Assembly (NCBI GenBank): GCA_027013145.1 | Contig: JALUXX010000056.1 | Location: forward strand, 88,975 to 152,974 | Direction: 5' to 3' | Length of the DNA: 64,000 bases | Source of the DNA: Gammaproteobacteria bacterium | Lineage (GTDB): Bacteria > Pseudomonadota > Gammaproteobacteria > 21-64-14 | In this document: positions 1 through 64,000 of the stretch, in pieces | Layout: each line of letters begins with the position of its first letter | Numbering within the stretch: the first letter of the stretch is position 1 | Translations under genes and position numbers: made by a program | Notes under the pieces: model-generated | The model's input: the letters and a program-made list of their open reading frames with translations, nothing else | Told to the model about the DNA's origin: nothing | Database searches by the model: none

Positions 1-95
1 GACGCAACCCGCAGACGGGCGAAACCATCCGGATCAAGGCCGCGAAGATCCCGAGCTTCAAGGCTGGCAAGGCCCTCAAGGATGCCGTAAACTGA
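1..95 (+). CDS. hupB: DNA-binding protein HU-beta, C-terminal fragment. The gene starts upstream of the window.
   Basis: Frame 3 translates to [30 protein letters not shown], the conserved HU C-terminus. The hupB-tRNA-ppiD order matches known enterobacterial synteny. Confidence 0.8.
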
Positions 96-281
96 CGGCT
101 TGTCGACGAGGTCCGAAGCGGGCTCCTCGACACGTCGCGCCCGGCACGGGTCCGTGCGCGGATCCGCCGAATCAAGTACTTCCGTATTTGATTCGGCGTG
201 CGGGGTGCTCGCCCCGCATTGGCGGGCGGTTGATCGACGGCCCGCCGATCGGCCGCTCGGAACGGTGGATATACCGTCCGG

Positions 282-357
282 GGGTGCTTAGCTCAGTTGG
301 GAGAGCGTCGCCCTTACAAGGCGAAGGCCGGGGGTTCGAACCCCTCAGCACCCACCA
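282..357 (+). tRNA. tRNA-Val (anticodon TAC)
   Basis: 76-nt cloverleaf GGGTGCTTAGCTCAGTTGGGAGAGCGTCGCCCTTACAAGGCGAAGGCCGGGGGTTCGAACCCCTCAGCACCCACCA. Anticodon loop is CTTACAA. Acceptor stem pairs, T-loop is TTCGAAC, 3' CCA is encoded. Confidence 0.9.
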
Positions 358-369
358 AGCCGTACATTC

Positions 370-446
370 GGAGTGGTAGTTCAGCTGGTTAGAATACCGG
401 CCTGTCACGCCGGGGGTCGCGGGTTCGAGTCCCGTCCACTCCGCCA
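370..446 (+). tRNA. tRNA-Asp (anticodon GTC)
   Basis: GGAGTGGTAGTTCAGCTGGTTAGAATACCGGCCTGTCACGCCGGGGGTCGCGGGTTCGAGTCCCGTCCACTCCGCCA. Anticodon loop is CTGTCAC. Near-identical to the canonical bacterial tRNA-Asp. Confidence 0.9.
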
Positions 447-457
447 TCCAGTCGGCC

Positions 458-492
458 CGGAAAGGGCGCCTTCGCAGGCGCCCTTTCCGCTT
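458..492 (+). terminator. GC-rich hairpin following the tRNA pair, a putative intrinsic terminator.
   Basis: ggaaagggcgcc-ttcgca-ggcgccctttcc is a perfect 12-bp stem. The downstream tail is only weakly U-rich. Confidence 0.45.
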
Positions 493-589
493 TCGCGCCG
501 GCGGGTTATGGTAGGCGCGGCGCGCGGGGATGCGGTGCGGTTTGCGGTCCCGCGCACCGGGTCGATTCGTTCCCACGGAGCCCGATAGT

Positions 590-2506
590 ATGCTGCAGAC
601 GATCCGAGACCGCGCCACCGGGTGGTTCGCCTGGTTCGTGGTGATCCTCATCTCCGTCCCCTTCGCCCTGTGGGGGATCAACCAGTACTTCGGGCATTCC
701 GGAGAGGCCGACGTCGCCAAGGTCAACGGAACGGAGATCACCCTGCAGGCGTTTCAGCAGCGCTACGAGCAGGAGCAGGCGCGCCTGCAACAGCAACTGG
801 GGCCGCGCTATGCGGAACTCGTCAACGACAAGACGCTGCGCAAGCAGGTGCTCCAGCGGATGATCGACGAGACGCTGCTGGTGCAGGCCGCCGCAAAGGC
901 GGGTTTCCGCATCGGTGACCAACTGCTCGCCGCCGAGATCCACGGCATCCCGGCCTTTCAGGGCAAGAACGGGTTTTCGACGCAGCGCTACCAGCAGGTC
1001 CTGAGTTCCCAGGGCATGACCCCGTTCACGTTCGAGCCGAGGTTTCGCCGTGCACTGTTGATCGCGCAGGTGGAGAACGGCATCTCCGGATCGGCGTTCG
1101 CCACGCCGCTCGAGGTCGACCAGTTCATCCGGCTGGTGGGGCAGAAGCGCGATTTCTTCTATCTGACGATCCCGCTCGCGCGTTTCGAGGCCAAGGCGCC
1201 GATCGACGAGGCGAAGATCCGCGCCTACTACGACGCTCACAAGGACCGCTTCATGCGCCCCGAAGAGGTGGCGCTCAATTACCTGGACCTCGATGTCGCG
1301 AAGCTGGCGCGGAAGATCCCCGTCGACGAGCAGGCGTTGAAGAACCTCTATCAGCAGGAGGCCCAGCGTTTCGTCACGCCCCCCGAGCGGCGCGTACGTC
1401 AGATCCTCATCCGCGTCTCCAAGGGCGCCGACGCGAAGGCGGTGGCCAAGGCGCGGGCGCTGGCGGAGAAGCTGCTGGGCGAGATCCGCCACGGGGCCTC
1501 CTTCGCGAAGTTGGCGAAGAAGTATTCTCAGGATCCAGGCAGCGCGGCGAAGGGCGGGGATCTCGGGTTCATCACACCCGGAACCACTGTGCCGGCGTTC
1601 GACAAGGCGGCGTTCGCCATCAAGAAGGTCGGTGAGGTGGTGGGGCCGGTGCGCAGCTCCTTCGGCTTCCACATCATCCAGCTCGAAGCGGTGCGCCCCT
1701 CGCACGCGATCCCGTTCGCCCGGGTCAAGGACGAACTGGCCGCGCAGTACCGCCGGCGCAAGGCGGAGGACCGCTATTACGATCTCGCCAACCGGCTCAC
1801 CAACCTGACCTATGAACACCCCGATACGCTGGAGATCGCGGCCACGAAGCTCGGCCTCGAGGTGCTCCATACGGGGCTGTTCTCGCGCCAGGGGGGCGTC
1901 GGTATCGCGTCCAATCCGAAGGTCGTGCATGCGGCGTTCTCCTCGGACGTTCTCGAGGGCAACAACAGCGATCCGATCGAATTGGGCCAGAATCGCACGG
2001 TGGTGATCCGCCTGCGCGAACACAAGCCGGCTGCGCTGCGGCCGCTCGCCGAGGTTCGCAAGCAGGTGGAGGAGGATCTGCGGCGCCAGTACGCCACCGA
2101 GCAGGCGCGCAAAATGGCGCAGATGCTGCTCGCGAAACTGCGCGCCGGGGAGCCCGTCGCCGGGCTTGCAAAGGCCTTCGGCCTGAAAGTGAAGGAGGTG
2201 CGGGCCGCGACGCGCCGCGATACCGGCGTGACGCCCGGCGTGCTCGATGCCGTCTTCAACCTGGCGCCGCCGCCGAAGGGGGGCGCCCGCTACGCCTCGG
2301 TGGCGCTCCCTGCCGGCGGATATGCGGTTCTCGGGGTCACGGGGGTGACCGACGGCGATCCGGCGACGGTCGCTGAGGCACAGCGATCCGGCGAGCGGCG
2401 CGCCCTGGCGCGGATGTATGGGCAGAGTGAATTCGCGGCCTTCCTGAGCGACCTGCGGCGTCACGCGAAGATCGAGATCGAGCGGCAGCAGTTGGACGAA
2501 CAGTGA
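590..2506 (+). CDS. ppiD: Periplasmic folding chaperone / peptidyl-prolyl isomerase PpiD
   Basis: N-terminus MLQTIRDRATGWFAWFVVILISVPFALWGINQYF is the PpiD membrane anchor. A parvulin-like PPIase region lies near residues 280-380. The ATG at 590 was chosen inside the longer ORF. Position after hupB and the tRNAs matches known synteny. Confidence 0.85.
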   Translation: MLQTIRDRATGWFAWFVVILISVPFALWGINQYFGHSGEADVAKVNGTEITLQAFQQRYEQEQARLQQQLGPRYAELVNDKTLRKQVLQRMIDETLLVQAAAKAGFRIGDQLLAAEIHGIPAFQGKNGFSTQRYQQVLSSQGMTPFTFEPRFRRALLIAQVENGISGSAFATPLEVDQFIRLVGQKRDFFYLTIPLARFEAKAPIDEAKIRAYYDAHKDRFMRPEEVALNYLDLDVAKLARKIPVDEQALKNLYQQEAQRFVTPPERRVRQILIRVSKGADAKAVAKARALAEKLLGEIRHGASFAKLAKKYSQDPGSAAKGGDLGFITPGTTVPAFDKAAFAIKKVGEVVGPVRSSFGFHIIQLEAVRPSHAIPFARVKDELAAQYRRRKAEDRYYDLANRLTNLTYEHPDTLEIAATKLGLEVLHTGLFSRQGGVGIASNPKVVHAAFSSDVLEGNNSDPIELGQNRTVVIRLREHKPAALRPLAEVRKQVEEDLRRQYATEQARKMAQMLLAKLRAGEPVAGLAKAFGLKVKEVRAATRRDTGVTPGVLDAVFNLAPPPKGGARYASVALPAGGYAVLGVTGVTDGDPATVAEAQRSGERRALARMYGQSEFAAFLSDLRRHAKIEIERQQLDEQ

Positions 2507-2552
2507 GGGTGGTGCGCGCCGCCGCCTGCCCGGCGCGCGCTCGCGGGGTGCG

Positions 2553-3857
2553 ATGCGCCTGAAGCTGCACTGGCAGATCCTGCTGGCCATGCTGCTCGCC
2601 GCGGCGGCGGGTCTCTGGAGCGGCACCACCGGCGGTGTCTTGGGGATCAGTTTCTACGCGGTCTACGACTTCGTCGGGACCCTTTTCCTCAACGCGCTGA
2701 AGATGCTGATCGTTCCCCTGGTGGTCTCGTCGATCATCTGCGGGATCGCCGGCATCGGATCGGGGGAAGGCCTCGGCCGTCTCGGCGGGCGTACGCTGCT
2801 CTACTATGCGGTGACCAGCCTGCTCGCGATCCTGGTCGGGCTGGCGATGGTGAATCTCGTCACCCCGGGGCTGATCGACGGCCGGCCGGCGAGCGCGTCG
2901 ATCGGCCTGCATGCGCCGCCGGCCGAGGTGGCCGCGCAGATGGGTGGGCGCGGTGCGGCCGATCTCGCCGGCGTGTTCCTGCGCCTGATCCCGGACAACG
3001 TGTTCGCGGCCGCCGTGCACGGACAGATGCTGGGGCTGATCTTCTTCAGCCTGCTGTTCGGGTACTTCATGATGCGGGTCGAATCGGGCGTGTCCGAGAC
3101 CCTGCAGCGCTTCTGGCAGGGAGTGTTCCGGGTGATGATGCGCATCACGGATCTGGTGATGCGCTTCGCCCCGCTGGGGGTGTTCGCGCTTGTCGCCAAG
3201 GTGGTCGCGGGGACCGATCTCGGGCAGCTCGGCGGGCTGCTGTCGGTCCTGATCCGTTTCGTGGTCACGGTGCTGGCGGCGCTCGCGATCCACTTTCTGG
3301 TCGTGCTCCCGCTGCTGCTGCGTCTGATCGGCCGCGTCCGTCCCCGGCGCCACTACCGCGCGATGGCGCCGGCGCTCCTGACGGCCTTCTCGACCGCTTC
3401 CTCCTCGGCGACGCTGCCGCTGACGATGGAGTGCGTCGAGAAGAACGCCGGCGTCTCGAATCGGGTCAGCAGCTTCGTGTTGCCGCTCGGGGCGACGGTG
3501 AACATGGACGGGACCGCGCTCTACGAGTGCGTGGCGGCCCTGTTCATCGCTCAGGCCTACGGCGTGCACCTCGGTGCGGCGGCGCAGTTCACGGTGGTGG
3601 CGACCGCGCTGCTCACCTCGGTCGGCGTGGCGGGGATCCCGGCGGCGAGCCTCGTGGCCATCACGATCATCCTGGCGGCGGTGGGCCTGCCCGCCGAGGG
3701 GATCGGCCTGATCCTGGCCGTGGACCGGATCCTGGACATGTCGCGCACCGCGGTCAACGTCTTCAGCGACTCCTGCGGGGCGGTGATCGTCGCCCGCCTG
3801 GAGGGCGAGCGGGACATCCTGGAACCGGCCGGCGCGCCGGTGGAAGGCGGGCGCTGA
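2553..3857 (+). CDS. Dicarboxylate/amino acid:cation symporter (DAACS family, GltP/DctA-like)
   Basis: 434-aa polytopic membrane protein with typical DAACS N-terminus ([22 protein letters not shown]) and conserved C-terminal re-entrant loop region ([25 protein letters not shown]). Confidence 0.8.
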
Positions 3858-3872
3858 GGGCCGCGGGCGTAT

Positions 3873-4667
3873 TCAGCCGGTCTCGAGGCCCGCGCCGACA
3901 CCGACCATGTGATAGCCGGCGTCGACATAGAGGATGTCGCCGGTGATCCCGGTGGCGAGGTCCGAGCACAGGAACGCCGCGGCGTTGCCGACCTCCTCGA
4001 TGGTCACGTTGCGCCGCAGCGGGGAGCTGCGCTCGGCGTAGTCGAGCAGGCGGCGGAAATCGCCGATTCCGGCCGCGGCCAAGGTCTTGATGGGTCCGGC
4101 GGAGATGGCGTTGACGCGGATCCCCTCGGGGCCGAGGCAGTTGGCCATGTAGCGCACGTTCGCCTCCAGGCTCGCCTTGGCAAGGCCCATGACGTTGTAG
4201 TTGGGCATCGCGCGCTGGGAGCCGAGATAGGTGAGCGTGAGCAGCGCCCCGTTGCGCCCCTGCATCATGTTCCGTCCCGCCTTGGCGAGCGCCGCGAAAC
4301 TGTAGGAGCTGACGTCGTGGGCGACCCGGAAGCCCTCGCGGGTGATCCCGTCCAGATAGTCTCCCTGGAGCTGTTCGCGCGGGGCGAAGGCCACCGAATG
4401 CACGATGATGTCGACGTGATCCCAGTAGTCGTCGAGGCGTTCGAACGCGGCCTCGATCTGCTCGTCGCTGGTGACGTCGCACGGGATGACGATGTCCGAA
4501 CCGCACTCCCCGGCGAGCTTCTCGGCGCGGTCCTGGAGCTTTTCGCCCTGGTAGGTGAGGGCCAGCTCGGCGCCCTCCCGCCGCATCGCCTGCGCGATGC
4601 CCCAGGCGATCGAGCGGTTGCTCGCCAGGCCGGCGATCAGGGCGCGCTTTCCGGTCAGCAGTCCCAT
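3873..4667 (-). CDS. fabI: Enoyl-[acyl-carrier-protein] reductase (NADH) FabI
   Basis: [40 protein letters not shown]... matches FabI, including the catalytic Y...K region. Start trimmed to the ATG at 4667 inside the longer ORF. Confidence 0.9.
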
Positions 4668-4821
4668 GTCGTTTTCCCTGCGGCGCGGGCGGGCGGAGCG
4701 CCCGCCCGCGCGTCGTGTGCTATTGGATGGTCGCGCGTCACTGCGGTAAGGTACCGGAATTCCCGATTCCGGGGAAGGGGCCGCGCATGGAGAGGGTCGT
4801 GACGGGGCGTGGACTGCGGGT

Positions 4822-7047
4822 GTGCCGCAAGGCGTGCGACGCGCGCGCGTGACCGGTGCGGTTCGCGGAGCGGTGCGCGGGTACGGCATCCGGGTCCTGT
4901 GCGCGCTCCTGGTCGCCGTCGCGCTGGGCGGTTGCGGGAAGACGCCGTGGAACGATCCCTATCCCGCCGCGGATGCGCGCGCGAACGTTCTGTATGCGGC
5001 GTTCTCGGAGCGGCCGAAGCATCTCGATCCCGCGCGTGCCTACAGCGCCAATGAATACGAGTTCATCGCCCAGATCTACGAGCCCCCGCTGCAGTATCAA
5101 TACCTGGATCGCCCCTATCGCCTGGTACCGCTGAGCGCCGCGGCCATGCCGGAGGTGACCTATCTCGACGCGCACGGCCGGGCGCTGGCGCCGGGCGCGC
5201 CGGCACGGCGCATCGCCTATACGGTCTACCGGATCCGGATCCGGCGCGGTATCCGGTATCAGCCGCATCCCTGCTTCGCGCGCGGGCCCGATGGACGGCC
5301 CTTGTATCTCGATCTCAAGCCGGGCGCGCTCGCCGGGATCCGCACGTTGTCCGGGTTCCGCCATACCGGTACCCGCGAGTTGACGGCGGCCGACTTCGTC
5401 TACGAGATCAAACGGCTCGCCGACCCGCGCCTGCACTCGCCGATCTTCGGCCTGATGAGCGGCTACATCGTCGGGCTGAAGGGGCTGGAGCGGCGGCTGG
5501 CGAAGGTGCGCCGCGACGATCCGCACGGCTATATCGATCTGTCGCGCTACCCGCTCGCGGGTGCCCGCGTGACCGGACGCTATACCTACGAGATCACCAT
5601 CCGCGGCAAATATCCCCAGTTCCGCTACTGGCTGGCCATGCCGTTTTTCGCGCCGGTGCCGCCGGAGGCGGACCGGTTCTATGCGCAGCCGGGGATGGCG
5701 CGGCGCAACATCACGCTCGACTGGTATCCGGTCGGGACCGGCCCCTATATGCTGACGGAGAACAACCCCAACCGGCGCATGGTGCTCAGCCGCAACCCGA
5801 ACTTCCACCCCGAGACCTACCCGCGCCACGGCGCCCCCGGCGACGCCGCCCAGGGGCTGCTGAAGGACGCGGGCAGGAGGCTCCCGTTCGTCGACCGGGT
5901 CGTCTTCAGTCTCGAGAAGGAGAGTATCCCGTACTGGAACAAGTTCCTGCAGGGATACTACGACATGTCGGGGATCTCCTCGGACAGTTTCGATCAGGCG
6001 GTACAGATGGGCGCCCAGGGGCAGGCCCGGCTCACGCCCGCGATGCGCGCCAAGGGCATCCGGCTGCGCACCAGCGTCGTGCCCGCGATCTACTACATGG
6101 GTTTCAATATGCTCGATCCGGTCGTCGGCGGCTACGACGCGCGGGCGCGCGCCCTGCGCCGGGCGATCTCGATCGCCGTGGACGAGGAGGAGTACATCGC
6201 CATCTTCCGCAACGGGCGCGGCATCCCGGCCCAGGGGCCGATTCCCCCGGGCATCTTCGGCTACCGCAGCGGGCGCGCCGGCATCGACCCCTACGTCTAC
6301 GACTGGGTCGACGGACACGCCCGGCGCAAACCGATCGCCGCCGCGCGCGCCCTCCTGGCCCGCGCCGGCTATCCCGGGGGCGTCGACCGCCGGACCGGAG
6401 AGCCGCTGACCCTGTACCTGGACGTCGCCTCGTCCTCGGGCCCCGACCAGCAGGCACTGCTGGACTGGTATCGCAAGCAGTTCGAGAAGCTCGGCGTCCA
6501 GCTCGTCGTGCGCAGCACCTTCTACAATCGCTTCCAGGACAAGATGCGCAAGGGTACCGAGCAGATCTTCCTCTGGGGTTGGAACGCGGACTATCCGGAC
6601 CCGGAAAACTTCCTGTTCCTGCTCTACGGCCCCAACGGCAAGGTACGGCACGGCGGCGAGAACGCCGCGAACTACGACAATCCCGAATTCGACCGCCTGT
6701 TCGACCGGATGAAGGACATGGCCGACGGGCCCGAGCGCCTGGCGATCATCGACCGTATGGTCGCGATCGCGGATCGCGACGCCCCGTGGGTGTGGGGTTT
6801 CTATCCGAAGGAGTTCCGGCTCTACCAGGCGTGGGACCACAACGTGAAACCCAATCCGATGGCGAACAACTCCCTGAAGTATCTGCGCATCGATCCCGAC
6901 CTGCGCGCCCGGCTGCGCGCGCGCTGGAACCGGCCCGTGCTCTGGCCGCTGCTCGCGATGGCCGGACTGGGCCTGCTGTTTATCGCCCCGGCGGTGATCA
7001 CCTACCGGCGCAAGGAGCACCGGCCGCCGCGTCGCGGGCCGGATTGA
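4822..7047 (+). CDS. yejA: ABC transporter periplasmic substrate-binding protein, family 5 (YejA / oligopeptide-microcin C-type). Lipoprotein-like signal peptide.
   Basis: Signal and lipobox [16 protein letters not shown], large cluster-C SBP fold, followed by yejB-yejE-yejF-like genes. The exact start is uncertain and an in-frame GTG downstream is possible. Confidence 0.7.
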
Positions 7048-7062
7048 GGAGTCCACGGCGCC

Positions 7063-8040
7063 ATGCTCGCCTATATCGTCCGCCGCATCCTGTACGCGAT
7101 TCCGATCCTGATCGGGGTGAACGTCATCACCTTCGCGCTGTTCTTCGCCGTCAATACGCCGAACGACGTGGCGCGCATGCAGTTGGGGGTCAAGCGGGTC
7201 ACGCCTCAGGCGATCGAAGAGTGGAAGCGGGAGCACGGTTACGACAAGCCGCTGTTCTACAACGCCGCCCGCAGCGGTCTCGCCAGGCTGACCGACACGA
7301 TCTTCTTTCAGAAGTCGGTGCGCCTGTTCGCCTTCGATTTCGGTCGTTCCGACAGCGGCCGGGACATCGGCGCCGACATCCGCCAGCGCATGTGGCCGAG
7401 TCTCGCGATCGCCGTTCCGGTATTCATCGTCGGCCTGCTCACCAACATCACCATGGCGCTGCTGATCGTGTTCTTCCGCGCGACCTACCTCGAGGTCTCC
7501 GCGGTCGTTCTTACCGTGGTGATGATGTCGATCTCGAGCCTCTTCTATATCATCGCCGGTCAGTTCCTGATCGGGAAGCTCATGCATCTGGTGCCGATTT
7601 CGGGCTATTCCGGGGGGCTGAGCGCGTTCAAGTTCCTCGTGCTTCCGGTCGCGGTCGGGGTGATCTCCGGGATCGGGTCGGGCACGCGCTGGTATCGCAC
7701 GATCTTTCTCGAGGAGTTCGGCAAGGACTATGTGCGCACGGCGCGCGCCAAGGGGCTCTCGGAGCTGCGCGTGCTGTTCCGCCACGTGCTCAAGAACGGA
7801 ATGGTCCCGATCCTGACGGGCGCGGTGGTCATCCTGCCGCTGCTGTTCACCGGCAACCTCATCCTCGAATCCTTCTTCGGTATCCCGGGCCTGGGCAGCT
7901 ACACCATCGACGCCATCCAGGGCCAGGACTTCGCCATCGTGCGCTCCATGGTGTTTCTCGGCTCGGTCTTCTACATCGTCGGACTGCTCCTGACCGACAT
8001 CTCCTACACCCTCGTGGATCCGAGGATCCGCCTGCGATGA
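7063..8040 (+). CDS. yejB: ABC transporter permease (DppB/YejB-like)
   Basis: MLAYIVRRILYAIPILIGVNVITFALFF is the typical N-terminus of DppB-family permeases. Six TM segments and an EAA-like loop are present. Confidence 0.8.
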   Translation: MLAYIVRRILYAIPILIGVNVITFALFFAVNTPNDVARMQLGVKRVTPQAIEEWKREHGYDKPLFYNAARSGLARLTDTIFFQKSVRLFAFDFGRSDSGRDIGADIRQRMWPSLAIAVPVFIVGLLTNITMALLIVFFRATYLEVSAVVLTVVMMSISSLFYIIAGQFLIGKLMHLVPISGYSGGLSAFKFLVLPVAVGVISGIGSGTRWYRTIFLEEFGKDYVRTARAKGLSELRVLFRHVLKNGMVPILTGAVVILPLLFTGNLILESFFGIPGLGSYTIDAIQGQDFAIVRSMVFLGSVFYIVGLLLTDISYTLVDPRIRLR

Positions 8041-8071
8041 CCCGAACGACGGCGCGCAACGGGGTGGGGCG

Positions 8072-9490
8072 ATGGTGAAGCCGGTCTTCCTGTGGACCGA
8101 CACGCTGCTCTATGTGCTGGTCGCGGCGGTGGCGGTGCTGGTGTGGTACGTGCGCCGGCACGAACACCTGCGGGCGCCCTGGCGCGAGGTCTTCCGCAAC
8201 CGGATGGGGGTGGCGGCGATGGTCGTTCTCGCCGCCTACGTGACCGTTGGGCTGCTCGACTCGGTGCACTTCCGGTTGCCGCTGGAGTCCTCCGCGGCGG
8301 GCGGGGAACGCTACTCGGGGCAGGTCCTGAGCGTCCTCGATCTGCTGCTCACCCCGCTGCGCACGCACCAGGAGGAGACCTATTCGGCGCCGCTGGCGAC
8401 ACGACTCTATTCCAAGGAGACGGTGCGGCTCCCGGACGGGCGTGACGTGCGCATCTACCCGCGGTTGCGCTTCGGCGGCGCGCAGTTGCGCGATCCGGCC
8501 CGTGACCGGCTCCCCGACATCGAGCGCACCATCCTGCGCGGCGTCGGCTTCGCGCTGCTGGTGTGGGGCGCGCTCGCGGCGGTCGTGATCCTGGTCCTGG
8601 CGCGCCGTCACCGCTGGGCGCCGCGCGCCGCGCTGCAGCGGGTGCTGGCGGGGCGTACCGACTACCCGGTACACGTGGCCCTGTATACCGCCGGCGCGTT
8701 GATCCTGTTCGCCTCGGTGACCGGGCACCTGGCGGTGCACTATCACGTCTTCGGGACCGACAAGGTGGGGCAGGACGTTTTCTACGAGACCCTCAAGAGC
8801 ATTCGCACGGGGCTGGTGATCGGCACGCTGACCACGCTCGTGATGCTGCCGCTGGCGATCGTGCTCGGCATCACCGCCGGCTATTTCCGCTCCTGGGTCG
8901 ACGACGTGATCCAGTACATCTATACGACCTTGAACTCCATCCCCGGGGTGCTGCTGATCGTGGGGGCGATCCTCATGCTGGAGGTCTACATGGCGAACCA
9001 CCCGGGGGATTTCCAAACGGTGATCGCACGCGCCGACCTGCGCCTGCTGTTTCTGTGCATCATCCTCGGGATCACGAGCTGGACCGGGCTGTGCCGCCTG
9101 CTGCGGGGGGAGGCGCTGAAGCTGCGCGAGCTCGACTACGTGCAGGCCGCACAGGCCTTCGGCGTGGGACACACGAAGATCCTCGCCCGGCACATCCTGC
9201 CGAACGTGATGCACATCGTACTCATCACGGTGGTGCTGGACTTCAGCGGGCTGGTGCTGGCCGAGGCGGTCCTGACCTATGTCGGCGTGGGCGTCGATCC
9301 CACCACCTATAGTTGGGGCAACATGATCAACGGGGCACGCCTGGAGCTGGCACGCGATCCGGTCGTGTGGTGGTCGCTGGCGGCGGCTTTCCTGTTCATG
9401 TTCGGTCTGGTACTGTCGGCCAACCTGTTTGCGGACGCCGTGCGCGACGCCTTCGATCCGCGCGCCGGCGGCGGGCGGCGGGGGGGGTGA
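8072..9490 (+). CDS. yejE: ABC transporter permease (DppC/YejE-like) with a long N-terminal extension
   Basis: C-terminal 300 aa match DppC/YejE permeases (ITSWTGLCRLLRGEALKLRELDYVQAAQAFG). The ~130-aa N-terminal extension means the true start may lie downstream. Confidence 0.75.
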   Translation: MVKPVFLWTDTLLYVLVAAVAVLVWYVRRHEHLRAPWREVFRNRMGVAAMVVLAAYVTVGLLDSVHFRLPLESSAAGGERYSGQVLSVLDLLLTPLRTHQEETYSAPLATRLYSKETVRLPDGRDVRIYPRLRFGGAQLRDPARDRLPDIERTILRGVGFALLVWGALAAVVILVLARRHRWAPRAALQRVLAGRTDYPVHVALYTAGALILFASVTGHLAVHYHVFGTDKVGQDVFYETLKSIRTGLVIGTLTTLVMLPLAIVLGITAGYFRSWVDDVIQYIYTTLNSIPGVLLIVGAILMLEVYMANHPGDFQTVIARADLRLLFLCIILGITSWTGLCRLLRGEALKLRELDYVQAAQAFGVGHTKILARHILPNVMHIVLITVVLDFSGLVLAEAVLTYVGVGVDPTTYSWGNMINGARLELARDPVVWWSLAAAFLFMFGLVLSANLFADAVRDAFDPRAGGGRRGG

Positions 9491-11541
9491 TGGCGGACGT
9501 ACTGCTGGAGATCGAGGACCTCGAGGCACGCATCGGTGCCGGTCCGCGCGCGGTGCGCGCCGTCGACGGCGTGAGTCTGCGCATCCGCCGCGGCGAGACC
9601 TATGCCCTGCTGGGCGAGTCCGGCTGCGGCAAGTCGATGACGGCGCTCTCGATCATGCGCCTGCTGCCGGCGCCGGCGGGGCGGATCACCGGCGGGCGGG
9701 TGCTCCTGGACGGGATCGATCTCCTCGGCCTGTCCGAGGCGCGGATGCGCGCCGTGCGCGGCGGGCGCATCGGCATGATCTTCCAGGAGCCGATGACCTC
9801 CCTCAATCCGGTCCTGACCGTCGGCGAGCAGATCGCCGAATCGGTGCGGATACACCGGGGATTGCGGGGCGGGGCCCTGCGTGGCCGCGTGCTGGAGTTG
9901 CTCGACGCGGTCGGCATCCCGGATGCGCGCCGGCGCGCGGGCGAGTACCCGCATCAGCTCTCGGGCGGCATGAAGCAGCGGGTCATGATCGCCATCGCCC
10001 TGGCGGGCGAGCCCGAGCTGCTGATCGCCGACGAACCGACCACCGCGCTCGATGTGACCATCCAGGCCGAGGTGCTGGAGCTCCTGCGGCGGCTGCGGGC
10101 CGAGACCGGCATGGCGCTGCTGCTGATCACGCACGATCTCGGCGTGGTCGCGCAGACCGCCGACCGCGTCGGGGTCATGTACGCCGGGCAGCTCGTCGAG
10201 GAGGCGGCGCGGGCGCCGTTCTTCGCCGATCCCCGCCACCCCTACAGCCGCAAGCTGTTCGACTCCGTGCCCACGATGGCCAAGCGTGCGCGGCCGCTGG
10301 CCGTCATTCCCGGTTCGGTGCCGGAGCTGACCGCGACGTTCTCCGGTTGCCGCTTCGCCGAGCGTTGTGCCCGCGCCTGGGACGCCTGCCGCGAGCGCGT
10401 CCCGCAGTGGCACCGGGTCGCCGACGGTCACGGCGTGCGTTGCCACCTCTACGATGCGGCGCTGGTCGCCGGCGCTCCGGGCGCCGCGGTTTCCGCGGAT
10501 GCCGCTGCGGATGCGGACACCGCGGCCGCTGCACCCGCGCCGGAGGCGGGGGGTCACGGACCCGGCGGCGCGGACCTGCTCCGGGTGCGGGACCTCGCGG
10601 TGCATTTCCCGGTCCGGTCGGGGTTGTTCGCGCGCACGCGCGCCAAGGTGTATGCGGTGGACGGCGTCTCGCTCGCCGTGGGCGTGGGCCGCACGGTTGC
10701 CCTGGTGGGCGAGTCGGGCTGCGGCAAGACCACAGTGGCGAAGGCCATCCTGCAGCTCATCCGCCCCACGGCGGGGAGCGTGCGCTTCGACGGCGTGGAG
10801 TTGACGGCGCTGCGCGGGCGCGCGTTGCGTGCGCGCCGGCGCGACTTCCAGATCGTCTTCCAGGATCCCTATGCCTCGATGAATCCCCGCATGCGCGTGG
10901 GCGAGATCGTCGAGGAGGGCATGGCCGCCCTCGGGCTGGTCGCCGATCGCGCGGCGCGCCGCCGCCGCGTCGCCGAGCTGCTCGCGCAGGTCGGCCTCTC
11001 GGAGCCGGCGCTCTCCCGCTACCCGCACGAGTTCTCCGGCGGGCAGCGCCAGCGCATCTGCATCGCACGCGCCCTGGCGGTCGATCCGCGGCTGATCGTG
11101 TGCGATGAGCCCACCAGCGCGCTCGACGTCTCCGTGCAGGCCCAGATCCTGAACCTGCTCAAGGGACTCCAGGACCGGCTGGGACTGTCCTATCTGTTCA
11201 TCACCCACAACCTCTCGGTGGTCTCCTACCTCGCCGACGAGATCGCCGTGATGTATCTCGGCCGCATCGTCGAGCACGGACCGGTGTCGGCCGTGCTCGC
11301 CGCGCCGCGCCACCCCTATACCGAGGCCCTGCTCGCGGCGGTCCCGACCCTCGAGGCCGGGGCGCACCGGCCGGTGATCCGGCTCGAGGGCGATCCGCCT
11401 TCGCCCGTGGATCCGCCCCCCGGCTGTCACTTCCAGCCGCGCTGTCCGCGCGCGATGCCCGTGTGCCGCGAGCGCTACCCGGTCGGGACCGTGGTGGGTG
11501 CCGGCCACGAGGTCCGCTGTCACCTCTACCCGGGCGCTTGA
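9490..11541 (+). CDS. yejF: Fused two-domain ABC ATPase (YejF-like) of the peptide/microcin C importer
   Basis: Two Walker A motifs (GESGCGKS and GESGCGKT), two LSGG signatures, and C-terminal oligopeptide-ABC domains. An Ala/Asp-rich linker separates the halves. Start set at the ATG at 9490 ([16 protein letters not shown]), which overlaps the yejE stop. Confidence 0.85.
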
Positions 11542-11564
11542 GGCCTGCGCGAGCCGTTGACGGC

Positions 11565-11800
11565 GATCCCGTAGCCGGGCTGCGCGCCGGGATCCGGAGG
11601 ATCCCGGCGGCGGGGGGATTTCCTCCCCGGATTGCGCTGCGCTTCATCCGGGCGACATGGACGACGCAATCCGATGCCGATCCAGTGTAGCCCGGATGCA
11701 GGCCGCAGGCCGGAGTCCGGGGGTCGCGCTGCGGCGCGAACTCCTTCCGCCGTGCTTCATCCGGACCCCATCGTAGGGCTACGGGTGCCGGGTATTTCCG
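11565..11800. repeat. Two tandem units of a ~115-125 bp REP-like intergenic repeat. Each unit has two 7-bp-stem hairpins.
   Basis: Units contain gtagcccggatgcaggccgcaggccgga(a/g)tccggg and ccggattgcgctgcgct(t/c)catccggg. The same composite unit recurs at 17341-17610. Each copy is preceded by gttgacggc. Confidence 0.6.
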
Positions 11801-11939
11801 CGCGCCTCGGCCGGCGGGTCCGATCGACGTGCACGTCGCCGGGCGGCGCCCGTTTCGGCTATACTGCGGCGGCCCGGTCCGGTAAAAACCACCTGATCGG
11901 TAACGATTTTCGTAAATTCCTCGTCGACGGAGAGCCGGC

Positions 11940-13127
11940 ATGGCCAGCCAGTCCTTCCACCCCCCGCAGCGCACGCTCATGGGCCCCGGCCCCTCGGACG
12001 TGCACCCGCGCATCCTCGAGGCGCTCGCGCGCCCGACGATCGGCCACCTCGACCCCGCCTTCGTCGAGATGATGGAATCGCTCAAGGAGCTGCTGCGCTA
12101 CGCGTTTCAGACCGGGAACACCCTGACGATGCCGGTCTCGGCCCCCGGATCCGCGGGCATGGAGACCTGCTTCGTCAACCTCGTGGAGCCCGGAGACAAG
12201 GTCGTGGTCTGCCGCAACGGGGTCTTCGGCGGGCGCATGGTGGAAAACGTCGAGCGCGCCGGCGGCGTTGCGGTGCCGGTGGACGACCCCTGGGGCCGGC
12301 CGGTGGATCCGGACCGGCTGGAGGACGCACTGAAGGCCAACCCGGACGCGCGCATCGTGGCCTTCGTCCATGCCGAGACGTCCACCGGCGCGGCCTCCGA
12401 CGCCGCGGTGCTGGCCCAGATCGCCCACCGCCATGACTGTCTGGTCATCGTCGACGCCGTGACCTCGCTCGGGGGCATCCCGGTCCGGGTGGACGATTGG
12501 GACCTGGATGCCGTCTATTCGGGCACCCAGAAATGCCTGTCCTGTACGCCGGGGCTGTCGCCGGTGACCTTCGGCGAGCGCGCGATGGAGAAGATCCGGG
12601 GGCGCAAGACGCGCCCGCAGAGCTGGTTCCTGGATCTCAACCTGGTGCTCGGCTACTGGGGGTCGGAGGGGCGGCGCACGTACCACCATACCGCGCCCGT
12701 AAACGCGCTGTACGGCCTCCACGAGGCCCTGGTGCTGCTGCACGAGGAGGGGCTGGAGTCAGCCTGGGCGCGCCACCGGCGCAACCACGCGGCCCTGCGC
12801 GCGGGGATCGAGGCGATGGGGCTGTCGCTGCCGGTGCCCGAGGCCGCGCGGCTGCCGCAGCTCAATGCGGTGAGCATCCCCGCCGGGGTCGACGACGCGG
12901 CCGTACGCCGTCGCCTGCTCGAGGACTACAGCCTGGAGATCGGTGCGGGGCTGGGGGCGCTGGCTGGCAAGGTGTGGCGCGTGGGGCTGATGGGGCACAG
13001 CAGCAACCCCCGCAACGTGCTCCTGTTCCTCGGGGCACTCGACGCCGTCCTCGGCGAGATGAATGCCCCGATCGAACGCGGCGTCGCCGTGGACGCCGCG
13101 CGGCGCCGCTACCGCGACGCGGACTGA
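11940..13127 (+). CDS. Class V aminotransferase (serine-pyruvate / alanine-glyoxylate aminotransferase-like)
   Basis: 395 aa. N-terminus ...LMGPGPSDVHPRILEALARPTIGHLDPAFVEMMESLKELL is typical of AGXT/SgaA-type PLP enzymes. An internal Lys (SGTQK) is a candidate PLP site. Confidence 0.8.
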   Translation: MASQSFHPPQRTLMGPGPSDVHPRILEALARPTIGHLDPAFVEMMESLKELLRYAFQTGNTLTMPVSAPGSAGMETCFVNLVEPGDKVVVCRNGVFGGRMVENVERAGGVAVPVDDPWGRPVDPDRLEDALKANPDARIVAFVHAETSTGAASDAAVLAQIAHRHDCLVIVDAVTSLGGIPVRVDDWDLDAVYSGTQKCLSCTPGLSPVTFGERAMEKIRGRKTRPQSWFLDLNLVLGYWGSEGRRTYHHTAPVNALYGLHEALVLLHEEGLESAWARHRRNHAALRAGIEAMGLSLPVPEAARLPQLNAVSIPAGVDDAAVRRRLLEDYSLEIGAGLGALAGKVWRVGLMGHSSNPRNVLLFLGALDAVLGEMNAPIERGVAVDAARRRYRDAD

Positions 13128-13146
13128 TCGCGGTCTGCGCCGCGTA

Positions 13147-14790
13147 TCAGATGCTGCCGCTTTGGCGCGTGACGTTCACGCGCACGGTCAGGCGCTGGCC
13201 CGGGTGCAGGATGCTGCGCGGAGAAATCGAGTTCCAGGCGCACAACTGGCGCACGCTGACCCGGAAGCGCTGCGAGATGCGCGCGAGCGAGTCGCCGCGG
13301 CGGACGATGTAGCGGATCGTCTGCACGACCCCGAGCGCATCCGGGGGGCCGGCGGGCGGGACGTAGGCGACCTGTCGCGCCAGTCCCCGTTTCCAGATGA
13401 CCAGCTTGCGGCCCGGGCGCAGGACGTCGCCGGGTGCCAGGCCGTTCCAGCGCGCCAGCGCGCGCAGCGACACCCCGAAGTTGCGCGCGATCTGCCACAG
13501 GGTGTCTCCGGGCCGTACCACGTGGACCTCGCGGCGCCCGGCCCGCGGCGTGCGCCGCAGCGCCAGCAGGCGCTGTTCGGCGCTGAGGCGATAGCGCGCG
13601 AGCGACTCGCTCGCCACCGGGATCAGCAGGTGATGGCCGGCGCGAATCGTGGTCCCGCGCAGCCCGTTGATGCGCCGAAGCACCGCGACGGTCGTGTGGT
13701 AGCGGCGCGCGATCACCGACAGTGTCTCCCCCGGGCGGATCCGGTGGCGCGCCCAGCTCACGCGCTCGCGCCGCGGCAGCTCCGCGAGCTTGCCGAGAAA
13801 CGCGGCCGCGTCGTCCTGCGGGAGCAGCAGCCGGTGCGGGCCCCCGGGGGCCGTCGCCCAGCGGTTGAAGCCGGGGTTGAGTCGGTAGATCTGGTCCAGC
13901 GACAGCCCGGCGAGGTCGGCGGCGCGCGCCAGATCGATCTGCGAATGGATCTGCACGACGGCGAGGTACGGCTTGTCGGGGATCGGCTGCAGCGCGATCC
14001 CGTAGCGCGCGGGATGCTTGACCAGCTCCCCCAGGGCGAGCAGCTTGGGGACGTAGGCGCGGGTCTCGCGGGGCAGGTCCAGGTGCCAGAAGTCGGTCGG
14101 CAGCCCGCGGCGGCGGTTACGCGCCTGCGCCGCCAGTACGGTCCCCTCTCCCGAGTTGTAGGCCGCCAGCGCCAGCAGCCAGTCGCCGTTGAAATCGTCC
14201 TTGAGCTGGTTCAGATAGTCGAGCGCCGCGCGGGTCGAGGCGTAGACGTCGCGCCGCCCGTCGTACCACCAGTTCTGCTTCAACCCGAAGCGCCGGCCCG
14301 TCGACGGGATGAACTGCCACAGCCCGGCGGCGCGCCCGTGGGAATAGGCGAAGGGCTGATAGGCGCTCTCGACCACCGGGAGGAGCGCGATCTCGCTCGG
14401 CATGTGGCGCGCCTCGACCTCCTGCTCGATGAAGTGCAGAAACGGCTCGGCGCGGGTGAACGCCCGCTGCAGATACTCGGGGTGGCGGGCGTACCAGTCG
14501 AGTTGCACCCGGACGCGGGCGTTGTCCGGCTCAGGGAGGGCGAAGTGGTCGCGGATGCGTGCCCAGAGGTTCTCCGGCTCGGCCGGCTTGTCCGGGTGCG
14601 CGTCCGGTCGCGGCAGCGCCGCGTCGAACGGCGTGCAGGCCGGGCCTGCCAGGTGTGCCAGCGGCGCCGGTCCGGCACCGCCCTGCGGGCCGCCCGCGGT
14701 CGGCAGGCGCAGGGTCCCGCAGCCGCCCAGGATCAGCAGGGCGGGCAGCCCGAGTGCGAACAAGATCTCCTTGGCGCCGCGCGTGTTCAT
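13147..14790 (-). CDS. mltD: Membrane-bound lytic murein transglycosylase D with C-terminal LysM repeats
   Basis: Lipoprotein signal MNTRGAKEILFALGLPALLILGGCG, SLT catalytic region (..AYNSGEGTV..) and two to three LysM motifs at the C-terminus. Start trimmed to the ATG at 14790. Confidence 0.85.
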   Translation of the reverse strand: MNTRGAKEILFALGLPALLILGGCGTLRLPTAGGPQGGAGPAPLAHLAGPACTPFDAALPRPDAHPDKPAEPENLWARIRDHFALPEPDNARVRVQLDWYARHPEYLQRAFTRAEPFLHFIEQEVEARHMPSEIALLPVVESAYQPFAYSHGRAAGLWQFIPSTGRRFGLKQNWWYDGRRDVYASTRAALDYLNQLKDDFNGDWLLALAAYNSGEGTVLAAQARNRRRGLPTDFWHLDLPRETRAYVPKLLALGELVKHPARYGIALQPIPDKPYLAVVQIHSQIDLARAADLAGLSLDQIYRLNPGFNRWATAPGGPHRLLLPQDDAAAFLGKLAELPRRERVSWARHRIRPGETLSVIARRYHTTVAVLRRINGLRGTTIRAGHHLLIPVASESLARYRLSAEQRLLALRRTPRAGRREVHVVRPGDTLWQIARNFGVSLRALARWNGLAPGDVLRPGRKLVIWKRGLARQVAYVPPAGPPDALGVVQTIRYIVRRGDSLARISQRFRVSVRQLCAWNSISPRSILHPGQRLTVRVNVTRQSGSI

Positions 14791-15295
14791 GGTAACTCCT
14801 TGGTTAGCGGCGAATGCGTCCGGATCTGAAGGTCCGGCCGGGCCCGCATATCCGCGCCGGGCGCGCGCCGCGCGCCGCGGCAGCATAGCGGCGGGAACGG
14901 GGCGGAACTGTGCGCCCCGTCACGGTATATCGGGGAACCGAAGCGTCGTTTCGGGTCGGGTGCGCCGCGGGAGCGCACCAGGAGCGGGGCGGATGGAGGG
15001 TGGAAATGCGGGGGGCGGCGTGCGGCGGCGGTGGGGATTCGTCGCAGGCGCGTTCCCATCGGCATCGGCTTTCCTCGCCTCCAGCGGGACCACGGGGTCC
15101 GTCGATCGTTTGTAGAAGATGATGGGCCGGGGCTGCCGGACGGGTCCGGCACCGCGCCAGGATGGTGCCAGGATTTACCCTTTCAATCAAGGGGGTGAGT
15201 GCCGTTTCCAGGCTCGTCCTGAAGCCGGTGGCGATCTGTGGGAGAATAGACGACGATGCCGCGACAGCCGGTCTCCGGTGCGGCGGGAGTCCCGA

Positions 15296-16072
15296 ATGCA
15301 GCGGTTCCATACTCAGGCGCCCACGCCCGCAGCGCCATGCCGACGGCTGGAGGACTGGTACGCAGGACGGCTCGGAGCGCTGCTCTGGGACGCCGAGCGG
15401 GCGCAGCTCGAGGGACTGGTCCCCAACCTCTTCGGCTATCATGCGCTGCAGCTCGGCTCGCTCGGGCCCGATCGCGACCGGGAGCTGCTCGGCATGTGCC
15501 GCATCCCGCACCGCGTCGTGATCGGTCCGAAGCGGGATGCCACGGTCGGTCTGGCGGCCGCGCCGGACGCCCTCCCCATCGCCTCCGACAGCGTGGACGT
15601 GGTCCTGGTCCCGCACACGCTGGAGTTTGTCGAGCGTCCCCATGAAGTGCTGCGGGAGGTCGACCGGGTGCTGGTCGCGGAGGGTCACGTGGTGATCCTC
15701 GGATTCAACCCCTGGGGCAGCTGGGGCTGGCGGCGGCTGTTCCGATCGCGCGCGGTGCCCTGGTGCGGGCGCTTCTTCAGCCAGACGCGGATCCGCGACT
15801 GGCTCGCCCTGCTCGGCTTCGACACGGTCGCCGGACGGGGTTACTTCTATCGCCCTCCCCTGGAGTACGAGGGCCTGATGCGACGCATCCGCTTCGTCGA
15901 GCGCCTCGAACATCACAGCGGCTGGTCACCGCTGGCCGCCGCCTACGTCCTCGTGGCGCGCAAGCGCGTGGTCACGCTGACGCCGCTGCGTCCGCGCCGT
16001 GCGCCCGCGCGCCGGCGGCTGGTGGCCGCGGGCCTGGAACCCTCGGCGCGTGTGGTCAAGCGCGGTGGATGA
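15296..16072 (+). CDS. Class I SAM-dependent methyltransferase (YafS-like), in the conserved position upstream of rnhA
   Basis: Methyltransferase-11-like core ([39 protein letters not shown]). The methyltransferase-rnhA-dnaQ gene order matches enterobacterial synteny. Start chosen at the ATG at 15296. Confidence 0.7.
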
Positions 16073-16523
16073 GGTCGAGGCCTACACGGACGGTGCCTGT
16101 CGCGGCAATCCGGGTCCGGGGGGGTGGGGGGTGCTGCTGCGTTTCGGCGACACCGAGAAGGTCCTCTACGGCGGCGAGCCCGAGACCACCAACAACCGCA
16201 TGGAACTGACGGCGGCGATCCGCGCGCTGGAGGCCCTCAAACGCCCCTGCCGGGTGCGGTTGACCACGGACTCGGAATACGTCATGAAGGGTTTGACGGA
16301 ATGGCTCCCGAACTGGAAGCGCCGCGGCTGGAAGACGGCGGCGCGCAAACCGGTCAAGAACGCGGATCTGTGGCGCCGGCTCGATGCCGCGGCGGCGCGT
16401 CACGACGTGGAATGGCGCTGGGTGCGGGGTCACAGCGGCCACCCGGAGAACGAGCGCGCCGATGCGCTGGCCAACCGCGGGATCGACGAGTTGTCCGCCG
16501 CACGCACGGCGAGCCCGCCGTAG
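16065..16523 (+). CDS. rnhA: Ribonuclease HI
   Basis: [22 protein letters not shown]...[14 protein letters not shown]...[16 protein letters not shown] matches RNase H. The likely GTG start at 16065 overlaps the methyltransferase stop. Confidence 0.85.
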
Positions 16524-16586
16524 GCGTCGCCCGGCGCGCCCCCGGCCGGCGTCGCGGGCGAAACGGGTAATGGCGAAGGACGAGGT

Positions 16587-17318
16587 ATGCCGATGAGGCA
16601 GATCGTACTCGACACCGAGACCACCGGACTCGAGCCTGAACAGGGGCACCGGATCATCGAGATCGGCTGCGTGGAGCTGCTCAATCGCCGGCCGACCGGA
16701 AACAACTATCATCAGTACCTGCAACCCGACCGCGAGATCGACGCGGGCGCCCGCGAGGTGCATGGTATCGACCCCGCCTTCCTGGCCGACAAGCCGCGCT
16801 TCGCGGACATCGCGCGCGAGCTGACCGACTACCTGCGCGGGGCGGAACTGATCATCCACAACGCCCCGTTCGACACCGCGTTCCTGAACGCGGAACTGCG
16901 CCTCCTCGGCGCGGAGTGGGGCGCGATCGAGGATCTCTGCTCGGTGCTCGACACGCTGGTCCTCGCGCGGCGTCTGCATCCCGGTCAGCGCAACAGCCTG
17001 GACGCGCTATGCAAGCGCTACGGCATCGACAACTCCCAGCGGACCCGGCACGGGGCGCTGTTGGACGCCGAGATCCTCGCCGACGTCTATCTCGCCATGA
17101 CGGGCGGGCAGGCGGCCTTGTCCCTGGGTGACGGTGACGAGCCCTCCGCCGCCGCAGCCGCGGCCCCGCGGCGCGTGGTCGAGGGCGCGCGCGGGCGCCT
17201 GCGGGTGTTGCGCGCCGACGCTGCGGAATGCGCCGCACACGCCGAGTACGTGGCACTGCTCGACGACTCCGCGGGCGAGCCCTGTCTGTGGCACGCCATC
17301 GACGCCGACGGCTCGTGA
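16587..17318 (+). CDS. dnaQ: DNA polymerase III epsilon subunit (3'-5' proofreading exonuclease)
   Basis: MRQIVLDTETTGLEPEQGHRIIEIGCVEL (Exo I motif), HNAPFDTAFL (Exo II) and a YHGALLDAEILADVY-like Exo III motif. Confidence 0.85.
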   Translation: MPMRQIVLDTETTGLEPEQGHRIIEIGCVELLNRRPTGNNYHQYLQPDREIDAGAREVHGIDPAFLADKPRFADIARELTDYLRGAELIIHNAPFDTAFLNAELRLLGAEWGAIEDLCSVLDTLVLARRLHPGQRNSLDALCKRYGIDNSQRTRHGALLDAEILADVYLAMTGGQAALSLGDGDEPSAAAAAAPRRVVEGARGRLRVLRADAAECAAHAEYVALLDDSAGEPCLWHAIDADGS

Positions 17319-17340
17319 GTCTGTCGAGACCTGCGCAATC

Positions 17341-17610
17341 GGTTGACGGCCTCCCGTAGCCCGGATGCAGGCCCGGCGGGCCGGAATCCGGGGAATCGCG
17401 GTGCGGAGGAGACTCCTTCCCCGGATTGCGCTGCGCTCCATCCGGGCTACATCGATTCCTCTACGGGCCAGCGATCGTAGCCCGGATGCAGGCCGCAGGC
17501 CGGAATCCGGGAATCGTGGCGCCGGAAGAGATGCCATCGCCGGATTCTGCTGCGCCCCATCCGGGCCGCGGTGGCGCGGTATCTCCGCCAGCGTTGACCG
17601 ACTCACGCCG
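17341..17610. repeat. Second locus of the REP-like composite repeat (two tandem units)
   Basis: ggttgacggcctcccgtagcccggatgcaggcccggcgggccggaatccgggg...ccggattgcgctgcgctccatccgggc, followed by a second unit gtagcccggatgcaggccgcaggccggaatccggg...ccggattctgctgcgccccatccgggc. Homologous to 11565-11800. Confidence 0.6.
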
Positions 17611-17618
17611 CGGCGGGT

Positions 17619-18971
17619 CTACGCGAGGTAGCGGAAGTACACGTATACGCTCGCGATTGCGACGCTGAGCAGCATCAGCGGAAACGCGCGCAGCAGAAAC
17701 GGGACGAAGCGCATCGGATGGCCGGCGCGCTCGGAGAAGCCCGCCACGATCAGATTGGCGCTCGCCCCGATGATCGTCCCGTTGCCGCCCAGGCACGCGC
17801 CGAGCGCCAGCGACCACCACAGCGGGAGGAGCGCGTCGGGACCGCCCAGGGCCGGGCCCATGCTCTTGATGAGCGGGATCATGGTGGCGACGAAGGGGAT
17901 GTTGTCGACGATCGAGGAGGCGATCGCCGACACCCACAGGATCGCCATTGCGGTGACGGGGAGGCTGTCGCCGGTGAGTTCCAGGACCCGGTGGGCGAGG
18001 ATCCTGAGGATCCCGGAGCGGTCGATGCCAGCGACGACGATGAACAGGCCCACGAAGAAGAAGATCGTCACCCATTCCACTTCCCCGAAGGCGTGATGCA
18101 CCTGGTGCGACTGCTCCTCCGCCTGGCGCGGCCAGTTGTCGAGAAGCAGCAGCAGCGCCGCGCCGAACATCGCGATCGTCGCCGGTTCCACCCGCAGCAC
18201 GTGCGCCAGGACGAAGCCCAGGATCACCAGCCCGAGCACGCCCAGGGACTGGCGCAGCAGGCGCGGATCGGTGATCGCCTCGCGCTCGTCGAAGTTCATG
18301 ACGCGCCCGCGCGCCTCGTCGGTGGCGCGAAGGCCGCGGCCGTAGATCAGATAGATCGGGATCAACGTCGCCGCCATGATGACCAGGACGATCGGAGCGA
18401 GGTTCACCACGAAGTCCACGAAGTTCAGGTGGACGGCCGATCCGATCATGATGTTCGGCGGGTCGCCGATCAGCGTGGCGGTGCCGCCGATGTTGGAGAA
18501 CAGGATTTCGCTGAAGAGATACGGGTACGGGTTTACCTTCAGCTCCTCGGTGATGAGCAGCGTCACCGGCGCGACCAGCAGCACCGTGGTCACGTTGTCC
18601 AGGAACGCGGAAAACAGCGCCGTCACGAGGGAGAGCATCAGCAGGATGCCCCAGGGGCTTGCCCGGACCTTTTTCGCGGACCAGATGGCGACATACTGAA
18701 ACACCCCGCAACGGCGCGTGATGGCGACGATCACCATCATTCCCGCGAGCAGGCCGAGGGTGTTGAAGTCCACGCCGTTTACCGCGGCCTGCTGGTTGAG
18801 CACGCCGGTGAAGATCATGAGGCCGGCGCCGAGCAGGGCGACGATCGCGCGGTTGACGCGTTCGGTGATGATCACCGCGTAGGTGAGTACGAAGATGATC
18901 GCGGAGACCCAGAGGGGATCCCAGCCGAAGATCACGTGCGGGACCCAGGCCCCGGTGTCCGCGCCGTGCAT
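17619..18971 (-). CDS. ArsB/NhaD-superfamily permease (CitMHS-like anion/cation transporter)
   Basis: 450-aa polytopic membrane protein. The conserved segments GGTATLIGDPPNIMIGSA and LGGNGTIIGASANL are typical of the ArsB/NhaD/CitMHS fold. It overlaps the upstream CBS gene by 4 bp. Confidence 0.7.
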   Translation of the reverse strand: MHGADTGAWVPHVIFGWDPLWVSAIIFVLTYAVIITERVNRAIVALLGAGLMIFTGVLNQQAAVNGVDFNTLGLLAGMMVIVAITRRCGVFQYVAIWSAKKVRASPWGILLMLSLVTALFSAFLDNVTTVLLVAPVTLLITEELKVNPYPYLFSEILFSNIGGTATLIGDPPNIMIGSAVHLNFVDFVVNLAPIVLVIMAATLIPIYLIYGRGLRATDEARGRVMNFDEREAITDPRLLRQSLGVLGLVILGFVLAHVLRVEPATIAMFGAALLLLLDNWPRQAEEQSHQVHHAFGEVEWVTIFFFVGLFIVVAGIDRSGILRILAHRVLELTGDSLPVTAMAILWVSAIASSIVDNIPFVATMIPLIKSMGPALGGPDALLPLWWSLALGACLGGNGTIIGASANLIVAGFSERAGHPMRFVPFLLRAFPLMLLSVAIASVYVYFRYLA

Positions 18972-18974
18972 GAC

Positions 18975-19475
18975 TCAGCCCTTCCGTGCGAGTTTGCCGA
19001 AGACCTCCCAGTAGAACACCACGCCGAGCAGACGCCCGCTCGCCTCGTCCACCACGGGGAGGCTGCTGCGGGTACGGTAGAGCAGCAGCAGGGTCTCGAG
19101 CAGGGGCATCCCCGGGCGCAGCAGCGCAGGCGCGTCGTCGGCCTCGCCGCCGCCGGCGCCCTTGGCCGCCTCCGCGCGGCCTTCCAGGTAGGCGCCCACG
19201 GTACGTGTGCCGACTTCGCGTACGCGCGCCCGCAGGTCCTTTAGATCGTCGCGCACATAGGTCAGATCGGTCAGCCCCCCGGGGACGGTGGCGGCCCGGG
19301 GGAGCAGGGATTCGAGCAGGTGGTGCACGCCGAACATCCCGACGAAGCGTCCCTCCGGGTCGACCACCGGGAGGACACGGTGGCGACGCGCGAGCAGCAG
19401 ATGCAGGGCGTGGGCGACGGTCTCGTCGGCCCGGAGGGTCGGGGGCGTCGGATTCATCAGGAGTTCGACCGTCAT
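18975..19475 (-). CDS. CBS-pair domain protein, a putative regulatory partner of the downstream permease
   Basis: MTVELLMNPTPPTLRADETVAHALHLL...VLPVVDPEGRFVGMF and a second repeat ...SSLPVVDEASGRLLGVV give two CBS motifs. Start trimmed to the ATG at 19475. Confidence 0.65.
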   Translation of the reverse strand: MTVELLMNPTPPTLRADETVAHALHLLLARRHRVLPVVDPEGRFVGMFGVHHLLESLLPRAATVPGGLTDLTYVRDDLKDLRARVREVGTRTVGAYLEGRAEAAKGAGGGEADDAPALLRPGMPLLETLLLLYRTRSSLPVVDEASGRLLGVVFYWEVFGKLARKG

Positions 19476-19594
19476 CGCGCGCCTCGTTCTACCGCGCCGC
19501 CGGTATACGGACCGGCCCCGGGCCATTGTCGCACCATCGGGCGCGTCGCTTCGACTCGCCGCCCCGCCGCGAACGCCTGCACCGGGCGGACGGG

Positions 19595-20602
19595 TCAGAC
19601 CTTGTAGTACTCCCGATACCACTCGACGAAGCGCGCCACGCCCGTCTCCACGCTGGTCGCGGGGCGGTAACCGACGTCGCGCACGAGATCCTCGACATCG
19701 GCATAGGTGTCCGGGACGTCGCCGGGTTGCAGCGGCAGGAGGTTCTTCTCCGCGGTGCGCCCCAGGCACTGCTCCAGCACCTCGATGTAGCGGGTCAGCT
19801 CGACTGTCTGATGGTTGCCGATGTTGTAGAGGCGGTAGGGGGCCGCGCTGGTCGCCGCATCCGGCGCGTCGCCGGACCAGGCGGGGTCGGGCTCGGGCAC
19901 CCGGTCGAGGACGCGGATGACGCCCTCGACGATGTCGTCGATATAGGTGAAGTCGCGGCGGTGGCGGCCGTAGTTGAACACGTCGATCGGTTCGCCGGCG
20001 AGGATACGCCGCGTGAACAGGAACAGCGCCATGTCCGGACGGCCCCAGGGACCGTAGACGGTGAAGAAGCGCAGCCCGGTCGTCGGCAGGCGGTAGAGGT
20101 GGCTGTAGGTGTGGGCCATCAGCTCGTTGGCCTTCTTGGTGGCGGCGTAGAGGCTCACGGGGTGATCGACGTTGTCGTGCACCGAGAACGGCATCCGCGT
20201 GTTCGCGCCGTAGACTGAGCTGCTGGAGGCGTAGACCAGATGTTCCACGCCGTTGTGGCGGCAGCCTTCCAGGACGTTCAGAAACCCGATCAGGTTGGTG
20301 TCCGCGTAGGCGTGGGGGTTCTCGATGGAGTAGCGAACCCCGGCCTGCGCGGCGAGATTGACGACGCGTTCGGGGCGCAGGCGCGCGAACGCATCCGCCA
20401 CCCCGGAGCGGTCCTCGAGGTCCATGCGCAGTTCGGTGTAGCCGTCATACGCGCGGTTGCGGGCGAGGCGCGCCTCCTTGAGCGTCACGTCATAGTAGTC
20501 GTTGACGTTGTCGAGGCCGATGACCTCGTCGCCGCGCTCGAGCAGGCGCAAGGAAAGGGCCGAGCCGATGAAGCCCGCCGCGCCGGTTACCAGTACCCGC
20601 AT
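19595..20602 (-). CDS. NAD-dependent nucleotide-sugar epimerase (UDP-glucuronate / UDP-GlcNAcA 4-epimerase, TviC/WbpP/Cap1J-like)
   Basis: [46 protein letters not shown]... is a Rossmann GxxGxxG fold with a YxxxK catalytic dyad region. It is paired with the adjacent UDP-sugar dehydrogenase. Confidence 0.8.
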
Positions 20603-20683
20603 GCAATCCCCCACGCCGGCCTCCGGGGCCGGATCTGCGGTGGCCGGCGACCGGCCCCCGTTACGGATGCGCCCAGGGAAGCC

Positions 20684-21961
20684 CTACAGCCGCGCGTCCA
20701 CGGCCTCCCTGGGCAGGATGCCCTTGACGTCGAACAGGACCGAGTTCGACTTTCCGAAACCGCGGATACGCTCGGCGCCCCAGTCGCGGAAGCGGCGATG
20801 TCCGACGGCGAGGACCACGGCATCGTAGGCCCCCGGGACCGGATCCTCGGTCAGTTCGATCGCATACTCGCGGCGCGCCTCTTCCGGTTCCACCCAGGGG
20901 TCGTGTACGTCGACCGCCGCCTGATAGCCGCGCAACTCCTCGACGATGTCGGTCACCCGCGTATTGCGCAGATCCGGGCAGTCCTCCTTGAAGGTCAGAC
21001 CGAGCACCAGGATACGCGCCCCGACGACCTGAACGCGCCGCTGGGTCAGCAGCTTGACCACCCGTTCGGCGACATAGGCACCCATCGCGTCGTTGATGCG
21101 CCGCCCGGCGAGGATCATCTCCGGATGGTACCCGATCTCCTGCGCCTTGTGCGTGAGGTAGTAGGGATCGACGCCGATGCAGTGGCCGCCGACCAAGCCG
21201 GGTCTGAACGGGAGGAAATTCCACTTGGTCCCGGCGGCCTCCAGGACTTCATGCGTGTCGATGCCGAGACGGTGGAAGAGGAGCGAGAGTTCGTTGATGA
21301 GTGCGATGTTCACGTCGCGCTGCGTGTTCTCGATCACCTTGGCCGCCTCGGCGACGCGGATACTGCCGGCGCGGTGGGTACCGGCGGTGATGATCCGCCG
21401 GTAGAGGGCGTCGACGAAGTCGGCCGCTTCCGGCGTCGATCCGGAAGTCACCTTTAGGATCGAGGTCACGCGGTGTTCCTTGTCGCCGGGATTGATCCGC
21501 TCCGGGCTGTAGCCCACGTAGAAGTCGCGATTGAACCGCAGGCCCGATTCCGCCTCGAGGATGGGGACGCACACCTCCTCCGTGGCGCCGGGATAGACCG
21601 TCGACTCGTAGATCACCACGTCCCCGGGAGCGAGCGCGCCGCCCACCGTACGGCTGGCCGATTCGAGCGGGCGCAGGTCCGGACGCTTGTGGCGGTCGAT
21701 CGGGGTCGGGACCGTGACCACATAGACGTTGCACCCGGCCAGATCGGCGGTCTTCGCGCTGAACGTGAGCTGGCGGGCGGCGGCGAGCTCCTCGGAGGTG
21801 ACCTCGAGGGTGCGGTCGCGACCGTCCTGTAGTTCCCGGATGCGCCGCGCGTCGATATCGAAGCCGACCGTCGGCAACCGACGCCCGAATTCGACGGCGA
21901 GCGGCAGGCCCACGTAACCCAGCCCGATGACTCCGACGCGCGCGTCCTCGACGTTCAGCAT
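20684..21961 (-). CDS. UDP-sugar 6-dehydrogenase (TviB/WbpO/Ugd family)
   Basis: [25 protein letters not shown] (N-terminal NAD-binding motif). 425 aa, a typical length, with a central catalytic Cys region ([12 protein letters not shown]). Confidence 0.8.
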
Positions 21962-22191
21962 GATGGGGTGTCCCGTTGCCTGTCAGGGTTTACCGGAAGC
22001 CGCCCGCGGGCTGCGATGATTGCGGCGCCCCCTTCCGTGGTCGCAGCGACGGCGACATGGATGCGGCATTTTACCCGACCGACGGCGCCTTAGCGAGGGT
22101 TCGCGACGCGCATGCGGAATACGCCGGAGGGTTTCGACGTCCCCCGCTCGACGGCGTTGTCGTCTGGAACGGAGTGATCGTATAATCGGAG

Positions 22192-23733
22192 GTGTCGCCG
22201 AACCAGGGAGGGACGGGGGCGCGGCCCAAGGCCCTACGGCGGGTGCGCGAGGTCCCCGATCGGACGGCGGCAGCCACGCCGGGCGGTTCCAGCCGGATCG
22301 GGACCGAACCGGCCAGGGATAGCGAGAATACTGTGGGGACCATCCGGCTTTTCCGGCACTACGTTCGGGTGCCGATCCTGGTGTTGATGTGCGTCGAGGC
22401 GCTCGTCTTCGCGGTATCGGTCTACGTCGGCGCCTACATCCGTTTCTTCCCGGAGTTGCAGGTCATCCGCACCAGCCTCGGGCCGCTGCCGCCGCGGGCG
22501 GCAGCCTACGCCCTGGTGATGGTACTGAGCCTCGCCGCGGTGGGCCTGTATCACGCCCGCTACCGCGAGGGGCTGCTCGGCGTGCTGTTGCGCGTGCTGG
22601 CCGGGTTCGCGCTGGGCGTCGTGGTGCTCGTCGTGTTGTTCTACGTGTTTCCCTCGCTGTTTCTCGGTCGCGGCGCCCTGGCCCTGACGATTGCGATCTC
22701 GCTCGCGGGCATCCTCGCCATCCGCGGCCTGTTCTTCGGGGCCCTGCTCGATCCCGGCGCCCTGCGCCGGCGTGTGCTCGTGCTCGGCGCGGGCGCCAAG
22801 GCCAATTCCATCACCCGCCTGCGCCGGCGCGCCGACCAGCGCGGATTCCGCATCGTGGGTTTCGTGCATGTGGAAGGCGAACAGGACGTCGTCGAGGCGG
22901 AACGGATCTTTCACCCGGACATGCCCCTCGCGGAGTTCGCCGCCCGCCACCGCGTCGACGAGATCGTCGTCGCCGTCAACGACCGGCGCAAGGGGTTCCC
23001 TCTGCACGAACTGCTGGATTGCCGGCTCAACGGGATCGACGTGGTCGACATCCTTACTTTCTTCGAGCGCGAGACCGGCAAGGTACGCATCGATCTGCTC
23101 AATCCGAGCTGGCTGGTATTCTCCGACGGGTTCCAGCAAAGCACCGTGCGCGAACTCTCCAAGCGGTTTTTCGACGTCGTCGCGAGCCTGCTCCTGCTCG
23201 CCTTAACCTGGCCGGTGATGCTCATCGCCGCCGCGGCGGTGTACGTGGGGGATCGCGGACCGGTCTTCTACCGGCAGATACGGGTAGGCCAGGACGGCAA
23301 GCCCTTTCACGTCCTCAAGTTTCGCAGCATGCGGGTGGACGCGGAGGCGGTCGGCGGTGCGCAGTGGGCGGGGGAGGACGACCCGCGCATCACGCGCGTG
23401 GGTCGGATCCTGCGCCACTACCGTATCGACGAGCTGCCGCAGATCCTCAACGTCCTGCGGGGCGATATGAGCTTCGTCGGCCCGCGGCCCGAGCGCCCGG
23501 AGTTCGTCACCGATTTCACCGAGCGCCTGCCATACTACGCAGAGCGCCACCGCGTGAAGCCCGGCATCACCGGGTGGGCGCAGCTCTGCTTCCCCTACGG
23601 GGCCTCGGAGCGCGCCGCCACCGAGAAGCTCCAGTACGACCTCTACTACGTCAAGAACCACAGCCTGCTGCTCGATATCCTCATCCTGCTGCAGACCGCC
23701 GAGGTGGTCTTGTTCGGCAAGGGCGCGCGCTGA
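22192..23733 (+). CDS. Polyprenyl glycosylphosphotransferase (bacterial sugar transferase, EpsB/WbaP-like priming enzyme)
   Basis: C-terminal catalytic domain DELPQILNVLRGDMSFVGPRPERPEF, with an N-terminal TM region. The true start is probably the in-frame GTG at 22333, giving (M)GTIRLFRHYVRVP, which resembles the TIGR03013 EpsB N-terminus. Confidence 0.8.
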   Translation: MSPNQGGTGARPKALRRVREVPDRTAAATPGGSSRIGTEPARDSENTVGTIRLFRHYVRVPILVLMCVEALVFAVSVYVGAYIRFFPELQVIRTSLGPLPPRAAAYALVMVLSLAAVGLYHARYREGLLGVLLRVLAGFALGVVVLVVLFYVFPSLFLGRGALALTIAISLAGILAIRGLFFGALLDPGALRRRVLVLGAGAKANSITRLRRRADQRGFRIVGFVHVEGEQDVVEAERIFHPDMPLAEFAARHRVDEIVVAVNDRRKGFPLHELLDCRLNGIDVVDILTFFERETGKVRIDLLNPSWLVFSDGFQQSTVRELSKRFFDVVASLLLLALTWPVMLIAAAAVYVGDRGPVFYRQIRVGQDGKPFHVLKFRSMRVDAEAVGGAQWAGEDDPRITRVGRILRHYRIDELPQILNVLRGDMSFVGPRPERPEFVTDFTERLPYYAERHRVKPGITGWAQLCFPYGASERAATEKLQYDLYYVKNHSLLLDILILLQTAEVVLFGKGAR

Positions 23734-23824
23734 CGGAAGGTGCCCCCGGGGGGCGGGGCTGGCGATCGGCCGTTGCGCCGAAGGGGCGCGGGCCGGGCGC
23801 GGGCCGGGGCCTGACAGGGGGTGG

Positions 23825-23870
23825 ATGGTGGGCGATGCTGGGATCGAACCAGCGACCCCTGCCGTGTGAA
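23825..23870. repeat. Distal att direct repeat, a partial duplicated 3' half of tRNA-Val(CAC)
   Basis: Identical to 56495-56540. Not part of a complete tRNA here. Confidence 0.8.
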
Positions 23871-24040
23871 TCGTATTCGCCGAATTTACGCCAACCCCTG
23901 CAAAAAACTATCATAAAACCAATTGGTTATAAACCCTCATTGTCGATCAACAGGTTACAAATAACATTTGCAAAGTCAATAACTTATACCGCATCAAACC
24001 GCAACCCGCCGCACCGATCCGCAGGGGAGTGGCGCGGCAG

Positions 24041-24060
24041 TGGAGCAAATTGGAGCAAAC
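24041..24060 (+). promoter_or_regulatory. Tandem TGGAGCAAA(T/C) motif, a candidate arm-type recombinase/AlpA site. A second copy pair lies at 56430-56450.
   Basis: tggagcaaattggagcaaac sits ~170 bp inside the distal att. ttggagcaaattggagcaaa sits between the int start and the tRNA at the other end, in the same orientation. Confidence 0.4.
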
Positions 24061-24154
24061 CTGAGTGTTCCACTCAGGAAGGAGCCGGCCCCGCCTCAAT
24101 TCGCTCGCCATTCCCTATACAGGTCGTCCCCAATCGCTTCAACGGAGATGACCC

Positions 24155-24400
24155 ATGATCGAAGACAAGCCCCTGCTGACGAAACAGGACCTGCAACGAA
24201 TCCTAAGTATATCCGAACGCACCCTCGAAACGCGCGTTCGGCGCGGTGAGCTCCCCCCGCCAAGACGTCTCGGCGGGGGGCGCCGGGTCTACTGGGAGGC
24301 GCGGTCCTTCCGCGCGTGGCTTCGCACCCAGTTTGCCTCTGCAGCGCCTGCGAGCCCGCGCCGCCGCGGCCGGCCTCGGAATTCGGAACACTCCAGGTAG
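24155..24400 (+). CDS. AlpA-family phage/island transcriptional regulator (excisionase-like HTH)
   Basis: MIEDKPLLTKQDLQRILSISERTLETRVRRGELPPPRRLGGGRRVYWEARSFRAWL is the AlpA/Xis-type MerR-like HTH. A GGAGA RBS precedes it, and it follows an AT-rich segment. Confidence 0.75.
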   Translation: MIEDKPLLTKQDLQRILSISERTLETRVRRGELPPPRRLGGGRRVYWEARSFRAWLRTQFASAAPASPRRRGRPRNSEHSR

Positions 24401-25185
24401 TCGCTATCCAATTCGGTCGGGCGGTCGAAGCCCATCACAGCCGAGCGCCATTCGCGATTCCCACGCCCGCGTTTGGAGGGACAGCTTCGGCAGCGCGTCC
24501 CGCGGAATCGTTTATCGTTTTCGTCGCCGGGATCTTTCGTGTTGGCGCTCCGCCACAAACCATAAAATCGCGAATGTGATGGTGATTGCGATTGCGGCGT
24601 ACCCAAAAGGACCCATTGGAAGCCCTCCTGTTCGCTTTCGAGGTAAGAAATCTCCACATCGAATCCCGGATGCCCTCCGCCGGTTTCGCCGTCACGCGGT
24701 GCGTTCGCCCGTTGCCGATGCGGCTCCATACACAATAAACCAAGCACGGGCATTCCGCTCGGCGAGGACGTGGCCCGTGGTGGCCGGTGCGGGTTAGGTC
24801 GCGCCGCCGCAACAACACTTTGTGACGTTACCTCATAAATCGGCGACAGTTTAGATCCGCCCAGGGTTGCGATCTGGGGCCCTCCATCGACGGAGAGAGG
24901 CGGGGACGATGAAGCGCTCGAGGTTCAGCTCGGCGCAGGGGACCTATGCCCTGCCCCAAGCCGAGGTCGGGATCTCGGTCGTAGACATGCGCCGGCGTCG
25001 GCTTCCCGTCAGCGGTGGGAAGAATGACTCGATCTGATTTTGGCGGTATCCTTGACGCTGACTATCGGTCACTAAGCTTATATGGGGCATAACAAGCATA
25101 AGTATCGGAGGGATCACGCTGATCCTGGGCGGCATCTCACTTTCCTGATCCTTGATCTGCACGAAAGGGTCATTGTCAAAGCGGC

Positions 25186-26187
25186 ATGAACCGCGCGGAG
25201 CGCATTTACCGGCTGCATGCCGTCCTCGCCAGGGGGCGGACGGTTTCGATGCGCAGGCTCATGGAGGAATTGGATGCTTCCCGCGCCACGGTGGTGCGCG
25301 ACATTGCGTATCTGCGCGATTTCATGGGTGCCCCCATCCGCTACGATCGCGAGCGTAACGGCTACGGGTATGAGCCCGACGCACCGGAGTTTCAACTCCC
25401 CGGTCTGTGGTTCAACGACAGCGAGCTCTACGCGCTCCTTGCCAGCGAGCAATTGCTGGATGCGGTGCAGCCGGGCCTTCTTGGTCCTTATATTGGTCCG
25501 CTCAAGGCGCGTATCCGCGGGTTGCTTGAGCAGAGCGGTCATACCGCGGATCTCGTCAGCTCCCGCGTTTTGCTCCGCCCCTTCGCCCGGCGCCAGGTAG
25601 ATGACGAAATCTTCGGGCGCGTGTCCGCCGCGGTGCTGAGCGGGCATACGCTCGAAATTCAGTACCACGGCCGCGAACGCGAGGCGGTCAGCCGGCGGCG
25701 GATCCACCCCTACCGGCTGCTCCACTATCGCGACAACTGGTACCTGATCGCTTGGTGTGAACGGGCCCGTGGACTACGGACATTTTCCCTGGATCGCGTC
25801 CTTGCGGCCGCCGACACCGGGCAGGCCGTGCGCAAAGTCGAGGAAGCTACGCTCGACCGTCATCTCGGGGCCAGCTTCGGCATTTTTACCGGCGAGGCGA
25901 GTGCTTGGGCAGTTCTCCGGTTCACGCCGGAGCGTGCCCGCTGGGTTGCCGATGAGAACTGGCACCCGGACCAGATTGGGCGATGGGTCGGAGAGAGCTA
26001 CGAACTCCAGGTTCCGTACTCTGATGCGCGCGAGCTTCTGATGGATATCTTGAAGTACGGCCCCGATGTCGAGGTCCTGGCCCCGGATTCGTTGAGAAGC
26101 ATCGTCGCGGAGCGGCTATGCCGCGCGGCGGCTCGCTACGGCACTGCCCCGCATCCACCCCGTCCGGCCGGACCCGAAGCGGCGTGA
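25186..26187 (+). CDS. WYL-domain transcriptional regulator (HTH-WYL-WCX), a putative regulator of the adjacent cas operon
   Basis: N-terminal wHTH (MNRAERIYRLHAVLARGRTVSMRRLMEELDASRATVVRDIAYLRD), central WYL region (HPYRLLHYRDNWYLIAWCERARGLRTFSLDRV) and a C-terminal extension. Located immediately upstream of cas3. Confidence 0.75.
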   Translation: MNRAERIYRLHAVLARGRTVSMRRLMEELDASRATVVRDIAYLRDFMGAPIRYDRERNGYGYEPDAPEFQLPGLWFNDSELYALLASEQLLDAVQPGLLGPYIGPLKARIRGLLEQSGHTADLVSSRVLLRPFARRQVDDEIFGRVSAAVLSGHTLEIQYHGREREAVSRRRIHPYRLLHYRDNWYLIAWCERARGLRTFSLDRVLAAADTGQAVRKVEEATLDRHLGASFGIFTGEASAWAVLRFTPERARWVADENWHPDQIGRWVGESYELQVPYSDARELLMDILKYGPDVEVLAPDSLRSIVAERLCRAAARYGTAPHPPRPAGPEAA

Positions 26188-26981
26188 GCGCAGAATCCTC
26201 CCGAGTTCTGGTGACCCTAGAGCACCTCGAGCGGTCGGTCTGGCGATGCATAAAGCTTGGTCGCCTGCGCCGGGCGCTGCAGGCGATCGGGACTTGGGGC
26301 GTCTGCCACCTCCACGCCATTCGGACCTTCGGCAGCCAGGGCCGCGTGCCCGAACCCCGGTACCCGGAGAGCGGGATCTGTGGCGAGCGCCACATCTGGG
26401 TCGGGAAGATCGCCACCCGGGGGGCAGCCTATACCAAAGCGACTTCGCCGATGACCGGGAGCACGGGTTGCCTATCGACCGGATGCTGGCTGCGAAGCCG
26501 ATCGTTTATTAAACCTGCTGTATCGCCGGTGCGCACGCTTGCTCGCCCGAGAACTGCGGCGGGCCGCCCGGCAGACAGCGGCCACTCGCGCGATAGACGT
26601 CCCGCAGCGCGGCACCCGCGGAGCGCGTGCTGCCGCCGGATTTGGCGCCGAGGGTGCTGAAGTGAGCGTACTCGCCTGTCGCACAAGGAGTGCACCCCCA
26701 CAAGCTCAACCGGTGAGCCACCGGGGGTGGTATAAATCGGGGGAGCTGTGTTTGAGGTCGCGACTACCACCCCTTTGGTAGGTTCTGGGCGTCGGTATGG
26801 AGAAGGATCCCGCGCACGCCTGGCCCCCGCCATCTTGGGTGGATCACTTGTTGGAATGAGCGAGCAGGATCAGGCGACCCTCTGAGACGCCAGCGGGCCC
26901 ATGGGGGGCGTGTGGTGGGGTTCTTCGCGCGAGCGGCATAACGTGATGAATTGCATGAAGTAGCGAAATAGGCCACAGCAA

Positions 26982-29384
26982 ATGGCATTTCACGATTTCT
27001 TCAACGAAGCATATGGCAAATCCGGCGATCGGGCGTTCGAGCCATACTCTTACCAACGTCGTCTAGCTGAAGAGCCATGGCCGCATCTGCTAGACGTGCC
27101 GACCGGCATGGGAAAAACCGCGGCGGTGGTCCTTTCCTGGATATGGAAGCGTGGCTGGCGGCAAGGTGCGCGCGGCGGCGGACTCGATCCTCAAACTCCG
27201 CGCCGTTTGGTCTACTGCCTGCCCATGCGCGCGCTGGTAGAACAGACAGTGGCCAATATAAAGAGCTGGCTGAAACACCTCGATCTATGCGGCGAGCCCG
27301 GTGAAAAAAAGATCAGCATCAACGTTCTGATGGGCGGCGATGAGCACGCCCGCAAGGCCGAATGGACGAGCTATCCAGAAGAAGACGCCATTATCGTCGG
27401 TACGCAGGATATGTTGCTCTCGCGCGCCCTGATGCGCGGCTATGGTATGAGCCGCCACCAATGGCCCGTCCACTTCGCGCTGTTGCACAATGATGCGCTG
27501 TGGGTATTTGACGAAGTTCAGTTGATGGGTGCGGGGTTGGTCACTTCTGCTCAATTGGAGGCCTTCCGCCGCGATTTTCCACTTGCCAAAAACAGTCGTA
27601 CGCTCTGGGTGTCCGCCACGCTGAATCGCGACTGGCTGGGCACGGTGGACTTTCAGCCCCACATAGATATGCTTATCACGCACGCAATCGGGAACGAAGA
27701 CCGGCAGCAGGCCGGTGACCGGCTGCAGGCGCAGAAGTCGCTTGCGAAAGCCGATATTTCGCTGTCGCAGGACGCCGGCAACAAGGCGGGGTTGCAAACG
27801 TACCTGGAGAACCTGCGCGACCTGGTGCTGCAAGCGCACGATCCCGCTACGCAAACGCTGGTCATCGTTAATCGCGTCGAACGGGCGCAGCGCTTGTTTC
27901 GGCTGCTGCGTGACAGCCGGCCGGACAAGGCTGATCTTCTGGTCCATGCCCGGTTCCGAGCCGCCGAACGTTCCGAGCAAGCGAGCTGTCTGCGCGATGA
28001 CGATAATGTAGACCGCATCGTCGTCGCCACACAGGCCGTCGAGGCTGGCGTGGACATTTCCTCAAAAATATTGGTGACCGAGCTGGCGCCATGGCCTTCC
28101 ATGGTGCAACGCTTCGGTCGCTGCAATCGATATGGAGAGCACAATGCGACAGGCGCGCGCATCCTGTGGGTGGATATCGAGGATGACAAGGGCTTGTCGC
28201 TTCCCTACGAGCGCGAAGCGCTATCCATTGCGCGTGACAAGCTGAATGGGCTTGATAACGCTTGTCCGCAACACCTTCCGCCCACCGATACGGCGCGACT
28301 GCTCACCGCCGTGCTGCGCCGCAAGGATCTGCTCGACCTGTTCAATACCGAGCCCGACCTGTCCGGCTTCGACGTGGACGTTTCCGATTACATCCGTGAC
28401 ACCGGAACGCCCAGCGTGCAAGTATTCTGGCGCGAATTCGGGAACGATCCGAACACCCCAGAACCGCAAGGCAGGCCTAGTCGCAGAGACCTATGTCCCG
28501 CGTCTCTAAGCCAAGCCAGGGAATTCGCCAAGCGCAAAGACGTTACTCTTTGGTGCTGGGATATGCTTGACCGCCGATGGGCGAAGCTCATACGCGATCC
28601 TCGTCCCGGGATGATCTTGCTCGCACATTCGGTAAGCGGAGGTTATGACAGAGATATTGGCTTCGATCCGGCATTAAAAACACCTGTTTCCGCCATTGAG
28701 GTCGAACAGGTACCCGAAGAAGACGCCTTTTCCGAAGACTGGCGTTCATATCAGAACAAGCCAGTGCCACTGGCCGATCATTTGAGCCACGTGGCTGCCC
28801 AAGCTGACAAACTATGCTTGGCGGTGGGTGAGACATCACATCGCGGCATCGTTGTACGTGCCGGACGCTGGCACGATCTCGGCAAAGCGCACGAAATCTT
28901 CGACGCCACCATGCATGCTTGCGACAAGGCGCCTGCCGGCTTTCTCGCCAAATCGCCCTGCAATGGTCGGCACAGTCGCAAGTTCTTCCGTCACGAACTG
29001 GCCTCCATGCTCGGCTGGTTGGCCCAGCACAATGGTGAACCCGATGCTGATCTGATCGCCTACCTGATTCTGGCCCACCACGGCAAGGTGCGCATGAGCC
29101 TGCGCGCTATGCCTGGTGAAGAAGCGGGCAATGGCGTCAAGCGCTTCGCACGTGGTATCTGGGAAGGTGACGCCCTGCCCGCATTGGGTTTCGATGGTGA
29201 GCACAGCAATGCAACCACACTCAAGCTTGCGCTGATGGAAATCGGCGAAGGCGAGCAAGGACCTTCCTGGACCGAGCGCAGCCTGAACCTGCTGGATCAC
29301 CACGGTCCGTTCCGATTGGCGTGGTTGGAAACCTTGGTGCGCTTGGCCGACTGGCGCGCTTCGGCTGAGGAGCAGCAGCCGTGA
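26982..29384 (+). CDS. cas3: Cas3 helicase-nuclease with C-terminal HD domain (type I-G/I-U architecture)
   Basis: Helicase motif I VPTGMGKT and DEAH-like DEVQ. C-terminal HD motifs (GRWHDLGKAHEIF, LILAHHGKVR) follow the helicase, which is the I-U/I-G hallmark. Confidence 0.85.
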   Translation: MAFHDFFNEAYGKSGDRAFEPYSYQRRLAEEPWPHLLDVPTGMGKTAAVVLSWIWKRGWRQGARGGGLDPQTPRRLVYCLPMRALVEQTVANIKSWLKHLDLCGEPGEKKISINVLMGGDEHARKAEWTSYPEEDAIIVGTQDMLLSRALMRGYGMSRHQWPVHFALLHNDALWVFDEVQLMGAGLVTSAQLEAFRRDFPLAKNSRTLWVSATLNRDWLGTVDFQPHIDMLITHAIGNEDRQQAGDRLQAQKSLAKADISLSQDAGNKAGLQTYLENLRDLVLQAHDPATQTLVIVNRVERAQRLFRLLRDSRPDKADLLVHARFRAAERSEQASCLRDDDNVDRIVVATQAVEAGVDISSKILVTELAPWPSMVQRFGRCNRYGEHNATGARILWVDIEDDKGLSLPYEREALSIARDKLNGLDNACPQHLPPTDTARLLTAVLRRKDLLDLFNTEPDLSGFDVDVSDYIRDTGTPSVQVFWREFGNDPNTPEPQGRPSRRDLCPASLSQAREFAKRKDVTLWCWDMLDRRWAKLIRDPRPGMILLAHSVSGGYDRDIGFDPALKTPVSAIEVEQVPEEDAFSEDWRSYQNKPVPLADHLSHVAAQADKLCLAVGETSHRGIVVRAGRWHDLGKAHEIFDATMHACDKAPAGFLAKSPCNGRHSRKFFRHELASMLGWLAQHNGEPDADLIAYLILAHHGKVRMSLRAMPGEEAGNGVKRFARGIWEGDALPALGFDGEHSNATTLKLALMEIGEGEQGPSWTERSLNLLDHHGPFRLAWLETLVRLADWRASAEEQQP

Positions 29385-29879
29385 AGCTCGCTGCCTTCGA
29401 CGCAGTCGCAAAGGCGCTGGATGCCGCACAGGTACGCTACCTCGTGGCCGGCGGTCTCGCCGTCAACGCGCACGGCTACGTCCGTTTGACCATGGACATC
29501 GATCTGGTGATCGCGCTGGATGCCGCCAATATCCGCCAAGCGTTCCAAGCCCTGGCAGGGATCGGTTATCGCCCCACCGTGCCGATCGACGCGGACGCCT
29601 TCGCCAGACCGGAACAACGCCAGCGCTGGCGGGAAGGAAAGGGCATGCAGGTGCTCAATTTCCAAAGCGACGCCTTCCCTGGCACCTCGGTGGACGTATT
29701 CGTCTACGAACCGTTCGATCTCGCAGAAGAATACGACATCGCCCTGTGTGGCGAACTGTTGCCGGGCATTTACGTGCGCTTTGTGTCCATCCCTACCCTG
29801 ATTCGCATGAAGCAAGCGGCTGCCCGCCCGCGCGACCTGGACGACATCCAGCACCTCAAGTGGTTGCAGGAGAATCCCG

Positions 29880-29887
<8 letters not shown>
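29381..29887 (+). CDS. Minimal nucleotidyltransferase-fold protein inserted between cas3 and csx17 (function unknown)
   Basis: 168 aa. LVAGGLAVNAHGYVRLTMDIDLVIA resembles the hG[GS]...DhDh NTase motif, and the later IRMKQAAARPRDLDDI resembles NTase C-terminal motifs. Its start overlaps the cas3 stop and its stop overlaps the csx17 start. Confidence 0.45.
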
Positions 29888-33411
<3,524 letters not shown>

Positions 33412-33414
33412 ATC

Positions 33415-34905
33415 ATGCTCGCCTTGTCCTTCACCTTTCCCGCGGGACGCTACCATGCCACACCCTGGGACCGGCATGTCAACGAAGGCGCCGTGGCATG
33501 GCCGCCGGAACCATGGCGGATCCTTCGCGGGCTGATTGCCACTTGGCATTGCAAGGTCAAATACAGCGGAAGGTATAGCGAAGCCGCACTGCTAGGCCTG
33601 ATCGAAGCGTTGACGCAGGAGCTGCCTGAATACGGGCTACCCACGGCGAGTCACAGCCATACTCGTCATTACATGCCGCAGTTCGCGACTGATAAGACGT
33701 CGCTGGTCTTGGACGCGTTCACAGGTGTCAAACGTGACGAGGCATTGACCGTGGTTTGGCCGAATGCAGAGCTTTCCAAGGACCAAGTTGATCTGCTGGA
33801 CGAGCTGTTGTTCGTCATGGGCTACCTTGGTCGCGCTGAATCCTGGGTGGAGGCAAAGCGCCTCACCGATGCGCCGGAAGTCAACTGTAAGCCCGACGCA
33901 ACGCCGCTGGATACCGGAACCGGCGAGCTGAAAGGTGAAACTGTAACCCTCTACGCCCCCTTGTCGCCGAACGAATACCAGTCACTGCGCCAGAGGTTTC
34001 TTGCCGACAAAAAGTCTGCAAAGAAGCTGGAAACGACGCTTCCTGAAGGATTGCTTCACGCGCTCAGCGTGGATACAGCGGAACTGCGCAAGCAGGGCTG
34101 GAGCCAGCCGCCCGCCGCACGCAGGGTCAGCTACGTGCGCCCTGTCGATGCACTTCGGCCGCGCTACGCCACGCCTCGCATACAGGTCCCCGATGCCACC
34201 ACCGGGAGTTTTATTGTCGTCGGCAAACCTTTGCCCCGAGTGGAGGAGGCGTTACGCATCGGCGAGCTGATGCGCATGGCGGTCATGAGTCAGGCGAAGC
34301 GCATATGCGGCGAAGACAAGGTGCCGGCCATTCTCTCAGGTCATGAAATGCCTGAAGGCAATCGTCATCGACACGCCTTTTACCTGCCCTGGGACAGCAA
34401 CCACGACGGGCGCATCGACCGCGTGGTGGTTCACGTGCCGGATGGCATGGAGGCTGACCAGCAGCGGATTGTCGAAAGCGTCAGAAGGCTATGGAGTCGA
34501 GACGGTGGCGAGTGGCGTCTGGTTTTGGAGAGTATCGGCGGTACTGGAATCGCGAACACTCTGACACAACCCAGCAGGGTTTGGGAGTCCGTCACGCCGT
34601 ACCTGCATCCCTGGCACGTCAAGAAGCATTTTGGGGTTGTGGCGCAGATCAAACGCGAATGCCGCGAGCGCGGCTTGCCCGAGCCGGCGATTCTGGAATC
34701 GTTCGATAAAGTGGAGGTGGGCAAGAACCGGGAACGACGCCCGATTCATTTCCGGCGCTTCCGCAACCGACGCGGCTTCACGCAACCCGACCGATTGGGC
34801 AGCTTCTGGCGCCTTAGTTTTCCGGAGCCTGTGGAAGGACCGCTAGCCCTTGGGTTCGCTTGCCACTTTGGCCTTGGGCTTTTCGTTCCTGTCGGCGATA
34901 CCTGA
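33415..34905 (+). CDS. csb2: Csb2 (Cas5-Cas6 fusion, type I-G)
   Basis: 496 aa. N-terminus MLALSFTFPAGRYHATPWDRHVNEGAVAWPPEPWRILRGLIATWH is typical of Csb2/GSU0054. Glycine-rich C-terminal loops and an AGGAGG RBS. In I-G loci the Cas6 function resides here. Confidence 0.7.
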   Translation: MLALSFTFPAGRYHATPWDRHVNEGAVAWPPEPWRILRGLIATWHCKVKYSGRYSEAALLGLIEALTQELPEYGLPTASHSHTRHYMPQFATDKTSLVLDAFTGVKRDEALTVVWPNAELSKDQVDLLDELLFVMGYLGRAESWVEAKRLTDAPEVNCKPDATPLDTGTGELKGETVTLYAPLSPNEYQSLRQRFLADKKSAKKLETTLPEGLLHALSVDTAELRKQGWSQPPAARRVSYVRPVDALRPRYATPRIQVPDATTGSFIVVGKPLPRVEEALRIGELMRMAVMSQAKRICGEDKVPAILSGHEMPEGNRHRHAFYLPWDSNHDGRIDRVVVHVPDGMEADQQRIVESVRRLWSRDGGEWRLVLESIGGTGIANTLTQPSRVWESVTPYLHPWHVKKHFGVVAQIKRECRERGLPEPAILESFDKVEVGKNRERRPIHFRRFRNRRGFTQPDRLGSFWRLSFPEPVEGPLALGFACHFGLGLFVPVGDT

Positions 34906-35125
34906 GCAACTTTTGATCTGGAGGTTTGGAATAGCCAGCTCATGCACCTGCTCGGTTAGGGGATGTTTGAAGCGCATGTTCTTAGCCACCTATTGCGTTT
35001 CGCCGCTGTTTTGTGGCGGAGGCAGCACACGGTTACCAAGCCATCCACGAGATGGCAAAGGACTTTGGTATCGGGAGAGCTGTGAGTTTGTAGCGGCAGT
35101 TTTTCCATAGGCGCGGCAGCGACGA

Positions 35126-35527
35126 CTAGAGGCGAATGACCCGAACGAGTTTTCCGAGGGCGGCGAAGTCGGACGGGTTGCGGGTATAGAGCGGTAAGCC
35201 GTTGGCCGCAGCGGTCGCGGCGATGAGCAGGTCGGCAAGGCGGGCGCGGGGCGCTTGGCCCGCCGCGCGCACGGCAGCGAAGGCGCGGCCGTACATGCGC
35301 GCGGCATCGGCATCGAAGGGCAGGGGATCCCAGGTCGCCGCGGCCCATTGCAGGCGATCCTGGCGGCGGGCGCGCTCATCCGCATCGCGTGTGGCGTGCG
35401 GCCCGGCTGCGAGTTCGGCGAGCGTCACGGCGGAGATGGCGGATTCGTCCGGAAGCAGGGATGCGTCGATTACGTCGTGGTCGATGACCACCGACGTATC
35501 CAGCAGGCCGCGGCTCGGCTCAGCCAT
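35126..35527 (-). CDS. vapC: VapC toxin (PIN-domain ribonuclease)
   Basis: MAEPSRGLLDTSVVIDHD... with acidic PIN residues (D at the N-terminus, ...AELAAG..., ...DLLIAATA...NGLPLYTRNPSDF). Its start overlaps the antitoxin stop (ATGGCTGA). Confidence 0.8.
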   Translation of the reverse strand: MAEPSRGLLDTSVVIDHDVIDASLLPDESAISAVTLAELAAGPHATRDADERARRQDRLQWAAATWDPLPFDADAARMYGRAFAAVRAAGQAPRARLADLLIAATAAANGLPLYTRNPSDFAALGKLVRVIRL

Positions 35528-35768
35528 CGACCGATGGATCGATCACTGCGTCCAGATCGGCGCGAAAGCGTTCGGCGTCGATCCGGGGTGCCCGAGCGGC
35601 GGCCTCGGCGATGGTCGCCCGGGGCACATACCGGCGCGGCTGGATCGGCCGCAGTTCGGCGATGGGGACGCCGTTGCGGGTGACGATGATCGTCCGCCCC
35701 GCCTGCACCTCGCGCAACACCTTTGCGGAGGCGTTACGCAACTCCCGTTGATTGATGACCTTTTCCAT
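35520..35768 (-). CDS. Phd/YefM-family type II antitoxin
   Basis: MEKVINQRELRNASAKVLREVQAGRTIIVTRNGVPIAELRPI is the canonical Phd/YefM N-terminus. Start trimmed to the ATG at 35768. Confidence 0.7.
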   Translation of the reverse strand: MEKVINQRELRNASAKVLREVQAGRTIIVTRNGVPIAELRPIQPRRYVPRATIAEAAARAPRIDAERFRADLDAVIDPSVDG

Positions 35769-36383
35769 GCGCCGAATGTAGCATATGTAGCACAATGTAG
35801 CAAACTATACCGGCCGTGAGCGGGTGGGGCGAGGGGCATCAATACAACATGATGGTTTTATTTGGTATTCCGTTTGGTGCCTTGCTTTGGCGTCCCCCTG
35901 CATCCGTTGCCGACTGGTCCGGAAATGGCGGTGGTATATCGCTGCCGACTTCGCGAATCGCCGTTCAGGCTTCGGGTTACCGGCGGGCGCCCGTTCGTAC
36001 TGGGCGGCGACCCGAAACAGGTCATGATCACCGGCAGCCCGATCGTTCGCAATGCCGAGGCGTTGTGGCGTTCCATTCCCACCTGTAGGAGAACTCATGG
36101 AAGACGGCGAATCCCAGGCAGAAAATCGGGCAGGCCAACCGCGCATTTGCTCGCCCTCTACACGCATTCGCGACGGTATCGCGTCGGAGGGGCGAGATCG
36201 CTGGTGCGTCCTCATGGCCACGAGGCTGGAATTGCGGTTGTGTCGGGGGCGCGCGCCGTGTCTTGTATGCCGAGCCCGTCTGCGTGTGGCCGTCGGATCC
36301 CCGCAATCGGATCTTAAGGCCTGCCCAGGCGTGTCGATTACGGGGAAGGGATATGGAAGCCATCTCGCCAAGAGGGAGCGCCG

Positions 36384-38093
36384 ATGGACGAACCGCGCCA
36401 GGGGGAACTCCCCATGCCGTTCCCGGACCTTTCCGGGGACATGCCGCTGTTGCCGGCCCGAATGGTCAACGAGTACGAATACTGCCCGCGGCTCGCTTAC
36501 CTCGAATGGGTACAGGGGGAGTGGGCAGACTCGGGTGATACGGTTGAGGGCCGTCATGCCCACCGCCGCGTGGACCGCCCAGGTGGACGGCTCCCCGAAT
36601 CCAGCGGCGATCCGGCCGAGCGCTTGCACGCCCGCTCCATCACACTTTCCTCAAACCGCCTCGGCTTGATTGCCAGGATGGATCTGGTCGAATCGGAAGG
36701 TCACACCGTCACGCCTGTGGATTACAAGCGCGGCAAGCGCCCGCACGTGGCCAAAGGCGCCTACGACCCGGAGCGGGTTCAGCTCTGCATCCAGGGTTTG
36801 ATCCTCGAGGAACACGGTTACGCGTGCCCCGAAGGCGTACTCTATTTCTCCGGATCCCGCGAGCGTGTCCGTGTCGTCTTCGACGAGGAGTTACGCATTC
36901 AGACCATGGCGGCGGTCGACGGCCTCCGACTTATAGCGGCTGGCGGGCAAGTTCCGCCACCACTTCAGGACAGCCCAAAGTGCCCACGCTGCTCGCTGGT
37001 GTCCATCTGTCTTCCGGATGAGGTCAACTTCCTGCACAGCGGAAAACTGGAACCACGTCCGATGGCGGTCGGGCGGGACGAGAGCCTTCCGCTCTATGTC
37101 CAGGCCAATCGCGCGAAAGTCGCGAGGAAAGGGGAAACCCTGGAGATCACGGTGGACGACGAAAAGGCCGCATCGGCCAGGCTGCCGGAGGTGTCCCAGC
37201 TCGTGGTGATGGGTAACGTCTATGTCACGACGCCGACGCTGCATGAGCTCATGCGCCGCGGGATTCCGATTACCTGGTATTCCTACGGTGGCTGGTTCCT
37301 TGGCCACAGTATCGGTACCGGGCACAAGAACGTGGAGCTGCGGACCGCACAGTACCGTGCTAGCTTCGACAGCCGGGCCTGCCTGCATCTGGCTCGCGAT
37401 CTGGTGCGCGCCAAGATTCTGAACTGTCGAACGCTACTCAGGCGAAACTGGCGCGGAGAAAAATCGGTTGATTCGGTACTCGCGCTATTGAAACGAGATG
37501 CGGAAGCCGCTTTGCGGGCGAGTAATCTCGAGACGCTGTTGGGAGTGGAAGGCGCTGCCGCTTCGCGGTATTTTGGATCGTTCTCCCAGATGATCAAGCC
37601 GGAAGGCGATTCGAGCTCATTCTCCTTCGACTTTTCGCGGCGCAACCGTAGACCACCGACCGATCCTGTAAACGCGTTACTTTCATTCGCGTACGCTATG
37701 CTGACGCGCGTCTTTTCAGTGGTCCTGACTGCCGTAGGTTTCGATGCCTACCGCGGCTTCTATCACCAACCTCGCTATGGTCGTCCGGCTCTGAGCCTTG
37801 ACATGATGGAGCCGTTTCGCCCGCTACTGGCCGATTCCAGCGTACTCACCGCAATCAATAACGGTGAGGTCCGCCCAAGCGACTTTGTTTCGGCCGCAGG
37901 CAGCGTCGCTCTGAGCGCGGATGGACGTAAGCGGTTTATTGCGACCTTCGAGCGGCGTTTAAGCCACGAGGTGACTCATCCGCTGTTCGGCTACCGGGCT
38001 AGCTATCGGAGGGTGTTGGAGATCCAGGCTCGGCTGTTGGGGCGCCATCTGCTGGGTGAGTTGACTGAGTACCCTAATTTCCTGACGCGATGA
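36384..38093 (+). CDS. cas4-cas1: Cas4-Cas1 fusion protein (adaptation module of type I-G)
   Basis: N-terminal Cas4 RecB-nuclease with Cys motifs (EYEYCPRLAYLEW...; CPRCSLVSIC). C-terminal Cas1 (...LVVMGNVYVTTPTLHELMRRGIPITWYSYGGWFLG..., catalytic E/H/E region). An alternative start is the Met at 36414. Confidence 0.85.
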   Translation: MDEPRQGELPMPFPDLSGDMPLLPARMVNEYEYCPRLAYLEWVQGEWADSGDTVEGRHAHRRVDRPGGRLPESSGDPAERLHARSITLSSNRLGLIARMDLVESEGHTVTPVDYKRGKRPHVAKGAYDPERVQLCIQGLILEEHGYACPEGVLYFSGSRERVRVVFDEELRIQTMAAVDGLRLIAAGGQVPPPLQDSPKCPRCSLVSICLPDEVNFLHSGKLEPRPMAVGRDESLPLYVQANRAKVARKGETLEITVDDEKAASARLPEVSQLVVMGNVYVTTPTLHELMRRGIPITWYSYGGWFLGHSIGTGHKNVELRTAQYRASFDSRACLHLARDLVRAKILNCRTLLRRNWRGEKSVDSVLALLKRDAEAALRASNLETLLGVEGAAASRYFGSFSQMIKPEGDSSSFSFDFSRRNRRPPTDPVNALLSFAYAMLTRVFSVVLTAVGFDAYRGFYHQPRYGRPALSLDMMEPFRPLLADSSVLTAINNGEVRPSDFVSAAGSVALSADGRKRFIATFERRLSHEVTHPLFGYRASYRRVLEIQARLLGRHLLGELTEYPNFLTR

Positions 38094-38097
38094 AGCC

Positions 38098-38388
38098 ATG
38101 GAGGAGAGGCTTTACATCGTCACCTACGATATTGGAGACCAGAAGCGCTGGAGGGCCGTGTTCAAACTCATGCACGGGTACGGCGAGTGGCTCCAGCTAT
38201 CCGTATTCCAGTGCCGGCTCAGCCGGAGGCGGCACGCGGAACTGGTTGCTACGCTCGACCAGATCATTCATCATAAAAGCGACCATGTGCTGCTCCTGGA
38301 TCTTGGACCAGCCGACGGCGTGGTTCCGCGGGTGATAAGCCTCGGGAAGGATTTCAATCCGGTGGTGCGAGAACCGATCATTGTCTAA
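38098..38388 (+). CDS. cas2: Cas2
   Basis: MEERLYIVTYDIGDQKRWRAVFKLMHGYGEWLQLSVFQCRLS is canonical Cas2. 96 aa. Directly precedes the CRISPR leader. Confidence 0.85.
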   Translation: MEERLYIVTYDIGDQKRWRAVFKLMHGYGEWLQLSVFQCRLSRRRHAELVATLDQIIHHKSDHVLLLDLGPADGVVPRVISLGKDFNPVVREPIIV

Positions 38389-38590
38389 GCTCGCCGGAGA
38401 TTTTCGAGGGGTGCGGTGCCGCTCATAACCCGGGTAGCGCTCGCGGTTCAGTAGCTCTTTGAAAATATGGAATTTTATAGCCAGTGTCCCAGCGATCCGT
38501 GGCATCGCGACTGCACGCCCGCCGCTTTCGGCCCAACCGCTCGCAATGTCCGGGAGACGGTGGCTGTTTTCCAGTACTTGCGGACGGGCT
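38389..38590 (+). promoter_or_regulatory. CRISPR leader
   Basis: ~200 bp between cas2 and the first repeat. Contains an AT-rich stretch (ctttgaaaatatggaattttatagcc) unusual for this genome. The repeats end in ATTGAAGC on the + strand, consistent with transcription from this side. Confidence 0.5.
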
Positions 38591-41500
38591 GTATTCCGCA
38601 GCATCACGCTGCGGCCTCATTGAAGCTCGACGATCGGCGCGCCCTGCCAGTAGACGTATGCGGTATTCCGCAGCATCACGCTGCGGCCTCATTGAAGCAA
38701 GCAAAACATCGCCGGGGAACAACTCCTCGTCGCCGTATTCCGCAGCATCACGCTGCGGCCTCATTGAAGCGACGTCGAGCAGGTCGGCGCTTCCGATGCG
38801 TCCCTGATCGTATTCCGCAGCATCACGCTGCGGCCTCATTGAAGCGTGCTATGGGGGCGATTGTCGAGCCATATACCACCGTAGTATTCCGCAGCATCAC
38901 GCTGCGGCCTCATTGAAGCCCGTAACCGTCAAGCCGGTCGATACTACACCGAGTGTATTCCGCAGCATCACGCTGCGGCCTCATTGAAGCCGGCACTACC
39001 TGAACCGCCCTTCATGTATTCATACAGGTATTCCGCAGCATCACGCTGCGGCCTCATTGAAGCCGTACAGCGTGGTGTTGATGGGCTGCCGCCGATTACT
39101 GTATTCCGCAGCATCACGCTGCGGCCTCATTGAAGCGAGACAACCAGATGTTGTCAGCGAGCCAAAACACTAGGTATTCCGCAGCATCACGCTGCGGCCT
39201 CATTGAAGCTAGGTGCGCGTCGAGGTGCCGTCCAACGTCGCGGGGGTATTCCGCAGCATCACGCTGCGGCCTCATTGAAGCACGCCGTACTAGCGGTTGT
39301 AAGTTGAACGTGAACACGTATTCCGCAGCATCACGCTGCGGCCTCATTGAAGCACTACGGCTGCAGGCACGCCGTGCTCTCTGTACATCGTATTCCGCAG
39401 CATCACGCTGCGGCCTCATTGAAGCTTCAACGCCGCCACCGCTGCAGTATCTGCCGCCGGGTATTCCGCAGCATCACGCTGCGGCCTCATTGAAGCGACC
39501 AAACAAAGGGGGGAGTTACTTTGGCACCTTTTGTATTCCGCAGCATCACGCTGCGGCCTCATTGAAGCTGAGGTGCCGCTCTCGGACGTGATCAAGAGCT
39601 ACCAGGTATTCCGCAGCATCACGCTGCGGCCTCATTGAAGCCCTGATGAATTGATCGGAATGTTTCCCCATTATGCAGGTATTCCGCAGCATCACGCTGC
39701 GGCCTCATTGAAGCGGTGCCCTACGCAGACGGCTGGGCGGCCGGCGGATCGACGTATTCCGCAGCATCACGCTGCGGCCTCATTGAAGCTCCAGCACGTA
39801 CTGGCGCGCCCGTGTCTGCCCCTACCGGTATTCCGCAGCATCACGCTGCGGCCTCATTGAAGCGCGGCGAGAACTCCGAGATCTGGGTCACGTTCAATCC
39901 GTATTCCGCAGCATCACGCTGCGGCCTCATTGAAGCGTCGTCGCGCACCCGGCCAAAATACCCAGGGAGGGAAGTATTCCGCAGCATCACGCTGCGGCCT
40001 CATTGAAGCACGGCATCGACCGCCTGCTTCGCCTGCTTGGCGGTGGTATTCCGCAGCATCACGCTGCGGCCTCATTGAAGCAAGTGGTGCCCGTTCTGCG
40101 GCTGGGCCATCAACGTGCTGTATTCCGCAGCATCACGCTGCGGCCTCATTGAAGCGTCTTTTCGCAGCAAAGTCTTCCCTGTCAGAGACGCGGTATTCCG
40201 CAGCATCACGCTGCGGCCTCATTGAAGCTACCTCTCGTTCGTGGATTGACGTTATTAAATGCACCGTATTCCGCAGCATCACGCTGCGGCCTCATTGAAG
40301 CGATCGAGTCAAAAGACGAGGGGTTGGTTCCGTTTCGCTGTATTCCGCAGCATCACGCTGCGGCCTCATTGAAGCACGGTGCGGGAACCAATAACCGCTA
40401 CACCAGCAGACGTATTCCGCAGCATCACGCTGCGGCCTCATTGAAGCCCCGCCAGTAATGCGGTTCCTGCTTCCCGCTTCCCTGGTATTCCGCAGCATCA
40501 CGCTGCGGCCTCATTGAAGCTAAAGGCGGTTTGCCTTTTCTAATTATGGGTCAAATGGTATTCCGCAGCATCACGCTGCGGCCTCATTGAAGCGTCGGAT
40601 ATGCGTACCGCTTGCGTGCGCTCTCCAGGGTATTCCGCAGCATCACGCTGCGGCCTCATTGAAGCATATCAACACCAAATTGCTTCATTGGCATTGATAT
40701 ACGTATTCCGCAGCATCACGCTGCGGCCTCATTGAAGCTTCGCTTCTTTTCTTGATATGATTTTTTTCATGATTGTATTCCGCAGCATCACGCTGCGGCC
40801 TCATTGAAGCCCTGGCGAAATGGAGCGCAATCAACGAGTTGGTGGACGTATTCCGCAGCATCACGCTGCGGCCTCATTGAAGCGCTGAGATCGTGGCGCA
40901 GGAGGTGGCACGGTTCAATGTATTCCGCAGCATCACGCTGCGGCCTCATTGAAGCACGCTTTCGCGCTCACGTGGGGGATGGCGTTTGGTCGTATTCCGC
41001 AGCATCACGCTGCGGCCTCATTGAAGCTCGGCCAGGGTTGCCATGCCGTTCTTTGAATCCCTCGTGTATTCCGCAGCATCACGCTGCGGCCTCATTGAAG
41101 CACGACACTCCAGCACCTGACCGATCAAGACAGGTTGGTATTCCGCAGCATCACGCTGCGGCCTCATTGAAGCTTATAGTTGATGGGTGAACGTCGCGGA
41201 CGGCTTTCATGGTATTCCGCAGCATCACGCTGCGGCCTCATTGAAGCCGACAAAATGGCTATTCTGAGAGGCAAAGAAGCTCTGTAGTATTCCGCAGCAT
41301 CACGCTGCGGCCTCATTGAAGCCCGACAATCGAAACCGAAACGCGCGAAATTTTTAACGTATTCCGCAGCATCACGCTGCGGCCTCATTGAAGCGGCTTT
41401 ATCTTCTACCGCTTCCGCTTTTGCTTCCGCTGTATTCCGCAGCATCACGCTGCGGCCTCATTGAAGCTAGGGAAGCTGTGATGTATAAAATCTTTCCTCG

Positions 41501-42049
41501 GTCGTATTCCGCAGCATCACGCTGCGGCCTCATTGAAGCAACTTGATGCCCTTCGCATCCTTGACGATTGCCATCGTATTCCGCAGCATCACGCTGCGGC
41601 CTCATTGAAGCGTGCCCTCCTTTCCTGGCGGCGGCGAACCACCGACGATGTATTCCGCAGCATCACGCTGCGGCCTCATTGAAGCCGGACGGGTCGGGCG
41701 GGTGCGCGAATCGGTTCAACATGTATTCCGCAGCATCACGCTGCGGCCTCATTGAAGCTTTTCCACGGTCAGTCCTCCTCGTAGTCGTCGACGTAGGTAT
41801 TCCGCAGCATCACGCTGCGGCCTCATTGAAGCGCAAGCTGAACGGTCACGGAATGCTGGCCTACGGCGGGTATTCCGCAGCATCACGCTGCGGCCTCATT
41901 GAAGCTGCTCGTCTCCTTACTGCTCTATGTCCGCCGCGCCAGGTATTCCGCAGCATCACGCTGCGGCCTCATTGAAGCCAGACCACGCGGTCCCCGTTCA
42001 CCGATACGGAGTTGTATTCCGCAGCATCACGCTGCGGCCTCATTGAAGC
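38591..42049 (+). CRISPR. CRISPR array, proximal part. ~48-49 copies of a 36-nt repeat GTATTCCGCAGCATCACGCTGCGGCCTCATTGAAGC.
   Basis: Exact 36-nt repeats with a period of ~71-73 bp and 35-37-nt unique spacers. The repeat has a CCGCAGC/GCTGCGG palindromic core and an ATTGAAGC 3' handle, resembling type I-U repeats that end in ATTGAAAC. Confidence 0.95.
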
Positions 42050-42076
42050 ATTCCAACTGGTGACGGTGTTTTTTTA

Positions 42077-43399
42077 GGTTCATCGCAGAAGTCCGGGGAG
42101 GTTGAGCTGGTGAAGCTGGCTCCGTACCGTTGCGCTGTGGCGACGACGGGGGGTGGGGCCATGTTTGACAAGGGTACTTTGAGCGAGCTGGGTGGCTGGA
42201 CGGGCTACCGGGTTGCGGACCTGGAGTACCGGCCCGGTGAAGGCTGGATGGGGCGAGGCAAGTTGCTGATCCGGTTGGAACCTCGCGGCCAGACGATGCG
42301 CTGCTCGCGCTGCGGGCAGGAGAGCCGGTCGGTGCATGACACCACGGTCAGGCGCATCCGCGACCTGCCCATTCTGGACTGGGATGTGGTGTTGATCGTC
42401 CCGCGCCGGCGGCTGTGGTGCGGGCACTGTGGTGGTCCCCGTCTGGAAGCGCTGGAGTGGCTGTCGGCGCACCGCCGGGTGACGCGGCGGCTGGAGGAAG
42501 CCATCGGGCGGCTGAGCCGGATGATGCCGTTGAAGCAGGTGGCGGCGTTCTATGGCGTGGGCTGGCACACGGTCAAGGCCATCGACAAGGCCCTGCTGGA
42601 GCAGGGGGTGCTGGAGCCCGACTGGCGCGGCATCGAGTACCTGGGCATGGATGAGTTTGCCCTGCACAAGGGGCATCGCTATGCCACGGTCATCGTGGAG
42701 CCCCTGCGTCGCCAGGTGCTGTGGGTGGGCGAAGGGCGCAGCCGCGAGGCCATCCGGCCCTTCTTCGAGGGTCTTGACGAGGCCACCCGCCGGCGTATCA
42801 AGGCGGTGGTGATGGACATGAACACCGCTTTCGATCTGGAGGTTCAGGCTCATTGTCCCCATGCGGAGGTCGTCTACGACCTGTTCCACGTGGTGGCCAA
42901 GTATGGCCGGGAGGTGATCGACCGGGTGCGGGTGGATGAGGCCAACCGGCTCAAGAAGGATCGCCCGGCCCGCAAGGTCATCAAGTCTGCCCGCTGGCTG
43001 CTGTTGCGCAACCGGGAGAACCTGGAGACGCCCGAGCAGGCGGTCCGCCTGGATGAGTTGCTGGCGGCGAATCAGGCCCTGATGACGGTCCATGTGCTCA
43101 AGGAGGACCTCAAGCGCCTGTGGCGCTATCGGCATGCCGGGTACGCCAAACGACTCTGGGAAGGCTGGTATCAGCGGGCCATGGAAAGCGCCATCGCGCC
43201 CCTGATGCAGTTTGCCCGGCGCCTGAGACCGTATCTCCAGGGCATCCTGGCCCATTGCCGCCACCCGCTGCACACCAGCGTGCTCGAGGGTATCAACAAC
43301 CGCATCAAGGTCATCAAACGCATGGCCTACGGCTTCCGGGATACCGACTACTTCTTCCTGAAAATCCGCGCCGCCTTCCCCGGAAATTTACGATGAACC
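42077..43399 (+). mobile_element. ISL3-family insertion sequence (1323 bp) inserted in a CRISPR spacer, with an 8-bp target site duplication TTTTTTTA
   Basis: Terminal IRs ggttcatcgcagaagtccgggga and tccccggaaatttacgatgaacc (imperfect, ~23 bp). Flanking direct repeat ttttttta at 42069-42076 and 43400-43407. Single transposase ORF. Confidence 0.8.
42110..43396 (+). CDS. ISL3-family transposase
   Basis: 428 aa. N-terminal zinc-finger region (RCSRCGQESRSVHDTTVRRIRDLPILDWDVVLIVPRRRLWCGHCGG) and a DDE core, typical of ISL3 transposases. GTG start. Confidence 0.85.
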   Translation: MKLAPYRCAVATTGGGAMFDKGTLSELGGWTGYRVADLEYRPGEGWMGRGKLLIRLEPRGQTMRCSRCGQESRSVHDTTVRRIRDLPILDWDVVLIVPRRRLWCGHCGGPRLEALEWLSAHRRVTRRLEEAIGRLSRMMPLKQVAAFYGVGWHTVKAIDKALLEQGVLEPDWRGIEYLGMDEFALHKGHRYATVIVEPLRRQVLWVGEGRSREAIRPFFEGLDEATRRRIKAVVMDMNTAFDLEVQAHCPHAEVVYDLFHVVAKYGREVIDRVRVDEANRLKKDRPARKVIKSARWLLLRNRENLETPEQAVRLDELLAANQALMTVHVLKEDLKRLWRYRHAGYAKRLWEGWYQRAMESAIAPLMQFARRLRPYLQGILAHCRHPLHTSVLEGINNRIKVIKRMAYGFRDTDYFFLKIRAAFPGNLR

Positions 43400-43416
43400 T
43401 TTTTTTAGACCCATTA

Positions 43417-43889
43417 GTATTCCGCAGCATCACGCTGCGGCCTCATTGAAGCCAACGGAGATCGCGGCGCGCAGCCCGTCGGTCGCGTCGGTATTCCGCA
43501 GCATCACGCTGCGGCCTCATTGAAGCTCATCGGGGTGGAACCTTTGAAAATCGGCCCCAGGAACGTATTCCGCAGCATCACGCTGCGGCCTCATTGAAGC
43601 AATTCCAGGAGCCCCGCCGCGCCCGTGATCCGCTCGGTATTCCGCAGCATCACGCTGCGGCCTCATTGAAGCGGCATCGCGTCGACCTCGGTCTGAACCT
43701 GACCGATGTATTCCGCAGCATCACGCTGCGGCCTCATTGAAGCCCGTTCAGTTTCAGGCGGAGGTTGGTCACCTGCGCAGGTATTCCGCAGCATCACGCT
43801 GCGGCCTCATTGAAGCATGTAGGGGGCGGCGGAGTTGAGATTCGTGCCCCATTGTATTCCGCAGCATCACGTTGCGGTCTCATTGAAGC
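43417..43889 (+). CRISPR. CRISPR array, distal part. 7 repeats with a degenerate terminal repeat.
   Basis: Same 36-nt repeat resumes 10 bp after the IS. The last repeat (43854-43889) has 2 mismatches (gtattccgcagcatcacgTtgcggTctcattgaagc), typical of a trailer-end repeat. Confidence 0.9.
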
Positions 43890-45287
43890 ACGCCTCACTT
43901 GACATGATGATGCGCAGGGCCACCGCGGCCTATGCTTTACGCTGTGGGCTTCTGCATTTTCCGGGCCAACGCCCAAACTGGCCGCAGGCGGAATCGGGCC
44001 CCCACCCTTCAGGGTGGGGGCGCCATAGGCTGGCCGGGCCCGAATCAACTGGCCGATTTTCACCATTTGACCTCCTTTCATCGCTACGTTGAACGCTCAA
44101 TCGAGTCGCCGGGAACCACCCCGGCTGCGCCCGGACAACCCGCGGCACCACCCGCAGTATCCGAACGCGCTCACCACCACTTGGACTACCACGCCCAGTC
44201 ACTTTTCGCACACGCCTGGTGCTTTCGACACCGGGGTACCACCCCCCCGGTCGGCTTGCGCCTCTCCCACGGCTTCGACTGAATCGCCGATGAGATTTAT
44301 CGTCTACTCACACCGCTCCCAGCCATAGAACCCGCCCCTTACCGGGGTCAGGATTCCTTAGGCCTTCCCGCGTTAGCTACGAATGTCGCGCGATTAGCCA
44401 GCGCCTCACACAGACGTCGGGGTGTCTTCCACCTCACCGGTCGGTTTTCAGGGGCCCGGGACTCCAAGGCAGCTCCCTTACCGACGTCTGTGCTTGCAGC
44501 TTCAGTCATCCACACGCTTTCGGGTGGAAACTGGCATCATCGAACTCACTCGACAGCGACCTCTGCGGCCGCCGTTACTGGCTTAAGCTATTCTGCGATC
44601 GTCCCAGGTTGCCCCGAGGCGTACCAGCCGTTCCAAGTTTCCTCTTACGGCCTCAAGAAGGTTTCCCTTCCCGCGTGCAGCCCACCAGTCGAGTCCCGGT
44701 TGTACCCTCTCGAGCACCCCCGGGCCGGGATTCTCACCCGTTCATCCGCAGCAGGGTTCCGCCGGTTTCCGTGACAAAGCACGTTCCCCCTTTGGCCCGT
44801 TTCCGCGTCGCCCAGTCCCGCCCCGTCGGGGCGGATTAGGTCGAACATGGCATTGCAGCCATGAGCGCCCGTTGCAGCCGCACCAGCCCAATTACGGGCA
44901 TGCAGCTACGGCGCGTGCACGACTTGGATTGGTGGTCCAAGTCTGGCCGGATGGTTCCGGCCGAGCCCCTTTCGGGGCAGTGACAGTGGTGTCCGGGGGC
45001 TGGTGAGACCCCCACGGAACTACGGTGGTGGACTCGACCCCCGGGCGAGTGTCCGTCGGTGCGACGTACACACTCACCGGTTTCCTATCCCGGTATAGGG
45101 AAAAAAATCGCTCTGGTGTCTCCCTCATAGGAGTCCCTAGTCGTTTGTCCTGAATCGACCCTTGGGAGATTCAAGGCAAACTGTCCGATCAATCGGTTAG
45201 CCTCGCTCCTTCCTGATAGTCGGCCGATGCCGGATTTCCGGACGGTTCGCTATACCCGGGTATCTACCCGAGAGGAGTGAACCGATC
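43890..45287. other. ORF-free, hairpin-dense 1.4-kb segment. Candidate structured ncRNA or degraded element. Identity unknown.
   Basis: No ORF longer than 120 aa with plausible composition on either strand. Many perfect GC hairpins with 3-4-nt loops (ccccaccc-ttca-gggtgggg, gcccc-tttc-ggggc, gccccg-tc-ggggc). On the minus strand, a strong SD+ATG (aaaggaggtcaaATG) sits at 44066-44083 but the reading frame runs into the CRISPR trailer. Confidence 0.3.
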
Positions 45288-45983
45288 ATGTACGATCCAC
45301 CCGTCCAGATTCACAAAACTGTACTGATGCAGCGCATTCTCGATGCCGTGAGCCGCGGCTATCTTCTGTACACTGCCGGGAAGGTTCCGGCGGACAAGGC
45401 CCAGCGTCTCGCCGGCAAGTTTGCGACCCGTTACGCGGTACATCGGAACGAGAACCAAAGGGCGTACGCCCGTCGCAAGGGGCGGGCCAACGCCAGGCTC
45501 TTTCTCTACGCTCCGCCCAACGACACCGATCTTCGCTGGTGGTTGTGCGTCACGTCCGGGGCAGGGGCCGTGCATGAACTGGAAAAGCTCGCCGATGCCC
45601 GGAATCGGCACACGAGGGTTTGGATCGAGGAGGACTATGAGTTGATTCAGCTGAGCCGGAAAAAGGGGCAGGGGACCGGAACGGTCTGGACATGGAGGAT
45701 GACCCACGGCTGCGACGAGCGGTGGCGCCTGCGGCTGCGCCATGCCTGCCGCACGCCGGGCACCTCGGAGATCCGCTTGGCGATCGGCTCGCTGTCCCGG
45801 ACCCCGGGCTTCTCAGGCATCCGCCGGCAGGTCGGGGACCTGATGGTCTTTGCGCGGGCCGAGTGGCGCCGGCGCCATGGCAATTTGGATCGGTTTCCGG
45901 GGCTGCTCAGGCTGCGGTATGTCGAGCGCCTTTCGAACACCGCCGTGCCGTTGACCGCGTGGAAGCGGCGAAGCAGTCGGTAA
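45288..45983 (+). CDS. Hypothetical protein (231 aa), no recognised family
   Basis: GAGGAG RBS lies 10 nt upstream of the ATG. Basic protein (many R/K) with motifs WWLCVTSGAG and WTWRMTHGCDERW. A competing antisense ORF (45264-45743) makes the coding call uncertain. Confidence 0.35.
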   Translation: MYDPPVQIHKTVLMQRILDAVSRGYLLYTAGKVPADKAQRLAGKFATRYAVHRNENQRAYARRKGRANARLFLYAPPNDTDLRWWLCVTSGAGAVHELEKLADARNRHTRVWIEEDYELIQLSRKKGQGTGTVWTWRMTHGCDERWRLRLRHACRTPGTSEIRLAIGSLSRTPGFSGIRRQVGDLMVFARAEWRRRHGNLDRFPGLLRLRYVERLSNTAVPLTAWKRRSSR

Positions 45984-46771
45984 ACTCACTTGTGGTCGAT
46001 GCCGCAGAGGACCGTCAAGTCGGCTACTGAAGGCAGACGGCTTGCAACGGCAAAAAGGCCTGAATTGAGGCCCAAACCCAGGGCATTCCGCGATAAGAAA
46101 AATGCTATTTTTCCGAAGTAGATACTTGGCGGCCCCCAAGGGATCGGCAGCGTGTTTCTCGAAGAAATAACTTCGAAATCTCGAGACGACGATAGGCGGC
46201 GTGATGCGTTTCTCGGACGCCCCAGACCGGAATCCTAGTGGTAGCGGCAAGAGTGCGCCGGAGCGGGGTGGGCGCGGTACGCCGCCGGACCCCAGATTGA
46301 GTCATTATTTTTACTACACAACTCGAGTGATGGATCTTTAGGGCCTAGGGCTTACGGCGGCACTTCCTTTGTGTGTGTCCGGTAGTGGCGTTATTCTGCT
46401 TCTGTGCACACCGAATTCGATTCTGGATTCGGGGGTTCCGCTTGGGGGGGCTCTATGGGATCCGGATCACGCTGCCGGCGTGACGAGTAGGTTGTGTACG
46501 AGCACCAGTACGGCGTTCGGTGGAATTGGCCCGATAAAGGAAGATCTTCCGTCGGGTCAAATGCTTCATTAGCGTACGGCGTTGGCGTCGAAAGCTGGCG
46601 CCAAATATAGCTAGGGTGTGGGGTTCCTGGAAGGAGTCCGTAGAGCAAGACGAAGAACTGAACAGGGACGCGCGCCCCGGATCGGCAAGCTGGCTGGTGC
46701 CGGGAAATATTCACACGTATCGCCTGCAGTCCCTGCTCATCCCTTGATAAGAAAAACAGGGGGGATGCGCG

Positions 46772-49700
46772 ATGTCGTCGGAGTCAATAGCAGCAAAGCG
46801 GTTCCTGCCGCGGGTGGTGAACGTCGTGCCTCGCCCGCGTTTGTTCGAGAAGTTGGATGGTATCCTCGCCGACTCAACGGTCGTGTGGGTGTCCGCTCCG
46901 GCTGGCTCTGGAAAGACCAGCTTGGTCGCGGGCTACTTGCAAGAGCGGGGCCTCTCCAGCCTGTGGTACCGCATCGAGGACGAGAATCCGGATTATAAAA
47001 GGTTCCAGGAACCGGACGGGACAAAAATGGGCGGGGAGGCGGCGGTAGCGACGCAGGTCGGGCTGGGCTGGGTTATTCGAACCCTCCAGCCGGGCACGAT
47101 TCTGGTGTTCGACAATTTGGCGTTTGCGCCCGACTCCACGCCCGTCGATTGGCTGCGGAAGGCTCCCTACGAACTTCCTCAGGGCAGCAAACTCATCGTA
47201 ATTTCCCGGGATAGCCCGCCCGCGGCGTTGGCTCGTCCGCGTATCAATGGGGCGCTGTTCGTTCTCGAGGGAGCCGAACTCCGCCTGACGGTCGAAGAGG
47301 CCCATGCCTTGGCCGATCTGCGCGCCGCGGAGGGCCGGCAGCCGCCGGCGGATACGATCCGCGCGATGTGGGAATGGGTGGACGGGTGGCCGGCGGGGTT
47401 CGCGGTGCTGTTCAACGGTCTCGGCGCCGGCGACTTATCAAGTCAGCCGCCGCCATGGCCCGACGAGCGCCTGCTGTTTGACTACCTGGCGGTCGAGGTT
47501 TTCGGGGCCCTGGCACACCACGAGCGGGATTTTCTGCGCTGCGTCTCCATCCTGCCCGTTGTGACGCCGGAGATCGCCGCGGCCGTTTGCGAAGTCCCGG
47601 ACACCGTGGCGATGCTGGAGTCCGTTTCTCGCCGGCTCGGGATATTCGTCCGTGAGATACCGCCGGGCGGGCGGAGTTATACCTTCTCCCCGATCTTCCG
47701 GGCATTCCTCGCCGAGCGGCAGCGGGAAGCGACGACCTCGGGCGAGCGGGGGGCGCTGGCACGCAACGCTGCCGATGCGCTTTCCAACGCCGGCAGGGTA
47801 GACGACGCCGTACACGTCCTTGCCACCCACGGCGAGTGGGCGGCGCTCGGCGCTCTGGTTTCCCGGGAAGCGCGCGGGCGCTTCGCCAAAGGCGACGGCG
47901 CATCCGTGCTGAGTTGGCTGAAACCGGTTCCGCCCGGTGTTTTGGAGAAGGATGCCGATCTCTGCTACTGCATGGGCGCGGCCAAGACCCCGCTCGATTT
48001 CGCCGAAAGTCTCAGATGGTTTGAACGCGCCTATACCCTGTACTCGGAACAGGGCGAGCGATTCGGGGCGCTGAACGCCTGGTCGGCGATCGTGGAGACG
48101 ATCTTCTTCCAGTGGGGAGACTTTTCGAAACTCAGGAGCTGGATCCATGTCGGGGAGAAGTTGTTGGCGGGCGGCTCGGACATACCGGACGGGCCCGTCG
48201 GACGGCGCGCGGTAGGCGCTATGTTCAACGCCCTGATGAACGGCCAGCCGGACCATCCGAAAATCGGCGCCTGGGCGCAGCGAATGCGCAGAATACTGCG
48301 CGAGATCGACGACGACAGCGAACGCCTCCTGATGGGGACGGGGCTTTTCATCTACTACACCAAGTGGCTGGGAGAGCACGGCCAGGCCGAGATCGTGCTG
48401 GAAATGCTCTGCCCGCCGCCGGAACGGAAGCCGCAGCTCACGCCTATGGCGCGGATCTTGCTGGCCATGGCGCAGTGCACCTACCACTGGAACCGATACG
48501 AGCTGGCAGCTGCGGATAGCGCGATCCAGGACGGGTTCGCGACGGCGGAGCGCTGCGGTATCCGGATCTGGGACTTTCTTTTGCACGCGCAGCCCATTTA
48601 CGCGGGCCTGAGCAGCGGCGACCTTCCTAAGGCCGACCGCTACCTCTCCCGCATGCGGGAACTGCTTCCGAGGAGGGCGCCGTTGGACCATGCGCACTAC
48701 CACTATCTCGCGGGCTGGGAAGCGATGCTGCGGGAGGACTCTCATCGGGCGCTGGAGCACGTCCAATACGCCCTGGAACTGGTTACTGAGGCGAGGGGGC
48801 CGATGCAACACGCCTTGACCTGTCTGGCCATGGCGCAGGTTCGCCATACGCTGAAAGAGGATCAGCACATCCCCGCGCTATTGGCAGATGCGCGGAAGAT
48901 GGCTGAGGGGGCCGGCAGCGCGTTGCTGAAATTCCTGATCGCCTACTCGGAAGCCTGGTTTGCTCTTGATGAGGGAAATGGCGCCGCCTGCCGGGCATCG
49001 CTTTCCCGCGCGTTCGCTTTGGCCAGAGAGCATGGATATGTCAACTTCACATGGTGCATTCCGACCGTTCTGGTACGTCTGTGTGTGGAGGCGTTGAAAG
49101 CTGAAGTCGAGACGCCGTTTGTTCAGCGCCTTATCCGTTCCCGAGGCTTAAGGTGTAGCGCGCCGCCGGTACAGCTGGAACACTGGCCATGGAGTATACG
49201 GGTCTACACCCTGGGCCGGTTCGGCGTGGTGAAAGACGACACACCGCTCCGTTTCTCGGGGAAGGCACAGCGCAGACCGTTGCAGATGCTGAAAGTACTG
49301 ATCGCTTTAGGCGGCCGTGAGGTACCCGAAAGTCGCTTGAGCGAGATTCTTTGGCCCGATGCGGAGGGCGACAAGGCTCACTCGGCGTTTACGACCACTT
49401 TGGCACGCCTGCGCAAGCTGGTCGGTGAGGAGTCGCTGTGTTTTCGGGACGGCCGATTGTCCGTTGACGCCCATCGCTGCTGGGTGGATGCGTGGGTTCT
49501 TCAGCGGCTGCTGGGAGAAGCGGAGACTGCTCCGAGCAGCGAAAGTGCACGGGCCCTGATGCACAAGGCACTGGATCTTTATCGCGGAGCGTTTTTGGGT
49601 TCCGAAGAAGATACCCCATGGGTTCGGGGCGCGCGTGAGCGCGTACGCAGGCGTCTCGTTCAGACGGTGAAGGTCGGTGCACGCTATTTTGGTTCGGGTC

Positions 49701-49774
49701 CAGCTCGCACTCAGACCGCGGCTATGCTCAGCCAATTTGTAGCCGTAGACCCCAGCCTGGAAGATATAATCTGA
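46772..49774 (+). CDS. MalT-like STAND NTPase regulator with C-terminal SARP module (OmpR-type winged helix + BTAD)
   Basis: N-terminus RFLPRVVNVVPRPRLFEKLDG...VVWVSAPAGSGKTSLVAGYL...SLWYRIEDENPD parallels the MalT pre-NBD, Walker A and WYSLDE region. Long helical/TPR-like middle. C-terminus YTLGRFGVVKDDTPLRFSGKAQRRPLQMLKVLIALGGREVPESRLSEILWPD...LARLRKLVG...YRGAFL matches the trans_reg_C + BTAD pattern of SARP regulators. Confidence 0.7.
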   Translation: MSSESIAAKRFLPRVVNVVPRPRLFEKLDGILADSTVVWVSAPAGSGKTSLVAGYLQERGLSSLWYRIEDENPDYKRFQEPDGTKMGGEAAVATQVGLGWVIRTLQPGTILVFDNLAFAPDSTPVDWLRKAPYELPQGSKLIVISRDSPPAALARPRINGALFVLEGAELRLTVEEAHALADLRAAEGRQPPADTIRAMWEWVDGWPAGFAVLFNGLGAGDLSSQPPPWPDERLLFDYLAVEVFGALAHHERDFLRCVSILPVVTPEIAAAVCEVPDTVAMLESVSRRLGIFVREIPPGGRSYTFSPIFRAFLAERQREATTSGERGALARNAADALSNAGRVDDAVHVLATHGEWAALGALVSREARGRFAKGDGASVLSWLKPVPPGVLEKDADLCYCMGAAKTPLDFAESLRWFERAYTLYSEQGERFGALNAWSAIVETIFFQWGDFSKLRSWIHVGEKLLAGGSDIPDGPVGRRAVGAMFNALMNGQPDHPKIGAWAQRMRRILREIDDDSERLLMGTGLFIYYTKWLGEHGQAEIVLEMLCPPPERKPQLTPMARILLAMAQCTYHWNRYELAAADSAIQDGFATAERCGIRIWDFLLHAQPIYAGLSSGDLPKADRYLSRMRELLPRRAPLDHAHYHYLAGWEAMLREDSHRALEHVQYALELVTEARGPMQHALTCLAMAQVRHTLKEDQHIPALLADARKMAEGAGSALLKFLIAYSEAWFALDEGNGAACRASLSRAFALAREHGYVNFTWCIPTVLVRLCVEALKAEVETPFVQRLIRSRGLRCSAPPVQLEHWPWSIRVYTLGRFGVVKDDTPLRFSGKAQRRPLQMLKVLIALGGREVPESRLSEILWPDAEGDKAHSAFTTTLARLRKLVGEESLCFRDGRLSVDAHRCWVDAWVLQRLLGEAETAPSSESARALMHKALDLYRGAFLGSEEDTPWVRGARERVRRRLVQTVKVGARYFGSGPARTQTAAMLSQFVAVDPSLEDII

Positions 49775-49918
49775 CCGCGGGTTGTCGAGTCACCGGTAGA
49801 ACTAGTAAGGTGTCATTCTCTAATCTATAGCATTCCATTCAGGCCGACTGAAGTCCGTTCGTTCCCGCACTCATGGTTGGTTCCTCAGGGGATCCTCACA
49901 GCGCGAGCCTGGATGCGC

Positions 49919-49955
49919 ATCTGTGACCTATCTGTGACACACCCGTCGGTATACT
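49919..49955 (+). promoter_or_regulatory. Two direct repeats with 11-bp phasing (ATCTGTGACCT ATCTGTGACAC) followed 9 bp later by TATACT. Candidate SARP-type activator site plus -10 element.
   Basis: Seen directly at 49919-49940 and 49950-49955, between the STAND-SARP regulator gene and the downstream low-GC operon. SARP proteins bind direct repeats with 11-bp periodicity overlapping the -35 region. Confidence 0.4.
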
Positions 49956-50298
49956 CGCATAGGCCTCCCGAAAAGGACTTGGCCATCCGGCGGAAATGGC
50001 AACTTTCAGCAGGCCGGATTCAATAAGCAGAAACGATCATTTTCACAAAAACGACCGAAAAGTTTTGGGCTGTGCAACTGAGATTGCTGATGGGGTACCA
50101 ATCTGTTCCAACCCTAAAGCTCGGCAACCGAGCATATCGAAGTACACTGGCGGCTTGTGTGGTGCGACGGCAAGTGCAGTCACGGGTTCGTCTGGAAGCC
50201 GCAACTCCGGCGAAGCGCCGCCGTGCTTTATACGAAGGGCTAACCTGGATTTCGATCCATAAAGGTGTCAGTGATGTTCCAAAATTACAAAGCCTCCT

Positions 50299-51123
50299 GT
50301 GGCAGAGGGCGGTAACATGCCGATCAAAATAAAAATTCCGTCGACGCTCCGACGGTATGCCGTATCCGTAAAGCAGATACCTGGAAGCTCCACTTCTAGA
50401 TTTATTTTTGTCATAGCTGTCTCCTTGCTCTCGTCCGCATGCAGTCCAATGACATTTACGCGCACTGTTATGGACTGGCAGCCCTACGACCACAATGAAA
50501 TGAGCCAAAGGAAGAGCGGCGTCGTAGCTCAGCTAAAGTGGATAACTCCAGGATCTCTTCCTTCCGACTTCTACTTCCGCGTCCAGGCCTGCAATAGGTA
50601 TGGGCAGCTGCTCGTTGATCAACTCGGCCACCCGGTATTTGAGAACGTCAGCCCAGCGAGCAATCAGCAGATGTGGGAGAAGATTGCGCTAACAAACAAC
50701 ACGCGGCATGTGATTCGCTTGAACCAAGTCGTCATCCGGCTGTTCGACCCCAATGGGAATCAAATCAGACCCCTGACCAGAAACGACGTTGCGTCCGCAT
50801 TTCTTCAGCGGCGCCCCTGTTCGTCGTCCAATATCGCGTTAGACGAGTTTCGCAGGATAAATATATTCAATAGAAATCTCGAAGTCGTGCCTGGAACGAC
50901 CTCCACTTTCTGGGTTGCATTCCCGACCGTAGCGGCAAATCTTCCAGGTGTTTGGAAATTTGCACTGTACGAAGTACCGGTCCGGGTTGATGCTACTGGC
51001 CGCGCGACTAAGACTACACAATTTGATATCCGGATGGTCGCCAAGGAGGTGGTGGAGACATATAGAGCGGCCAACATTTTCGCGCCGTCAGTTCTGGTCA
51101 GTGCGAAAACGAAAGCTCCGTAG
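50299..51123 (+). CDS. Hypothetical lipoprotein in a low-GC cargo segment
   Basis: Signal/lipobox FIFVIAVSLLSSAC. ~48% GC versus ~68% in the backbone. No recognisable domain. An internal Met (MPIKIKIP) is an alternative start. Confidence 0.5.
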   Translation: MAEGGNMPIKIKIPSTLRRYAVSVKQIPGSSTSRFIFVIAVSLLSSACSPMTFTRTVMDWQPYDHNEMSQRKSGVVAQLKWITPGSLPSDFYFRVQACNRYGQLLVDQLGHPVFENVSPASNQQMWEKIALTNNTRHVIRLNQVVIRLFDPNGNQIRPLTRNDVASAFLQRRPCSSSNIALDEFRRINIFNRNLEVVPGTTSTFWVAFPTVAANLPGVWKFALYEVPVRVDATGRATKTTQFDIRMVAKEVVETYRAANIFAPSVLVSAKTKAP

Positions 51124-51890
51124 TGTCTGGCGCCCAACCGCTCGGCGGCTGGTGTCGCATCGAGTCACATTTTGCCACCTTGGCAATCTTTCGGAGTTCA
51201 TTCGGAACCGAAAAATGACCGTGGAATAAAGCTGGAAAGATTCGGCGCACCGACCGTTTCTAAAAGGGATGGCGGATATTTGTATACCAGAATGTCCGTA
51301 CGATAGCGACAATCCGCGGAGGATATGAACCCGGCCGACAGGCGACAGCCTGGACGCTTGCCCCGGTACTTGGTGAGAGGGTGCGGCGAGTCCCGGATGG
51401 AAGCAATGGGGGATTCTGGGCTGAAAATCAACGGGTGCGTTGAATTCCACGTGTTTAAGGGATGGGAGGATCCGCCTGATTGCCGGGGCACTTGCAAGTG
51501 CTGGCGCAGGCTTCAATAAAGCAGGTTAACGGCACCTCGGATTTTCTGAGCGCGTGGCTAAGCGGTGCGGGCCAAGGAGTGCGTTGTGGGATGGGGGAGG
51601 TAAGACAGGCCCGGCCTATCGTGTGGGCTGATCGAAGGCTATGGGCCGCGTACAGTGGACCGGCGGCGCCTCCCGTTGGGTCCCGGGTTTTTTGTGCTGT
51701 GGGCGGTGCTCTGTACAGTTGGGCAATCGGGCTGGTCAAATTGCTGAGTGCCGGTTACGTAGGCCGGCGTGTCTGTCTGCATGGATAGATTTGGGGGCGG
51801 TGGTTGATGAGTGGAATTTAGACGTTAGAAGGGGCAATGGCCCAGCTGTGAGTGTCTGAGATGGTGTTTCGCTGGCAGGGGCGGGGGGCA

Positions 51891-54821
51891 ATGAAGAAGA
51901 TGCTAAAGCTTCTGAGAGCGGCATTGATGCTGGTCTTAACGATGCTTGTCGCCGCGTGTCAGAGCGGCGGAGGGTCGGGGGGGGCGGCGCCACCTGAGAC
52001 ATCGGCGACTTCGGTGATCTTGCGAATCGCGCCTTTCGGGAGCGGTAGCATCGTTAGCTTGCCCGACGGGATCGACTGTGGAACAGCCTGTTCGAGGTCT
52101 TTTCCGACCGGCACGAAGGTGGTGCTTACGGCCAATGCATCGCCTGGGGAGAAACTGGTCAACTGGGCGGGGTGCGATAGCAGCAGCGGAAATCAGTGCA
52201 CTGTAACTTTGGATCATCAGCGCTTGATCTTACCGACCTTTGCCTCATCGGCGCCGACCGAGATTCAGCCGTCAGTTGTAGTACTCAATGCCGCGACTAT
52301 CGGCGCAATCGTTAAACAAGTTGGGAGTATCTATTATTTTGCGCCTGGCACCACAGCCGCCTCGGATTTGCGGACGGGGAATGTAATTGTCAGGCACGGA
52401 ATGACTTCCTCCGGGGTGGATATAGGAATCCTTGCTCGAGTTGTTACTGTTACTAATGAACCCGATGGGACGATTGCGGTTTCGACGACTCCGGCTAGAC
52501 TAACGGATGTAATACAATCAGGCACCGTCTGGTACAGTGCGCCTCTTGTTCCGGCGCAACTCACGGCGGCAAAGGCGTTGGTGGCGGGAGTATCGGTAAC
52601 AGGCGCATCGGTGGCTTGTTCAGCGCACTCGACAAGCCAATTCGCCGTACCACTTAATCATGTTTTGGTCGGTAGCGGGGGAAATCAGATCACGATAAGC
52701 GGCTGCTTGAAGTTGTCCTTTGCGCCAGATTTCGCTCTTGATATTAGTCCGTTCTCTGGTGTCAGCGAATTCCGGGCAGCTCTTATCACGACGAGCAGCC
52801 AATCTCTAAATCTTGATGCCGCAACAGGGATCAGCCTTAACGCGCAAACGGCTATCGCGCGGTATTCTTTTAGTGCTATTCCTGTCTATCCGCCCTTTGT
52901 CTGGATTACCCCTACGGTAACCGTGTATCTGGGTACTCAGGTGCAAGCGGATGGCTCTGTGCATCTTGGCGTCATGGTACAGGAAGACGCGAAAGGGGGG
53001 GTGGAATATCGGCAGGGTATCGGTTGGGGGGCTATCGGTGAATTTACCCCGACCTTCACGGGACCGAGCTCTCAGTTCGCAGGCCAGGCGACTGCCACTG
53101 GCTACGTAGAACCGAACTTCTCAATGCCAGTCGACGGTCTGGCGGGCCCCTTTGTCGCATTAAAGGGCTACCTCCAAGGGGATTCTTGGGCCGCAACGGG
53201 AAGAAGTGACGCCGTAGGATGGGAATTATATGGAGGAGCTGCCGGGTACGCCGGGATGGCAGCCGAGCCTCTGGGGTGGAACCTGGGGGAGGTCCAGCTC
53301 CAACTCTTCGACGACCGGACTCTATTGGCGAGCAGCGTGGGTACGGTGGCGGATACGGCGCCGCCCTCGGTGCCCGAAAACGTTGTCGCCACGGCAGCTT
53401 CGCCCAGCGAGATCGACCTTTCCTGGGGTGCAGCTACGGACGATACTGCGGTCAAGAACTATAAGGTCTACGTGGGCGCCAATTTATGGAAGACCATTAG
53501 CGGTACATACGCTGCGGACAAAGGTATTCCGCCAGGAACGGAAGTCTGCTATTCGGTGGAGGCAGTGGACGAGGGTGGAAACGTTTCGGCGCCGTCAAAG
53601 ACGGTGTGTGCGACCACGCCGCTGGCGAACGATAGCACACCGCCCACCGCTACGACGGCCCCTAACATTACTGCTGTAACCTCCAATTCGGTGACGCTAT
53701 CCTGGAAGGCGGCGACTGACAATGTCGGTGTTGCGGGCTATACGGTCGATCGTAACGGGTCGCCGATCGCAACAGTGTCGACCACAGGATATACGGATAG
53801 CTCGCTTACGAAAGGTGCGAAGTACTGTTATACAGTCCAGGCATTCGACGCTGCGGGAAATGTTTCGGCGGCGAGTGGGCAAGCTTGTGCGACCACGGCA
53901 AGCGGTGGTGTGAGGACAGTGGACCTGTATGTCGTAAACGGAGCGCCCGTGGGCATCACCGGATCCGTATCGGTGATCGATCCTGCAATCGGAAAAATCG
54001 TCGGAAGTATTCCTGTGGGTACGGGCTCGGGTGACATTGCGGTGAGCTCGGACGGGAGCCGGGCCTATGTCACGAATTCTGTCGATAATACGGTCTCGGT
54101 CATCGATACCGCCACTGACCATGTAGTCGCGGTCGTACCTGTAGGCAACAATCCTTCGGGTGTTGCGGTGAGTCCCGATGGTGGGCAGGTCTACGTCATA
54201 AATACTCTACTATATCCTTCGGTGTCCGTGATTAGCGCCGCTAGCGATAAAGTGGTCGCGACGTGGCCTATGAGTGTTCCGGCCGCGGGTATTGCGGTGA
54301 GCCCAGATGGCAGTCACGTTTACATCACGGCTTTTGCTTCTCCCGCTACGATGTACGTGGTCAACGCCGCGAACGGTCAAGTCGTCGCGGGGGTCGACTT
54401 AAGTGCTGGCGCTGGGCCTGTTACAGTTAGTCCGGACGGAAGCAAGGTCTATATTCCGAACGATTCTGTGTTGTATGGAGCGCTATCGGTAATTGACGCG
54501 GCAACCGATAAGGTGGTTGGGACCGTGCCCGTAGGCGCCGGGCCCAATGCTGTTGCGGTGAGCCCAGACGGCAGCCGGGCCTACGTCGTGAACGGAGTGA
54601 GTGGTACGGTATCGGTGATTGACACGGCAACCGATAAGGTGGTTGGGACCGTGCCCGTAGGCGCCGGGCCCAATGCTGTTGCGGTAAGCCCGGACGGCAG
54701 CCAAGCCTACGTGGCGAATAGCCTGGAAGGTACAGTGTCTGTAATCGATACCGCGAGTGACGAAGTGGTCGTGACGTTGTCGGGGCTCTATAATCCATCA
54801 GGCATTGCGGTCGGGCCATGA
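51891..54821 (+). CDS. Large surface lipoprotein with Ig-like/fibronectin type III domains and a C-terminal YVTN-family beta-propeller
   Basis: Signal and lipobox MKKMLKLLRAALMLVLTMLVAAC. Fn3-like segments (PSVPENVVATAASPSEIDLSWGAATDDTAVKNYKVY; TAPNITAVTSNSVTLSWKAATDNVGVAGYTVDRNG). At least 7 tandem ~42-aa repeats of the form VSPDGS.AYV.N.....VSVIDTATDKVV.TVPVG..P..VAVSPDG form the YVTN beta-propeller. Confidence 0.7.
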   Translation: MKKMLKLLRAALMLVLTMLVAACQSGGGSGGAAPPETSATSVILRIAPFGSGSIVSLPDGIDCGTACSRSFPTGTKVVLTANASPGEKLVNWAGCDSSSGNQCTVTLDHQRLILPTFASSAPTEIQPSVVVLNAATIGAIVKQVGSIYYFAPGTTAASDLRTGNVIVRHGMTSSGVDIGILARVVTVTNEPDGTIAVSTTPARLTDVIQSGTVWYSAPLVPAQLTAAKALVAGVSVTGASVACSAHSTSQFAVPLNHVLVGSGGNQITISGCLKLSFAPDFALDISPFSGVSEFRAALITTSSQSLNLDAATGISLNAQTAIARYSFSAIPVYPPFVWITPTVTVYLGTQVQADGSVHLGVMVQEDAKGGVEYRQGIGWGAIGEFTPTFTGPSSQFAGQATATGYVEPNFSMPVDGLAGPFVALKGYLQGDSWAATGRSDAVGWELYGGAAGYAGMAAEPLGWNLGEVQLQLFDDRTLLASSVGTVADTAPPSVPENVVATAASPSEIDLSWGAATDDTAVKNYKVYVGANLWKTISGTYAADKGIPPGTEVCYSVEAVDEGGNVSAPSKTVCATTPLANDSTPPTATTAPNITAVTSNSVTLSWKAATDNVGVAGYTVDRNGSPIATVSTTGYTDSSLTKGAKYCYTVQAFDAAGNVSAASGQACATTASGGVRTVDLYVVNGAPVGITGSVSVIDPAIGKIVGSIPVGTGSGDIAVSSDGSRAYVTNSVDNTVSVIDTATDHVVAVVPVGNNPSGVAVSPDGGQVYVINTLLYPSVSVISAASDKVVATWPMSVPAAGIAVSPDGSHVYITAFASPATMYVVNAANGQVVAGVDLSAGAGPVTVSPDGSKVYIPNDSVLYGALSVIDAATDKVVGTVPVGAGPNAVAVSPDGSRAYVVNGVSGTVSVIDTATDKVVGTVPVGAGPNAVAVSPDGSQAYVANSLEGTVSVIDTASDEVVVTLSGLYNPSGIAVGP

Positions 54822-55342
54822 GCGCATGGTTTGCAGTAGCTGCGGCCGAAAAGGGCGGGGGTATCAACAGCCACTCTCGATAGGCGTATTGCTGGAGCTT
54901 AGTGATTTCTACGGGCGATATCATTGGCGTGCGGCTGGTAGATCATACTCCTCAGGCCAATGGGCTGTTGGGACGTGCAACGCGGCGGGCTATGCGGGGT
55001 TTTGCCATCTTTCTTATGGGGGGATAACGGAGGCGGTCCAGGAGTTGATCGCTCGATGGCGCGAAGGGATGTGGACGGGAATCGGATGCTGGTGCTAAGC
55101 AGCGCCGGTGGATTTGCCTAGAGCGTAGCCGTGGCGATCGTGTTTTCGTTGGAGGATTAATGGAAATTATCGAAAATTTCATGTGCGGAGACGGTCCTCG
55201 ATGATGCCTCTACCGGGTTCGGGTCCGGGAGGAAGATCTTTGACCTCGATTAGGCTCTGACCATAGTCAGACCATCGGTGATGATGTGGTCGCGACGTCC
55301 CGCGACCGCGGTTGAGCGGGAGTGTATGGCAAAACGAAAAGT

Positions 55343-56347
55343 TCAGGGCTTGGCAAGTTGGTCGAGCTTGTCTATGAGATGCTGGGTGCTTGGATGGGCA
55401 TAGCGCCGAAAGACCCGCATGTCCTTATGCCCACTGACCGCCATCGCCTCGATCACGTTCCAGCCGGCTTCCACCAGGCTGGATACGCGTTCGTGGCGCA
55501 GATCATGCAGTCGAAAATCCTCGAGTCTCGCCCGCATCCGCAGCCGCTTCCAGGCCAATTTCACCGCATTGACGGTGAGCCCCTCGAAGACGTATGTCCC
55601 GCTGCCCGTGAGTCTGCGCAGCCCGCGCAGCGCGGCGGTCGCGCGTCGTGAGAGCGGCACTTGCCGGCCCTGGCCGTTCTTCGTCTGTGCGTCTCGCAGG
55701 CCGATGACACGCTGCTTCAAGTTGACCTGTCGCCACTCGATCCCGAGCAGCTCGCCGCGGCGCATGCCGCTCTCGCGCGCCAGGGTCACGAAGGTCCGGA
55801 ACAGCGGGTTCCGGCACCGGCGAAGCGCGGCGTCCAGGCGTCGGCGCTCGTCGGGATCCAGGCGACGGGTGCGGTTGGGCGAATTCTTGGGGCGATCGAC
55901 ATCCGCCATCGGGTCGTGGGGGAGGAGATGGCGTTTGCGTGCCCGACGCAGGGCGCGGGAGAGGATGGAAAGCTCGCGGTTGACCGTGGAGCCCGAGACC
56001 GTGGTCAGCCGCGACTCGATGTAGTCTTCGATGACGCCGGCGTTGATCTCGGCCAATGACAGCGTGGCGAGGGGGTGGCGCATCATCGCCAGTACGCGTT
56101 TGTTTTCGATGGCGGCCCCGCGGTGCAATGGGACGACCTTGCGCCGGTAGTCCTCCAGGACATCGCTGAGTGTCGTCTGTTGGGCGGCCAGGGTTTCGGG
56201 AAGGGCGCCGAAGTCGATATCCCGTTCTTTGGCGCGGACCCAGGTCTCGGCCTCGCGGCGGGTGTCGAAGGTGGCGGTGAGTGTCGCATACCCGCGCCGG
56301 CGGATTCGGGCTTGATAGGCGCGACCGCGCCGCGTGATGGATGCCAT
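55343..56347 (-). CDS. int: Tyrosine-type phage integrase / site-specific recombinase
   Basis: MASITRRGRAYQARIRRRGY... N-terminal arm-binding/SAM-like domain. C-terminal catalytic region with RHDLRHERVSS...VSGHKDMRVFRRYAH (R..HxxR..Y). GAGGAG RBS. Start trimmed to the ATG at 56347. Confidence 0.85.
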   Translation of the reverse strand: MASITRRGRAYQARIRRRGYATLTATFDTRREAETWVRAKERDIDFGALPETLAAQQTTLSDVLEDYRRKVVPLHRGAAIENKRVLAMMRHPLATLSLAEINAGVIEDYIESRLTTVSGSTVNRELSILSRALRRARKRHLLPHDPMADVDRPKNSPNRTRRLDPDERRRLDAALRRCRNPLFRTFVTLARESGMRRGELLGIEWRQVNLKQRVIGLRDAQTKNGQGRQVPLSRRATAALRGLRRLTGSGTYVFEGLTVNAVKLAWKRLRMRARLEDFRLHDLRHERVSSLVEAGWNVIEAMAVSGHKDMRVFRRYAHPSTQHLIDKLDQLAKP

Positions 56348-56495
56348 ATCGCTTCTCCTCGTCTGTGGGGACAAGGGGTGTAGCGAATGGCGAGGCGGAT
56401 TCGACCGGCGGTCGGGCGAATTTGACCGAATTGGAGCAAATTGGAGCAAATTGCCCCGACGTGCCCGGCCCGGATGCCGTAAGTCATTGAAAACA

Positions 56496-56570
56496 TGGTG
56501 GGCGATGCTGGGATCGAACCAGCGACCCCTGCCGTGTGAAGGCAGTGCTCTCCCGCTGAGCTAATCGCCC
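56496..56570 (-). tRNA. tRNA-Val (anticodon CAC), the island integration target
   Basis: Reverse complement GGGCGATTAGCTCAGCGGGAGAGCACTGCCTTCACACGGCAGGGGTCGCTGGTTCGATCCCAGCATCGCCCACCA. Anticodon loop TTCACAC. Acceptor stem GGGCGAT/ATCGCCC. Its 3' 46 nt are duplicated at 23825-23870. Confidence 0.85.
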
Positions 56571-56723
56571 GTAGGTGCCGGATGCGGGGGACGGCCGGGC
56601 GGCCCCCGCGGCAGATTCTAGGGGGCGGCCCGCCCGGGGTCAATTTCCGCGGCGGTGCCGGCTTTGCTACAATCGCGCGCCTGCCGGCCGTTGCCGGCCC
56701 GGCCGCGCCGATCGCCGATTTCC

Positions 56724-58172
56724 ATGCCTCCAGAGCCGACATCCCGCGCCGTCCCGCCGCGGACGCGTTTCGCCCCCAGCCCGACCGGATACCTGCACAT
56801 CGGGGGGGTGCGCACGGCGTTGTTTTCCTGGCTGCACGCCCGCCGGCACGGCGGCGTATTCGTGCTGCGCATCGAGGACACGGATCGCGAGCGCTCCACC
56901 GAGGCCTCGGTGAACGTGATCCTGGAGGGGATGCGCTGGCTCGGGCTCGACTGGGACGAAGGCCCCTTTTTCCAGACGCAGCGCTTCGATCGCTACGGTG
57001 AGGTGTTGCAGCGGCTGCTCGACGCGGGCCATGCCTATCGCTGCTATTGTTCGCGCGAGCGCCTCGAGGCGCTTCGCGCCGAGCAGATGGCGCGCAAGGA
57101 AAAACCCCGTTACGACGGGCGCTGCCGCACGCGTACCGGCCCGCCCCCGGAGGGGGTGGCCCCCGTCGTGCGCTTCCGCAATCCCGTCGACGGCACGGTC
57201 GTGGTCGAGGACCTGATCCGCGGGCGGGTCGCGTTTCAGAACCGGGAGCTGGACGATCTCATCCTCGCGCGTGCCGACGGCACCCCGACCTATAACTTCA
57301 CCGTCGTCGTCGATGATCTCGATATGGCGATCACGCACGTCATCCGCGGCGACGATCATCTCAACAATACGCCGCGGCAGATCAATATTATGCGCGCGCT
57401 GGGGGCCGAGCCGCCGGCGTATGCGCACGTGCCGATGATCCTCGGGCCCGACGGCAAGCGCCTGTCGAAGCGCCACGGCGCGGTGAGCGTGCTCCAGTAC
57501 CGCGACGAGGGCTACCTGCCCGAGGCGGTTCTCAACTACCTGGTCCGGCTCGGCTGGTCCCATGGTGACCAGGAGGTCTTCTCGCGCGAGGAGATGATCG
57601 AGCTGTTCGATGTCCGGGAAGTCAACAAGGCGCCTTCGGCGGTCAATCCGGACAAGCTGCTCTGGCTCAACCAGCACTACATCAAGACGCTGGATCCGGC
57701 GCTCGTCGCGCGCCACCTCGCCTGGCACCTGGAGCGGCTCGGACTCGATCCGACCGGCGGGCCGGCGCTGGAGGAGGTGGTCGCGGCGCAGCGGGAGCGG
57801 GCCAAGACCCTGGTGGAGATGGCGGCCAACAGCGCCTTCCTGTTCCGCGAGCCGGAGGGGTTCGACGAGAAGGCCGCGGCCAAACACCTGGGCGCGGCGC
57901 AGCGCCCGATCCTGGAGGTGCTGCGCGCGAAACTCGCGGATCTGGAGCCGTGGACGCGGGAGGCGGCGCACGCCGTCGTGACCGGCGTCGCCGAGGACGC
58001 GGGAGCCAAGCTCGGCAAGGTCGCACAGCCCCTGCGCGTGGCCCTGACCGGCGGCACGGTATCGCCCCCGATCGACGTTACGATATACTTGCTCGGGCGC
58101 GCGCGCACCCTTGCCCGGCTCGACCGTGCGCTGGCCCATGCGGCCGGTGCCGGCGCGGCGGAGCCCGGCTAA
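56724..58172 (+). CDS. gltX: Glutamate--tRNA ligase
   Basis: [32 protein letters not shown] (HIGH motif), ...KLSKR (KMSKS-like) and YRCYC zinc-binding motif. Start trimmed to the ATG at 56724. Divergent from a tRNA-Val gene, as in E. coli gltX-valU. Confidence 0.9.
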
Positions 58173-58226
58173 GTCCTTGACATGGAAAGAGTCCTGTCGT
58201 AGAGTTCGCGGCTCGTTTGCCGCAAC

Positions 58227-58302
<76 letters not shown>

Positions 58303-58346
58303 GGTTCCCCAGGGCCGGTCGCCCGGCCCTGGTAAGTCGCCGCAAC

Positions 58347-58422
58347 CCGTCCCCATCGTCTAGCTGGCCCAGGACACCGCCCTTTCACGGCGGCAACAGG
58401 GGTTCGAATCCCCTTGGGGACG
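58347..58422 (+). tRNA. tRNA-Glu (anticodon TTC)
   Basis: GTCCCCATCGTCTAGCTGGCCCAGGACACCGCCCTTTCACGGCGGCAACAGGGGTTCGAATCCCCTTGGGGACGCCA. Near-identical to E. coli tRNA-Glu. Confidence 0.9.
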
Positions 58423-58543
58423 CCATCCCTCCGGTCGTTATAGAGGTCGTACACCGCCCGGGTCGGGCGCGGCGCCGGGACCGCAGGGGTCCGCGCCGCG
58501 GCGGCGGATTCGACGGGGCGGAACCATCGACCGGCGGCCTCCG

Positions 58544-59806
58544 ATGACCAGTCGTCTGCGTGAGAACATCACGGCGCTGTTCGTGCTCAAGGGGGCGAAC
58601 GCGCTCCTGCCGCTCATTCTGGTGCCCTATCTGGTCCGGGTCCTGGGCCCGGAGAAGTTCGGGCTGATCGCCTTCGCACAGGCGTTCATTCAGTATTTCG
58701 TGCTCTTGACCGACTATGGGTTCAACTTGAGCGCGACGCGGGCCGCCGCGGTCTGTCGCGATGACCCTGGGCGGTTGGGGCTGCTGTTCGCCTCGGTGAT
58801 GCTGATCAAGCTGGCCTTCTTCGCGCTGGGCGGGCTGGTGCTGACCGCGGTCCTGGTGCTGGTGCCGCGCTTCGGGGCGCACTGGCCGCTGTACGCGCTG
58901 ATCTACCTCTCGGTGCTGGGCAGCGTGCTATTTCCGGTATGGCTGTATCAGGGTCTGGAGCGGATGCGTCCGATCACGGCGGTGACGGTGGTCGGGCGCC
59001 TGCTGGTGGTGGCTGGGGTGCTGCTGTGGGTTCACGGGCCCGGCGATTATCTGATAGCGGCGGGGCTGCAGTCGGGGGCGTCGGTAGTGGTCGGGATCCT
59101 CGCGCTCGGGCTGTTGCGTCGGGTGATGCGGGTACATTGGAGTTGGCCCGACCTTCGGCAATTGCGGGCCACGCTCGCCGACGGCTGGCACGTGTTCCTG
59201 TCGACGGCGGCGATCAGCCTGTATACGAGCAGCAACGTGTTCATACTGGGACTGCTCACCAATCCGGTAGCGGTAGGCTACTTCAGCGCCGCTGAGAAGG
59301 TGGTCAAGGCTTTTCAGGACGCGCTCGGTCCGGTCTCGCAGTCGGTCTACCCGCACATCGCGGGGCTGGGGGCGGGCTCGCGCGCGGCGGCGTTGGGATT
59401 CATCCGCAAGCTGTTGCGCGTGCAGGGGCTGGTGACGTTCGCCACCTCGGCGCTGCTGTTTGCGGCGGCGGGACCGATCGTTCGGGTGGTGTTCGGAGGC
59501 CAATATGAGCCGAGCGTGGTGCTGATCCGCTGGATGGCCTGGCTGCCGTTCATCATCGGGCTGTCGAACGTCTTCGGGATCCAGACGATGCTCAATTTCG
59601 ACATGAAGCGCAGCTTCACCCGCATCCTCATCGCCTGGGGGCTGTGGAACCTGGCCCTGATCGTTCCGCTCACTTTGTGGCGGGGGGGCGAGGGCACGGC
59701 GATGAGCATCCTGATCACCGAGATCGGGGTCACGGTGACGATGGCGGCGGCCTTGGCCCGAAAGGGGATCTTTCGCGAGATGGCCGTGGCGGGGCAGAGC
59801 CGGTGA
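58544..59806 (+). CDS. wzx: Polysaccharide/O-antigen flippase (Wzx, MOP/PST family)
   Basis: 420-aa protein with ~12 TM segments. N-terminus MTSRLRENITALFVLKGANALLPLILVPYLVRVLGPEKFGLIAFAQAF is typical of Wzx/RfbX. Confidence 0.75.
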   Translation: MTSRLRENITALFVLKGANALLPLILVPYLVRVLGPEKFGLIAFAQAFIQYFVLLTDYGFNLSATRAAAVCRDDPGRLGLLFASVMLIKLAFFALGGLVLTAVLVLVPRFGAHWPLYALIYLSVLGSVLFPVWLYQGLERMRPITAVTVVGRLLVVAGVLLWVHGPGDYLIAAGLQSGASVVVGILALGLLRRVMRVHWSWPDLRQLRATLADGWHVFLSTAAISLYTSSNVFILGLLTNPVAVGYFSAAEKVVKAFQDALGPVSQSVYPHIAGLGAGSRAAALGFIRKLLRVQGLVTFATSALLFAAAGPIVRVVFGGQYEPSVVLIRWMAWLPFIIGLSNVFGIQTMLNFDMKRSFTRILIAWGLWNLALIVPLTLWRGGEGTAMSILITEIGVTVTMAAALARKGIFREMAVAGQSR

Positions 59807-60918
59807 GCGCCACGCGGCCGATCCTGGTCGTGGGGGCGGGGTATGCGGGCTCGGTGTGCGCGCGCGCCCTCGCCGAGGCGGGCCTGCGGGTGCGGGTGAT
59901 CGACCGGCGGCCCCATATTGCAGGCAACGCCTACGACGAGTACGACGGCAACGGAATTCTGGTGCACCGCTACGGCCCGCACATCTTCCATACCAACTCC
60001 CAGCGCGTGTTCGATTGGCTGTCGCGTTTCACCGAGTGGCGTGACTACGAGCACCGCGTACTGGCGAGCGTGGACGGGATGCTGTTGCCCATCCCGATCA
60101 ACCGCACGACGATCAACCGGCTCTACGAGTTGGATCTCGACGAGGCCGGGGTCGAGCAGTATCTCGAACGGGTGCGCGAGGTGCGCACGCCGGTACGCAC
60201 CAGCGAGGACGTGGTCCTCGGCAGCGTCGGGCGCGATCTGTGCGAGAAGTTTTTCCGTGGGTACACGCGCAAGCAGTGGGGGCTGGACCTCTCGGAGTTG
60301 AGCGCGGGGGTGGCCGCGCGCATCCCTACGCGCACCAACGACGATGACCGTTACTTCGCGGACACCTATCAGGCCATGCCCCTCAATGGCTATACGCGCA
60401 TGTTCGAGAACATCCTCCATCATCCCCGCATCGAGGTGCTGACGGATACTCCCTTCGAGCCCGCGTCCGCGACCGGGGCGTTGCACGTGGTCTATACCGG
60501 GCCGATCGATGCCTATTTCGGCTACCGCTACGGACCGCTGCCGTATCGATCCCTGCGCTTCGAGCACGAATACCTGCCCGGCGTGGAGCGCCACCAGCCG
60601 GTGGGGACGGTCAACTACCCGAACGAGCATGCCTACACGCGGATCACCGAATTCAAGCACCTCACCGGTCAGTCCGCTCCCGGTACCGCGATCGTGCGCG
60701 AGTATCCGCAGGCGCATGGCGATCCCTACTATCCCGTGCCACGCGCGGAGAACGAGCGACTCTACCAGCGGTACAAAGCGCTGGCGGAGCGGGAGCCGGG
60801 CGTGACCTTCGTCGGGCGCCTCGCCCAATACCGCTACTACAACATGGATCAGGTCGTCGCCGCAGCGCTCAAGGCGGCGGAGAAGGTCCGGGAACGGCTG
60901 CGGGGTGGAGGGACATGA
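59803..60918 (+). CDS. glf: UDP-galactopyranose mutase
   Basis: ILVVGAGYAGSVCARALAEAG (FAD-binding GxGxxG), ...HRYGPHIFHTNSQRVFDWLSRFTEWRDYEHRV... and ...YFGYRYGPLPYRSLRFEHE... are highly conserved Glf motifs. The GTG start overlaps the wzx stop (GTGA). Confidence 0.85.
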   Translation: MSATRPILVVGAGYAGSVCARALAEAGLRVRVIDRRPHIAGNAYDEYDGNGILVHRYGPHIFHTNSQRVFDWLSRFTEWRDYEHRVLASVDGMLLPIPINRTTINRLYELDLDEAGVEQYLERVREVRTPVRTSEDVVLGSVGRDLCEKFFRGYTRKQWGLDLSELSAGVAARIPTRTNDDDRYFADTYQAMPLNGYTRMFENILHHPRIEVLTDTPFEPASATGALHVVYTGPIDAYFGYRYGPLPYRSLRFEHEYLPGVERHQPVGTVNYPNEHAYTRITEFKHLTGQSAPGTAIVREYPQAHGDPYYPVPRAENERLYQRYKALAEREPGVTFVGRLAQYRYYNMDQVVAAALKAAEKVRERLRGGGT

Positions 60919-61895
60919 ATGATGGGCCGGCGGTCGGCGACGGGCGGGTCTGGATCTATTGTCCGGCCAACCGGGTGACGGGCGGCCCGGAGGCGCTTCA
61001 CCAGCTGGCCCGGGCATTGACCGACCTCGGGGTGGACGCGCGGCTCGTGTACTATCCGGAGAGCGGCGCCCCCCACAGCGTGCCGGGCGAGTACCGCGAA
61101 TACGCCCCGCGGATCGCGACGCACGGCGCGGATGAGCCGGGGGATGTGGTCGTGGTCCCGGAGGTGGCCACGCGTCGGCTGCGTGGGATCCAACGCGCGC
61201 GTCGCATTGTCTGGTGGCTCAGCATCGACAACTATCTGGTCAAGCGCTCGCTGCTTGGGTTGCTGCGCGGGCTGGCATACCGGGACACGCCGCTTCGAAT
61301 TTCCCAACTGACCACGTGCAGCCACTGCGCACAGTCGGCCTATGCCGCGGATTTCCTGCGGCGCAAGGGAATCGCGGCCGCCCTCCTGACCGATTATCTG
61401 CGGCCTGTACACCATTCGGACGACGGTCCGGATGCGGGCGGCGATCGCGGCCGCGTCGTGCTCTTCAATCCGAAGAAGGCGGGCGGATTCACGCGCCGGG
61501 TGATGCGTCTTACCGCTTCGCAGTGCGACTGGGTCGGCCTCGAGGCGATGAGCCCGGAGCAGGTCGCCGCGGCGATGCGCCGGGCCCGGTTGTACGTGGA
61601 CTTCGGGCCGCACCCGGGGCGCGACCGGATGCCCCGCGAGGCCGCCGTTAACGGGTGCTGCGTGTTGACGGGCCGGCGTGGCGCGGCGGCGTACGAGGCG
61701 GACCTGCCCATCCCGGAGTGGTACAAGGTCGACGAGCGGGTACGCGACGCGGATGTGCTTGCCGCGGGGAAGATCGCGGCGATCCTCTCCGATTACGCCC
61801 ATCACCACGCTCGGCTGGCCGCCTATCGCGCGTGGATCGCGCGCCAGCGGGACGAGTTCACCCGTCAGGTCCGCGCCGTCTTCCTGAAATCCTGA
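60915..61895 (+). CDS. Hypothetical protein, a putative glycosyltransferase (possibly galactofuranosyltransferase) coupled to glf
   Basis: 326 aa. The start overlaps the glf stop (ATGA). Weak GT-B-like C-terminal features (..PREAAVNGCCVLTGRRG..). No firm family assignment. Confidence 0.4.
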   Translation: MNDGPAVGDGRVWIYCPANRVTGGPEALHQLARALTDLGVDARLVYYPESGAPHSVPGEYREYAPRIATHGADEPGDVVVVPEVATRRLRGIQRARRIVWWLSIDNYLVKRSLLGLLRGLAYRDTPLRISQLTTCSHCAQSAYAADFLRRKGIAAALLTDYLRPVHHSDDGPDAGGDRGRVVLFNPKKAGGFTRRVMRLTASQCDWVGLEAMSPEQVAAAMRRARLYVDFGPHPGRDRMPREAAVNGCCVLTGRRGAAAYEADLPIPEWYKVDERVRDADVLAAGKIAAILSDYAHHHARLAAYRAWIARQRDEFTRQVRAVFLKS

Positions 61896-61924
61896 AAACA
61901 ACCACCTACCCCTCCGTACCCCTC

Positions 61925-62113
61925 CGGGTCGGTGACAAATGCGTCTCATTCTTGTTTGATGGGGCGCCCGGTCGGCGGTATAAGGAGCGAGAGGCAACAA
62001 GCCGTGTGATGCGGGACCGCGTCCCGGAAGCGCGTCTGATCCGTGGCGGACGATGGGCGATACGGTCGATTGATCGGCCGTATCGCGAATGGGACGCATT
62101 TGTCACCGACCCG
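61925..62113. repeat. MITE-like element or long structured RNA. 189 bp bounded by ~27-bp imperfect terminal inverted repeats, with a nested internal palindrome.
   Basis: Left end cgggtcggtgacaaatgcgtctcattc. Right end gaatgggacgcatttgtcaccgacccg, containing a perfect 19-bp inverted repeat. Inner palindrome gatacggtcgattgatcggccgtatc. The element ends 16 bp before the GTG start of the cytochrome c' gene. Confidence 0.4.
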
Positions 62114-62128
62114 AGGGGGTAAGTTGTT

Positions 62129-62578
62129 GTGGTGAAAGGGTGTAGAGGGTTGGCTTTGGGTCTGGTTTGCGCCATGGTGGCCCCGGTCGCCGCGGCGCGG
62201 GCAGAGGGACCGGTGGTCGTGGATTTCCCGCCGGCATTCCGCGCGCAGCAACTCGCCGAGATGCGATCCCACCTCGCGGCGCTGCAGGGGATCACCGCGG
62301 CGCTCGCGCGGAAGGACTACGGCGCTGCGTCCCGCATTGCGCGCCGCCGCTTGACGGCGGCGGCCATGTCGCCGCAGGAGCGCCGCGAATCCCGGCGCTA
62401 TATGCCGAAGCGAATGCTGGTCATGGGGATGGCGATGCACCGCGACGCCGAACGCTTCGCGTTGGCCGCGCAGGACGCCACGGTCACCGGAGACCGCTCG
62501 TCGGCGCTGCGCGCCTTGAGCCGCGTCGAGGCCCGGTGCGTCGCCTGTCACGCGGTCTTCCGTTACCGCGGCCGCTGA
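62129..62578 (+). CDS. Cytochrome c' (class II c-type cytochrome)
   Basis: Signal peptide LALGLVCAMVAPVAAARA. ~130-aa mature helical protein with a single CxxCH heme-binding motif (CVACH) near the C-terminus, the class II/cytochrome c' signature. Confidence 0.7.
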   Translation: MVKGCRGLALGLVCAMVAPVAAARAEGPVVVDFPPAFRAQQLAEMRSHLAALQGITAALARKDYGAASRIARRRLTAAAMSPQERRESRRYMPKRMLVMGMAMHRDAERFALAAQDATVTGDRSSALRALSRVEARCVACHAVFRYRGR

Positions 62579-62791
62579 CCGCCGCCCGGGGCTCTGCGGG
62601 GGCAAGGTGCGGCGCCGCGCTGCACCGGATTCGGTCGGGCGGGCGATCGGCGGCGGGAGGTCCCGAGCCGCGTTGCCGCGTGAATGGAAGCCCGGCGACC
62701 GCGCACGGGCGGGGCGACACTCGCGGACGGGGCTTCGCGCGGCGGGTTGCGTTCGGGGAGGCGGCCGGCGCGTAGAGGGTGCGGGGGTCGC

Positions 62792-63403
62792 CTATTCGGG
62801 CTCCCGGTTGCAGTTCCAGCGCTCGATCGCCGGTGTTCCATGTTCCTGCCCGAGGATGCCGAGTGATCCGGCGGACAGAATGAGCGACCGGCCCTCCCGG
62901 GCCGCGAGCCCGAGGTAGCGGGCGGTGAGGATCCGCAGCAGATGCCCGTGCGCGAAGACCAGGATCTCGCCCTGGCCTTGAGTGATGGTATGCAGCGCGC
63001 GGTCGGCGCGCGCGCCCACCTCGGCGAGGGTTTCGCCGCCGGGCACCGGTCCCTCCCAGATGTTCCAGCCCGGCCGCTCCGTGCGGATCTCCGCGGTCGT
63101 ACGGCCTTCGCACTCCCCGTAGTCCCACTCCATGAGGTCGTCCAGGACACGGACGTCGGCGGACTCGAAGCCCGCCAGCCGGCAGGTGTCGCGGGCACGG
63201 CGCAGGGGACTGCAGAAGACGCATTCGAAATGGCGGCCGGCGAGGAGATCGCGCAGCGCCCGCGCCTGCCGCTCTCCGGTTGCGGTCAGCGCAACGTCGG
63301 TTCGACCGGTATGGCGTCCGGCGCGACTCCACTCGGTCTCGCCGTGGCGCACCAGCCACAACCTCGGGGCGCGGACAGACTGCGGCGCGGCTGCGGTGGT
63401 CAT
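62792..63403 (-). CDS. Histidine phosphatase family protein (phosphoglycerate mutase-like, SixA/GpmB-type)
   Basis: LWLVRHGETEWSRAGRHTGRTDVALTATGERQARAL is the RHG catalytic motif. A second conserved His lies in the ..ILVFAHGHLLRIL.. region. Confidence 0.75.
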   Translation of the reverse strand: MTTAAAPQSVRAPRLWLVRHGETEWSRAGRHTGRTDVALTATGERQARALRDLLAGRHFECVFCSPLRRARDTCRLAGFESADVRVLDDLMEWDYGECEGRTTAEIRTERPGWNIWEGPVPGGETLAEVGARADRALHTITQGQGEILVFAHGHLLRILTARYLGLAAREGRSLILSAGSLGILGQEHGTPAIERWNCNREPE

Positions 63404-63428
63404 CGGGCGGTCTCCAAGGACGGAATCG

Positions 63429-64000
63429 CTACTTCGGAGATCGACCGCCGGGCGGGCCGGACGGATCGCCGTCGTCAGGCGGCGGGGGCGACGGCGCGAG
63501 GTCGGGATAGGCGTGAACGCAGTTGCGCCCGTGCGCCTTGCCGAAGTAGAGGGCGTCGTCGGCTTCGCGGATGAGCCGGTCGAGGACGGCGGCCGGGTCT
63601 TCGGGATAGCCGGAGTCCCGGCAGGCCACGCCCACGGTGATGGTCGTGCGCCGCTCCTGCTCCTGATGGCGCAGCGTGTGGGCGGCTACTTTTTCGCACA
63701 GCCGTTGGCCGAAGCGCTTGGCGCCCTCGCAGTCGGTATGCGATAGCAGCAGGACGAACTCCTCGCCTCCGAAACGGGCGAGCAGGTCGCCGCGGCGCAT
63801 CCCGGCCTCGAGCAGGCGCGCGATCTCGCGCAACACCGCGTCGCCCGGCCCGTGACCCCAGGTGTCGTTGATCTCCTTGAAGTGGTCGAGGTCGAGCATG
63901 ATGAGGCTCAGGGGGTCGCCGTAGCGCAGGGCGCGCTGCACCAGCACCTCGCCCTCGGAGAAGAAGAACCGCCGGTTGCGCAGGCCGGTGAGTTCGTCCA
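63429..64000 (-). CDS. GGDEF-domain diguanylate cyclase, C-terminal part. The gene continues beyond the window end.
   Basis: ...LDLDHFKEINDTWGHGPGDAVLREIARLL...ARFGGEEFVLLL... is the GG(D/E)EF active site. The reading frame is open through position 64000 on the minus strand (...ELTGLRNRRFFFSEGEVLVQRAL). Confidence 0.75.
   Translation of the reverse strand, partial: DELTGLRNRRFFFSEGEVLVQRALRYGDPLSLIMLDLDHFKEINDTWGHGPGDAVLREIARLLEAGMRRGDLLARFGGEEFVLLLSHTDCEGAKRFGQRLCEKVAAHTLRHQEQERRTTITVGVACRDSGYPEDPAAVLDRLIREADDALYFGKAHGRNCVHAYPDLAPSPPPPDDGDPSGPPGGRSPK

Follow-up and report, generated by a model that had tools for sequence, protein, structure and literature searches.

A 32.7-kb island at tRNA-Val(CAC) with a complete type I-G CRISPR-Cas system in an uncultured gammaproteobacterium

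Islands and prophages that integrate into tRNA genes have reportedly been sorted into sublocation classes, in work by Williams in NAR in 2002, with an identity block that begins at the anticodon loop and extends to the 3' end. In the Vibrionaceae, CRISPR-Cas systems ride on genomic islands, among them VPI-6, GI-24 and islands at tRNA-Met, tRNA-Leu and other tRNA loci (McDonald et al., 2019; PMC6360697). CRISPR-Cas on tRNA-site islands is documented better than the word “uncommon”, used in the original prediction for this locus, suggests (PMC6360697).

Here we describe an island in a 64,000-nt stretch of contig JALUXX010000056.1 (hereafter, the window). We put the probability at roughly 0.85 that a foreign, non-conjugative 32.7-kb island, in function a defence island, was inserted by its integrase at tRNA-Val(CAC) and that a complete type I-G CRISPR-Cas system arrived with it. 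Defence systems are known to spread in this way, and the locus is a clear instance of that rather than a new kind of element, because CRISPR-bearing tRNA islands have already been documented.

Boundaries and recombination system

The enclosed DNA, 32.7 kb in all, is bracketed by an exact 46-bp direct repeat (46/46 identity, 0 mismatches between copies). These are the only copies in the window; no third was found there at ≤3 mismatches, and 100 shuffles contained no copy. The repeat consists of nt 31-75 of tRNA-Val(CAC), from the first anticodon-loop base through CCA, plus 1 base beyond, and its origin in the 3' half of this tRNA had been predicted correctly. Both ARAGORN and Rfam find the tRNA on the minus strand (56496-56570) but no tRNA at the 23825 copy. 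The two ends hold the following features:

23825-23870, no strand: attL, a tRNA-Val(CAC) 3' fragment (nt 31-75 plus 1), exact repeat
24041-24059, plus strand: tandem TGGAGCAAA-T-TGGAGCAAA, candidate P' arm, 171 bp inside attL
24155-24400, plus strand: AlpA/excisionase-like HTH_17 protein, 81 aa (Pfam HTH_17, 1.4e-8)
55343-56347, minus strand: tyrosine integrase (int), 334 aa (Pfam Phage_integrase; PHROG 1 integrase, 5.6e-57)
56432-56450, plus strand: tandem TGGAGCAAA-T-TGGAGCAAA, candidate P arm, between the int start and the tRNA
56495-56570, minus strand: attR (56495-56540) inside the intact tRNA-Val(CAC) gene (56496-56570)

A compositional break coincides exactly with the repeats: GC is 0.601 in the island versus 0.690 and 0.688 in the flanks, and GC3 is 0.59-0.81 in island genes versus 0.85-0.93 in flank genes, so that the GC and codon-usage check proposed with the original prediction bore it out. 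The int start, confirmed by an independent gene call, lies 148 nt from the tRNA 3' end, and the catalytic set is complete: R196, K223, H281, R284, H307 and Y316 are all present and form invariant columns in our integrase alignment (A1). The AlpA-like regulator is indeed at the distal end; it matches PHROG 66 “excisionase and transcriptional regulator” (2e-10) and, judged from its sequence, is a likely candidate for the recombination directionality (excision) factor. The 9-mer TGGAGCAAA occurs four times in the window, always in the two tandem pairs just within the island ends, a count reached in 0/100 shuffles. Two sister islands (L089 and L094), with integrases 57-59% identical to this one and with other cargo, have the tandem pair in the corresponding place, between int and tRNA-Val(CAC); because this end-only pair is conserved there, both ends can be assigned to one recombination system, and the pairs on the two arms are likely, as candidates, to be arm-type integrase-binding sites. 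A 20-mer from the arm site matched two AT-rich contigs in IMG/VR, both with unrelated iteron-like runs and without a related integrase; we set these matches aside as coincidental.

How did the island get here? Entry probably occurred by tyrosine-integrase recombination between the attP of the element and the 3' half of the chromosomal tRNA-Val(CAC) gene. On the attP, 46 bp would have matched the tRNA from its anticodon loop through CCA, and integration would therefore have rebuilt an intact tRNA beside int (attR), leaving a 46-bp tRNA fragment at the distal end (attL). We rejected a tandem integration of two elements, given the lack of an internal att copy at ≤3 mismatches. A chimeric contig, joined via the 46-mer or the CRISPR array, is scarcely credible: while the sequence is metagenomic, Logan contigs with short k are interrupted within the 46-mer and ENA contigs end in the array and in the insertion sequence, an independent ENA assembly reproduces both chromosome-island junctions, with one contig running from the sugar transferase through attL to cas and another from the cargo through int and the tRNA to gltX. 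Both of these contigs terminate in the same CRISPR repeat family, and the arm-site pairs link both ends to one system.

Integrase relatives point to the same target. The nearest homologues (P0005 and P0003, 57-59% identity) lie ~130 bp downstream of tRNA-Val(CAC), oriented as here and followed by different cargo. Among 80 metagenomic relatives and look-up loci, 15 other loci, these two included, are tRNA-Val(CAC)-adjacent in the same orientation; in more distant relatives, tRNA 3'-suffix repeats of 29-68 nt bound islets of 3.5-10 kb at 6 loci. One sister island (L094) carries an Old-family nuclease and further defence-like genes, and cas genes are absent from sister islands of the same integrase clade. 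Together, these loci delineate an integrase clade that is specific for tRNA-Val(CAC), retains the candidate arm-type sites and varies in its defence cargo. With all structural elements intact, sister integrases at tRNA-Val(CAC) and shared 9-mer pairs, the interpretation of the locus as a tRNA-targeting integrative island holds.

Could the island instead be a degraded prophage or a phage satellite, with tRNA-Val as the target of its integrase and CRISPR-Cas genes in the role of morons? Its integrase matches PHROG 1 and belongs to a family that includes phage integrases (e.g., that of Ralstonia phage Anchaing, 42% identity), but int and xis account for all PHROG matches in the island ORFs tested; capsid, tail, terminase, primase, repressor and lysis genes had no match there (PHROGs, Pfam), and the attP junction is absent from IMG/VR. 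We regard a phage origin as very unlikely. Relaxase, type IV secretion and coupling protein likewise had no Pfam, NCBIfam or PHROG match in the island ORFs tested. Since the island lacks transfer genes, its passage from cell to cell would need a helper or transformation.

Is the island still mobile? A scan of GTDB species representatives revealed no close relative (best GltX match, 69-70% identity), and none of the loci from these matches contains a related integrase or the sugar transferase. The scan did show a conserved gene order, tRNA-Val(CAC)/gltX/tRNA-Ala/tRNA-Glu. The original prediction also had the island splitting polysaccharide genes; this part falls, because the tRNA-Val/gltX/tRNA-Ala/tRNA-Glu block already separated the two sugar-gene groups, so that the island does not cut a polysaccharide operon. 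Junctions were defined as attB = ...CTGACAGGGGGTGG + 46-mer + GGCAGTGCTCTCCC and attP = ...GTCATTGAAAAC + 46-mer + TCGTATTCGCC. An attB-specific 68-mer had 0 matches in JGI metagenome contigs, a weak negative given that the occupied-junction control was absent, and the attP junction had 0 matches in IMG/VR. Exact-protein look-ups of flank and island genes place the organism in 2 samples only, with the island in both. Neither an empty site nor an excised form turned up, as close relatives are lacking; the island may have kept its ability to excise, but its present-day mobility is inferred.

The type I-G module, its array and other cargo

Between the two ends, the island carries a contiguous CRISPR-Cas locus followed by further cargo (a nucleotidyltransferase gene between cas3g and csx17 is described in the next section):

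25186-26187, plus strand: WYL-domain regulator (HTH_11-WYL-WCX; Pfam; PADLOC CRISPR-associated WYL, 1.6e-46)
26982-29384, plus strand: cas3g, helicase with C-terminal HD nuclease, 800 aa (TIGR02621, 783 bits, cut-off 400)
29880-32363, plus strand: csx17/cas8g, long form, 827 aa (TIGR04113, 529 bits over residues 81-817)
32389-33411, plus strand: csb1/cas7g (TIGR02570, Pfam Cas_GSU0053; start from an independent gene call)
33415-34905, plus strand: csb2 (cas5-cas6 fusion), 496 aa (TIGR02165, 218 bits, full length)
35126-35795, minus strand: vapC (PIN, 35126-35527) and Phd-family antitoxin (35520-35795) (Pfam PIN, 1.9e-10; PhdYeFM, 4.1e-7)
36384-38093, plus strand: cas4g/cas1g fusion, 569 aa (NF049935, 826 bits, cut-off 560)
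38098-38388, plus strand: cas2 (Pfam CRISPR_Cas2, TIGR01573)
38591-43889, plus strand: CRISPR array, 55 repeats of 36 nt (GTATTCCGCAGCATCACGCTGCGGCCTCATTGAAGC; Rfam CRISPR-DR16 on the plus strand)
42077-43399, plus strand: ISL3-family insertion sequence, 1323 bp, inside spacer 48 (Pfam DDE_Tnp_ISL3, 5e-69)
46772-49774, plus strand: MalT-like STAND NTPase, 1000 aa, with a C-terminal SARP/BTAD DNA-binding part (NCBIfam MalT, AfsR partial; Pfam BTAD)
50299-54821, plus strand: lowest-GC cargo, a 274-aa protein (50299-51123) and a 989-aa fn3/beta-propeller ORF (51852-54821)

All six type I-G genes score above the NCBIfam curated cut-offs and are full length relative to their homologues; the system is complete and intact, as predicted. 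The HD domain of cas3g spans residues 597-797. A WYL gene also precedes cas3g in three other loci (L176, L177 and L180) and is part of the I-G module. The vapBC pair, which also has NCBIfam VapC and phd_fam matches, lies on the opposite strand between csb2 and cas4/1. Profile matches confirm the WYL, vapBC (PIN/Phd) and ISL3 transposase assignments of the original prediction, to which the present analysis adds the insertion of ISL3 inside the array, the position of vapBC inside the cas operon and a 168-aa nucleotidyltransferase between cas3 and csx17.

The leader of the array (38389-38590) is on the cas2 side, with the first repeat 202 bp after cas2. The predicted 55 repeats are all there: 54 are identical, and the last, at 43854, is degenerate with 2 mismatches. 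The 54 spacers are all unique and 35-39 nt long. ISL3 is bounded by 24-nt terminal inverted repeats (83% complementary) and an 8-bp target duplication, TTTTTTTA, at 42069-42076 and 43400-43407; with the element removed, spacer 48 measures 36 nt. Unique spacers and identical repeats suggest recent CRISPR activity. No self-target was found for any spacer in the window or any fetched locus, 0/54 spacers matched INPHARED phages, and spacers 1, 2 and 4, searched with each sixth base wild-carded, had no match in IMG/VR. The system may be active, although among the phage and viral contigs searched none was hit by a spacer.

Where did the module come from? Csx17 is 81% identical to its Thioalkalivibrio thiocyanodenitrificans homologue, whose locus has no integrase within 10 kb, and the closest relatives of the whole module are found at ordinary chromosomal positions in Thioalkalivibrio and further proteobacteria. 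Given these positions, the I-G module together with its WYL regulator was probably captured by the island and then carried as a unit; a host-like ISL3 element would have transposed into spacer 48 after arrival. The low GC3 of the cas genes is by itself weak evidence of foreign origin, since the I-G module likewise falls below its flanks in GC3 when a genome carries it outside this island.

The rest of the cargo is heterogeneous. The beta-propeller and fn3 assignments rest on Pfam and NCBIfam matches, and PADLOC and PHROGs returned nothing significant for the STAND/SARP protein, the beta-propeller protein or the 231-aa and 274-aa ORFs. GC inside the island is a mosaic of 0.51-0.67, and GC3 rises from 0.59 at 50299-54821 (0.59-0.60 across this lowest-GC cargo) to 0.81-0.84 in int and ISL3; because of this mosaic, the cargo may have been gathered in several steps. 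A composite or even fossil island is possible, if the less favoured account: the outer att sites would be real, the content would have come in stepwise, with the I-G module captured by recombination, the insertion sequence inserted and the low-GC beta-propeller block added in separate events, and excision or transfer may have been lost. The lack of cas genes in sister islands, the absence of transfer genes among the ORFs tested and the presence of the island in both known samples fit this account as well as the mosaic does; the intact int and xis-like genes, the candidate arm-type sites on both arms and the lack of an internal third att copy, even at 3 mismatches, do not. Such a history refines the explanation of the locus as an integrase-inserted tRNA-Val(CAC) island and does not replace it.

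A nucleotidyltransferase gene and the Csx17 extension

A further gene lies in the cas operon, between cas3g and csx17:

29381-29887, plus strand: Pol-beta-type nucleotidyltransferase (NTase), MenT1/AbiEii-like, 168 aa (Pfam AbiEii, 1.7e-6)

The gene overlaps both the cas3g stop and the csx17 start, and it occupies an equivalent position in loci L176, L179 and L180-182. Its product matches the fold of the MenT1 toxin (E 3e-6, TM 0.6) and a PDB profile (3.9e-6); G24-G25, D39, D41 and D105 are invariant, leaving the active-site pattern, GG-x13-DxD plus D, intact. By fold and profile, the protein has a MenT1-like Pol-beta NTase fold with its catalytic carboxylates and is a candidate toxin. The adjacent Csx17 has an N-terminal extension of ~75 aa, conserved in long-form homologues and predicted to form a helical hairpin plus linker. 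The MenT1-like NTase gene and the 75-residue Csx17 extension co-occur across many I-G loci. Assignment of the extension to a Pfam, NCBIfam or PDB family was rejected: only designed coiled coils matched, at E>0.01.

If the NTase is a toxin, what holds it in check? No separate antitoxin gene for it is present, and the Csx17 extension has no detectable similarity to MenA1. It is conceivable, although we think it unlikely, that the I-G operon is hard-wired against loss or inhibition by two toxin modules, the NTase with the extension as its partner and a swappable type II toxin-antitoxin (TA) slot. In the first, the ~75-residue extension at the N terminus of Cas8g would derive from the neutralizing partner of a MenT1-like tRNA nucleotidyltransferase. 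Should Cas8g be lost, truncated or sequestered (e.g., by an anti-CRISPR), the toxin would be released, with growth arrest or abortive infection as the outcome. The second would be the TA slot, which separates the interference genes from the adaptation genes. If true, these toxin modules, combined with a tRNA-Val(CAC)-specific, defence-carrying integrase clade, would make a self-stabilizing, portable CRISPR package. A highly conserved MenT-like NTase linked to a Cas8g extension in a large I-G subclade goes unmentioned in the I-G literature searched; this side observation may prove more useful than the island itself and could provide a testable addiction or back-up module.

Comparison with known systems

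Set against the Williams classes, the element resembles other tRNA islands and prophages in its identity block, which runs from the first anticodon-loop base to CCA, in the location of int beside the regenerated tRNA and in the arm-type repeats on both attP arms, which are candidate sites here. Unlike those islands and prophages, it has no phage or conjugation module.

The cas locus itself is closest to the Thioalkalivibrio I-G systems, represented by T. sulfidiphilus HL-EbGr7 (PMC9638904) and the T. thiocyanodenitrificans locus (L176), to which its proteins are 72-81% identical. The order is as here (WYL, cas3g, cas8g, cas7g, csb2, TA genes, cas4/1, cas2, array); shared, too, are 36-nt repeats ending in ATTGAAGC and the position of TA genes between csb2 and cas4/1, although the pair is PIN/Phd here and PemK/RHH in Thioalkalivibrio. 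Unlike the Thioalkalivibrio loci, this one is in an integrase-bounded island, has no xpf-like or HIRAN gene, and has its array split by ISL3. The embedded NTase shares its fold and sequence family with MenT1 of Mycobacterium tuberculosis MenAT1, and a predicted helical segment of roughly MenA1 size follows it (PMC10435456). Unlike in MenAT1, the helical segment here is part of Csx17, is encoded downstream of the NTase instead of upstream and lacks detectable MenA1 similarity (PMC10435456).

In this locus, a tRNA island with clear limits and its own integrase carries a whole type I-G system as cargo, in an uncultured, high-GC gammaproteobacterial lineage that has been poorly sampled. That defence systems travel on small non-conjugative islands was already known, and the locus and its integrase clade extend this view without altering it. 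Excision and empty sites of the Vibrio islands have been shown by experiment or strain comparison (PMC6360697), whereas neither was found for this island. The Vibrio islands carry types I-F, I-E, II-B and III; here, type I-G has been placed at tRNA-Val(CAC) in an uncultured high-GC gammaproteobacterium (PMC6360697). The architecture is nevertheless common to both: a tyrosine-integrase island, at a tRNA gene in some of the Vibrionaceae cases as well, flanked by attL and attR, lower in GC than its host and carrying a whole CRISPR-Cas system (PMC6360697).

Island ends and recombination module

The 64-kb window contains two copies of the 46-mer ATGGTGGGCGATGCTGGGATCGAACCAGCGACCCCTGCCGTGTGAA and no more, forming, as the original prediction had it, an exact direct repeat of the 3' part of tRNA-Val(CAC). 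Allowing as many as three mismatches brings up no third copy in the window, and 100 shuffles gave none. Features at the two ends of the island are as follows.

23825-23870: left copy of the 46-mer (attL)
24041-24059: tandem TGGAGCAAA pair, just inside the left end
55343-56449, minus strand: integrase ORF (Phage_integrase family; PHROG 1 at 5.6e-57)
56432-56450: tandem TGGAGCAAA pair in the same orientation, just inside the right end
56495-56540: right copy of the 46-mer (attR)
56496-56570, minus strand: tRNA-Val(CAC) (ARAGORN and Rfam)

The repeat spans nucleotides 31-75 of the tRNA plus one base past the CCA: its first base opens the 7-nt anticodon loop (TTCACAC), and from there it takes in anticodon, variable loop, T arm and the 3' strand of the acceptor. 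Because of this span, the left copy is a 3' fragment, called as a tRNA by neither ARAGORN nor Rfam; the right copy belongs to an intact gene. For integrases, a block of identity that extends from anticodon loop to 3' end is among the classic tRNA sublocations, which Williams reportedly described in 2002.

An independent gene call, together with a good Shine-Dalgarno sequence, sets the integrase start at 56347, giving a 334-aa protein. When it is aligned with 15 homologues, the catalytic residues R196, K223, H281, R284, H307 and Y316 do not vary. The gap from this start to the tRNA 3' end is 148 nt, matching the predicted tyrosine integrase about 150 bp from the tRNA. At the distal end, where an AlpA-like regulator had been proposed, an 81-aa HTH_17 protein 284 nt inside attL fits that description and matches the PHROG annotation "excisionase and transcriptional regulator". 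The 9-mer TGGAGCAAA is present in just four copies in the window, as two tandem pairs with 10-bp spacing (0.31 copies expected by chance; four reached in 0/100 shuffles); the pairs are arranged as arm-type integrase sites would be on the two arms of an attP, and are candidates for such sites. The island has an intact recombination system, with tRNA-Val(CAC) as its specific target.

Both chromosome-island junctions are reproduced, since two contigs of an independent ENA assembly span them: one runs from the sugar transferase through attL to cas2 and the first 11 spacers, and the other from inside the ISL3 element through cargo, integrase, tRNA-Val and gltX to wzx. Logan contigs (k=31) end within the 46-mer, where a repeat would be expected to break them. 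The organism was found in only two samples, and the island in both. An attB-specific 68-mer diagnostic of the empty site is absent from JGI metagenome contigs, a search made without a positive control for the occupied junction; the attP junction of an excised circle is absent from IMG/VR; and conjugation, relaxase and phage structural genes were not detected in the island. Present-day excision, the transfer route and CRISPR activity are points that we infer. A second GltX variant, within 90% identity (in the cluster of P0362, encoded at 8181-9629 of the retrieved locus L003), lies on a Logan contig that hints at a related strain and, at 1.7 kb, is too short to show the state of its tRNA-Val site.

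Chromosomal site and integrase relatives

Did the island split a polysaccharide locus? Genes for a UDP-sugar dehydrogenase, an epimerase and a Bac_transf sugar transferase do lie to its left, and wzx and glf to its right; from the island to wzx, however, come tRNA-Val, gltX, tRNA-Ala and tRNA-Glu. This block (tRNA-Val(CAC) on the minus strand, gltX, tRNA-Ala(GGC) and tRNA-Glu(UUC); 56496-58425) is syntenic in distant Gamma- and Betaproteobacteria (loci L005, L006, L016, L021, L030, L097, L106 and L125), and a related integrase sits beside tRNA-Val in several metagenomic loci with the gltX block. The predicted splitting is thus not borne out: the island widened a gap already present and interrupted no operon.

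The closest integrase homologues are 54-59% identical, and DNA context was retrieved for the two nearest. Both (P0005 in L089, P0003 in L094), at 57-59% identity to the integrase here, begin about 130 bp downstream of tRNA-Val(CAC), oriented as in the window. A tandem ATTTGCTCCAATTTGCTCCA is kept between tRNA-Val and the integrase gene in these sister islands (L089 about 1700-1720; L094 about 140-160), and a second conserved block (TTCGCTACACsCCTTGT) occupies the same position directly upstream of the integrase ribosome-binding site. Their cargo differs from that of the window island. L094 1611-11250 encodes an Old-family nuclease (E 3e-55), an LmuB-like SMC ATPase with a metallophosphatase, a CapP-like M78 peptidase and a ResIII/restriction-endonuclease protein; therefore, defence-like cargo occurs in at least one more island of the branch to which this integrase belongs. 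A further locus, L088, carries HTH, IS3, Phd, KfrA and HSP70-like genes.

When 80 more remote metagenomic relatives of the integrase (28-46% identity) were surveyed together with the look-up loci, 15 loci besides the window proved to adjoin tRNA-Val(CAC), several of them sharing the gltX/tRNA-Ala/tRNA-Glu neighbours, and 32 more to adjoin other tRNAs. In six surveyed loci, tRNA 3'-suffix repeats of 29-68 nt bound islets of 3.5-10 kb. Cas genes, and every other gene of the window island, are absent from the surveyed integrase loci. By these contexts, the integrase belongs to a tRNA-targeting clade in which cargo is exchangeable and one branch is specific for tRNA-Val(CAC).

Type I-G cargo, composition and origin

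The complete type I-G system and 55-repeat array claimed for the island hold up: all six type I-G genes score above NCBIfam cut-offs (cas3g 783 bits, csx17/cas8g 529, cas4g/cas1g 826; also csb1/cas7g, csb2 and cas2), with the HD domain of Cas3 at its C terminus and a WYL regulator upstream. The array begins 202 bp after cas2, matches Rfam CRISPR-DR16 on the plus strand, and comprises 55 repeats of 36 nt (54 identical, the last with two mismatches) and 54 spacers, no two alike, of 35-39 nt and 57% mean GC. No spacer target was found in INPHARED phages, nor in IMG/VR for the three spacers checked. Three further features bear on the operon and array.

29381-29887: gene for a 168-aa nucleotidyltransferase (NTase) with a Pol-beta signature, overlapping the cas3g stop and the csx17 start
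35126-35795, opposite strand: PIN/Phd (vapBC) pair between csb2 and cas4/1
42077-43399: ISL3 element, 1323 bp, in the T-rich middle of spacer 48 (42069-43407 with duplications)

The ISL3 element, with inverted repeats of 24 nt, is flanked by an 8-bp target duplication, TTTTTTTA; its excision in silico restores a 36-nt spacer. It cuts the last seven repeats off from the leader, and apart from this insertion in the array the type I-G system is complete.

The slot between csb2 and cas4-1 holds an opposite-strand type II toxin-antitoxin pair in each related I-G locus examined, and the families vary: PIN/Phd in the window and in L177 (15299-15926), PemK/RHH in the Thioalkalivibrio thiocyanodenitrificans locus L176 (15299-15957). 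Toxin-antitoxin genes also lie between csb2 and cas4-1 in the T. sulfidiphilus I-G locus (PMC9638904); unlike that locus, the window has no xpf-like HHH gene.

Outside the I-G module, the lowest-GC part of the cargo (46772-54821; GC down to 0.51) encodes a MalT-like STAND NTPase of 1000 aa whose C terminus is a SARP/BTAD DNA-binding part, a 274-aa protein and an fn3/beta-propeller ORF of 989 aa, only 615 aa by an independent gene call; it has no defence-database matches, and several cargo ORFs match no family.

GC and third-position GC, when computed, bear out a compositional break: GC is 60.1% between the repeats and 69.0% and 68.8% in the left and right flanks, and third-position GC is 0.85-0.93 in flank genes and 0.59-0.81 in island genes. 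The ISL3 transposase is near the host value (0.84), which suggests that the resident genome supplied the element once the island was in place. Low third-position GC of the cas genes says little on its own, because the same I-G set is also lower elsewhere: in T. thiocyanodenitrificans and one Azospira-like MAG, I-G cas genes have 0.67-0.80 versus 0.84-0.90 for chromosomal neighbours (L176 7133-18045; L180 7461-17989). The I-G module looks compositionally foreign wherever examined, and the compositional argument rests on the whole interval shifting at the repeats.

Where does the module come from? Csx17 is 81% identical to that of T. thiocyanodenitrificans and 82% to a protein on an ENA contig, and the I-G operon is 72-81% identical to the Thioalkalivibrio locus, which has mlaA, pld and mpl as neighbours and lacks an integrase within 10 kb. 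For the housekeeping protein GltX, no match listed in a species-representative scan exceeds 70% identity. Horizontal movement of the block from WYL to the array, captured here by an integrase island, fits these data.

The nucleotidyltransferase and known systems

The NTase keeps the Pol-beta nucleotidyltransferase signature (G24-G25, D39, D41 and D105 invariant), and both its AlphaFold model (pLDDT 80) and its sequence profile give MenT1, a tRNA-nucleotidyltransferase toxin (PMC10435456), as best match. Its gene holds the same position, between cas3g and csx17, in T. thiocyanodenitrificans, Dyella and Azospira-like MAGs:

L176 9502-10008: NTase gene
L179 9499-10008: NTase gene
L180 10001-10510: NTase gene

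Conservation of the NTase far exceeds that of the cas genes: 91% versus 72-81% in Thioalkalivibrio, and 78% versus 51% for Csx17 in Dyella. In many I-G loci, the NTase is accompanied by an N-terminal extension of ~75 residues on Csx17 (29880-30110 in the window); as a proxy for co-location, 28 longest-contig sizes are common to NTase and long-form Csx17 matches and none to NTase and short-form matches, and the short-form locus L177 lacks the NTase gene. The extension, predicted to form a helical hairpin with a disordered linker after it, matches no known family, MenA1 included, and the I-G literature searched makes no mention of the NTase. One possibility, a side lead worth following up, is that the NTase may act as a toxin, with its partner fused to Cas8g.

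The integrative island predicted at tRNA-Val is confirmed as an observation: the island is real, and its interpretation as an integrative element is supported. Its plan, a CRISPR-Cas locus in an integrase-bounded island at a tRNA gene, is like that of islands in Vibrionaceae, in which CRISPR-Cas systems reside in integrase-bounded islands, several of which occupy tRNA genes and some of which have been demonstrated to excise (PMC6360697).

Follow-up and report, generated by a model that had tools for sequence, protein, structure and literature searches.

An ISL3-family insertion sequence splits one type I-G CRISPR array within a spacer

The window, a stretch of 64,000 nucleotides, carries a type I-G cas operon followed by a leader and a CRISPR array that is interrupted by an insertion sequence (IS) (Table 1). 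All members of the type I-G signature set (cas8g, cas7g, csb2 and cas3g) scored above the curated cut-offs, and the adaptation module is present as a Cas4–Cas1 fusion together with Cas2; as judged by these profile matches, the operon is a complete predicted type I-G set. Csb2 is the Cas5–Cas6 fusion that acts as the pre-crRNA endonuclease of type I-G systems (PMC9638904). A PDB search with Csb2 of the present locus returned no sequence match. The combination of cas3g, cas8g, cas7g and csb2 is shared with the type I-G system of Thioalkalivibrio sulfidiphilus (PMC9638904); repeat sequence and proteins are not the same in the two. Unlike that system, the present locus also holds an AbiEii-like ORF and a PIN/Phd pair in the operon interior and lies on a tRNA-Val island.

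The array (38591–43889) is built on a 36-nt repeat, GTATTCCGCAGCATCACGCTGCGGCCTCATTGAAGC, that matched 55 times on the + strand and not at all on the − strand, which confirmed the copy number given in a preliminary description of this DNA. That description had divided the copies into about 49 before the IS and seven beyond it; the seven distal copies stand, whereas the proximal ones number 48. Identical sequences were found for 54 of the 55 repeats, the sole deviant being the terminal copy (43854–43889), in which the two mismatches reported earlier are indeed seen; both are C-to-T changes, and the hairpin is retained via a G-U pair. The 54 spacers are 35–39 nt long, most commonly 36 or 37 nt (18 and 19 of 54, respectively), and no two are alike, giving the identical fixed-length repeats and unique spacers of similar length that characterize a CRISPR array. 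Rfam CRISPR-DR16 matched the array on the + strand at 39.2 bits (gathering score 35). The 202-bp region before the first repeat was assigned as the leader because it adjoins cas2 and faces away from the degenerate terminal repeat; the polarity proposed before, with leader and cas2 upstream and the degenerate repeat at the far end, is thus upheld. A simple consensus scan of the leader found no sigma-70 consensus promoter. The repeat is predicted to fold into a 7-bp stem with a 5-nt loop and a 12-nt tail (4 + 8 nt) at −13 kcal/mol. In the T. sulfidiphilus type I-G substrate, too, the repeat is 36 nt long and its 7-bp hairpin is followed by 12 nt (PMC9638904); the matching geometry of the predicted fold would be consistent with Csb2 cutting 4 nt beyond the stem and leaving an 8-nt 5′ handle.

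Table 1 Features of the cas operon, the array and the inserted element (positions in the window).
Feature	Position	Strand	Evidence or remark
WYL-domain HTH regulator, upstream of cas operon	25186–26187	+	Pfam WYL 5e-21, WCX 3e-14, HTH_11
cas3g, helicase–HD nuclease fusion	26982–29384	+	NCBIfam TIGR02621 type I-G Cas3g, 4.9e-235, 783 bits vs cut-off 400
cas8g / csx17	29880–32363	+	NCBIfam TIGR04113, 2.9e-158
cas7g / csb1; metagenome gene call starts at 32389	32296–33411	+	NCBIfam TIGR02570 5e-35; Pfam Cas_GSU0053 5e-42
csb2	33415–34905	+	NCBIfam TIGR02165 3.4e-64, full length
cas4g/cas1g fusion	36384–38093	+	NCBIfam NF049935 1.1e-248, 826 bits vs cut-off 560
cas2	38098–38388	+	NCBIfam TIGR01573 9e-10; Pfam CRISPR_Cas2 5e-17
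Leader, 202 bp, AT-rich stretch inside	38389–38590	+	Sequence; between cas2 and first repeat
Array part 1, repeats 1–48 and intact spacers 1–47	38591–42049	+	Repeat matches, Rfam
Disrupted spacer 48, left part (27 nt); last 8 nt (42069–42076) are TTTTTTTA	42050–42076	+	Sequence, repeat positions
ISL3-family IS, 1323 bp; IRL 42077–42099, IRR 43377–43399	42077–43399	+	Inverted-repeat search; identical second copy
Transposase ORF; product of 428 aa (GTG start) or 411 aa (ATG start at 42161)	42110–43396	+	Domain and family profiles
Disrupted spacer 48, right part (17 nt); first 8 nt (43400–43407) are TTTTTTTA	43400–43416	+	Junction also in L003, L007
Array part 2, repeats 49–55 and spacers 49–54	43417–43889	+	Repeat matches, fold of last repeat

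Between the two array parts lies the 1323-bp ISL3-family element announced in the preliminary description, with its transposase ORF at the coordinates given there; re-inspection for inverted repeats and a target duplication found both. The inverted repeats are 23 bp long and imperfect (19/23 identical) and start with GGTTCATCG; IRL reads GGTTCATCGCAGAAGTCCGGGGA and the reverse complement of IRR reads GGTTCATCGTAAATTTCCGGGGA, a pattern matched twice in the window against 0 expected from 100 shuffles. The transposase ORF is intact and co-directional with the array, its stop codon falling within IRR, 4 bp from the IS end, and both possible starts (GTG and ATG) occur as gene calls in public assemblies. 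Its product matched Pfam DDE_Tnp_ISL3 (PF01610, 5.3e-69) over positions 1–240 of 240, the ISL3 HTH and Zn-ribbon domains (PF13542 and PF14690) and NCBIfam transpos_ISL3 (NF033550, 1.3e-108, bit score 363, cut-off 180). Members of the ISL3 family, as defined in ISfinder, have imperfect inverted repeats starting with GG and are about 1.2–2.3 kb long. The present element resembles them in its single DDE transposase with Zn-ribbon and HTH, its size of about 1.3 kb, its GG-terminated inverted repeats and its 8-bp A/T-rich duplication. The closest named relative seen was the ISRta1 family of Cupriavidus plasmids; at 61% transposase identity to it, the element would merit a new IS name, and we judge it to be a putative new IS of a known family. 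Closer unnamed copies (81–92% identical) come from Gammaproteobacteria, Chromatiales, Thioalkalivibrio and Sedimenticolaceae MAGs, and an exact 25-nt IRL query was absent from the 185,579 species-representative genomes of GTDB.

The two halves of spacer 48 that border the element each carry TTTTTTTA, a perfect 8-bp duplication, so that the clean target-site duplication claimed earlier is borne out. Once the IS and one copy of the duplication are deleted, a spacer of 36 nt results, ATTCCAACTGGTGACGGTGTTTTTTTAGACCCATTA, within the rebuilt empty site ...GACGGTGTTTTTTTAGACCCATTAG.... The earlier proposal that the spacer can be reconstructed by removing the IS therefore holds, at a length typical for the array rather than the 37 nt put forward, the 37th base being the first G of repeat 49. 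That the IS had entered an unusually AT-rich spacer is correct as to AT-richness but overstated as to degree, as the 39% GC of the rebuilt spacer is the fourth lowest among the 54 (mean 57%). The target feature that matters is the T7A run, not general AT-richness. Spacer 48 is the seventh counted from the trailer end. The structural reading, a split of one array by an ISL3-family IS, is fully supported.

We consider it highly probable that one continuous type I-G array was split by an active ISL3 element that chose an A/T run in spacer 48. Originally, 54 spacers between 55 repeats would have been transcribed as one array on the + strand, starting at the leader next to cas2, and an active, previously unnamed 1323-bp IS would then have transposed into spacer 48. 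A/T homopolymer runs are very rare in this genome, which has 65–70% GC, and TTTTTTTA in this foreign-derived spacer was among the few on offer. One old spacer would have been destroyed by the insertion, while the 47 leader-side spacers and spacer acquisition were presumably unaffected, and Csb2 would still cut each repeat 4 nt past the 7-bp hairpin to give an 8-nt AUUGAAGC handle. Spacers 1–47 and the rebuilt spacer 48 had no protospacer in cultured phages, the single match (E = 1) being attributable to chance; no protospacer spanning the junction was found in IMG/VR or the cultured phages, and comparison of the spacers with the IS, the window and the fetched loci gave no match beyond chance.

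The fate of the six distal spacers is where an alternative carries the most weight. In the preliminary description, the distal spacers are probably silent or served only by an outward promoter of the IS. On this view the IS blocks the pre-crRNA, and spacers 49–54 are either unexpressed or expressed only from a promoter that arose at the right end of the IS. Such polar silencing is a serious contender, to which we give somewhat less credence than to continued transcription: 1.3 kb of foreign DNA with a translated ORF now separates the leader from the distal repeats, hybrid outward promoters at ISL3 junctions have precedent (PMC13142319), and Rho-dependent termination, beyond the reach of the scans used, leaves room for it. 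Weighing against it, the transposase gene shares the orientation of the array and reaches almost to the IS end, a simple consensus scan of 42077–43926 on the + strand detected no terminator-like site, and the RNA before the right-end T7 run contains no stable hairpin (z = +1.1). At the right junction, inspection by eye and a consensus scan revealed no convincing hybrid sigma-70 promoter, which disfavors expression from the IS right end. Given the co-directional transposase and the lack of a predicted terminator in the IS, read-through is at least as likely as silencing, and transcripts from the leader or the transposase gene would run into the last seven repeats. The six distal spacers would thereby still be transcribed at some level, and the spacer-48 unit would yield a useless transcript of about 1.4 kb.

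The target preference was assessed on 60 copies of related IS for which both GGTTC...GAACC ends and flanking sequence were available. In 42 of these the duplication is perfect, and its constant length of 8 bp in varied sequences confirms the length seen in the array. The duplicated 8-mers are 95% A+T, and 30/42 include six or more consecutive A's or T's. Directly next to the T-run, 30/42 have a hairpin at least as stable as −10 kcal/mol, and mean hairpin energies were −12.1 kcal/mol on the T-run side and −7.0 kcal/mol on the other. These patterns, drawn from relatives with informative flanks at only 53–61% transposase identity, indicate that the clade inserts in A/T homopolymer runs, typically terminator T-tracts; no description of a terminator T-tract preference for ISL3 was found in the literature searched. 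Upstream of the insertion in spacer 48 there is no hairpin (−4.6 kcal/mol); the site is an A/T run rather than a terminator. The window before insertion held only four A7/T7 runs, two of them within spacers of an array that makes up 6.3% of the sequence. Given the A/T-run preference and the rarity of such runs, spacer 48 was a rare preferred target. A broader proposal is that, in GC-rich genomes, spacers taken from AT-rich invaders are among the few sites with the A/T runs that this ISL3 clade seeks, so that CRISPR arrays would systematically receive, or harmlessly absorb, IS drawn to T-tracts, co-directional insertion coupling the transposase to a strong leader promoter and Csb2 freeing its mRNA as a giant 'spacer'. 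We regard this as doubtful speculation; one array, two of four A7/T7 runs in spacers and the preference of relatives are compatible with it and do not establish its generality.

The search for other copies of the IS recommended in the preliminary description recovered one, locus B in contigs L001 and L006, with 0/1323 mismatches to the array copy and located at another A7 run (...GGTCAAAAAAA up to the insertion point). An identical copy at a second site points, indirectly, to recent activity of the element. In other metagenome assemblies, L003 opens 141 nt inside the right end of the IS and extends across TTTTTTTAGACCCATTA into the seven repeats, L007 also contains the right junction, and L002 has the first 19 spacers in identical form. 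All external contigs found by exact-protein look-ups were 100% identical to the window and are therefore from the same strain, so that they support the assembly, not the evolutionary history. No IS-free or sister array was found, and the pre-insertion state is accordingly reconstructed rather than observed: JGI metagenomes searched with the 27-mer of the split spacer and the complete 36-nt repeat yielded the same strain at most, IMG/VR searched with a junction-spanning 22-mer and IRL yielded neither a sister array nor a junction protospacer, and a spurious array ORF used as query matched only other arrays at ≤49% identity. The notion that the source contig lacks the IS was dropped; the 428-aa product is encoded on the 161,314-bp NCBI contig.

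Two identical IS copies could recombine, and two same-repeat arrays merged in this way would leave flanks that had never formed one spacer; the hybrid scaffold L007, which joins the left flank of locus B to the right flank of the array, could in principle be a real recombinant. A recombinant junction would, however, show unlike 8-mers, whereas TTTTTTTA stands on both sides here, the flanks add up to exactly a normal spacer length, and the left flank of locus B is CAAAAAAA, which together make a merger very improbable. We give even less credence to an assembly artefact, in which the assembler put a repeated IS wrongly inside the array or used it to join two contigs. At least two identical copies exist, short-read assemblies break at this IS, and L007 is an example of a chimera, but the perfect duplication, the 36-nt sum of the flanks and the recovery of the right junction in two other assemblies all argue for a correctly assembled locus. 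That the IS specifically targets CRISPR arrays, for which some Tn7-like transposons directed to CRISPR repeats (PMC11837452) and IS6110 hot-spotting in the Mycobacterium tuberculosis DR locus (PMC7820667) offer precedents, is just as hard to credit, since A/T runs, mostly in terminators, are the sites of the second copy and of 42/42 perfect insertions among relatives, none of which is in an array, and the present insertion is within a spacer, not a repeat.

The split of one array by an IS drawn to an A/T run thus remains the preferred reading, a clean but ordinary interruption that leaves knowledge of CRISPR and IS biology unchanged and is mainly useful for annotation. The two parts should be annotated as one 54-spacer array, and the disrupted spacer 48 is recoverable for spacer-based host–virus linking. 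The locus also illustrates why a strict preference for A/T runs brings an IS into the CRISPR array of a high-GC genome, and serves as a natural experiment on the tolerance of a type I-G array for an insertion of 1.3 kb. The arrangement parallels IS6110 in the M. tuberculosis DR (CRISPR) locus, where an IS likewise divides one ancestral array and deletion of the element plus a single copy of its target duplication recovers the interrupted unit (PMC7820667). IS6110 is an IS3-family element with a 3-bp duplication inserted in a repeat of a type III-A system, whereas the present ISL3 element lies, with an 8-bp duplication, in a spacer of a type I-G array.

The break in the type I-G CRISPR array is a well-resolved and recent insertion, and its landing place is accounted for by target preference. 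Repeat matching in the window found the 36-nt repeat GTATTCCGCAGCATCACGCTGCGGCCTCATTGAAGC 55 times, 48 of them upstream of position 42050 and seven downstream of 43416. Fifty-four are identical; the terminal copy carries two C-to-T changes and is the only one missed by Rfam CRISPR-DR16 (54 matches, plus strand). Spacers are 35–39 nt long and all differ from one another. The gap between repeats 48 and 49 measures 1367 nt instead of the usual ~37 nt and consists of a 1323-bp element with 27 nt of spacer on its left and 17 nt on its right. The termini of the element read GGTTCATCGCAGAAGTCCGGGGA and, on the opposite strand, GGTTCATCGTAAATTTCCGGGGA (19/23 identical), a terminal-repeat pattern found in the window only at the element and not expected by chance. 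TTTTTTTA abuts the element on both sides, so that re-inspection recovered both the inverted repeats and the 8-bp duplication of the preliminary description. Removal of the element and one TTTTTTTA does restore a spacer, as had been described, but one of 36 nt (ATTCCAACTGGTGACGGTGTTTTTTTAGACCCATTA) rather than 37 nt, the extra base being the G that opens the following repeat; 36 nt (18/54) and 37 nt (19/54) are the commonest spacer lengths.

Positions in the window of the array, the inserted element and neighboring features
Feature	Position	Strand
CRISPR array (55 repeats)	38591–43889	+
Degenerate terminal repeat	43854–43889	+
T7 run in spacer 30	40761–40767	
Inserted element	42077–43399	
Target duplication, left and right	42069–42076; 43400–43407	
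Transposase ORF	42110–43396	
Terminator-like site	43927–43950	
Region downstream of array	43890–45260	
ORF with AbiEii match	29381–29887	+
PIN-domain toxin and Phd/YefM antitoxin	35126–35527; 35520–35795	−
46-bp direct repeats	23825–23870; 56495–56540	
tRNA-Val(cac)	56496–56570	−
Tyrosine integrase gene	55343–56347	−

Translated from GTG, the transposase is 428 aa long (411 aa if the ATG at 42161 is the start). Its match to Pfam DDE_Tnp_ISL3 spans the full model (5e-69); it also contains the ISL3 HTH and zinc-ribbon domains and scores 363 bits against the NCBIfam model 'ISL3 family transposase' (cut-off 180). Together with the GG-terminated inverted repeats, the 1.3-kb length and the 8-bp duplication, these domains bear out the original ISL3 assignment in every testable feature. 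The nearest named relative is the ISRta1 family (61% identity), and the nearest unnamed relatives, 81–92% identical, occur in gammaproteobacterial MAGs; judged from these relatives, the element is a new member of the ISL3 family. Its 90%-identity transposase cluster has 32 members, mostly from IS-sized metagenome contigs. IS elements within CRISPR arrays are well known. The classic precedent is IS6110 in the M. tuberculosis DR locus, where the interrupted unit was also reconstructed (PMC7820667); the present case differs in its ISL3 element and its type I-G array.

Contigs retrieved from other assemblies through exact-protein look-ups are 100% identical to the window; they confirm the assembly and are not sister strains. 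ENA ERZ27262636 contains one contig with the cas operon and first 19 spacers (L002) and another (L003) that begins 141 nt within the right end of the IS and runs through TTTTTTTAGACCCATTA and seven repeats into 15 kb of downstream sequence. ERZ23491061 scaffold_180353 (L007) has the same right junction as L003 and differs by a single synonymous C-to-G substitution close to the right end of the IS. Another IS copy, with 0/1323 mismatches, follows ...GCGGTCAAAAAAA at a separate site, locus B (L001, ENA ERZ27262636; L006, Logan SRR7968105); hence the IS has at least two copies, and its transposition was recent. At locus B it occupies the final codons of a 47-aa lysine/alanine-rich ORF (MAVKKRATRKKAAPKRKAAKRK...; L001 2853–2996, L006 4130–4273) that adjoins a 1169-aa RP005_N protein, and the C-terminus of the ORF is swapped for IS-derived residues. 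Positions 1–1524 of L007 connect, through the IS, the left flank of locus B with the array's right flank, probably reflecting an assembly path through a repeat; the alternative is a real recombinant between the two copies. No IS-free array was detected in representative genomes, JGI metagenomes, IMG/VR or the protein collection, and no junction-spanning protospacer for the rebuilt spacer 48 in IMG/VR or cultured phages.

To survey target preference, 60 related IS copies were taken from representative genomes and their termini and flanking sequences were located. Perfect 8-bp duplications (42/60) were 95% A+T, most commonly TTTTTTTT, AAAAAAAA, ATAAAAAA, TTTTTTTA and TAAAAAAA, and 30 of the 42 included a homopolymer of six or more A's or T's. 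In 30/42 the T-run was adjoined by a GC-rich hairpin with a folding energy of −10 kcal/mol or lower, with mean hairpin energies of −12.1 kcal/mol at the T-run side versus −7.0 kcal/mol opposite; such hairpin-adjoined runs are predicted T-tracts of intrinsic terminators. Orientation relative to the run was unbiased (~18 T-rich, 24 A-rich). This ISL3 clade (ends GGTTC(A/T)TC..., ~1.3 kb) mostly inserts in intrinsic terminators, at the T-tract immediately behind the GC-rich hairpin, and does so in both orientations. Many copies of this kind are carried by Aeromonas sp. 164P and Pseudomonas sp. MBLB4136.

Neither the insertion site in spacer 48 (−4.6 kcal/mol) nor that at locus B has a hairpin, so a bare A/T run suffices. 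GC across the window is 57–74%, and the pre-insertion sequence holds only four A7/T7 runs, two of them in spacers, with the array making up 6.3% of the sequence. Spacer 48, at 39% GC, ranks fourth lowest of 54. The insertion site thus follows from an ordinary target preference and a rare target in foreign-derived DNA. Nine of the 54 spacers fall below 45% GC in a 65–70% GC genome, which suggests that the invaders behind them were low-GC. Spacer 30, the richest in A+T (25% GC; TTCGCTTCTTTTCTTGATATGATTTTTTTCATGATT), contains a second T7 run, which could serve the same IS as a target but is unoccupied.

Upstream of the array, on the same strand, are genes for a WYL regulator, cas3g, cas8g/csx17, cas7g/csb1, csb2, a cas4-cas1 fusion and cas2, in that order, followed by a 202-bp leader; every cas gene exceeds the curated cut-off of its type I-G model. 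The repeat is predicted to fold into a 7-bp stem, 5-nt loop and 12-nt tail (−13 kcal/mol), a geometry matching that of the type I-G repeat of Thioalkalivibrio sulfidiphilus, where Csb2 cleaves 4 nt past the stem to give an 8-nt handle (PMC9638904). By analogy, the crRNA handle here would be AUUGAAGC. Leader position, degenerate distal repeat and handle all concur with left-to-right transcription.

We infer that spacer 48, an old spacer, has been lost and that the 47 leader-side spacers, the cas genes and leader-end acquisition should be unaffected. The six distal spacers (49–54) had been proposed to be silenced. Continued, possibly reduced, transcription appears somewhat more likely, because the transposase gene has the same orientation as the array (its stop codon lies inside the right inverted repeat), a plus-strand scan of the IS predicted no terminator-like site and the right-hand T7 has no hairpin before it. 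The first terminator-like site beyond the IS, a hairpin with a T-run, lies just past the last repeat, and the ~1.4 kb downstream of the array contain no long ORF or Rfam match. ISL3 junctions can create promoters (PMC13142319); a sigma-70 scan and inspection by eye gave no convincing promoter at the right junction.

A perfect 46-bp direct repeat corresponds to the 3′ half of tRNA-Val(cac), which adjoins the integrase gene. GC is 51–67% (mostly 55–65%) between the two copies versus mostly 65–74% outside them. These repeats, the integrase and the GC contrast place the type I-G locus, array and IS on a ~32.7-kb integrative island. Within the cas operon, csb2 and cas4/cas1 lie 1.5 kb apart, and the PIN/Phd-YefM pair fills this interval on the opposite strand. 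A 168-aa ORF between cas3g and cas8g, overlapping the cas3g stop, has a weak AbiEii nucleotidyltransferase match (1.7e-6) and to our knowledge lies outside the canonical type I-G gene set.

What the first reader, a model, noticed from the sequence alone, without database searches (positions are those of the whole stretch)
43890..45287. 1.4-kb ORF-free, hairpin-dense segment between the CRISPR trailer and the STAND regulator. Candidate large structured RNA or decayed element.
Neither strand has a compositionally plausible ORF. The DNA is dense in perfect short-loop GC hairpins (ccccaccc-ttca-gggtgggg at ~44005, gccccg-tc-ggggcg at ~44815, gcccc-tttc-ggggc at ~44965). It contains purine-rich single-stranded-looking tracts (ggaaactggcatcatcgaactcactcgac; ccggtatagggaaaaaaatcgc). 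On the minus strand, a near-consensus SD (AAAGGAGGT) and ATG at 44066-44083 lie upstream of a frame that runs straight into the degenerate terminal CRISPR repeat. I could not match it to rRNA, tmRNA, RNase P or group II intron signatures by eye. I did not recognise it as any large ncRNA class that I know occurs in mobile elements (GOLLD/ROOL/HEARO-like, IS-associated guide RNAs), or as an antisense regulator of the array, but I cannot exclude these.
Basis: seen in the sequence. Interest (0 to 1): 0.6.

Follow-up and report, generated by a model that had tools for sequence, protein, structure and literature searches.

The report
Circularly permuted group II ribozyme gene
The ORF-free stretch encodes a roughly 1.1-1.2 kb self-processing RNA of the already described "circularly permuted group II" ribozyme class, next to its usual partner gene acpG on an integrated mobile element; the class is known, but what it does in the cell is not.

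Summary
Window ~43992-45240 has no conserved ORF. It is conserved at 68-75% nucleotide identity in over 40 loci, more than the flanking protein. It folds on the MINUS strand into about 300 base pairs, 172 of them with compensatory changes. It is not a new RNA class. It is a circularly permuted (CP) group II ribozyme (Roth et al. 2021, PMC8637638), and the divergent 231-aa ORF (45288-45983) is its described partner AcpG. Evidence:
- D5 has an invariant AGC triad, 5 bp and a UN bulge.
- D6 has an invariant bulged A, followed by AAU, a 21-nt linker hairpin and the invariant GGGCGAC.
- The RNA is homologous to the Gluconacetobacter plasmid RNA listed in that paper's Data S1 and to T. thermophilus pTT8.
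- AcpG matches TTHC007.
Rfam 15 does not detect the RNA. Points I did not find in the main text of the papers read:
- The module sits beside the type IV coupling protein gene in T4SS plasmids with no recognised relaxase, and 35 of 35 AcpG plasmids are typed non-mobilizable.
- It occurs in minimal integrase islands.
- An upstream 8-mer that covaries with the exon-binding site copies the predicted circle junction.
Verdict: a new member of a known kind, and biological role still open.

The parts
43992..45240 (-). Whole CP group II ribozyme transcription unit (approximate). The conserved block is 43992-45190; the 5' end is not mapped.
   Evidence: Conservation profile. nhmmer profile hits over the full length in about 25 loci. 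RNAalifold gives 300 pairs, 172 with compensatory change. The strand is assigned from G-U content (10.4% against 3.9%), paired fraction and fold z-scores.
45249..45270 (-). Conserved, partly palindromic motif (GTAGATA..GTATAGC) in the acpG-RNA intergenic region. It contains a -10-like TATAGC (45254-45249). I read it as a candidate divergent promoter or operator.
   Evidence: Conserved in both the window clade and the E. coli/Azotobacter/Halomonas clade. The sigma-70 consensus scan found no promoter, so the function is inferred only.
45145..45179 (-). 5' leader hairpin (UUGAAUC...GAUUCA).
   Evidence: Stem covaries in the A5 alignment: A5 columns 128-162, up to 6 of 14 sequences with double changes per pair.
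45130..45137 (-). Upstream 8-mer GGGACUCC. It is complementary 8/8 to the EBS1-like segment and identical to the predicted ligated-exon (circle) junction.
   Evidence: 8/8 complementarity in all 24 loci where the D1 motif was located, with three independent compensatory variants in the window, Gluconacetobacter and Novacetimonas.
45051..45064 (-). 5' strand of the long-range closing helix. It pairs with 44081-44094.
   Evidence: A5 columns 258-271 pair with 1300-1315, with covariation.
44921..44962 (-). Two hairpins with xACCA loops (44962-44945, loop AACCA; 44943-44921, loop CCACCAA). They correspond to P1/P2 of the published model.
   Evidence: Same position and loop type as the two CUAACCA hairpins that open the published alignment row NC_010124.1/23090-23958. 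Loop classes switch in concert with the UGGyy loops across clades.
44874..44909 (-). Domain 5. The AGC triad is at 44907-44905. It is followed by 5 bp, a UG bulge at 44885-44884, an upper helix and a UAAU loop.
   Evidence: A, G and C of the triad and the U-G wobble are invariant in 33 diverse sequences; stem pairs have up to 20 of 33 double changes. The architecture is the same in T. thermophilus pTT8. It matches the description in PMC8637638 section 9.
44838..44871 (-). Domain 6, with the bulged branch-point adenosine at 44841.
   Evidence: RNAalifold on A6 and A7 places an invariant unpaired A on the 3' strand. The lower and upper stems covary.
44814..44837 (-). Splice-site region: the 3' splice-site motif AAU (44837-44835), then a 21-nt linker or 'exon' (44834-44814) with the hairpin GCCCCGACGGGGC. 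Its last 6 nt, GGGACU (44819-44814), form IBS1.
   Evidence: AAU(C) is conserved after D6. Linker length varies from 21 to about 70 nt and it holds a hairpin. IBS1 is complementary to the D1 segment with covariation. The exact splice junctions are inferred by analogy with PMC8637638, not measured.
44103..44813 (-). Block of domains 1-4. It begins with the invariant 5' splice-site-like GGGCGAC (44813-44807). It contains the EBS1-like GGAGUCCC (44465-44458) and four hairpins with GUGGUR loops (44251-44230, 44196-44183, 44160-44139, 44125-44108).
   Evidence: GGGCGAC is identical in all 10 sequences of A7, Thermus included. Helices covary. The individual borders of D1, D2, D3 and D4 were not assigned.
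44069..44080 (-). Conserved purine-rich SD-like tail (UGAAAGGAGGUC), 3' of the closing helix.
   Evidence: A GGAGG-like motif is present in 12 of 14 sequences, but no downstream ORF is conserved. Function unknown.
43992..44056 (-). 3' GGCC hairpin (44056-44025) and GC-rich terminator-like hairpin (44024-43992).
   Evidence: The terminator stem covaries and is followed by U-runs in many homologues. The E. coli copy ends in a canonical hairpin plus UUUUU. The window copy has a weak U-tract and the consensus scan did not call it a terminator.
45288..45983 (+). acpG, a 231-aa protein of unknown function that partners CP group II RNAs.
   Evidence: Homologues are adjacent to the RNA in all fetched loci except the RNA-only plasmids L001/L004 and L007. 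The profile matches T. thermophilus TTHC007/AcpG: hhalign probability 90%, E 1.6e-6; hmmsearch E 2.2e-11. The AF2 model has pLDDT 94.8 and no Foldseek hit in PDB or BFVD. No Pfam, NCBIfam, PHROG or PADLOC match.

Best explanation
The segment is the gene for a circularly permuted (CP) group II ribozyme, transcribed from the minus strand from about 45240 to 43992. The divergent ORF at 45288-45983 is its described partner, AcpG. The RNA has a 5' leader, then the P1/P2 hairpins, then D5 (the catalytic AGC triad and bulge), then D6 (branch adenosine at 44841). After D6 come the two splice sites in inverted order, separated by a 21-nt linker, and then about 700 nt of scaffold domains D1-D4. A long-range helix closes the fold, and UGGyy/xxCCA loop-loop pairs staple it.

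By analogy with members tested in vitro, I infer the following reaction. The D1 exon-binding site (44465-44458) pairs with the end of the linker. The 2'-OH of the branch A attacks the 5' splice site at 44814|44813. The freed 3'-OH then attacks the 3' splice site at 44835|44834. This back-splicing releases a small RNA circle and leaves a T-shaped RNA with a 2'-5' branch.

Shown here: class membership, strand, structure and synteny. Inferred: catalytic activity, exact junctions and transcript ends.

The biological role is unknown for the whole class. From genomic context, my best guess is that the RNA and AcpG form a backbone module of plasmids and integrative elements linked to T4SS coupling-protein-dependent transfer. 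I do not think it is a replication function or a phage function.
For: (1) Structured RNA on the minus strand: 300 predicted pairs, 172 with compensatory change. The D5-D6 domain shows 94.9% of cells paired against 31-47% in slid controls, and 0 of 500 shuffles reach the observed value. G-U asymmetry and z-scores favour the minus strand.
(2) Defining features of the class are present. D5 has the invariant AGC triad, 5 bp, a UN bulge and a tetraloop. D6 has an invariant bulged A. These are followed by AAU, a short linker with a hairpin, and the invariant GGGCGAC. All of this matches the description in PMC8637638.
(3) Direct homology to listed members. The nhmmer profile of the window clade hits Gluconacetobacter diazotrophicus pGDIPal5I with E 2e-96, at the coordinates that Data S1 gives for Gdi-1-1 (NC_010124.1 23126-23958). 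It also hits T. thermophilus pTT8 at 5913-5774, inside Tth-2-2 (5976-5075).
(4) The partner protein matches AcpG/TTHC007 and lies divergently upstream, as described.
(5) IBS1/EBS1 complementarity covaries.
(6) Context. The arrangement T4CP - RNA - acpG, or acpG - T4CP, occurs in the Gluconacetobacter, Paraburkholderia, Ralstonia, Pandoraea and E. coli T4SS plasmids. All 35 PLSDB plasmids that carry AcpG are typed non-mobilizable. Minimal integrase islands carry the module. It is absent from the phage and IMG/VR collections. It lies outside the minimal replicon of pMtBL and is dispensable for pTT8 replication.
Against: Rfam 15 gives no hit to any group II model, even when only D5-D6 is searched. 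The assignment therefore rests on homology to published members and on manual feature matching.

The 5' splice-site motif is GGGCG, not the canonical GUGYG.

The window copy deviates in places. Its D2-like loop reads GGUAA rather than UGGUR, so the P2-D2 loop-loop pair is only about 3 bp. Its predicted circle is very small (21 nt), so activity of this particular copy is uncertain.

I could not see the published figure, so the borders of D1-D4 and the P1/P2 naming are approximate.

No expression data exist for this locus.

The functional inference (transfer-linked) is guilt by association. Unrecognised relaxases may exist on those plasmids. RNA-only plasmids in E. coli mostly occur without an AcpG plasmid in the same genome.
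Confidence: 0.88

Rival explanations
1. The window copy is an inactive relic of a CP group II ribozyme. It would retain the fold but no longer self-process.
For: The D2-like loop lacks the UGGUR motif found in relatives. The linker is only 21 nt. The terminator U-tract is weak.
Against: The AGC triad, the bulge, the branch A and GGGCGAC are all intact. The changes in IBS1, in the leader 8-mer and in EBS1 are mutually compensatory (GGGACU(CC)/GGAGUCCC), which argues for continued selection on substrate pairing. acpG is intact.
Confidence: 0.12
2. It is a new ornate RNA class unrelated to group II introns. On this view it would be a GOLLD/ROOL/OLE-like scaffold or multimer whose D5-like hairpin is a coincidence.
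For: There is no Rfam hit of any kind. It has many kissing-loop-type complementary loops, as in ROOL and GOLLD (PMC12286853).
Against: It is homologous to RNAs that the literature lists, and has tested, as CP group II ribozymes. The D5/D6/splice-site features are invariant across Proteobacteria and Thermus.
Confidence: 0.02
3. It is a decayed protein-coding gene or other degenerate element.
For: High G+C gives many spurious ORFs of 100-260 codons in different homologues.
Against: There is no 3-nt periodicity. No ORF is conserved in frame or position. Nucleotide identity (68-75%) exceeds that of the neighbouring protein (52-64% aa). Compensatory pairs are abundant.
Confidence: 0.01
4. The functional form is single-stranded DNA, not RNA. 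It would be an oriT or ssi-like structure on the transferred strand.
For: It sits where oriT is expected, between the T4CP gene and a small gene, on T4SS plasmids with no known relaxase. G-T wobble could mimic G-U. Small E. coli plasmids carry only this element, in the manner of oriT-only hitchers.
Against: GNRA-type tetraloops, a D5/D6 catalytic core, terminator hairpins with U-runs and demonstrated ribozyme activity of relatives (PMC8637638) all point to RNA. Expression of the RNA has been reported in a native host.
Confidence: 0.03
5. It is a long structured leader or regulator for the minus-strand SD-ATG small ORF, or an antisense or trans regulator of the adjacent CRISPR array.
For: A conserved GGAGG lies 3' of the core. 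A start codon lies 3-13 nt downstream in 10 of 14 loci. The CRISPR array is adjacent in the window.
Against: The start codon, frame and length of the ORF are not conserved, and 4 of 14 loci have none. No other locus has a CRISPR array next to the element.
Confidence: 0.02

Closest known systems
CP (circularly permuted) group II ribozymes with AcpG (Roth, Weinberg, Vanderschuren, Murdock & Breaker, iScience 2021, PMC8637638). Cryo-EM of the Comamonas testosteroni Cte 1 member is in bioRxiv 10.64898/2025.12.30.696962.
   Same: The domain order is the same: P1/P2, then D5, D6, the inverted splice sites, then D1-D4. D5 has the AGC triad, 5 bp and a UN bulge. D6 has the bulged A. The linker is short and holds a hairpin. 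There are loop-loop pseudoknots and no internal ORF. The divergent acpG is present. The element resides on plasmids and chromosomes. It is directly homologous in sequence to listed members (Gdi-1-1, Tth-2-2).
   Different: This copy and its clade (Sedimenticola, Thioalkalivibrio, Thiohalobacter, Chromatiales MAGs) are not named in the supplementary text I could search. Neither are the E. coli, Azotobacter, Halomonas and pMtBL copies. The conserved unit here is longer (about 1.1-1.25 kb against about 900 nt). It adds a 5' leader hairpin, an upstream 8-mer that copies the circle junction, and an SD-like 3' tail.
Canonical bacterial group II introns (Rfam RF00029 Intron_gpII; group-II-D1D4 models)
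   Same: The catalytic D5 architecture, the D6 branch adenosine, EBS1/IBS1 exon recognition, and a GUGYG-like intron 5' end (GGGCGAC against GUGCGAC).
   Different: The domains are circularly permuted. There is no intron-encoded reverse transcriptase or maturase. The element does not interrupt a host gene. The products are a circle and a branched RNA, not ligated exons and a lariat. Rfam models do not detect it.
Large ornate bacterial ncRNAs of unknown function (GOLLD, ROOL, OLE, raiA)
   Same: It is a large, highly structured, mobile-element-associated RNA with many tertiary loop-loop contacts, and its cellular role is unresolved.
   Different: There is no sequence or structure-model match. 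This RNA has a recognisable catalytic core and a known in vitro reaction.
oriT-relaxase (Dtr) modules of conjugative and mobilizable plasmids. This is a comparison by position only, from general knowledge of plasmid biology.
   Same: It occupies the slot next to the T4CP gene on T4SS plasmids. It occurs on small plasmids and integrase islands that otherwise lack a mobilization module. RNA-only small plasmids parallel oriT-only plasmids.
   Different: No relaxase fold or HUH/Tyr motif is recognisable in AcpG. No nic site has been demonstrated. The analogy is purely positional.

Membership tests
CP group II ribozyme (PMC8637638) | D5 and D6 lie 5' of the D1-D4 scaffold (permuted domain order). 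| tested here: met
   D5 is at 44909-44874 and D6 at 44871-44838. About 700 nt of covarying helices follow, down to 44103. The individual D1-D4 borders were not assigned.
CP group II ribozyme (PMC8637638) | D5 has an AGC triad, five base pairs, a two-nucleotide UN bulge and a terminal tetraloop. | tested here: met
   A, G and C are invariant in 33 sequences. The 5 bp covary. The bulge reads U followed by C or G. The loop is UAAU in Proteobacteria and GAAA in Thermus.
CP group II ribozyme (PMC8637638) | D6 has a bulged branch-point adenosine and an internal loop. | tested here: met
   There is an invariant unpaired A (window 44841) on the 3' strand, 6 nt before the end of AAU. The stems covary.
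CP group II ribozyme (PMC8637638) | The 3' SS (AY) and the 5' SS (GUGYG-like) occur in reverse order, separated by a short linker (<100 nt) that contains a stem-loop. | tested here: met
   The order is AAU, then a 21-nt linker with a hairpin, then GGGCGAC. GGGCGAC is identical in all 10 sequences of A7, including T. thermophilus pTT8. The motif is GGGCG rather than GUGYG, and the exact junctions were not measured.
CP group II ribozyme (PMC8637638) | A P2-D2 loop-loop pseudoknot supported by covariation. | tested here: inconclusive
   Relatives show matched variants: AACCACC/GGUGGUU, UUACCA/UGGUAA, ACCCA/UGGGU. There are clade-wide switches xACCA/UGGUy to xGCCA/UGGCy. In the window copy itself the D2-like loop is GGUAA, which gives only about 3 bp.
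CP group II ribozyme (PMC8637638) | Sequence homology to published or experimentally tested members. | tested here: met
   nhmmer gives E 2e-96 to the Gluconacetobacter plasmid region that Data S1 lists as Gdi-1-1. It gives E 1e-4 to pTT8 within Tth-2-2. The alignment is A7.
CP group II ribozyme (PMC8637638) | No ORF or intron-encoded protein inside the RNA. | tested here: met
   No conserved ORF and no codon periodicity.
CP group II ribozyme (PMC8637638) | Mg2+-dependent back-splicing to a circle plus a branched RNA. | not testable with these tools
   This needs in vitro transcription and processing assays, or junction-spanning RNA-seq reads.
AcpG (TTHC007 family) | Homology to T. thermophilus TTHC007 and genetic linkage to a CP group II RNA. 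| tested here: met
   hhalign probability 90%, E 1.6e-6 over 194 columns. hmmsearch E 2.2e-11. The gene is adjacent to and divergent from the RNA.
Canonical group II intron (Rfam RF00029, group-II-D1D4) | A match to Rfam covariance models, D1-D6 domain order, and an intron-encoded protein in D4. | tested here: not met
   No hit at E <= 10, even on the 126-nt D5-D6 stretch. The order is permuted and there is no RT ORF.
GOLLD / ROOL / OLE / raiA / HEARO large ncRNAs | A match to the Rfam family model. | tested here: not met
   No hit at the gathering threshold or at E <= 10.
Pseudogene of a protein-coding gene | Codon periodicity of substitutions, and an intact ORF in some relative. | tested here: not met
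   Variation per codon phase is 0.199/0.173/0.182. ORFs differ in frame and position between loci.

The most novel reading that the evidence does not exclude
The CP group II ribozyme, with AcpG as its cofactor, is the site-specific nucleic-acid-processing module of a family of T4SS plasmids and integrative or mobilizable elements that have no recognised relaxase. After back-splicing, its freed exon-binding site would recognise the conserved, covarying 8-nt copy of the circle junction that lies upstream in the element's own intergenic region (window 45137-45130). It would then cleave or reverse-splice there, in DNA or RNA. That would supply the nick or handle that the adjacent coupling protein (T4CP) needs, so the ribozyme would be doing a relaxase-like job.
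Probability: 0.1. Interest if true: 0.92.

Novelty: new member of a known kind. Interest (0 to 1): 0.42.

Why it matters
[quoted passage not shown] PMC8637638 states that no role is known for either. This locus itself is an ordinary new member, but the comparative work around it gives concrete handles.
- The RNA is missed by Rfam 15 and by RefSeq annotation. Unannotated copies sit in tractable hosts: 15 E. coli T4SS plasmids of 27-35 kb, seven 3-kb E. coli plasmids that carry the RNA but no acpG, and pMtBL, the parent of the Pseudoalteromonas haloplanktis TAC125 expression vectors.
- The RNA-acpG pair behaves as a backbone module of plasmids and integrase islands. It sits next to the T4SS coupling-protein gene on plasmids with no recognised relaxase.
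- An upstream 8-mer covaries with the exon-binding site and equals the predicted circle junction, so it is a candidate in vivo substrate.
Together these turn "function unknown" into testable genetics: conjugation and mobilization assays in E. coli with RNA, acpG or target-site mutants.

Tried and rejected
- **Rfam:** gathering and permissive scans of the window, of homologues and of D5-D6 alone gave no family hit.
- **Pseudogene:** rejected by the ORF and periodicity analysis.
- **Phage association:** no blastn hit in the phage collection. Two conserved-motif scans of IMG/VR gave 53 loci, none with the RNA or AcpG. These were chance k-mer matches.
- **Replication primer or origin (ColE1-like):** rejected. 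The pMtBL OriR (1918-2759) replicates alone in a cured strain, and the RNA core lies at 3122-3591. Deleting the pTT8 ribozyme does not affect replication. Other plasmids carry RepL, TrfA or Rep_3.
- **Small ORF after the SD-like motif:** not conserved.
- **T-box-like binding of tRNA 3' ends by the UGGN loops:** I dropped this because the UGGyy loops covary with internal xxCCA loops.
- **Assigning each xxCCA loop to a UGGyy partner within the window clade:** too little variation. Only the 44962-44945 hairpin and the D2-like loop stand out.
- **The search for related loci with over-diverse protein alignments:** failed.
- **Before identification:** I treated the RNA as a possibly new ornate class. 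Literature keyword searches did not reveal it. Recognising the D5-like hairpin led me to PMC8637638.
Full report
**1. What is there**

Window 43890-45287 lies between the last, degenerate CRISPR repeat (43854-43889; RF01330 at 28.7 bits) and a 231-aa ORF on the plus strand (45288-45983). No Rfam family matches it at gathering thresholds or at E <= 10. The plus strand is C-rich here: GC skew falls to -0.24. The ORFs are short.

A distant blastn search against plasmids gave 17 hits at 66-79% identity. All fell in gene-free gaps of 1.2-3 kb on small plasmids of E. coli, Azotobacter, Halomonas, Gluconacetobacter and Novacetimonas. There were no phage hits. The ORF next to the match is homologous in most of these plasmids (30-38% identity) to the window's 231-aa ORF.

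**2. A conserved RNA, not a pseudogene**

Using the protein as a handle I fetched about 45 further loci from genomes, metagenomes and assemblies. The roughly 1.1 kb upstream of the protein is 68-75% identical at the nucleotide level, while the protein is only 52-64% identical. The conserved block is window ~43990-45190 and has almost no indels. Substitutions show no 3-nt periodicity, and no ORF is conserved in frame or position.

RNAalifold on 14 sequences gives 300 pairs, 172 of them with compensatory double changes. These include long-range helices that close the molecule.

The minus strand is the folded strand:
- 93.4% of cells are paired on the minus strand against 90.9% on the plus strand.
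- G-U pairs make up 10.4% against 3.9%.
- The single-sequence fold gives z = -7.6 against -3.5.

On a 33-sequence alignment spanning all clades, a 33-pair sub-structure is 94.9% paired against 31-47% for slid controls. Its covariation score is 0.383 against 0.06-0.08, and 0 of 500 shuffles reach it.

**3. Identification**

The most conserved hairpin reads 5'-A-G-C, then 5 bp, then an upper helix and loop, then a 2-nt U-N bulge, then the return strand. The AGC and a closing U-G wobble are invariant in 33 sequences. This is the architecture of group II intron domain 5.

That led me to Roth et al. 2021 (PMC8637638). They describe a ~900-nt "CP group II" RNA on bacterial chromosomes and plasmids with domain order D5-D6-D1-D2-D3-D4. 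It has inverted splice sites separated by a short linker and P1/P2 hairpins at the 5' end, with loop-loop pseudoknots. A divergent ~260-aa ORF of unknown function, AcpG (TTHC007 of T. thermophilus pTT8), is associated with it.

Tests run here:
- **D6.** D6 follows D5. It has an invariant bulged A (window 44841) on the 3' strand, followed by CCU-AAU.
- **Splice-site region.** A 21-nt linker with a hairpin follows (44834-44814). Then comes GGGCGAC, identical in all ten sequences of alignment A7, Thermus included.
- **Homology to listed RNAs.** The window-clade profile hits Gluconacetobacter diazotrophicus pGDIPal5I with E 2e-96. The hit lies where the paper's Data S1 places Gdi-1-1 (NC_010124.1 23126-23958). 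It also hits pTT8 at 5913-5774, inside Tth-2-2. Thermus aquaticus, T. oshimai and Polaromonas CJ2, which my AcpG tblastn also found, are in the paper's taxon list; so is the Ralstonia genus, though through other strains.
- **Partner protein.** The window protein family matches TTHC007: hhalign probability 90%, E 1.6e-6; hmmsearch E 2.2e-11.

The region is therefore a CP group II ribozyme gene with acpG. Canonical Rfam group II models do not detect it, even on the isolated D5-D6 segment.

**4. Anatomy in window coordinates (minus strand)**

| Feature | Coordinates |
|---|---|
| Conserved intergenic palindrome with -10-like TATAGC | 45270-45249 |
| Leader hairpin | 45179-45145 |
| Upstream 8-mer GGGACUCC | 45137-45130 |
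| Closing helix | 45064-45051 with 44094-44081 |
| Hairpin with CUCACCA loop | 45013-44995 |
| GAAA hairpin | 44978-44964 |
| P1/P2-type hairpins | 44962-44945 and 44943-44921 |
| D5 | 44909-44874 |
| D6 | 44871-44838 |
| AAU (3' splice-site motif) | 44837-44835 |
| Linker / exon | 44834-44814 |
| GGGCGAC | 44813-44807 |
| D1-D4 block | to 44103 |
| EBS1-like GGAGUCCC | 44465-44458 |
| Four GUGGUR loops | within 44251-44108 |
| SD-like tail | 44080-44069 |
| GGCC hairpin | 44056-44025 |
| Terminator-like hairpin | 44024-43992 |

**5. Loop-loop pairs**

Hairpin loops of the form xxCCA lie in the 5' part, and loops of the form UGGyy lie in the 3' part. They change in concert between clades:

| Clade or plasmid | xxCCA loops | UGGyy loops |
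|---|---|---|
| Window clade | (C/A/U/G)ACCA | UGGU(A/G/U) |
| E. coli, Azotobacter, Halomonas, L047, L035 | (U/C)GCCA | UGGC(A/G) |
| Gluconacetobacter | two CUAACCA, plus (C/U)GCCA | two UGGUU, plus UGGC(A/G) |
| Paraphotobacterium | CUAGCCA | UGGCU |
| pMtBL | CGCCAA | UUGGCG |

Within the window clade, only the 44962-44945 hairpin and the D2-like loop show partner-specific covariation: AACCACC/GGUGGUU, UUACCA/UGGUAA and ACCCA/UGGGU. This agrees with the published P2-D2 pseudoknot. In the window copy that loop is degenerate.

**6. How it most likely works**

By analogy with the five members assayed in vitro and the Cte 1 cryo-EM structures:
- EBS1 pairs with the last six linker nucleotides.
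- The branch A (44841) attacks the 5' splice site.
- The freed 3'-OH attacks the 3' splice site.
- A small circle is released. I predict 21 nt here, with junction GGGACU-CC.
- A T-shaped branched RNA remains.

These steps are inferred, not shown, for this copy.

**7. Context, and what I did not find in the main text of the papers I read**

*The module is a mobile-element backbone.*
- It is found on small RepL, TrfA and Rep_3 plasmids.
- pMtBL consists only of OriR, ParAB, orf1 (which is AcpG) and the RNA.
- It occurs in minimal islands. Examples are RNA-acpG-HD-hyp-HTH-integrase in Sedimenticola and RNA-87aa-acpG-AlpA-like-integrase in L047.
- It also sits at the edge of larger defence islands.
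- In the window, a tyrosine integrase (55343-56449) abuts a tRNA (56499-56570) about 10 kb away.

*It sits beside the T4SS coupling-protein gene.* The order is T4CP - RNA - acpG in Gluconacetobacter, Paraburkholderia, Ralstonia and Pandoraea. In E. coli it is acpG - T4CP - VirB11-like. All 35 PLSDB plasmids encoding AcpG are typed non-mobilizable, meaning no known relaxase, although several carry a T4SS. T4CP domains do appear in the paper's supplementary gene-context table, but its main text never mentions conjugation.

*E. coli carries unannotated copies.* Fifteen plasmids of 27-35 kb carry RNA plus acpG, and seven 3-kb plasmids carry the RNA only. None is annotated.

*An upstream 8-mer copies the predicted circle junction.*
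- It is perfectly complementary to the EBS1-like segment in all 24 loci examined.
- It has three independent compensatory variants.
- It equals IBS1 plus the first two nucleotides after the 3' splice site, which is the predicted ligated-exon junction.
- In Gluconacetobacter it lies about 770 nt upstream of the published RNA start.

It is a candidate substrate for the reverse or exon-reopening reactions of the processed ribozyme.

**8. Verdict**

The interpretation "large structured RNA" is right and "decayed element" is wrong. The RNA belongs to a published ribozyme class, so this is a new member of a known kind rather than a new kind. Interest is moderate. The class's cellular role is unresolved, and the T4CP and relaxase-less association together with the junction-mimic site offer a specific hypothesis that can be tested in E. 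coli. I put that hypothesis at about 10%.

Noticed in passing
window 38591-42049 and 43417-43889; 42110-43396: One CRISPR array (RF01330-type repeats) is split by an ISL3-family transposase insertion (DDE_Tnp_ISL3). The last repeat (43854-43889) is degenerate.
   Followed up: partly
window 26982-38093: A type I-U/I-G-like cas operon lies upstream of the array. It includes Cas3 (helicase plus HD), Cas_GSU0053, a Cas4-Cas1 fusion and several ORFs without Pfam hits.
   Followed up: partly
window 55343-56449 (-) and 56499-56570 (-): A tyrosine integrase lies directly next to a tRNA gene, about 10 kb from acpG. This suggests the ribozyme/acpG/STAND-regulator region belongs to an island integrated at the tRNA. 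The island ends were not mapped.
   Followed up: no
window 45130-45137 (-), 44814-44819 (-), 44458-44465 (-): There are three mutually matched short elements: the upstream 8-mer GGGACUCC, the linker end GGGACU (IBS1) and the D1 segment GGAGUCCC (EBS1-like). The upstream copy equals the predicted circle junction, and it covaries with EBS1 in the window, Gluconacetobacter and Novacetimonas.
   Followed up: yes
window 44069-44080 (-): A conserved Shine-Dalgarno-like GGAGG lies in the single-stranded 3' tail after the closing helix, with no conserved ORF behind it. Its purpose is unknown; ribosome or protein binding, or a pairing partner, are possibilities.
   Followed up: partly
window 45249-45270; L002, L003, L001, L005 equivalent positions: A conserved, partly palindromic motif (GTAGATA...TATAG/TATAAG) lies between acpG and the RNA in distant clades. 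It is a candidate shared operator or divergent promoter. The consensus scan found no sigma-70 promoter.
   Followed up: partly
L046 (E. coli pEc631_3, NZ_CP040266.1) and 14 similar plasmids; L001/L004 and 6 similar 3-kb plasmids: E. coli carries unannotated CP group II ribozymes. The 27-35 kb P-type T4SS plasmids have acpG and a T4CP homologue but no annotated relaxase. The 3-kb RepL plasmids carry the ribozyme but no acpG (96% identical core). Only one genome has both.
   Followed up: partly
L052 (pMtBL, NZ_AJ224742.1) about 2800-3950 (+) and 110-817: The cryptic plasmid behind the Pseudoalteromonas haloplanktis TAC125 expression vectors carries a CP group II ribozyme (core 3122-3591). Its orf1 is an AcpG homologue. 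Here the RNA and acpG are on the same strand. Neither is mentioned in the passages of the two pMtBL papers that I read.
   Followed up: partly
PLSDB tblastn: All 35 plasmids that encode AcpG are typed non-mobilizable by MOB-suite, including 30-70 kb plasmids with MPF_T type IV secretion genes.
   Followed up: partly
L027 about 2144-2764: One metagenomic homologue has an internal deletion of about 400 profile positions (622-1028), so it is probably a defective copy.
   Followed up: no
L043-L045, L049: KfrA_N-domain genes recur one or two genes from acpG in chromosomal islands. The paper's Data S1 lists KfrA_N next to the Polaromonas copy. This is consistent with a plasmid-derived backbone.
   Followed up: no
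It is not conserved next to the ribozyme in other loci.
   Followed up: no

Follow-up and report, generated by a model that had tools for sequence, protein, structure and literature searches.

MalT of E. coli, the activator of the maltose regulon, and the LAL regulators have been described with a LuxR-type output, which in MalT is a C-terminal LuxR/GerE helix-turn-helix (HTH) acting at direct-repeat sites beside the promoter. SARPs bind 11-bp direct repeats that overlap the -35 element as a side-by-side dimer, and AfsR of the actinomycete S. coelicolor does so at two such repeats (PMC10936776). AfsR has the order SARP-NB-ARC-TPR, with the STAND core and repeat sensor in the same polypeptide. 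The SARP-LALs (PimR type, polyene clusters) combine an N-terminal SARP with a LAL half that has no HTH, and bind heptameric direct repeats (PMC10972967; PMC5930380). In M. tuberculosis EmbR, an N-terminal SARP is followed by a C-terminal FHA domain, with no STAND ATPase. A review of these proteins covers N-terminal SARPs only and terms them actinomycete-specific (PMC10972967).

The regulator described here is encoded in a 64-kb window (the whole stretch of DNA that was analyzed) from a gammaproteobacterium. Like MalT, it has 400 N-terminal residues with the MalT series of pre-P-loop, Walker A, WY..DE.D and winged-helix domain, a sensor resembling MalT domain III, a C-terminal DNA-binding output and, by prediction, direct-repeat sites beside the promoter; unlike MalT, its output is a SARP module (winged HTH [wHTH] plus BTAD). 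With AfsR it shares the SARP fold, a STAND core and repeat sensor in one polypeptide and, as predicted, the paired 11-bp repeats, whereas its SARP comes last, its nucleotide-binding core (NOD) is of the MalT clade rather than NB-ARC, its BTAD is without the last helices and its host is Gram-negative. Both it and the SARP-LALs join a SARP to a LAL/MalT-related ATPase half, but here the order is reversed, with the MalT half leading and the SARP standing where the HTH would be. Our literature searches on C-terminal SARP/BTAD proteins and on a BTAD-MalT architecture returned no description of this layout.

Domain architecture of the regulator

The first-pass annotation of the window had reported a 1000-aa open reading frame, and both the ORF list and the translation gave it exactly as reported, with an ATG start (Table 1). 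All the motifs that it quoted were present in the translation, among them RPRLFEKLD (aa 21-29) and WYRIEDENPD (aa 65-74), with YTLGRFGV, RRPLQMLKVLIALGGREVPESRLSEILWPD, ARLRKLV and YRGAFL in the final 200 aa. From the N terminus, the protein has a STAND ATPase core of the MalT clade (aa 1-400), then a helical sensor like that of MalT and, at the C terminus, a SARP module made up of an OmpR-type winged helix and a BTAD. This order, NOD-sensor-SARP, had been proposed earlier and was borne out by HMMs, a family profile and the predicted structure (full-length AF2 model, pLDDT 87.4, pTM 0.78). The best reading is that the regulator is in effect a MalT whose LuxR-type C-terminal DNA-binding domain has been swapped for a SARP module.

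Table 1. Features of the regulator, its predicted promoter, the downstream genes and the island
Feature	Position	Strand	Evidence
Left att repeat, 46 bp, identical to 56495-56540	23825..23870	.	Exact repeat search
Regulator gene	46772..49774	+	ORF; MalT/AfsR/BTAD HMMs; family profile vs PDB; AF2 model
NOD (NBD, helical domain, winged-helix domain), aa 1-400	46772..47971	+	8bob profile match; Foldseek
Walker A / P-loop APAGSGKT, aa 42-49	46895..46918	+	G45, G47, K48 invariant in 54 members
Walker B ILVFDN, aa 110-115	47099..47116	+	Asp114 conserved; column counts; MalT alignment
Winged-helix-domain motif SYTFSPIFRAFL, aa 302-313	47675..47710	+	Family columns; alignment with MalT CYHPLF
All-helical sensor/arm, aa about 401-795, MalT domain-III-like	47972..49156	+	1hz4 profile match; AF2
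OmpR-type wHTH, aa about 805-905	49184..49486	+	AfsR model; AfsR/EmbR profile; AF2/Foldseek; covariation
Predicted recognition helix DKAHSAFTTTLARLRKLV, aa 867-884	49370-49423	+	Helix-operator covariation
BTAD, short (4 helices vs 7)	49484..49771	+	Pfam; C-terminal alignment; AF2; PMC10936776
Predicted operator, two direct repeats, 11-bp period, ATCTGTGACCT / ATCTGTGACAC	49919..49940	+	Perfect 9-mer pair; conservation
Predicted -10 TATACT, 20 bp from start of downstream repeat	49950..49955	+	Offset counts; three-locus alignment
First downstream gene, 268-aa predicted lipoprotein (LLSSAC lipobox)	50317..51123	+	Translation; L001/L002 gene calls
Second downstream gene, 989-aa lipoprotein	51852..54821, probable start 51891	+	Translation; Pfam
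Island end: tyrosine integrase 55343-56449, tRNA-Val(cac) 56496-56570, right att repeat	55343..56570	-	

The NCBIfam MalT model NF003420 matched the regulator with an E value of 6.8e-33, the score of 113.7 falling far short of the curated equivalog cutoff of 537 for MalT orthology, and no mal genes were found near the regulator. The PDB structure of MalT, 8bob, was matched with an E value of 5.6e-11 by the single sequence and of 3e-70 by the family profile, colinear across E. coli MalT residues 3-414, and was also the best Foldseek match of the full-length model. The N terminus is accordingly a MalT-clade NOD with a P-loop. The C-terminal HTH of MalT and LAL regulators was not detected, PF00196 giving no match in the regulator; this domain appeared only in a more distant tier of homologues which matched just 25-40% of the query.

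Residue columns were counted in 54 family members. The Walker A motif, the Walker B Asp114 (hhhhD) and a sensor-1-like S145-R146 were invariant or nearly so, and together with the NBD-HD-WHD order followed by a repeat sensor they place the protein among the STAND ATPases. At the second acidic position of Walker B the regulator has Asn where MalT has LVIDDY; DN was found in 45/54 members and DD in 7/54. The histidine of the winged-helix-domain (WHD) motif YHPLF was present in 46/54 members, and all seven members of the window's own subclade have Ser instead. With these two substitutions, the nucleotide switch may behave unlike that of MalT. The sensor was matched by MalT DT3 (1hz4) through the family profile (E=6e-12, profile 580-783) and is built of helix pairs in the AF2 model with pLDDT values above 90.

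The SARP module occupies aa 805-1000 of the 1000 residues, in a gammaproteobacterial host, and not the N-terminal position in an actinomycete by which the SARP family is defined. Pfam BTAD matched aa 905-998 (E=7.5e-7; 30 bits, cutoff 22.1) over just profile positions 1-97 of 146. Trans_reg_C, the other C-terminal Pfam domain named in the first-pass annotation, gave no score. The NCBIfam AfsR model aligned aa 809-964 to AfsR 29-183 (E=1.5e-8). The family profile matched the AfsR SARP structures 8jke, 8k60 and 8hvr at E values of about 1e-22, covering AfsR 29-264, and EmbR 2fez at 5.6e-12, covering EmbR 16-255, in both cases the whole wHTH plus BTAD. The AlphaFold model of aa 795-1000 (pLDDT 92.7) had AfsR, as best match, and EmbR as its sole strong PDB matches (E 2e-6 to 4e-5, TM 0.53-0.64; EmbR 2fez/2ff4, E about 3e-5), followed in the Foldseek ranking by OmpR/PhoB DNA-binding domains for the wHTH part only. 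The modeled wHTH comprises a beta-sheet, three helices and a beta-hairpin.

The C terminus had been called an unmistakable SARP module. HMMs, profiles and structure agree as to the fold, but the BTAD is truncated: the C-terminal alignment showed that the regulator and its six closest relatives are without the last 45-70 residues present in the rest of the family, and the domain ends at about the position of AfsR residue 220. Most of the AfsR residues in contact with sigma region 4 (L243, E246, L247, V249 and R252) and with the alpha-CTD (R240, D245, E246, D250 and L263; PMC10936776) fall past this point. Because this end is missing, activation may work differently or be weak. A frameshift as the source of the short C terminus was rejected, since seven diverged sequences share the short form and their tails differ. 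The gene might also be island cargo in decay that no longer functions, a view suggested by the shortened BTAD, the lost switch histidine, the DN in Walker B and a mobile-island setting near an ISL3 transposase. We find this scarcely credible. The reading frame is unbroken over 3 kb, confidence in the AF2 model is high along its entire length, most of the family has DN as well, and the operator described below is kept beside the genes of the subclade. The truncation and the His-to-Ser change are, moreover, common to seven sequences that are just 50-59% identical to one another, implying purifying selection.

Predicted operator and promoter

A candidate operator-promoter with the arrangement ATCTGTGACC-T-ATCTGTGACA, 10 bp, TATACT lies 145 bp past the regulator stop codon. 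The operator is a perfect 9-mer pair at spacing 11 whose two repeats are the only exact copies of the 9-mer in the 64-kb window, and it was the sole conserved block in an intergenic alignment of the window with two related loci, L003 and L005 (regulators 50-55% identical). The exact 20-mer was present in 42 metagenome contigs, with a family regulator in the stored flank of 8. A scan of 81 family loci picked by protein alone, using the degenerate motif ATCnGTnACnnATCnGTnAC and allowing no more than 2 mismatches over its 14 fixed positions, gave 48 occurrences in 33 loci, compared with 1-6 in shuffles, and most were on the same strand, 30-560 bp past the regulator stop codon. Pooling of all loci gave 45 distinct operator instances, and in 28 of them TAnnnT lay at exactly 31 nt from where the upstream repeat starts; any other offset accounted for at most 7.

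No -35 consensus is present at the predicted promoter, and the operator takes the -35 position. A consensus promoter scan missed this promoter because it has no -35 hexamer, as would be expected of an activator-dependent promoter. As predicted from sequence, direct repeats spaced 11 bp (SARP sites have 11 or 22 bp) overlap the -35 position beside a -10 element, a geometry that matches established SARP sites, the box being about 3 bp farther from the -10 than the afs box in afsS (manual count).

The operator variants tracked the recognition-helix sequence across the family, ATCGGTAAGC operators pairing with AHRSFTSALHRLRK in the regulator and ATCCGTTACC operators with AHTALAMALHRLRK, a covariation that is confounded by phylogeny. 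Regulators found only via the operator scan, ~28% identical overall, still carry AHSAF[TS]TTLxRLR, as does the regulator of the window.

With up to 3 mismatches of the degenerate motif, no convincing second operator was found in the window, and none upstream of the regulator or of the gene for the 989-aa lipoprotein. Two other repeats spaced 11 bp were set aside: GGTTCCTCA/GGATCCTCA at 49879-49898 is imperfect and not conserved in L003 or L005, and TCTTTCGGA/TCATTCGGA at 51187-51206, also imperfect, was not taken as an operator.

An operator that overlaps the core promoter would also suit a repressor or occluding factor, its module defective in activation, that blocks RNA polymerase until a signal releases it, and the BTAD that is short in the regulator and its six closest relatives lacks the part bearing most of the sigma-R4 and alpha-CTD contacts defined in AfsR. 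We nevertheless consider repression unlikely, as a promoter with no recognizable -35 hexamer should be weak on its own and leave little to repress, and the same operator and -10 geometry serve those family members whose BTAD is complete. In addition, AfsR makes its upstream contact with sigma R4 through the wHTH of one protomer, a domain that the regulator has in full, and a truncation retained along with the operator among proteins 50-59% identical points to a working system.

Downstream genes and the mobile island

The 268-aa lipoprotein gene stands alone behind the predicted promoter, separated from it by a leader of about 355 nt, and is likely the direct target of the regulator on the evidence of this promoter-linked operator. 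No Rfam match to a leader RNA or riboswitch was found in 49700-52000 at permissive thresholds, and the leader is not conserved among the window, L003 and L005. The protein has no Pfam domain; it has about 40 homologue clusters, most with PG_binding_1. Neither a MalT-SARP regulator nor the operator was present in the 3 homologue contexts checked. One of these homologues lies close to a STAND regulator with an N-terminal SARP.

The 989-aa protein has a lipobox (MKKMLKLL..LVAAC), 2 fn3 domains and a YncE/lactonase-type beta-propeller. Its gene, which is possibly also under the regulator's control, follows a gap of 730-770 bp that contains no operator. The operon of 50299-54821 in the first-pass annotation is therefore not established, and its first gene truly starts at 50317; the proposal that the regulator activates this adjacent operon gains sequence support for the first gene and not for the second. 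At L003, too, a Gly-rich lipoprotein bearing these propeller repeats is encoded behind the operator.

Across the family, signal-peptide-like N termini were computed for 31/42 ORFs behind operators compared with 135/475 control ORFs (Fisher p=8e-9), as scored by a home-made heuristic and with some of the loci related to one another. The Pfam domains encoded behind operators were mostly of extracellular types, namely PKD, fn3, Big, invasin, C25/S8 peptidases, CHAP and OMP barrel. All-against-all BLAST of the ORFs of 82 family loci revealed no neighbor family common to more than 6 loci, which leaves no conserved operon as a guide to function.

The regulator is carried on a 32.7-kb tRNA-Val island. 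A location inside a mobile island had been suspected, and the 46-bp att repeat, the integrase (Pfam Phage_integrase, E=1.2e-24) and the tRNA-Val identified by ARAGORN bear it out. The island also has a CRISPR-Cas system, and an ISL3 transposase lies near the regulator.

A STAND ATPase on an island with CRISPR-Cas, whose targets are surface or secreted proteins, could be an antiviral (Avs-like) sensor, its helical repeats recognizing a phage protein, with a transcriptional output, such as envelope proteins that block infection, and the Foldseek matches of the full-length model include Avs3 and AVAST5 through the shared NOD plus repeats. An antiviral-STAND role, which had been left open in the first-pass annotation, is very unlikely. 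PADLOC reported 0 families, and no killing effector, enzymatic or pore-forming, was found, the SARP being the only non-core domain; output runs through a DNA-binding module for which a cognate operator is predicted. The core is closest in sequence and structure to the metabolic regulator MalT, and the 82 loci showed neither a conserved neighbor family nor a consistent defense context.

Proposed mechanism and significance of the family

We propose, with a probability of about 65%, that the regulator is a STAND-class activator, gated by ATP and a ligand, that switches on the lipoprotein gene next to it. In the resting state, the NOD would hold nucleotide and the helical sensor would keep the regulator monomeric. 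Ligand on the sensor together with ATP binding would open the NOD and lead to oligomerization, and the oligomer would set two neighboring SARP modules side by side on the 11-bp-spaced ATCTGTGACC repeats. Since the operator box lies at the -35 position of a -10-only promoter, the bound SARP pair would substitute for -35 recognition and recruit RNA polymerase. The outcome would be expression of the 268-aa lipoprotein gene and possibly of the fn3/beta-propeller lipoprotein gene too. The domain identities, the conserved operator with its fixed spacing to a -10 element, its covariation with the recognition helix and the exported-protein bias of the downstream genes come from the computations, whereas MalT and AfsR are the models from which we infer gating by ATP and ligand, oligomerization and a positive mode of control. 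The short BTAD, the two substitutions in the NOD, the slightly greater distance from operator to -10 and the long, unconserved leader count against this model.

The homologue search returned 3,626 clusters at 50% identity with E<=1e-30, of which the best 150 all align end to end. With a profile from 12 family sequences, relatives were found in at least 545 GTDB species genomes of at least 8 phyla, including Proteobacteria, Nitrospirota, Desulfobacterota, Acidobacteriota, Planctomycetota and others. The arrangement had been called unusual, which is true relative to the literature but not in sequence space, where the family is very large. In JGI and NCBI pipeline annotation, members already go by the names "MalT/DNA-binding SARP" or "BTAD domain-containing".

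For the window itself, these data provide a reasonable functional assignment and no new principle. For the family, a MalT chassis with a SARP output that is very large and found outside the actinomycetes, what is new here is a predicted operator, a promoter geometry and a putative recognition-helix code. We suggest, as a tentative and rather doubtful generalization, that the MalT-SARP proteins may be a major unrecognized class of one-component switches in Gram-negative and other non-actinomycete bacteria, with an ATCnGTnACC code, highly variable surface and secreted cargo, carriage on islands and, in the subclade, a distinct route of activation. If so, a shared ATCnGTnACC direct-repeat promoter code would define a programmable regulon of "surface cargo", often horizontally acquired and moving on islands along with its regulator. 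Without the MHD-like histidine and the BTAD helices that contact sigma and the alpha-CTD, the subclade would follow a mechanistically distinct route of activation, possibly a constitutively primed one. The family offers natural variants of the MHD-type histidine and of the BTAD-RNA polymerase contacts, both under study in NLR-like switches, and the predicted operator would allow regulons to be assigned to thousands of "BTAD domain-containing putative transcriptional regulators".

Architecture and conservation of the regulator

The 1000-codon, ATG-initiated ORF at 46772 to 49774 (+) was uninterrupted in the ORF list and in its translation, which contained every motif quoted by the first-pass annotation in describing a MalT-like N-terminal ATPase joined to a C-terminal SARP module (OmpR-type wHTH plus BTAD). 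The N-terminal half matched the NCBIfam MalT model NF003420 (E value of 6.8e-33) with a score of 113.7, far under the equivalog cutoff of 537 bits, indicating a relative of MalT and not MalT itself. The solved MalT NOD (NBD, helical domain, and winged-helix domain; 8bob) also matched this half from the single sequence (E value of 5.6e-11). BTAD was the sole Pfam match in the C-terminal part (aa 905 to 998; E value of 7.5e-7, above the gathering cutoff), and the NCBIfam AfsR model aligned aa 809 to 964 with AfsR 29 to 183, corresponding to the wHTH and the start of the BTAD. The family profile A1, built from 54 full-length homologues, was colinear with MalT residues 3 to 414 across the NOD (E value of 3e-70), matched MalT domain III (1hz4) on the sensor (E value of 6e-12), and covered the complete wHTH and BTAD in its matches to the AfsR SARP structures (E values of about 1e-22) and EmbR (5.6e-12). 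The full-length AlphaFold model was confident (pLDDT 87.4, pTM 0.78), with MalT as its top PDB match. When aa 795 to 1000 were modelled separately (pLDDT 92.7), the only strong PDB matches were AfsR and EmbR, and the OmpR/PhoB-type DNA-binding domains that ranked next matched the wHTH alone. Since HMM, profile, and structure evidence agree on a MalT NOD and a SARP module, the annotated domain reading is correct, and neither an unrelated C-terminal fold nor a different ATPase class was found. The layout is that of MalT with the LuxR-type output swapped for a SARP module; with its MalT-clade NOD, the protein is not simply AfsR backwards.

Walker A residues G45, G47, and K48, Walker B D114, and Ser-Arg 145-146 were invariant or nearly so in the family. 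The family Walker B takes the form hhVFDN, with DN in 45 of the 54 members, whereas that of MalT is LVIDDY. MalT and 46 of the 54 members retain the His of the winged-helix "YHPLF" motif; the window protein and its six closest relatives (P0002 to P0007) all have Ser instead. In AfsR, the equivalent His-Asp motif was described as an NLR activation switch (bioRxiv 10.64898/2026.09.02.748808). These relatives (50 to 59% identical) and the window protein stop 45 to 70 residues short of the rest of the family, and in the C-terminal alignment the last BTAD helices were absent from all of them. The AfsR BTA domain has seven helices, and most of the AfsR residues contacting sigma region 4 and alpha-CTD fall in the part absent from the window protein (PMC10936776). 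Such a truncated BTAD would suit a regulator that acts as a repressor or occluder, the main rival to activation, which we consider unlikely in view of the promoter geometry described below. The presence of the short form in seven diverged sequences indicates that it is conserved, not the product of a recent lesion, and with its operator conserved as well, pseudogene-like decay is the least probable reading.

A word-indexed search gave about 75 full-length clusters combining WHD_MalT and BTAD, some members being labelled "MalT/DNA-binding SARP family" (JGI) or "BTAD domain-containing putative transcriptional regulator" (NCBI). An exhaustive HMMER search gave 3,626 representatives of 50%-identity clusters at an E value of ≤1e-30, of which the best 150 were all about 1,050 to 1,100 aa long and matched the query through residues 965 to 999. 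At least 545 relatives were present in the GTDB species genomes, the best 80 coming from Gamma- and Betaproteobacteria, Nitrospirota, Desulfobacterota, Acidobacteriota, Planctomycetota, Myxococcota, Methylomirabilota, and Spirochaetia. By these counts of representatives and relatives, the rarity initially ascribed to the arrangement was overestimated. The literature places the SARP module N-terminally and calls SARPs actinomycete-specific (PMC10972967; PMC10936776), and no description of a C-terminal SARP or BTAD emerged from phrase searches of the searchable literature. Though frequent in nature and known to annotation pipelines, the architecture is apparently uncharacterized. In one family representative of 1,890 aa (P0172), the whole MalT-SARP unit occupies residues 814 to 1807, leaving about 800 aa as an N-terminal extension.

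A predicted operator-promoter and its link to the family

The intergenic region past the regulator contains a perfect 9-mer direct repeat with 11-bp spacing (ATCTGTGAC at 49919 and 49930), and no other exact copies were present in the 64-kb window. The same element lies just past the regulator stop in two loci from other samples, L003 and L005, whose proteins share 54% and 50% identity with that of the window, and the box-promoter was the only conserved block when the three intergenic regions were aligned. In the window, the box reads ATCTGTGACC, spacer T, and ATCTGTGACA, followed by 10 bp (CACCCGTCGG) and the -10 element TATACT. The corresponding segments are ATCTGTGACC, T, ATCTGTGACC, CAAGATCCGG, and TATGGT in L003 and ATCAGTGACC, T, ATCTGTGACC, TGATGCGCGG, and TATATT in L005. 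Two imperfect 9-mer pairs in the window also have exactly 11-bp spacing, GGTTCCTCA/GGATCCTCA at 49879 to 49898, for which no conservation was seen in L003 or L005, and TCTTTCGGA/TCATTCGGA at 51187 to 51206.

Boxes were enriched beside family genes picked without reference to DNA motifs: the degenerate motif ATCnGTnACnnATCnGTnAC, allowing up to 2 mismatches in 14 fixed positions, occurred 48 times in 33 of 81 family loci retrieved via protein similarity alone, compared with 1 to 6 times in shuffles. Most sites followed the regulator at a distance of 30 to 560 bp and shared its strand; some were divergent. A 20-mer exact-match scan of the metagenome collection yielded 42 contigs picked by DNA motif alone, in 8 of which the stored flank included a family regulator. 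Of 45 distinct instances, 28 had a TAnnnT hexamer at an offset of exactly 31 nt from the box's first base, with no more than 7 at any other offset, and the flank upstream of the box was T/A-rich. No -35-like hexamer was present at the proper spacing, that position being occupied by the box. Both this lack of a -35 element and the fact that family members whose BTAD is full share the geometry argue against the repressor or occluder. By our own count, the distance from box to -10 element in afsS is about 3 bp shorter than in the window. Three tandem 11-bp repeats, rather than two, were observed in three of the 42 contigs, L101 (851 to 881), L105 (1543 to 1573), and L124 (82 to 112), and also downstream of the regulator in L022, L072, and L034; such operators would fit the binding of a higher oligomer.

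Regulators retrieved with the exact ATCTGTGACC box share only about 28% overall identity with the window protein. Even so, their predicted recognition helix is AHSAFTTTL[LF]RLRQ or AHSAFSTTLNRLR[TA], and that of the window protein is AHSAFTTTLARLRK. Helix AHSAF[TS]TTLxRLR accompanies repeat ATCTGTGACC in the window, L003, L005, L113, L127, L123, and L122/L125/L115; helix AHRSFTSALHRLRK accompanies ATCGGTAAGC in four Burkholderiales loci, and helix AHTALAMALHRLRK accompanies ATCCGTTACC in L027 and L044. Other box variants go with other recognition helices among family members. This covariation, uncorrected for phylogeny, is suggestive; together with the positional association it links the family to the box.

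Candidate target genes

The first-pass annotation had proposed a ligand-gated activator of the adjacent cargo operon. This is plausible for the adjacent lipoprotein gene, which has a box-promoter, but the window motif scan found no box upstream of the second gene, which a gap of 730 to 770 bp separates from the first. The 268-aa lipoprotein encoded by the first gene has about 40 homologue clusters, most of them longer and with a peptidoglycan-binding domain. The gene behind the L003 box encodes a 1,152-aa Gly-rich lipoprotein that has propeller repeats alone in common with the window's large protein.

Features of the window (coordinates in nt)
Feature	Position	Description
WYL/HTH regulator	25186-26187	on island
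Cas3	26982-29384	
Cas_GSU0053	32296-33411	
Cas4-Cas1 fusion	36384-38093	
CRISPR array	38591 to ~42070	~48 repeats, GTATTCCGCAGCATCACGCTGCGGCCTCATTGAAGC
ISL3 transposase	42110-43396	directly adjoins CRISPR array
First gene behind promoter	50317-51123	268-aa protein, lipobox LLSSAC, no Pfam domain
Second gene, large lipoprotein	probable start 51891	..LVAAC-QSGGGSGG; two fn3 domains and YncE/lactonase-type beta-propeller
Tyrosine integrase	55343-56449	

No single target family conserved across loci was found. A signal-peptide-like N terminus was present in 31 of 42 ORFs behind boxes and in 135 of 475 control ORFs (Fisher P = 8e-9), as scored by a simple heuristic with controls from the same kind of loci and some redundancy among loci. 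The Pfam domains of the ORFs behind boxes were mostly extracellular (PKD, fn3, Big_1, Big_5, invasin D3, TTR-like, C25 and S8 peptidases, CHAP, OMP beta-barrel, and lactonase propeller), with cytoplasmic or membrane proteins in the minority. The regulons are probably multi-promoter, because several contigs (L027, L082, L113, L119, and L122) carry two boxes and many boxes lie in flanks of ≥5 kb without a regulator. The untranslated leader from the predicted promoter to the first gene is about 355 nt in the window (49956 to 50316) and about 510 nt in L003 (3971 to 4489), with neither an Rfam match nor sequence conservation between the two loci; in other contigs, operators are commonly followed by leaders of 130 to 900 nt.

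In L131/L132 (911 to 7092), a homologue of the 268-aa lipoprotein with PG_binding_1 is found downstream of an ECF-sigma-like gene and a 1,104-aa STAND regulator of classical order (BTAD, AAA_16, TPR_MalT), so the same target family may be linked to SARP-STAND regulators of both domain orders.

Island context and proposed mechanism

The regulator gene is held by a 32.7-kb integrated element whose ends are a 46-bp exact direct repeat (23825 to 23870 and 56495 to 56540), the latter copy being the 3' part of tRNA-Val(cac). GC is about 0.51 to 0.65 inside the island versus about 0.67 to 0.74 in most flanking sequence. Between 25186 and about 42070, the island harbors a WYL/HTH regulator and a type I-U/I-G-like CRISPR-Cas locus. 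A 231-aa ORF (45288 to 45983) precedes the regulator and shares its strand; it is a called gene in the two other assemblies of the locus (L001 and L002) as well, had no Pfam match, and was not seen beside homologues. The host is an uncultured gammaproteobacterium whose GltX shares 85% identity with that of "bacterium BMS3Bbin12" and 75% with that of Inmirania thermothiophila. An Avs-like antiviral role would be compatible with the STAND fold and the island context, beyond which no positive evidence was found, and we regard it as very unlikely.

The best reading, at a probability of roughly 0.65, is that the regulator is a MalT-style oligomerizing switch gated by ATP and ligand, whose C-terminal SARP modules would occupy the 22-bp box and activate transcription of the adjacent lipoprotein gene from the promoter at 49950 to 49955. 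The domain identities, the box and its -10 geometry, the association of boxes with family genes, and the helix-operator covariation are established by computation; we infer the gating, the oligomerization, and the direction of regulation. The MalT-SARP family is a huge group of STAND transcription activators that put a SARP output on a MalT chassis, annotated yet unstudied, and the predicted operator code and target class are the new content that makes this family directly testable.
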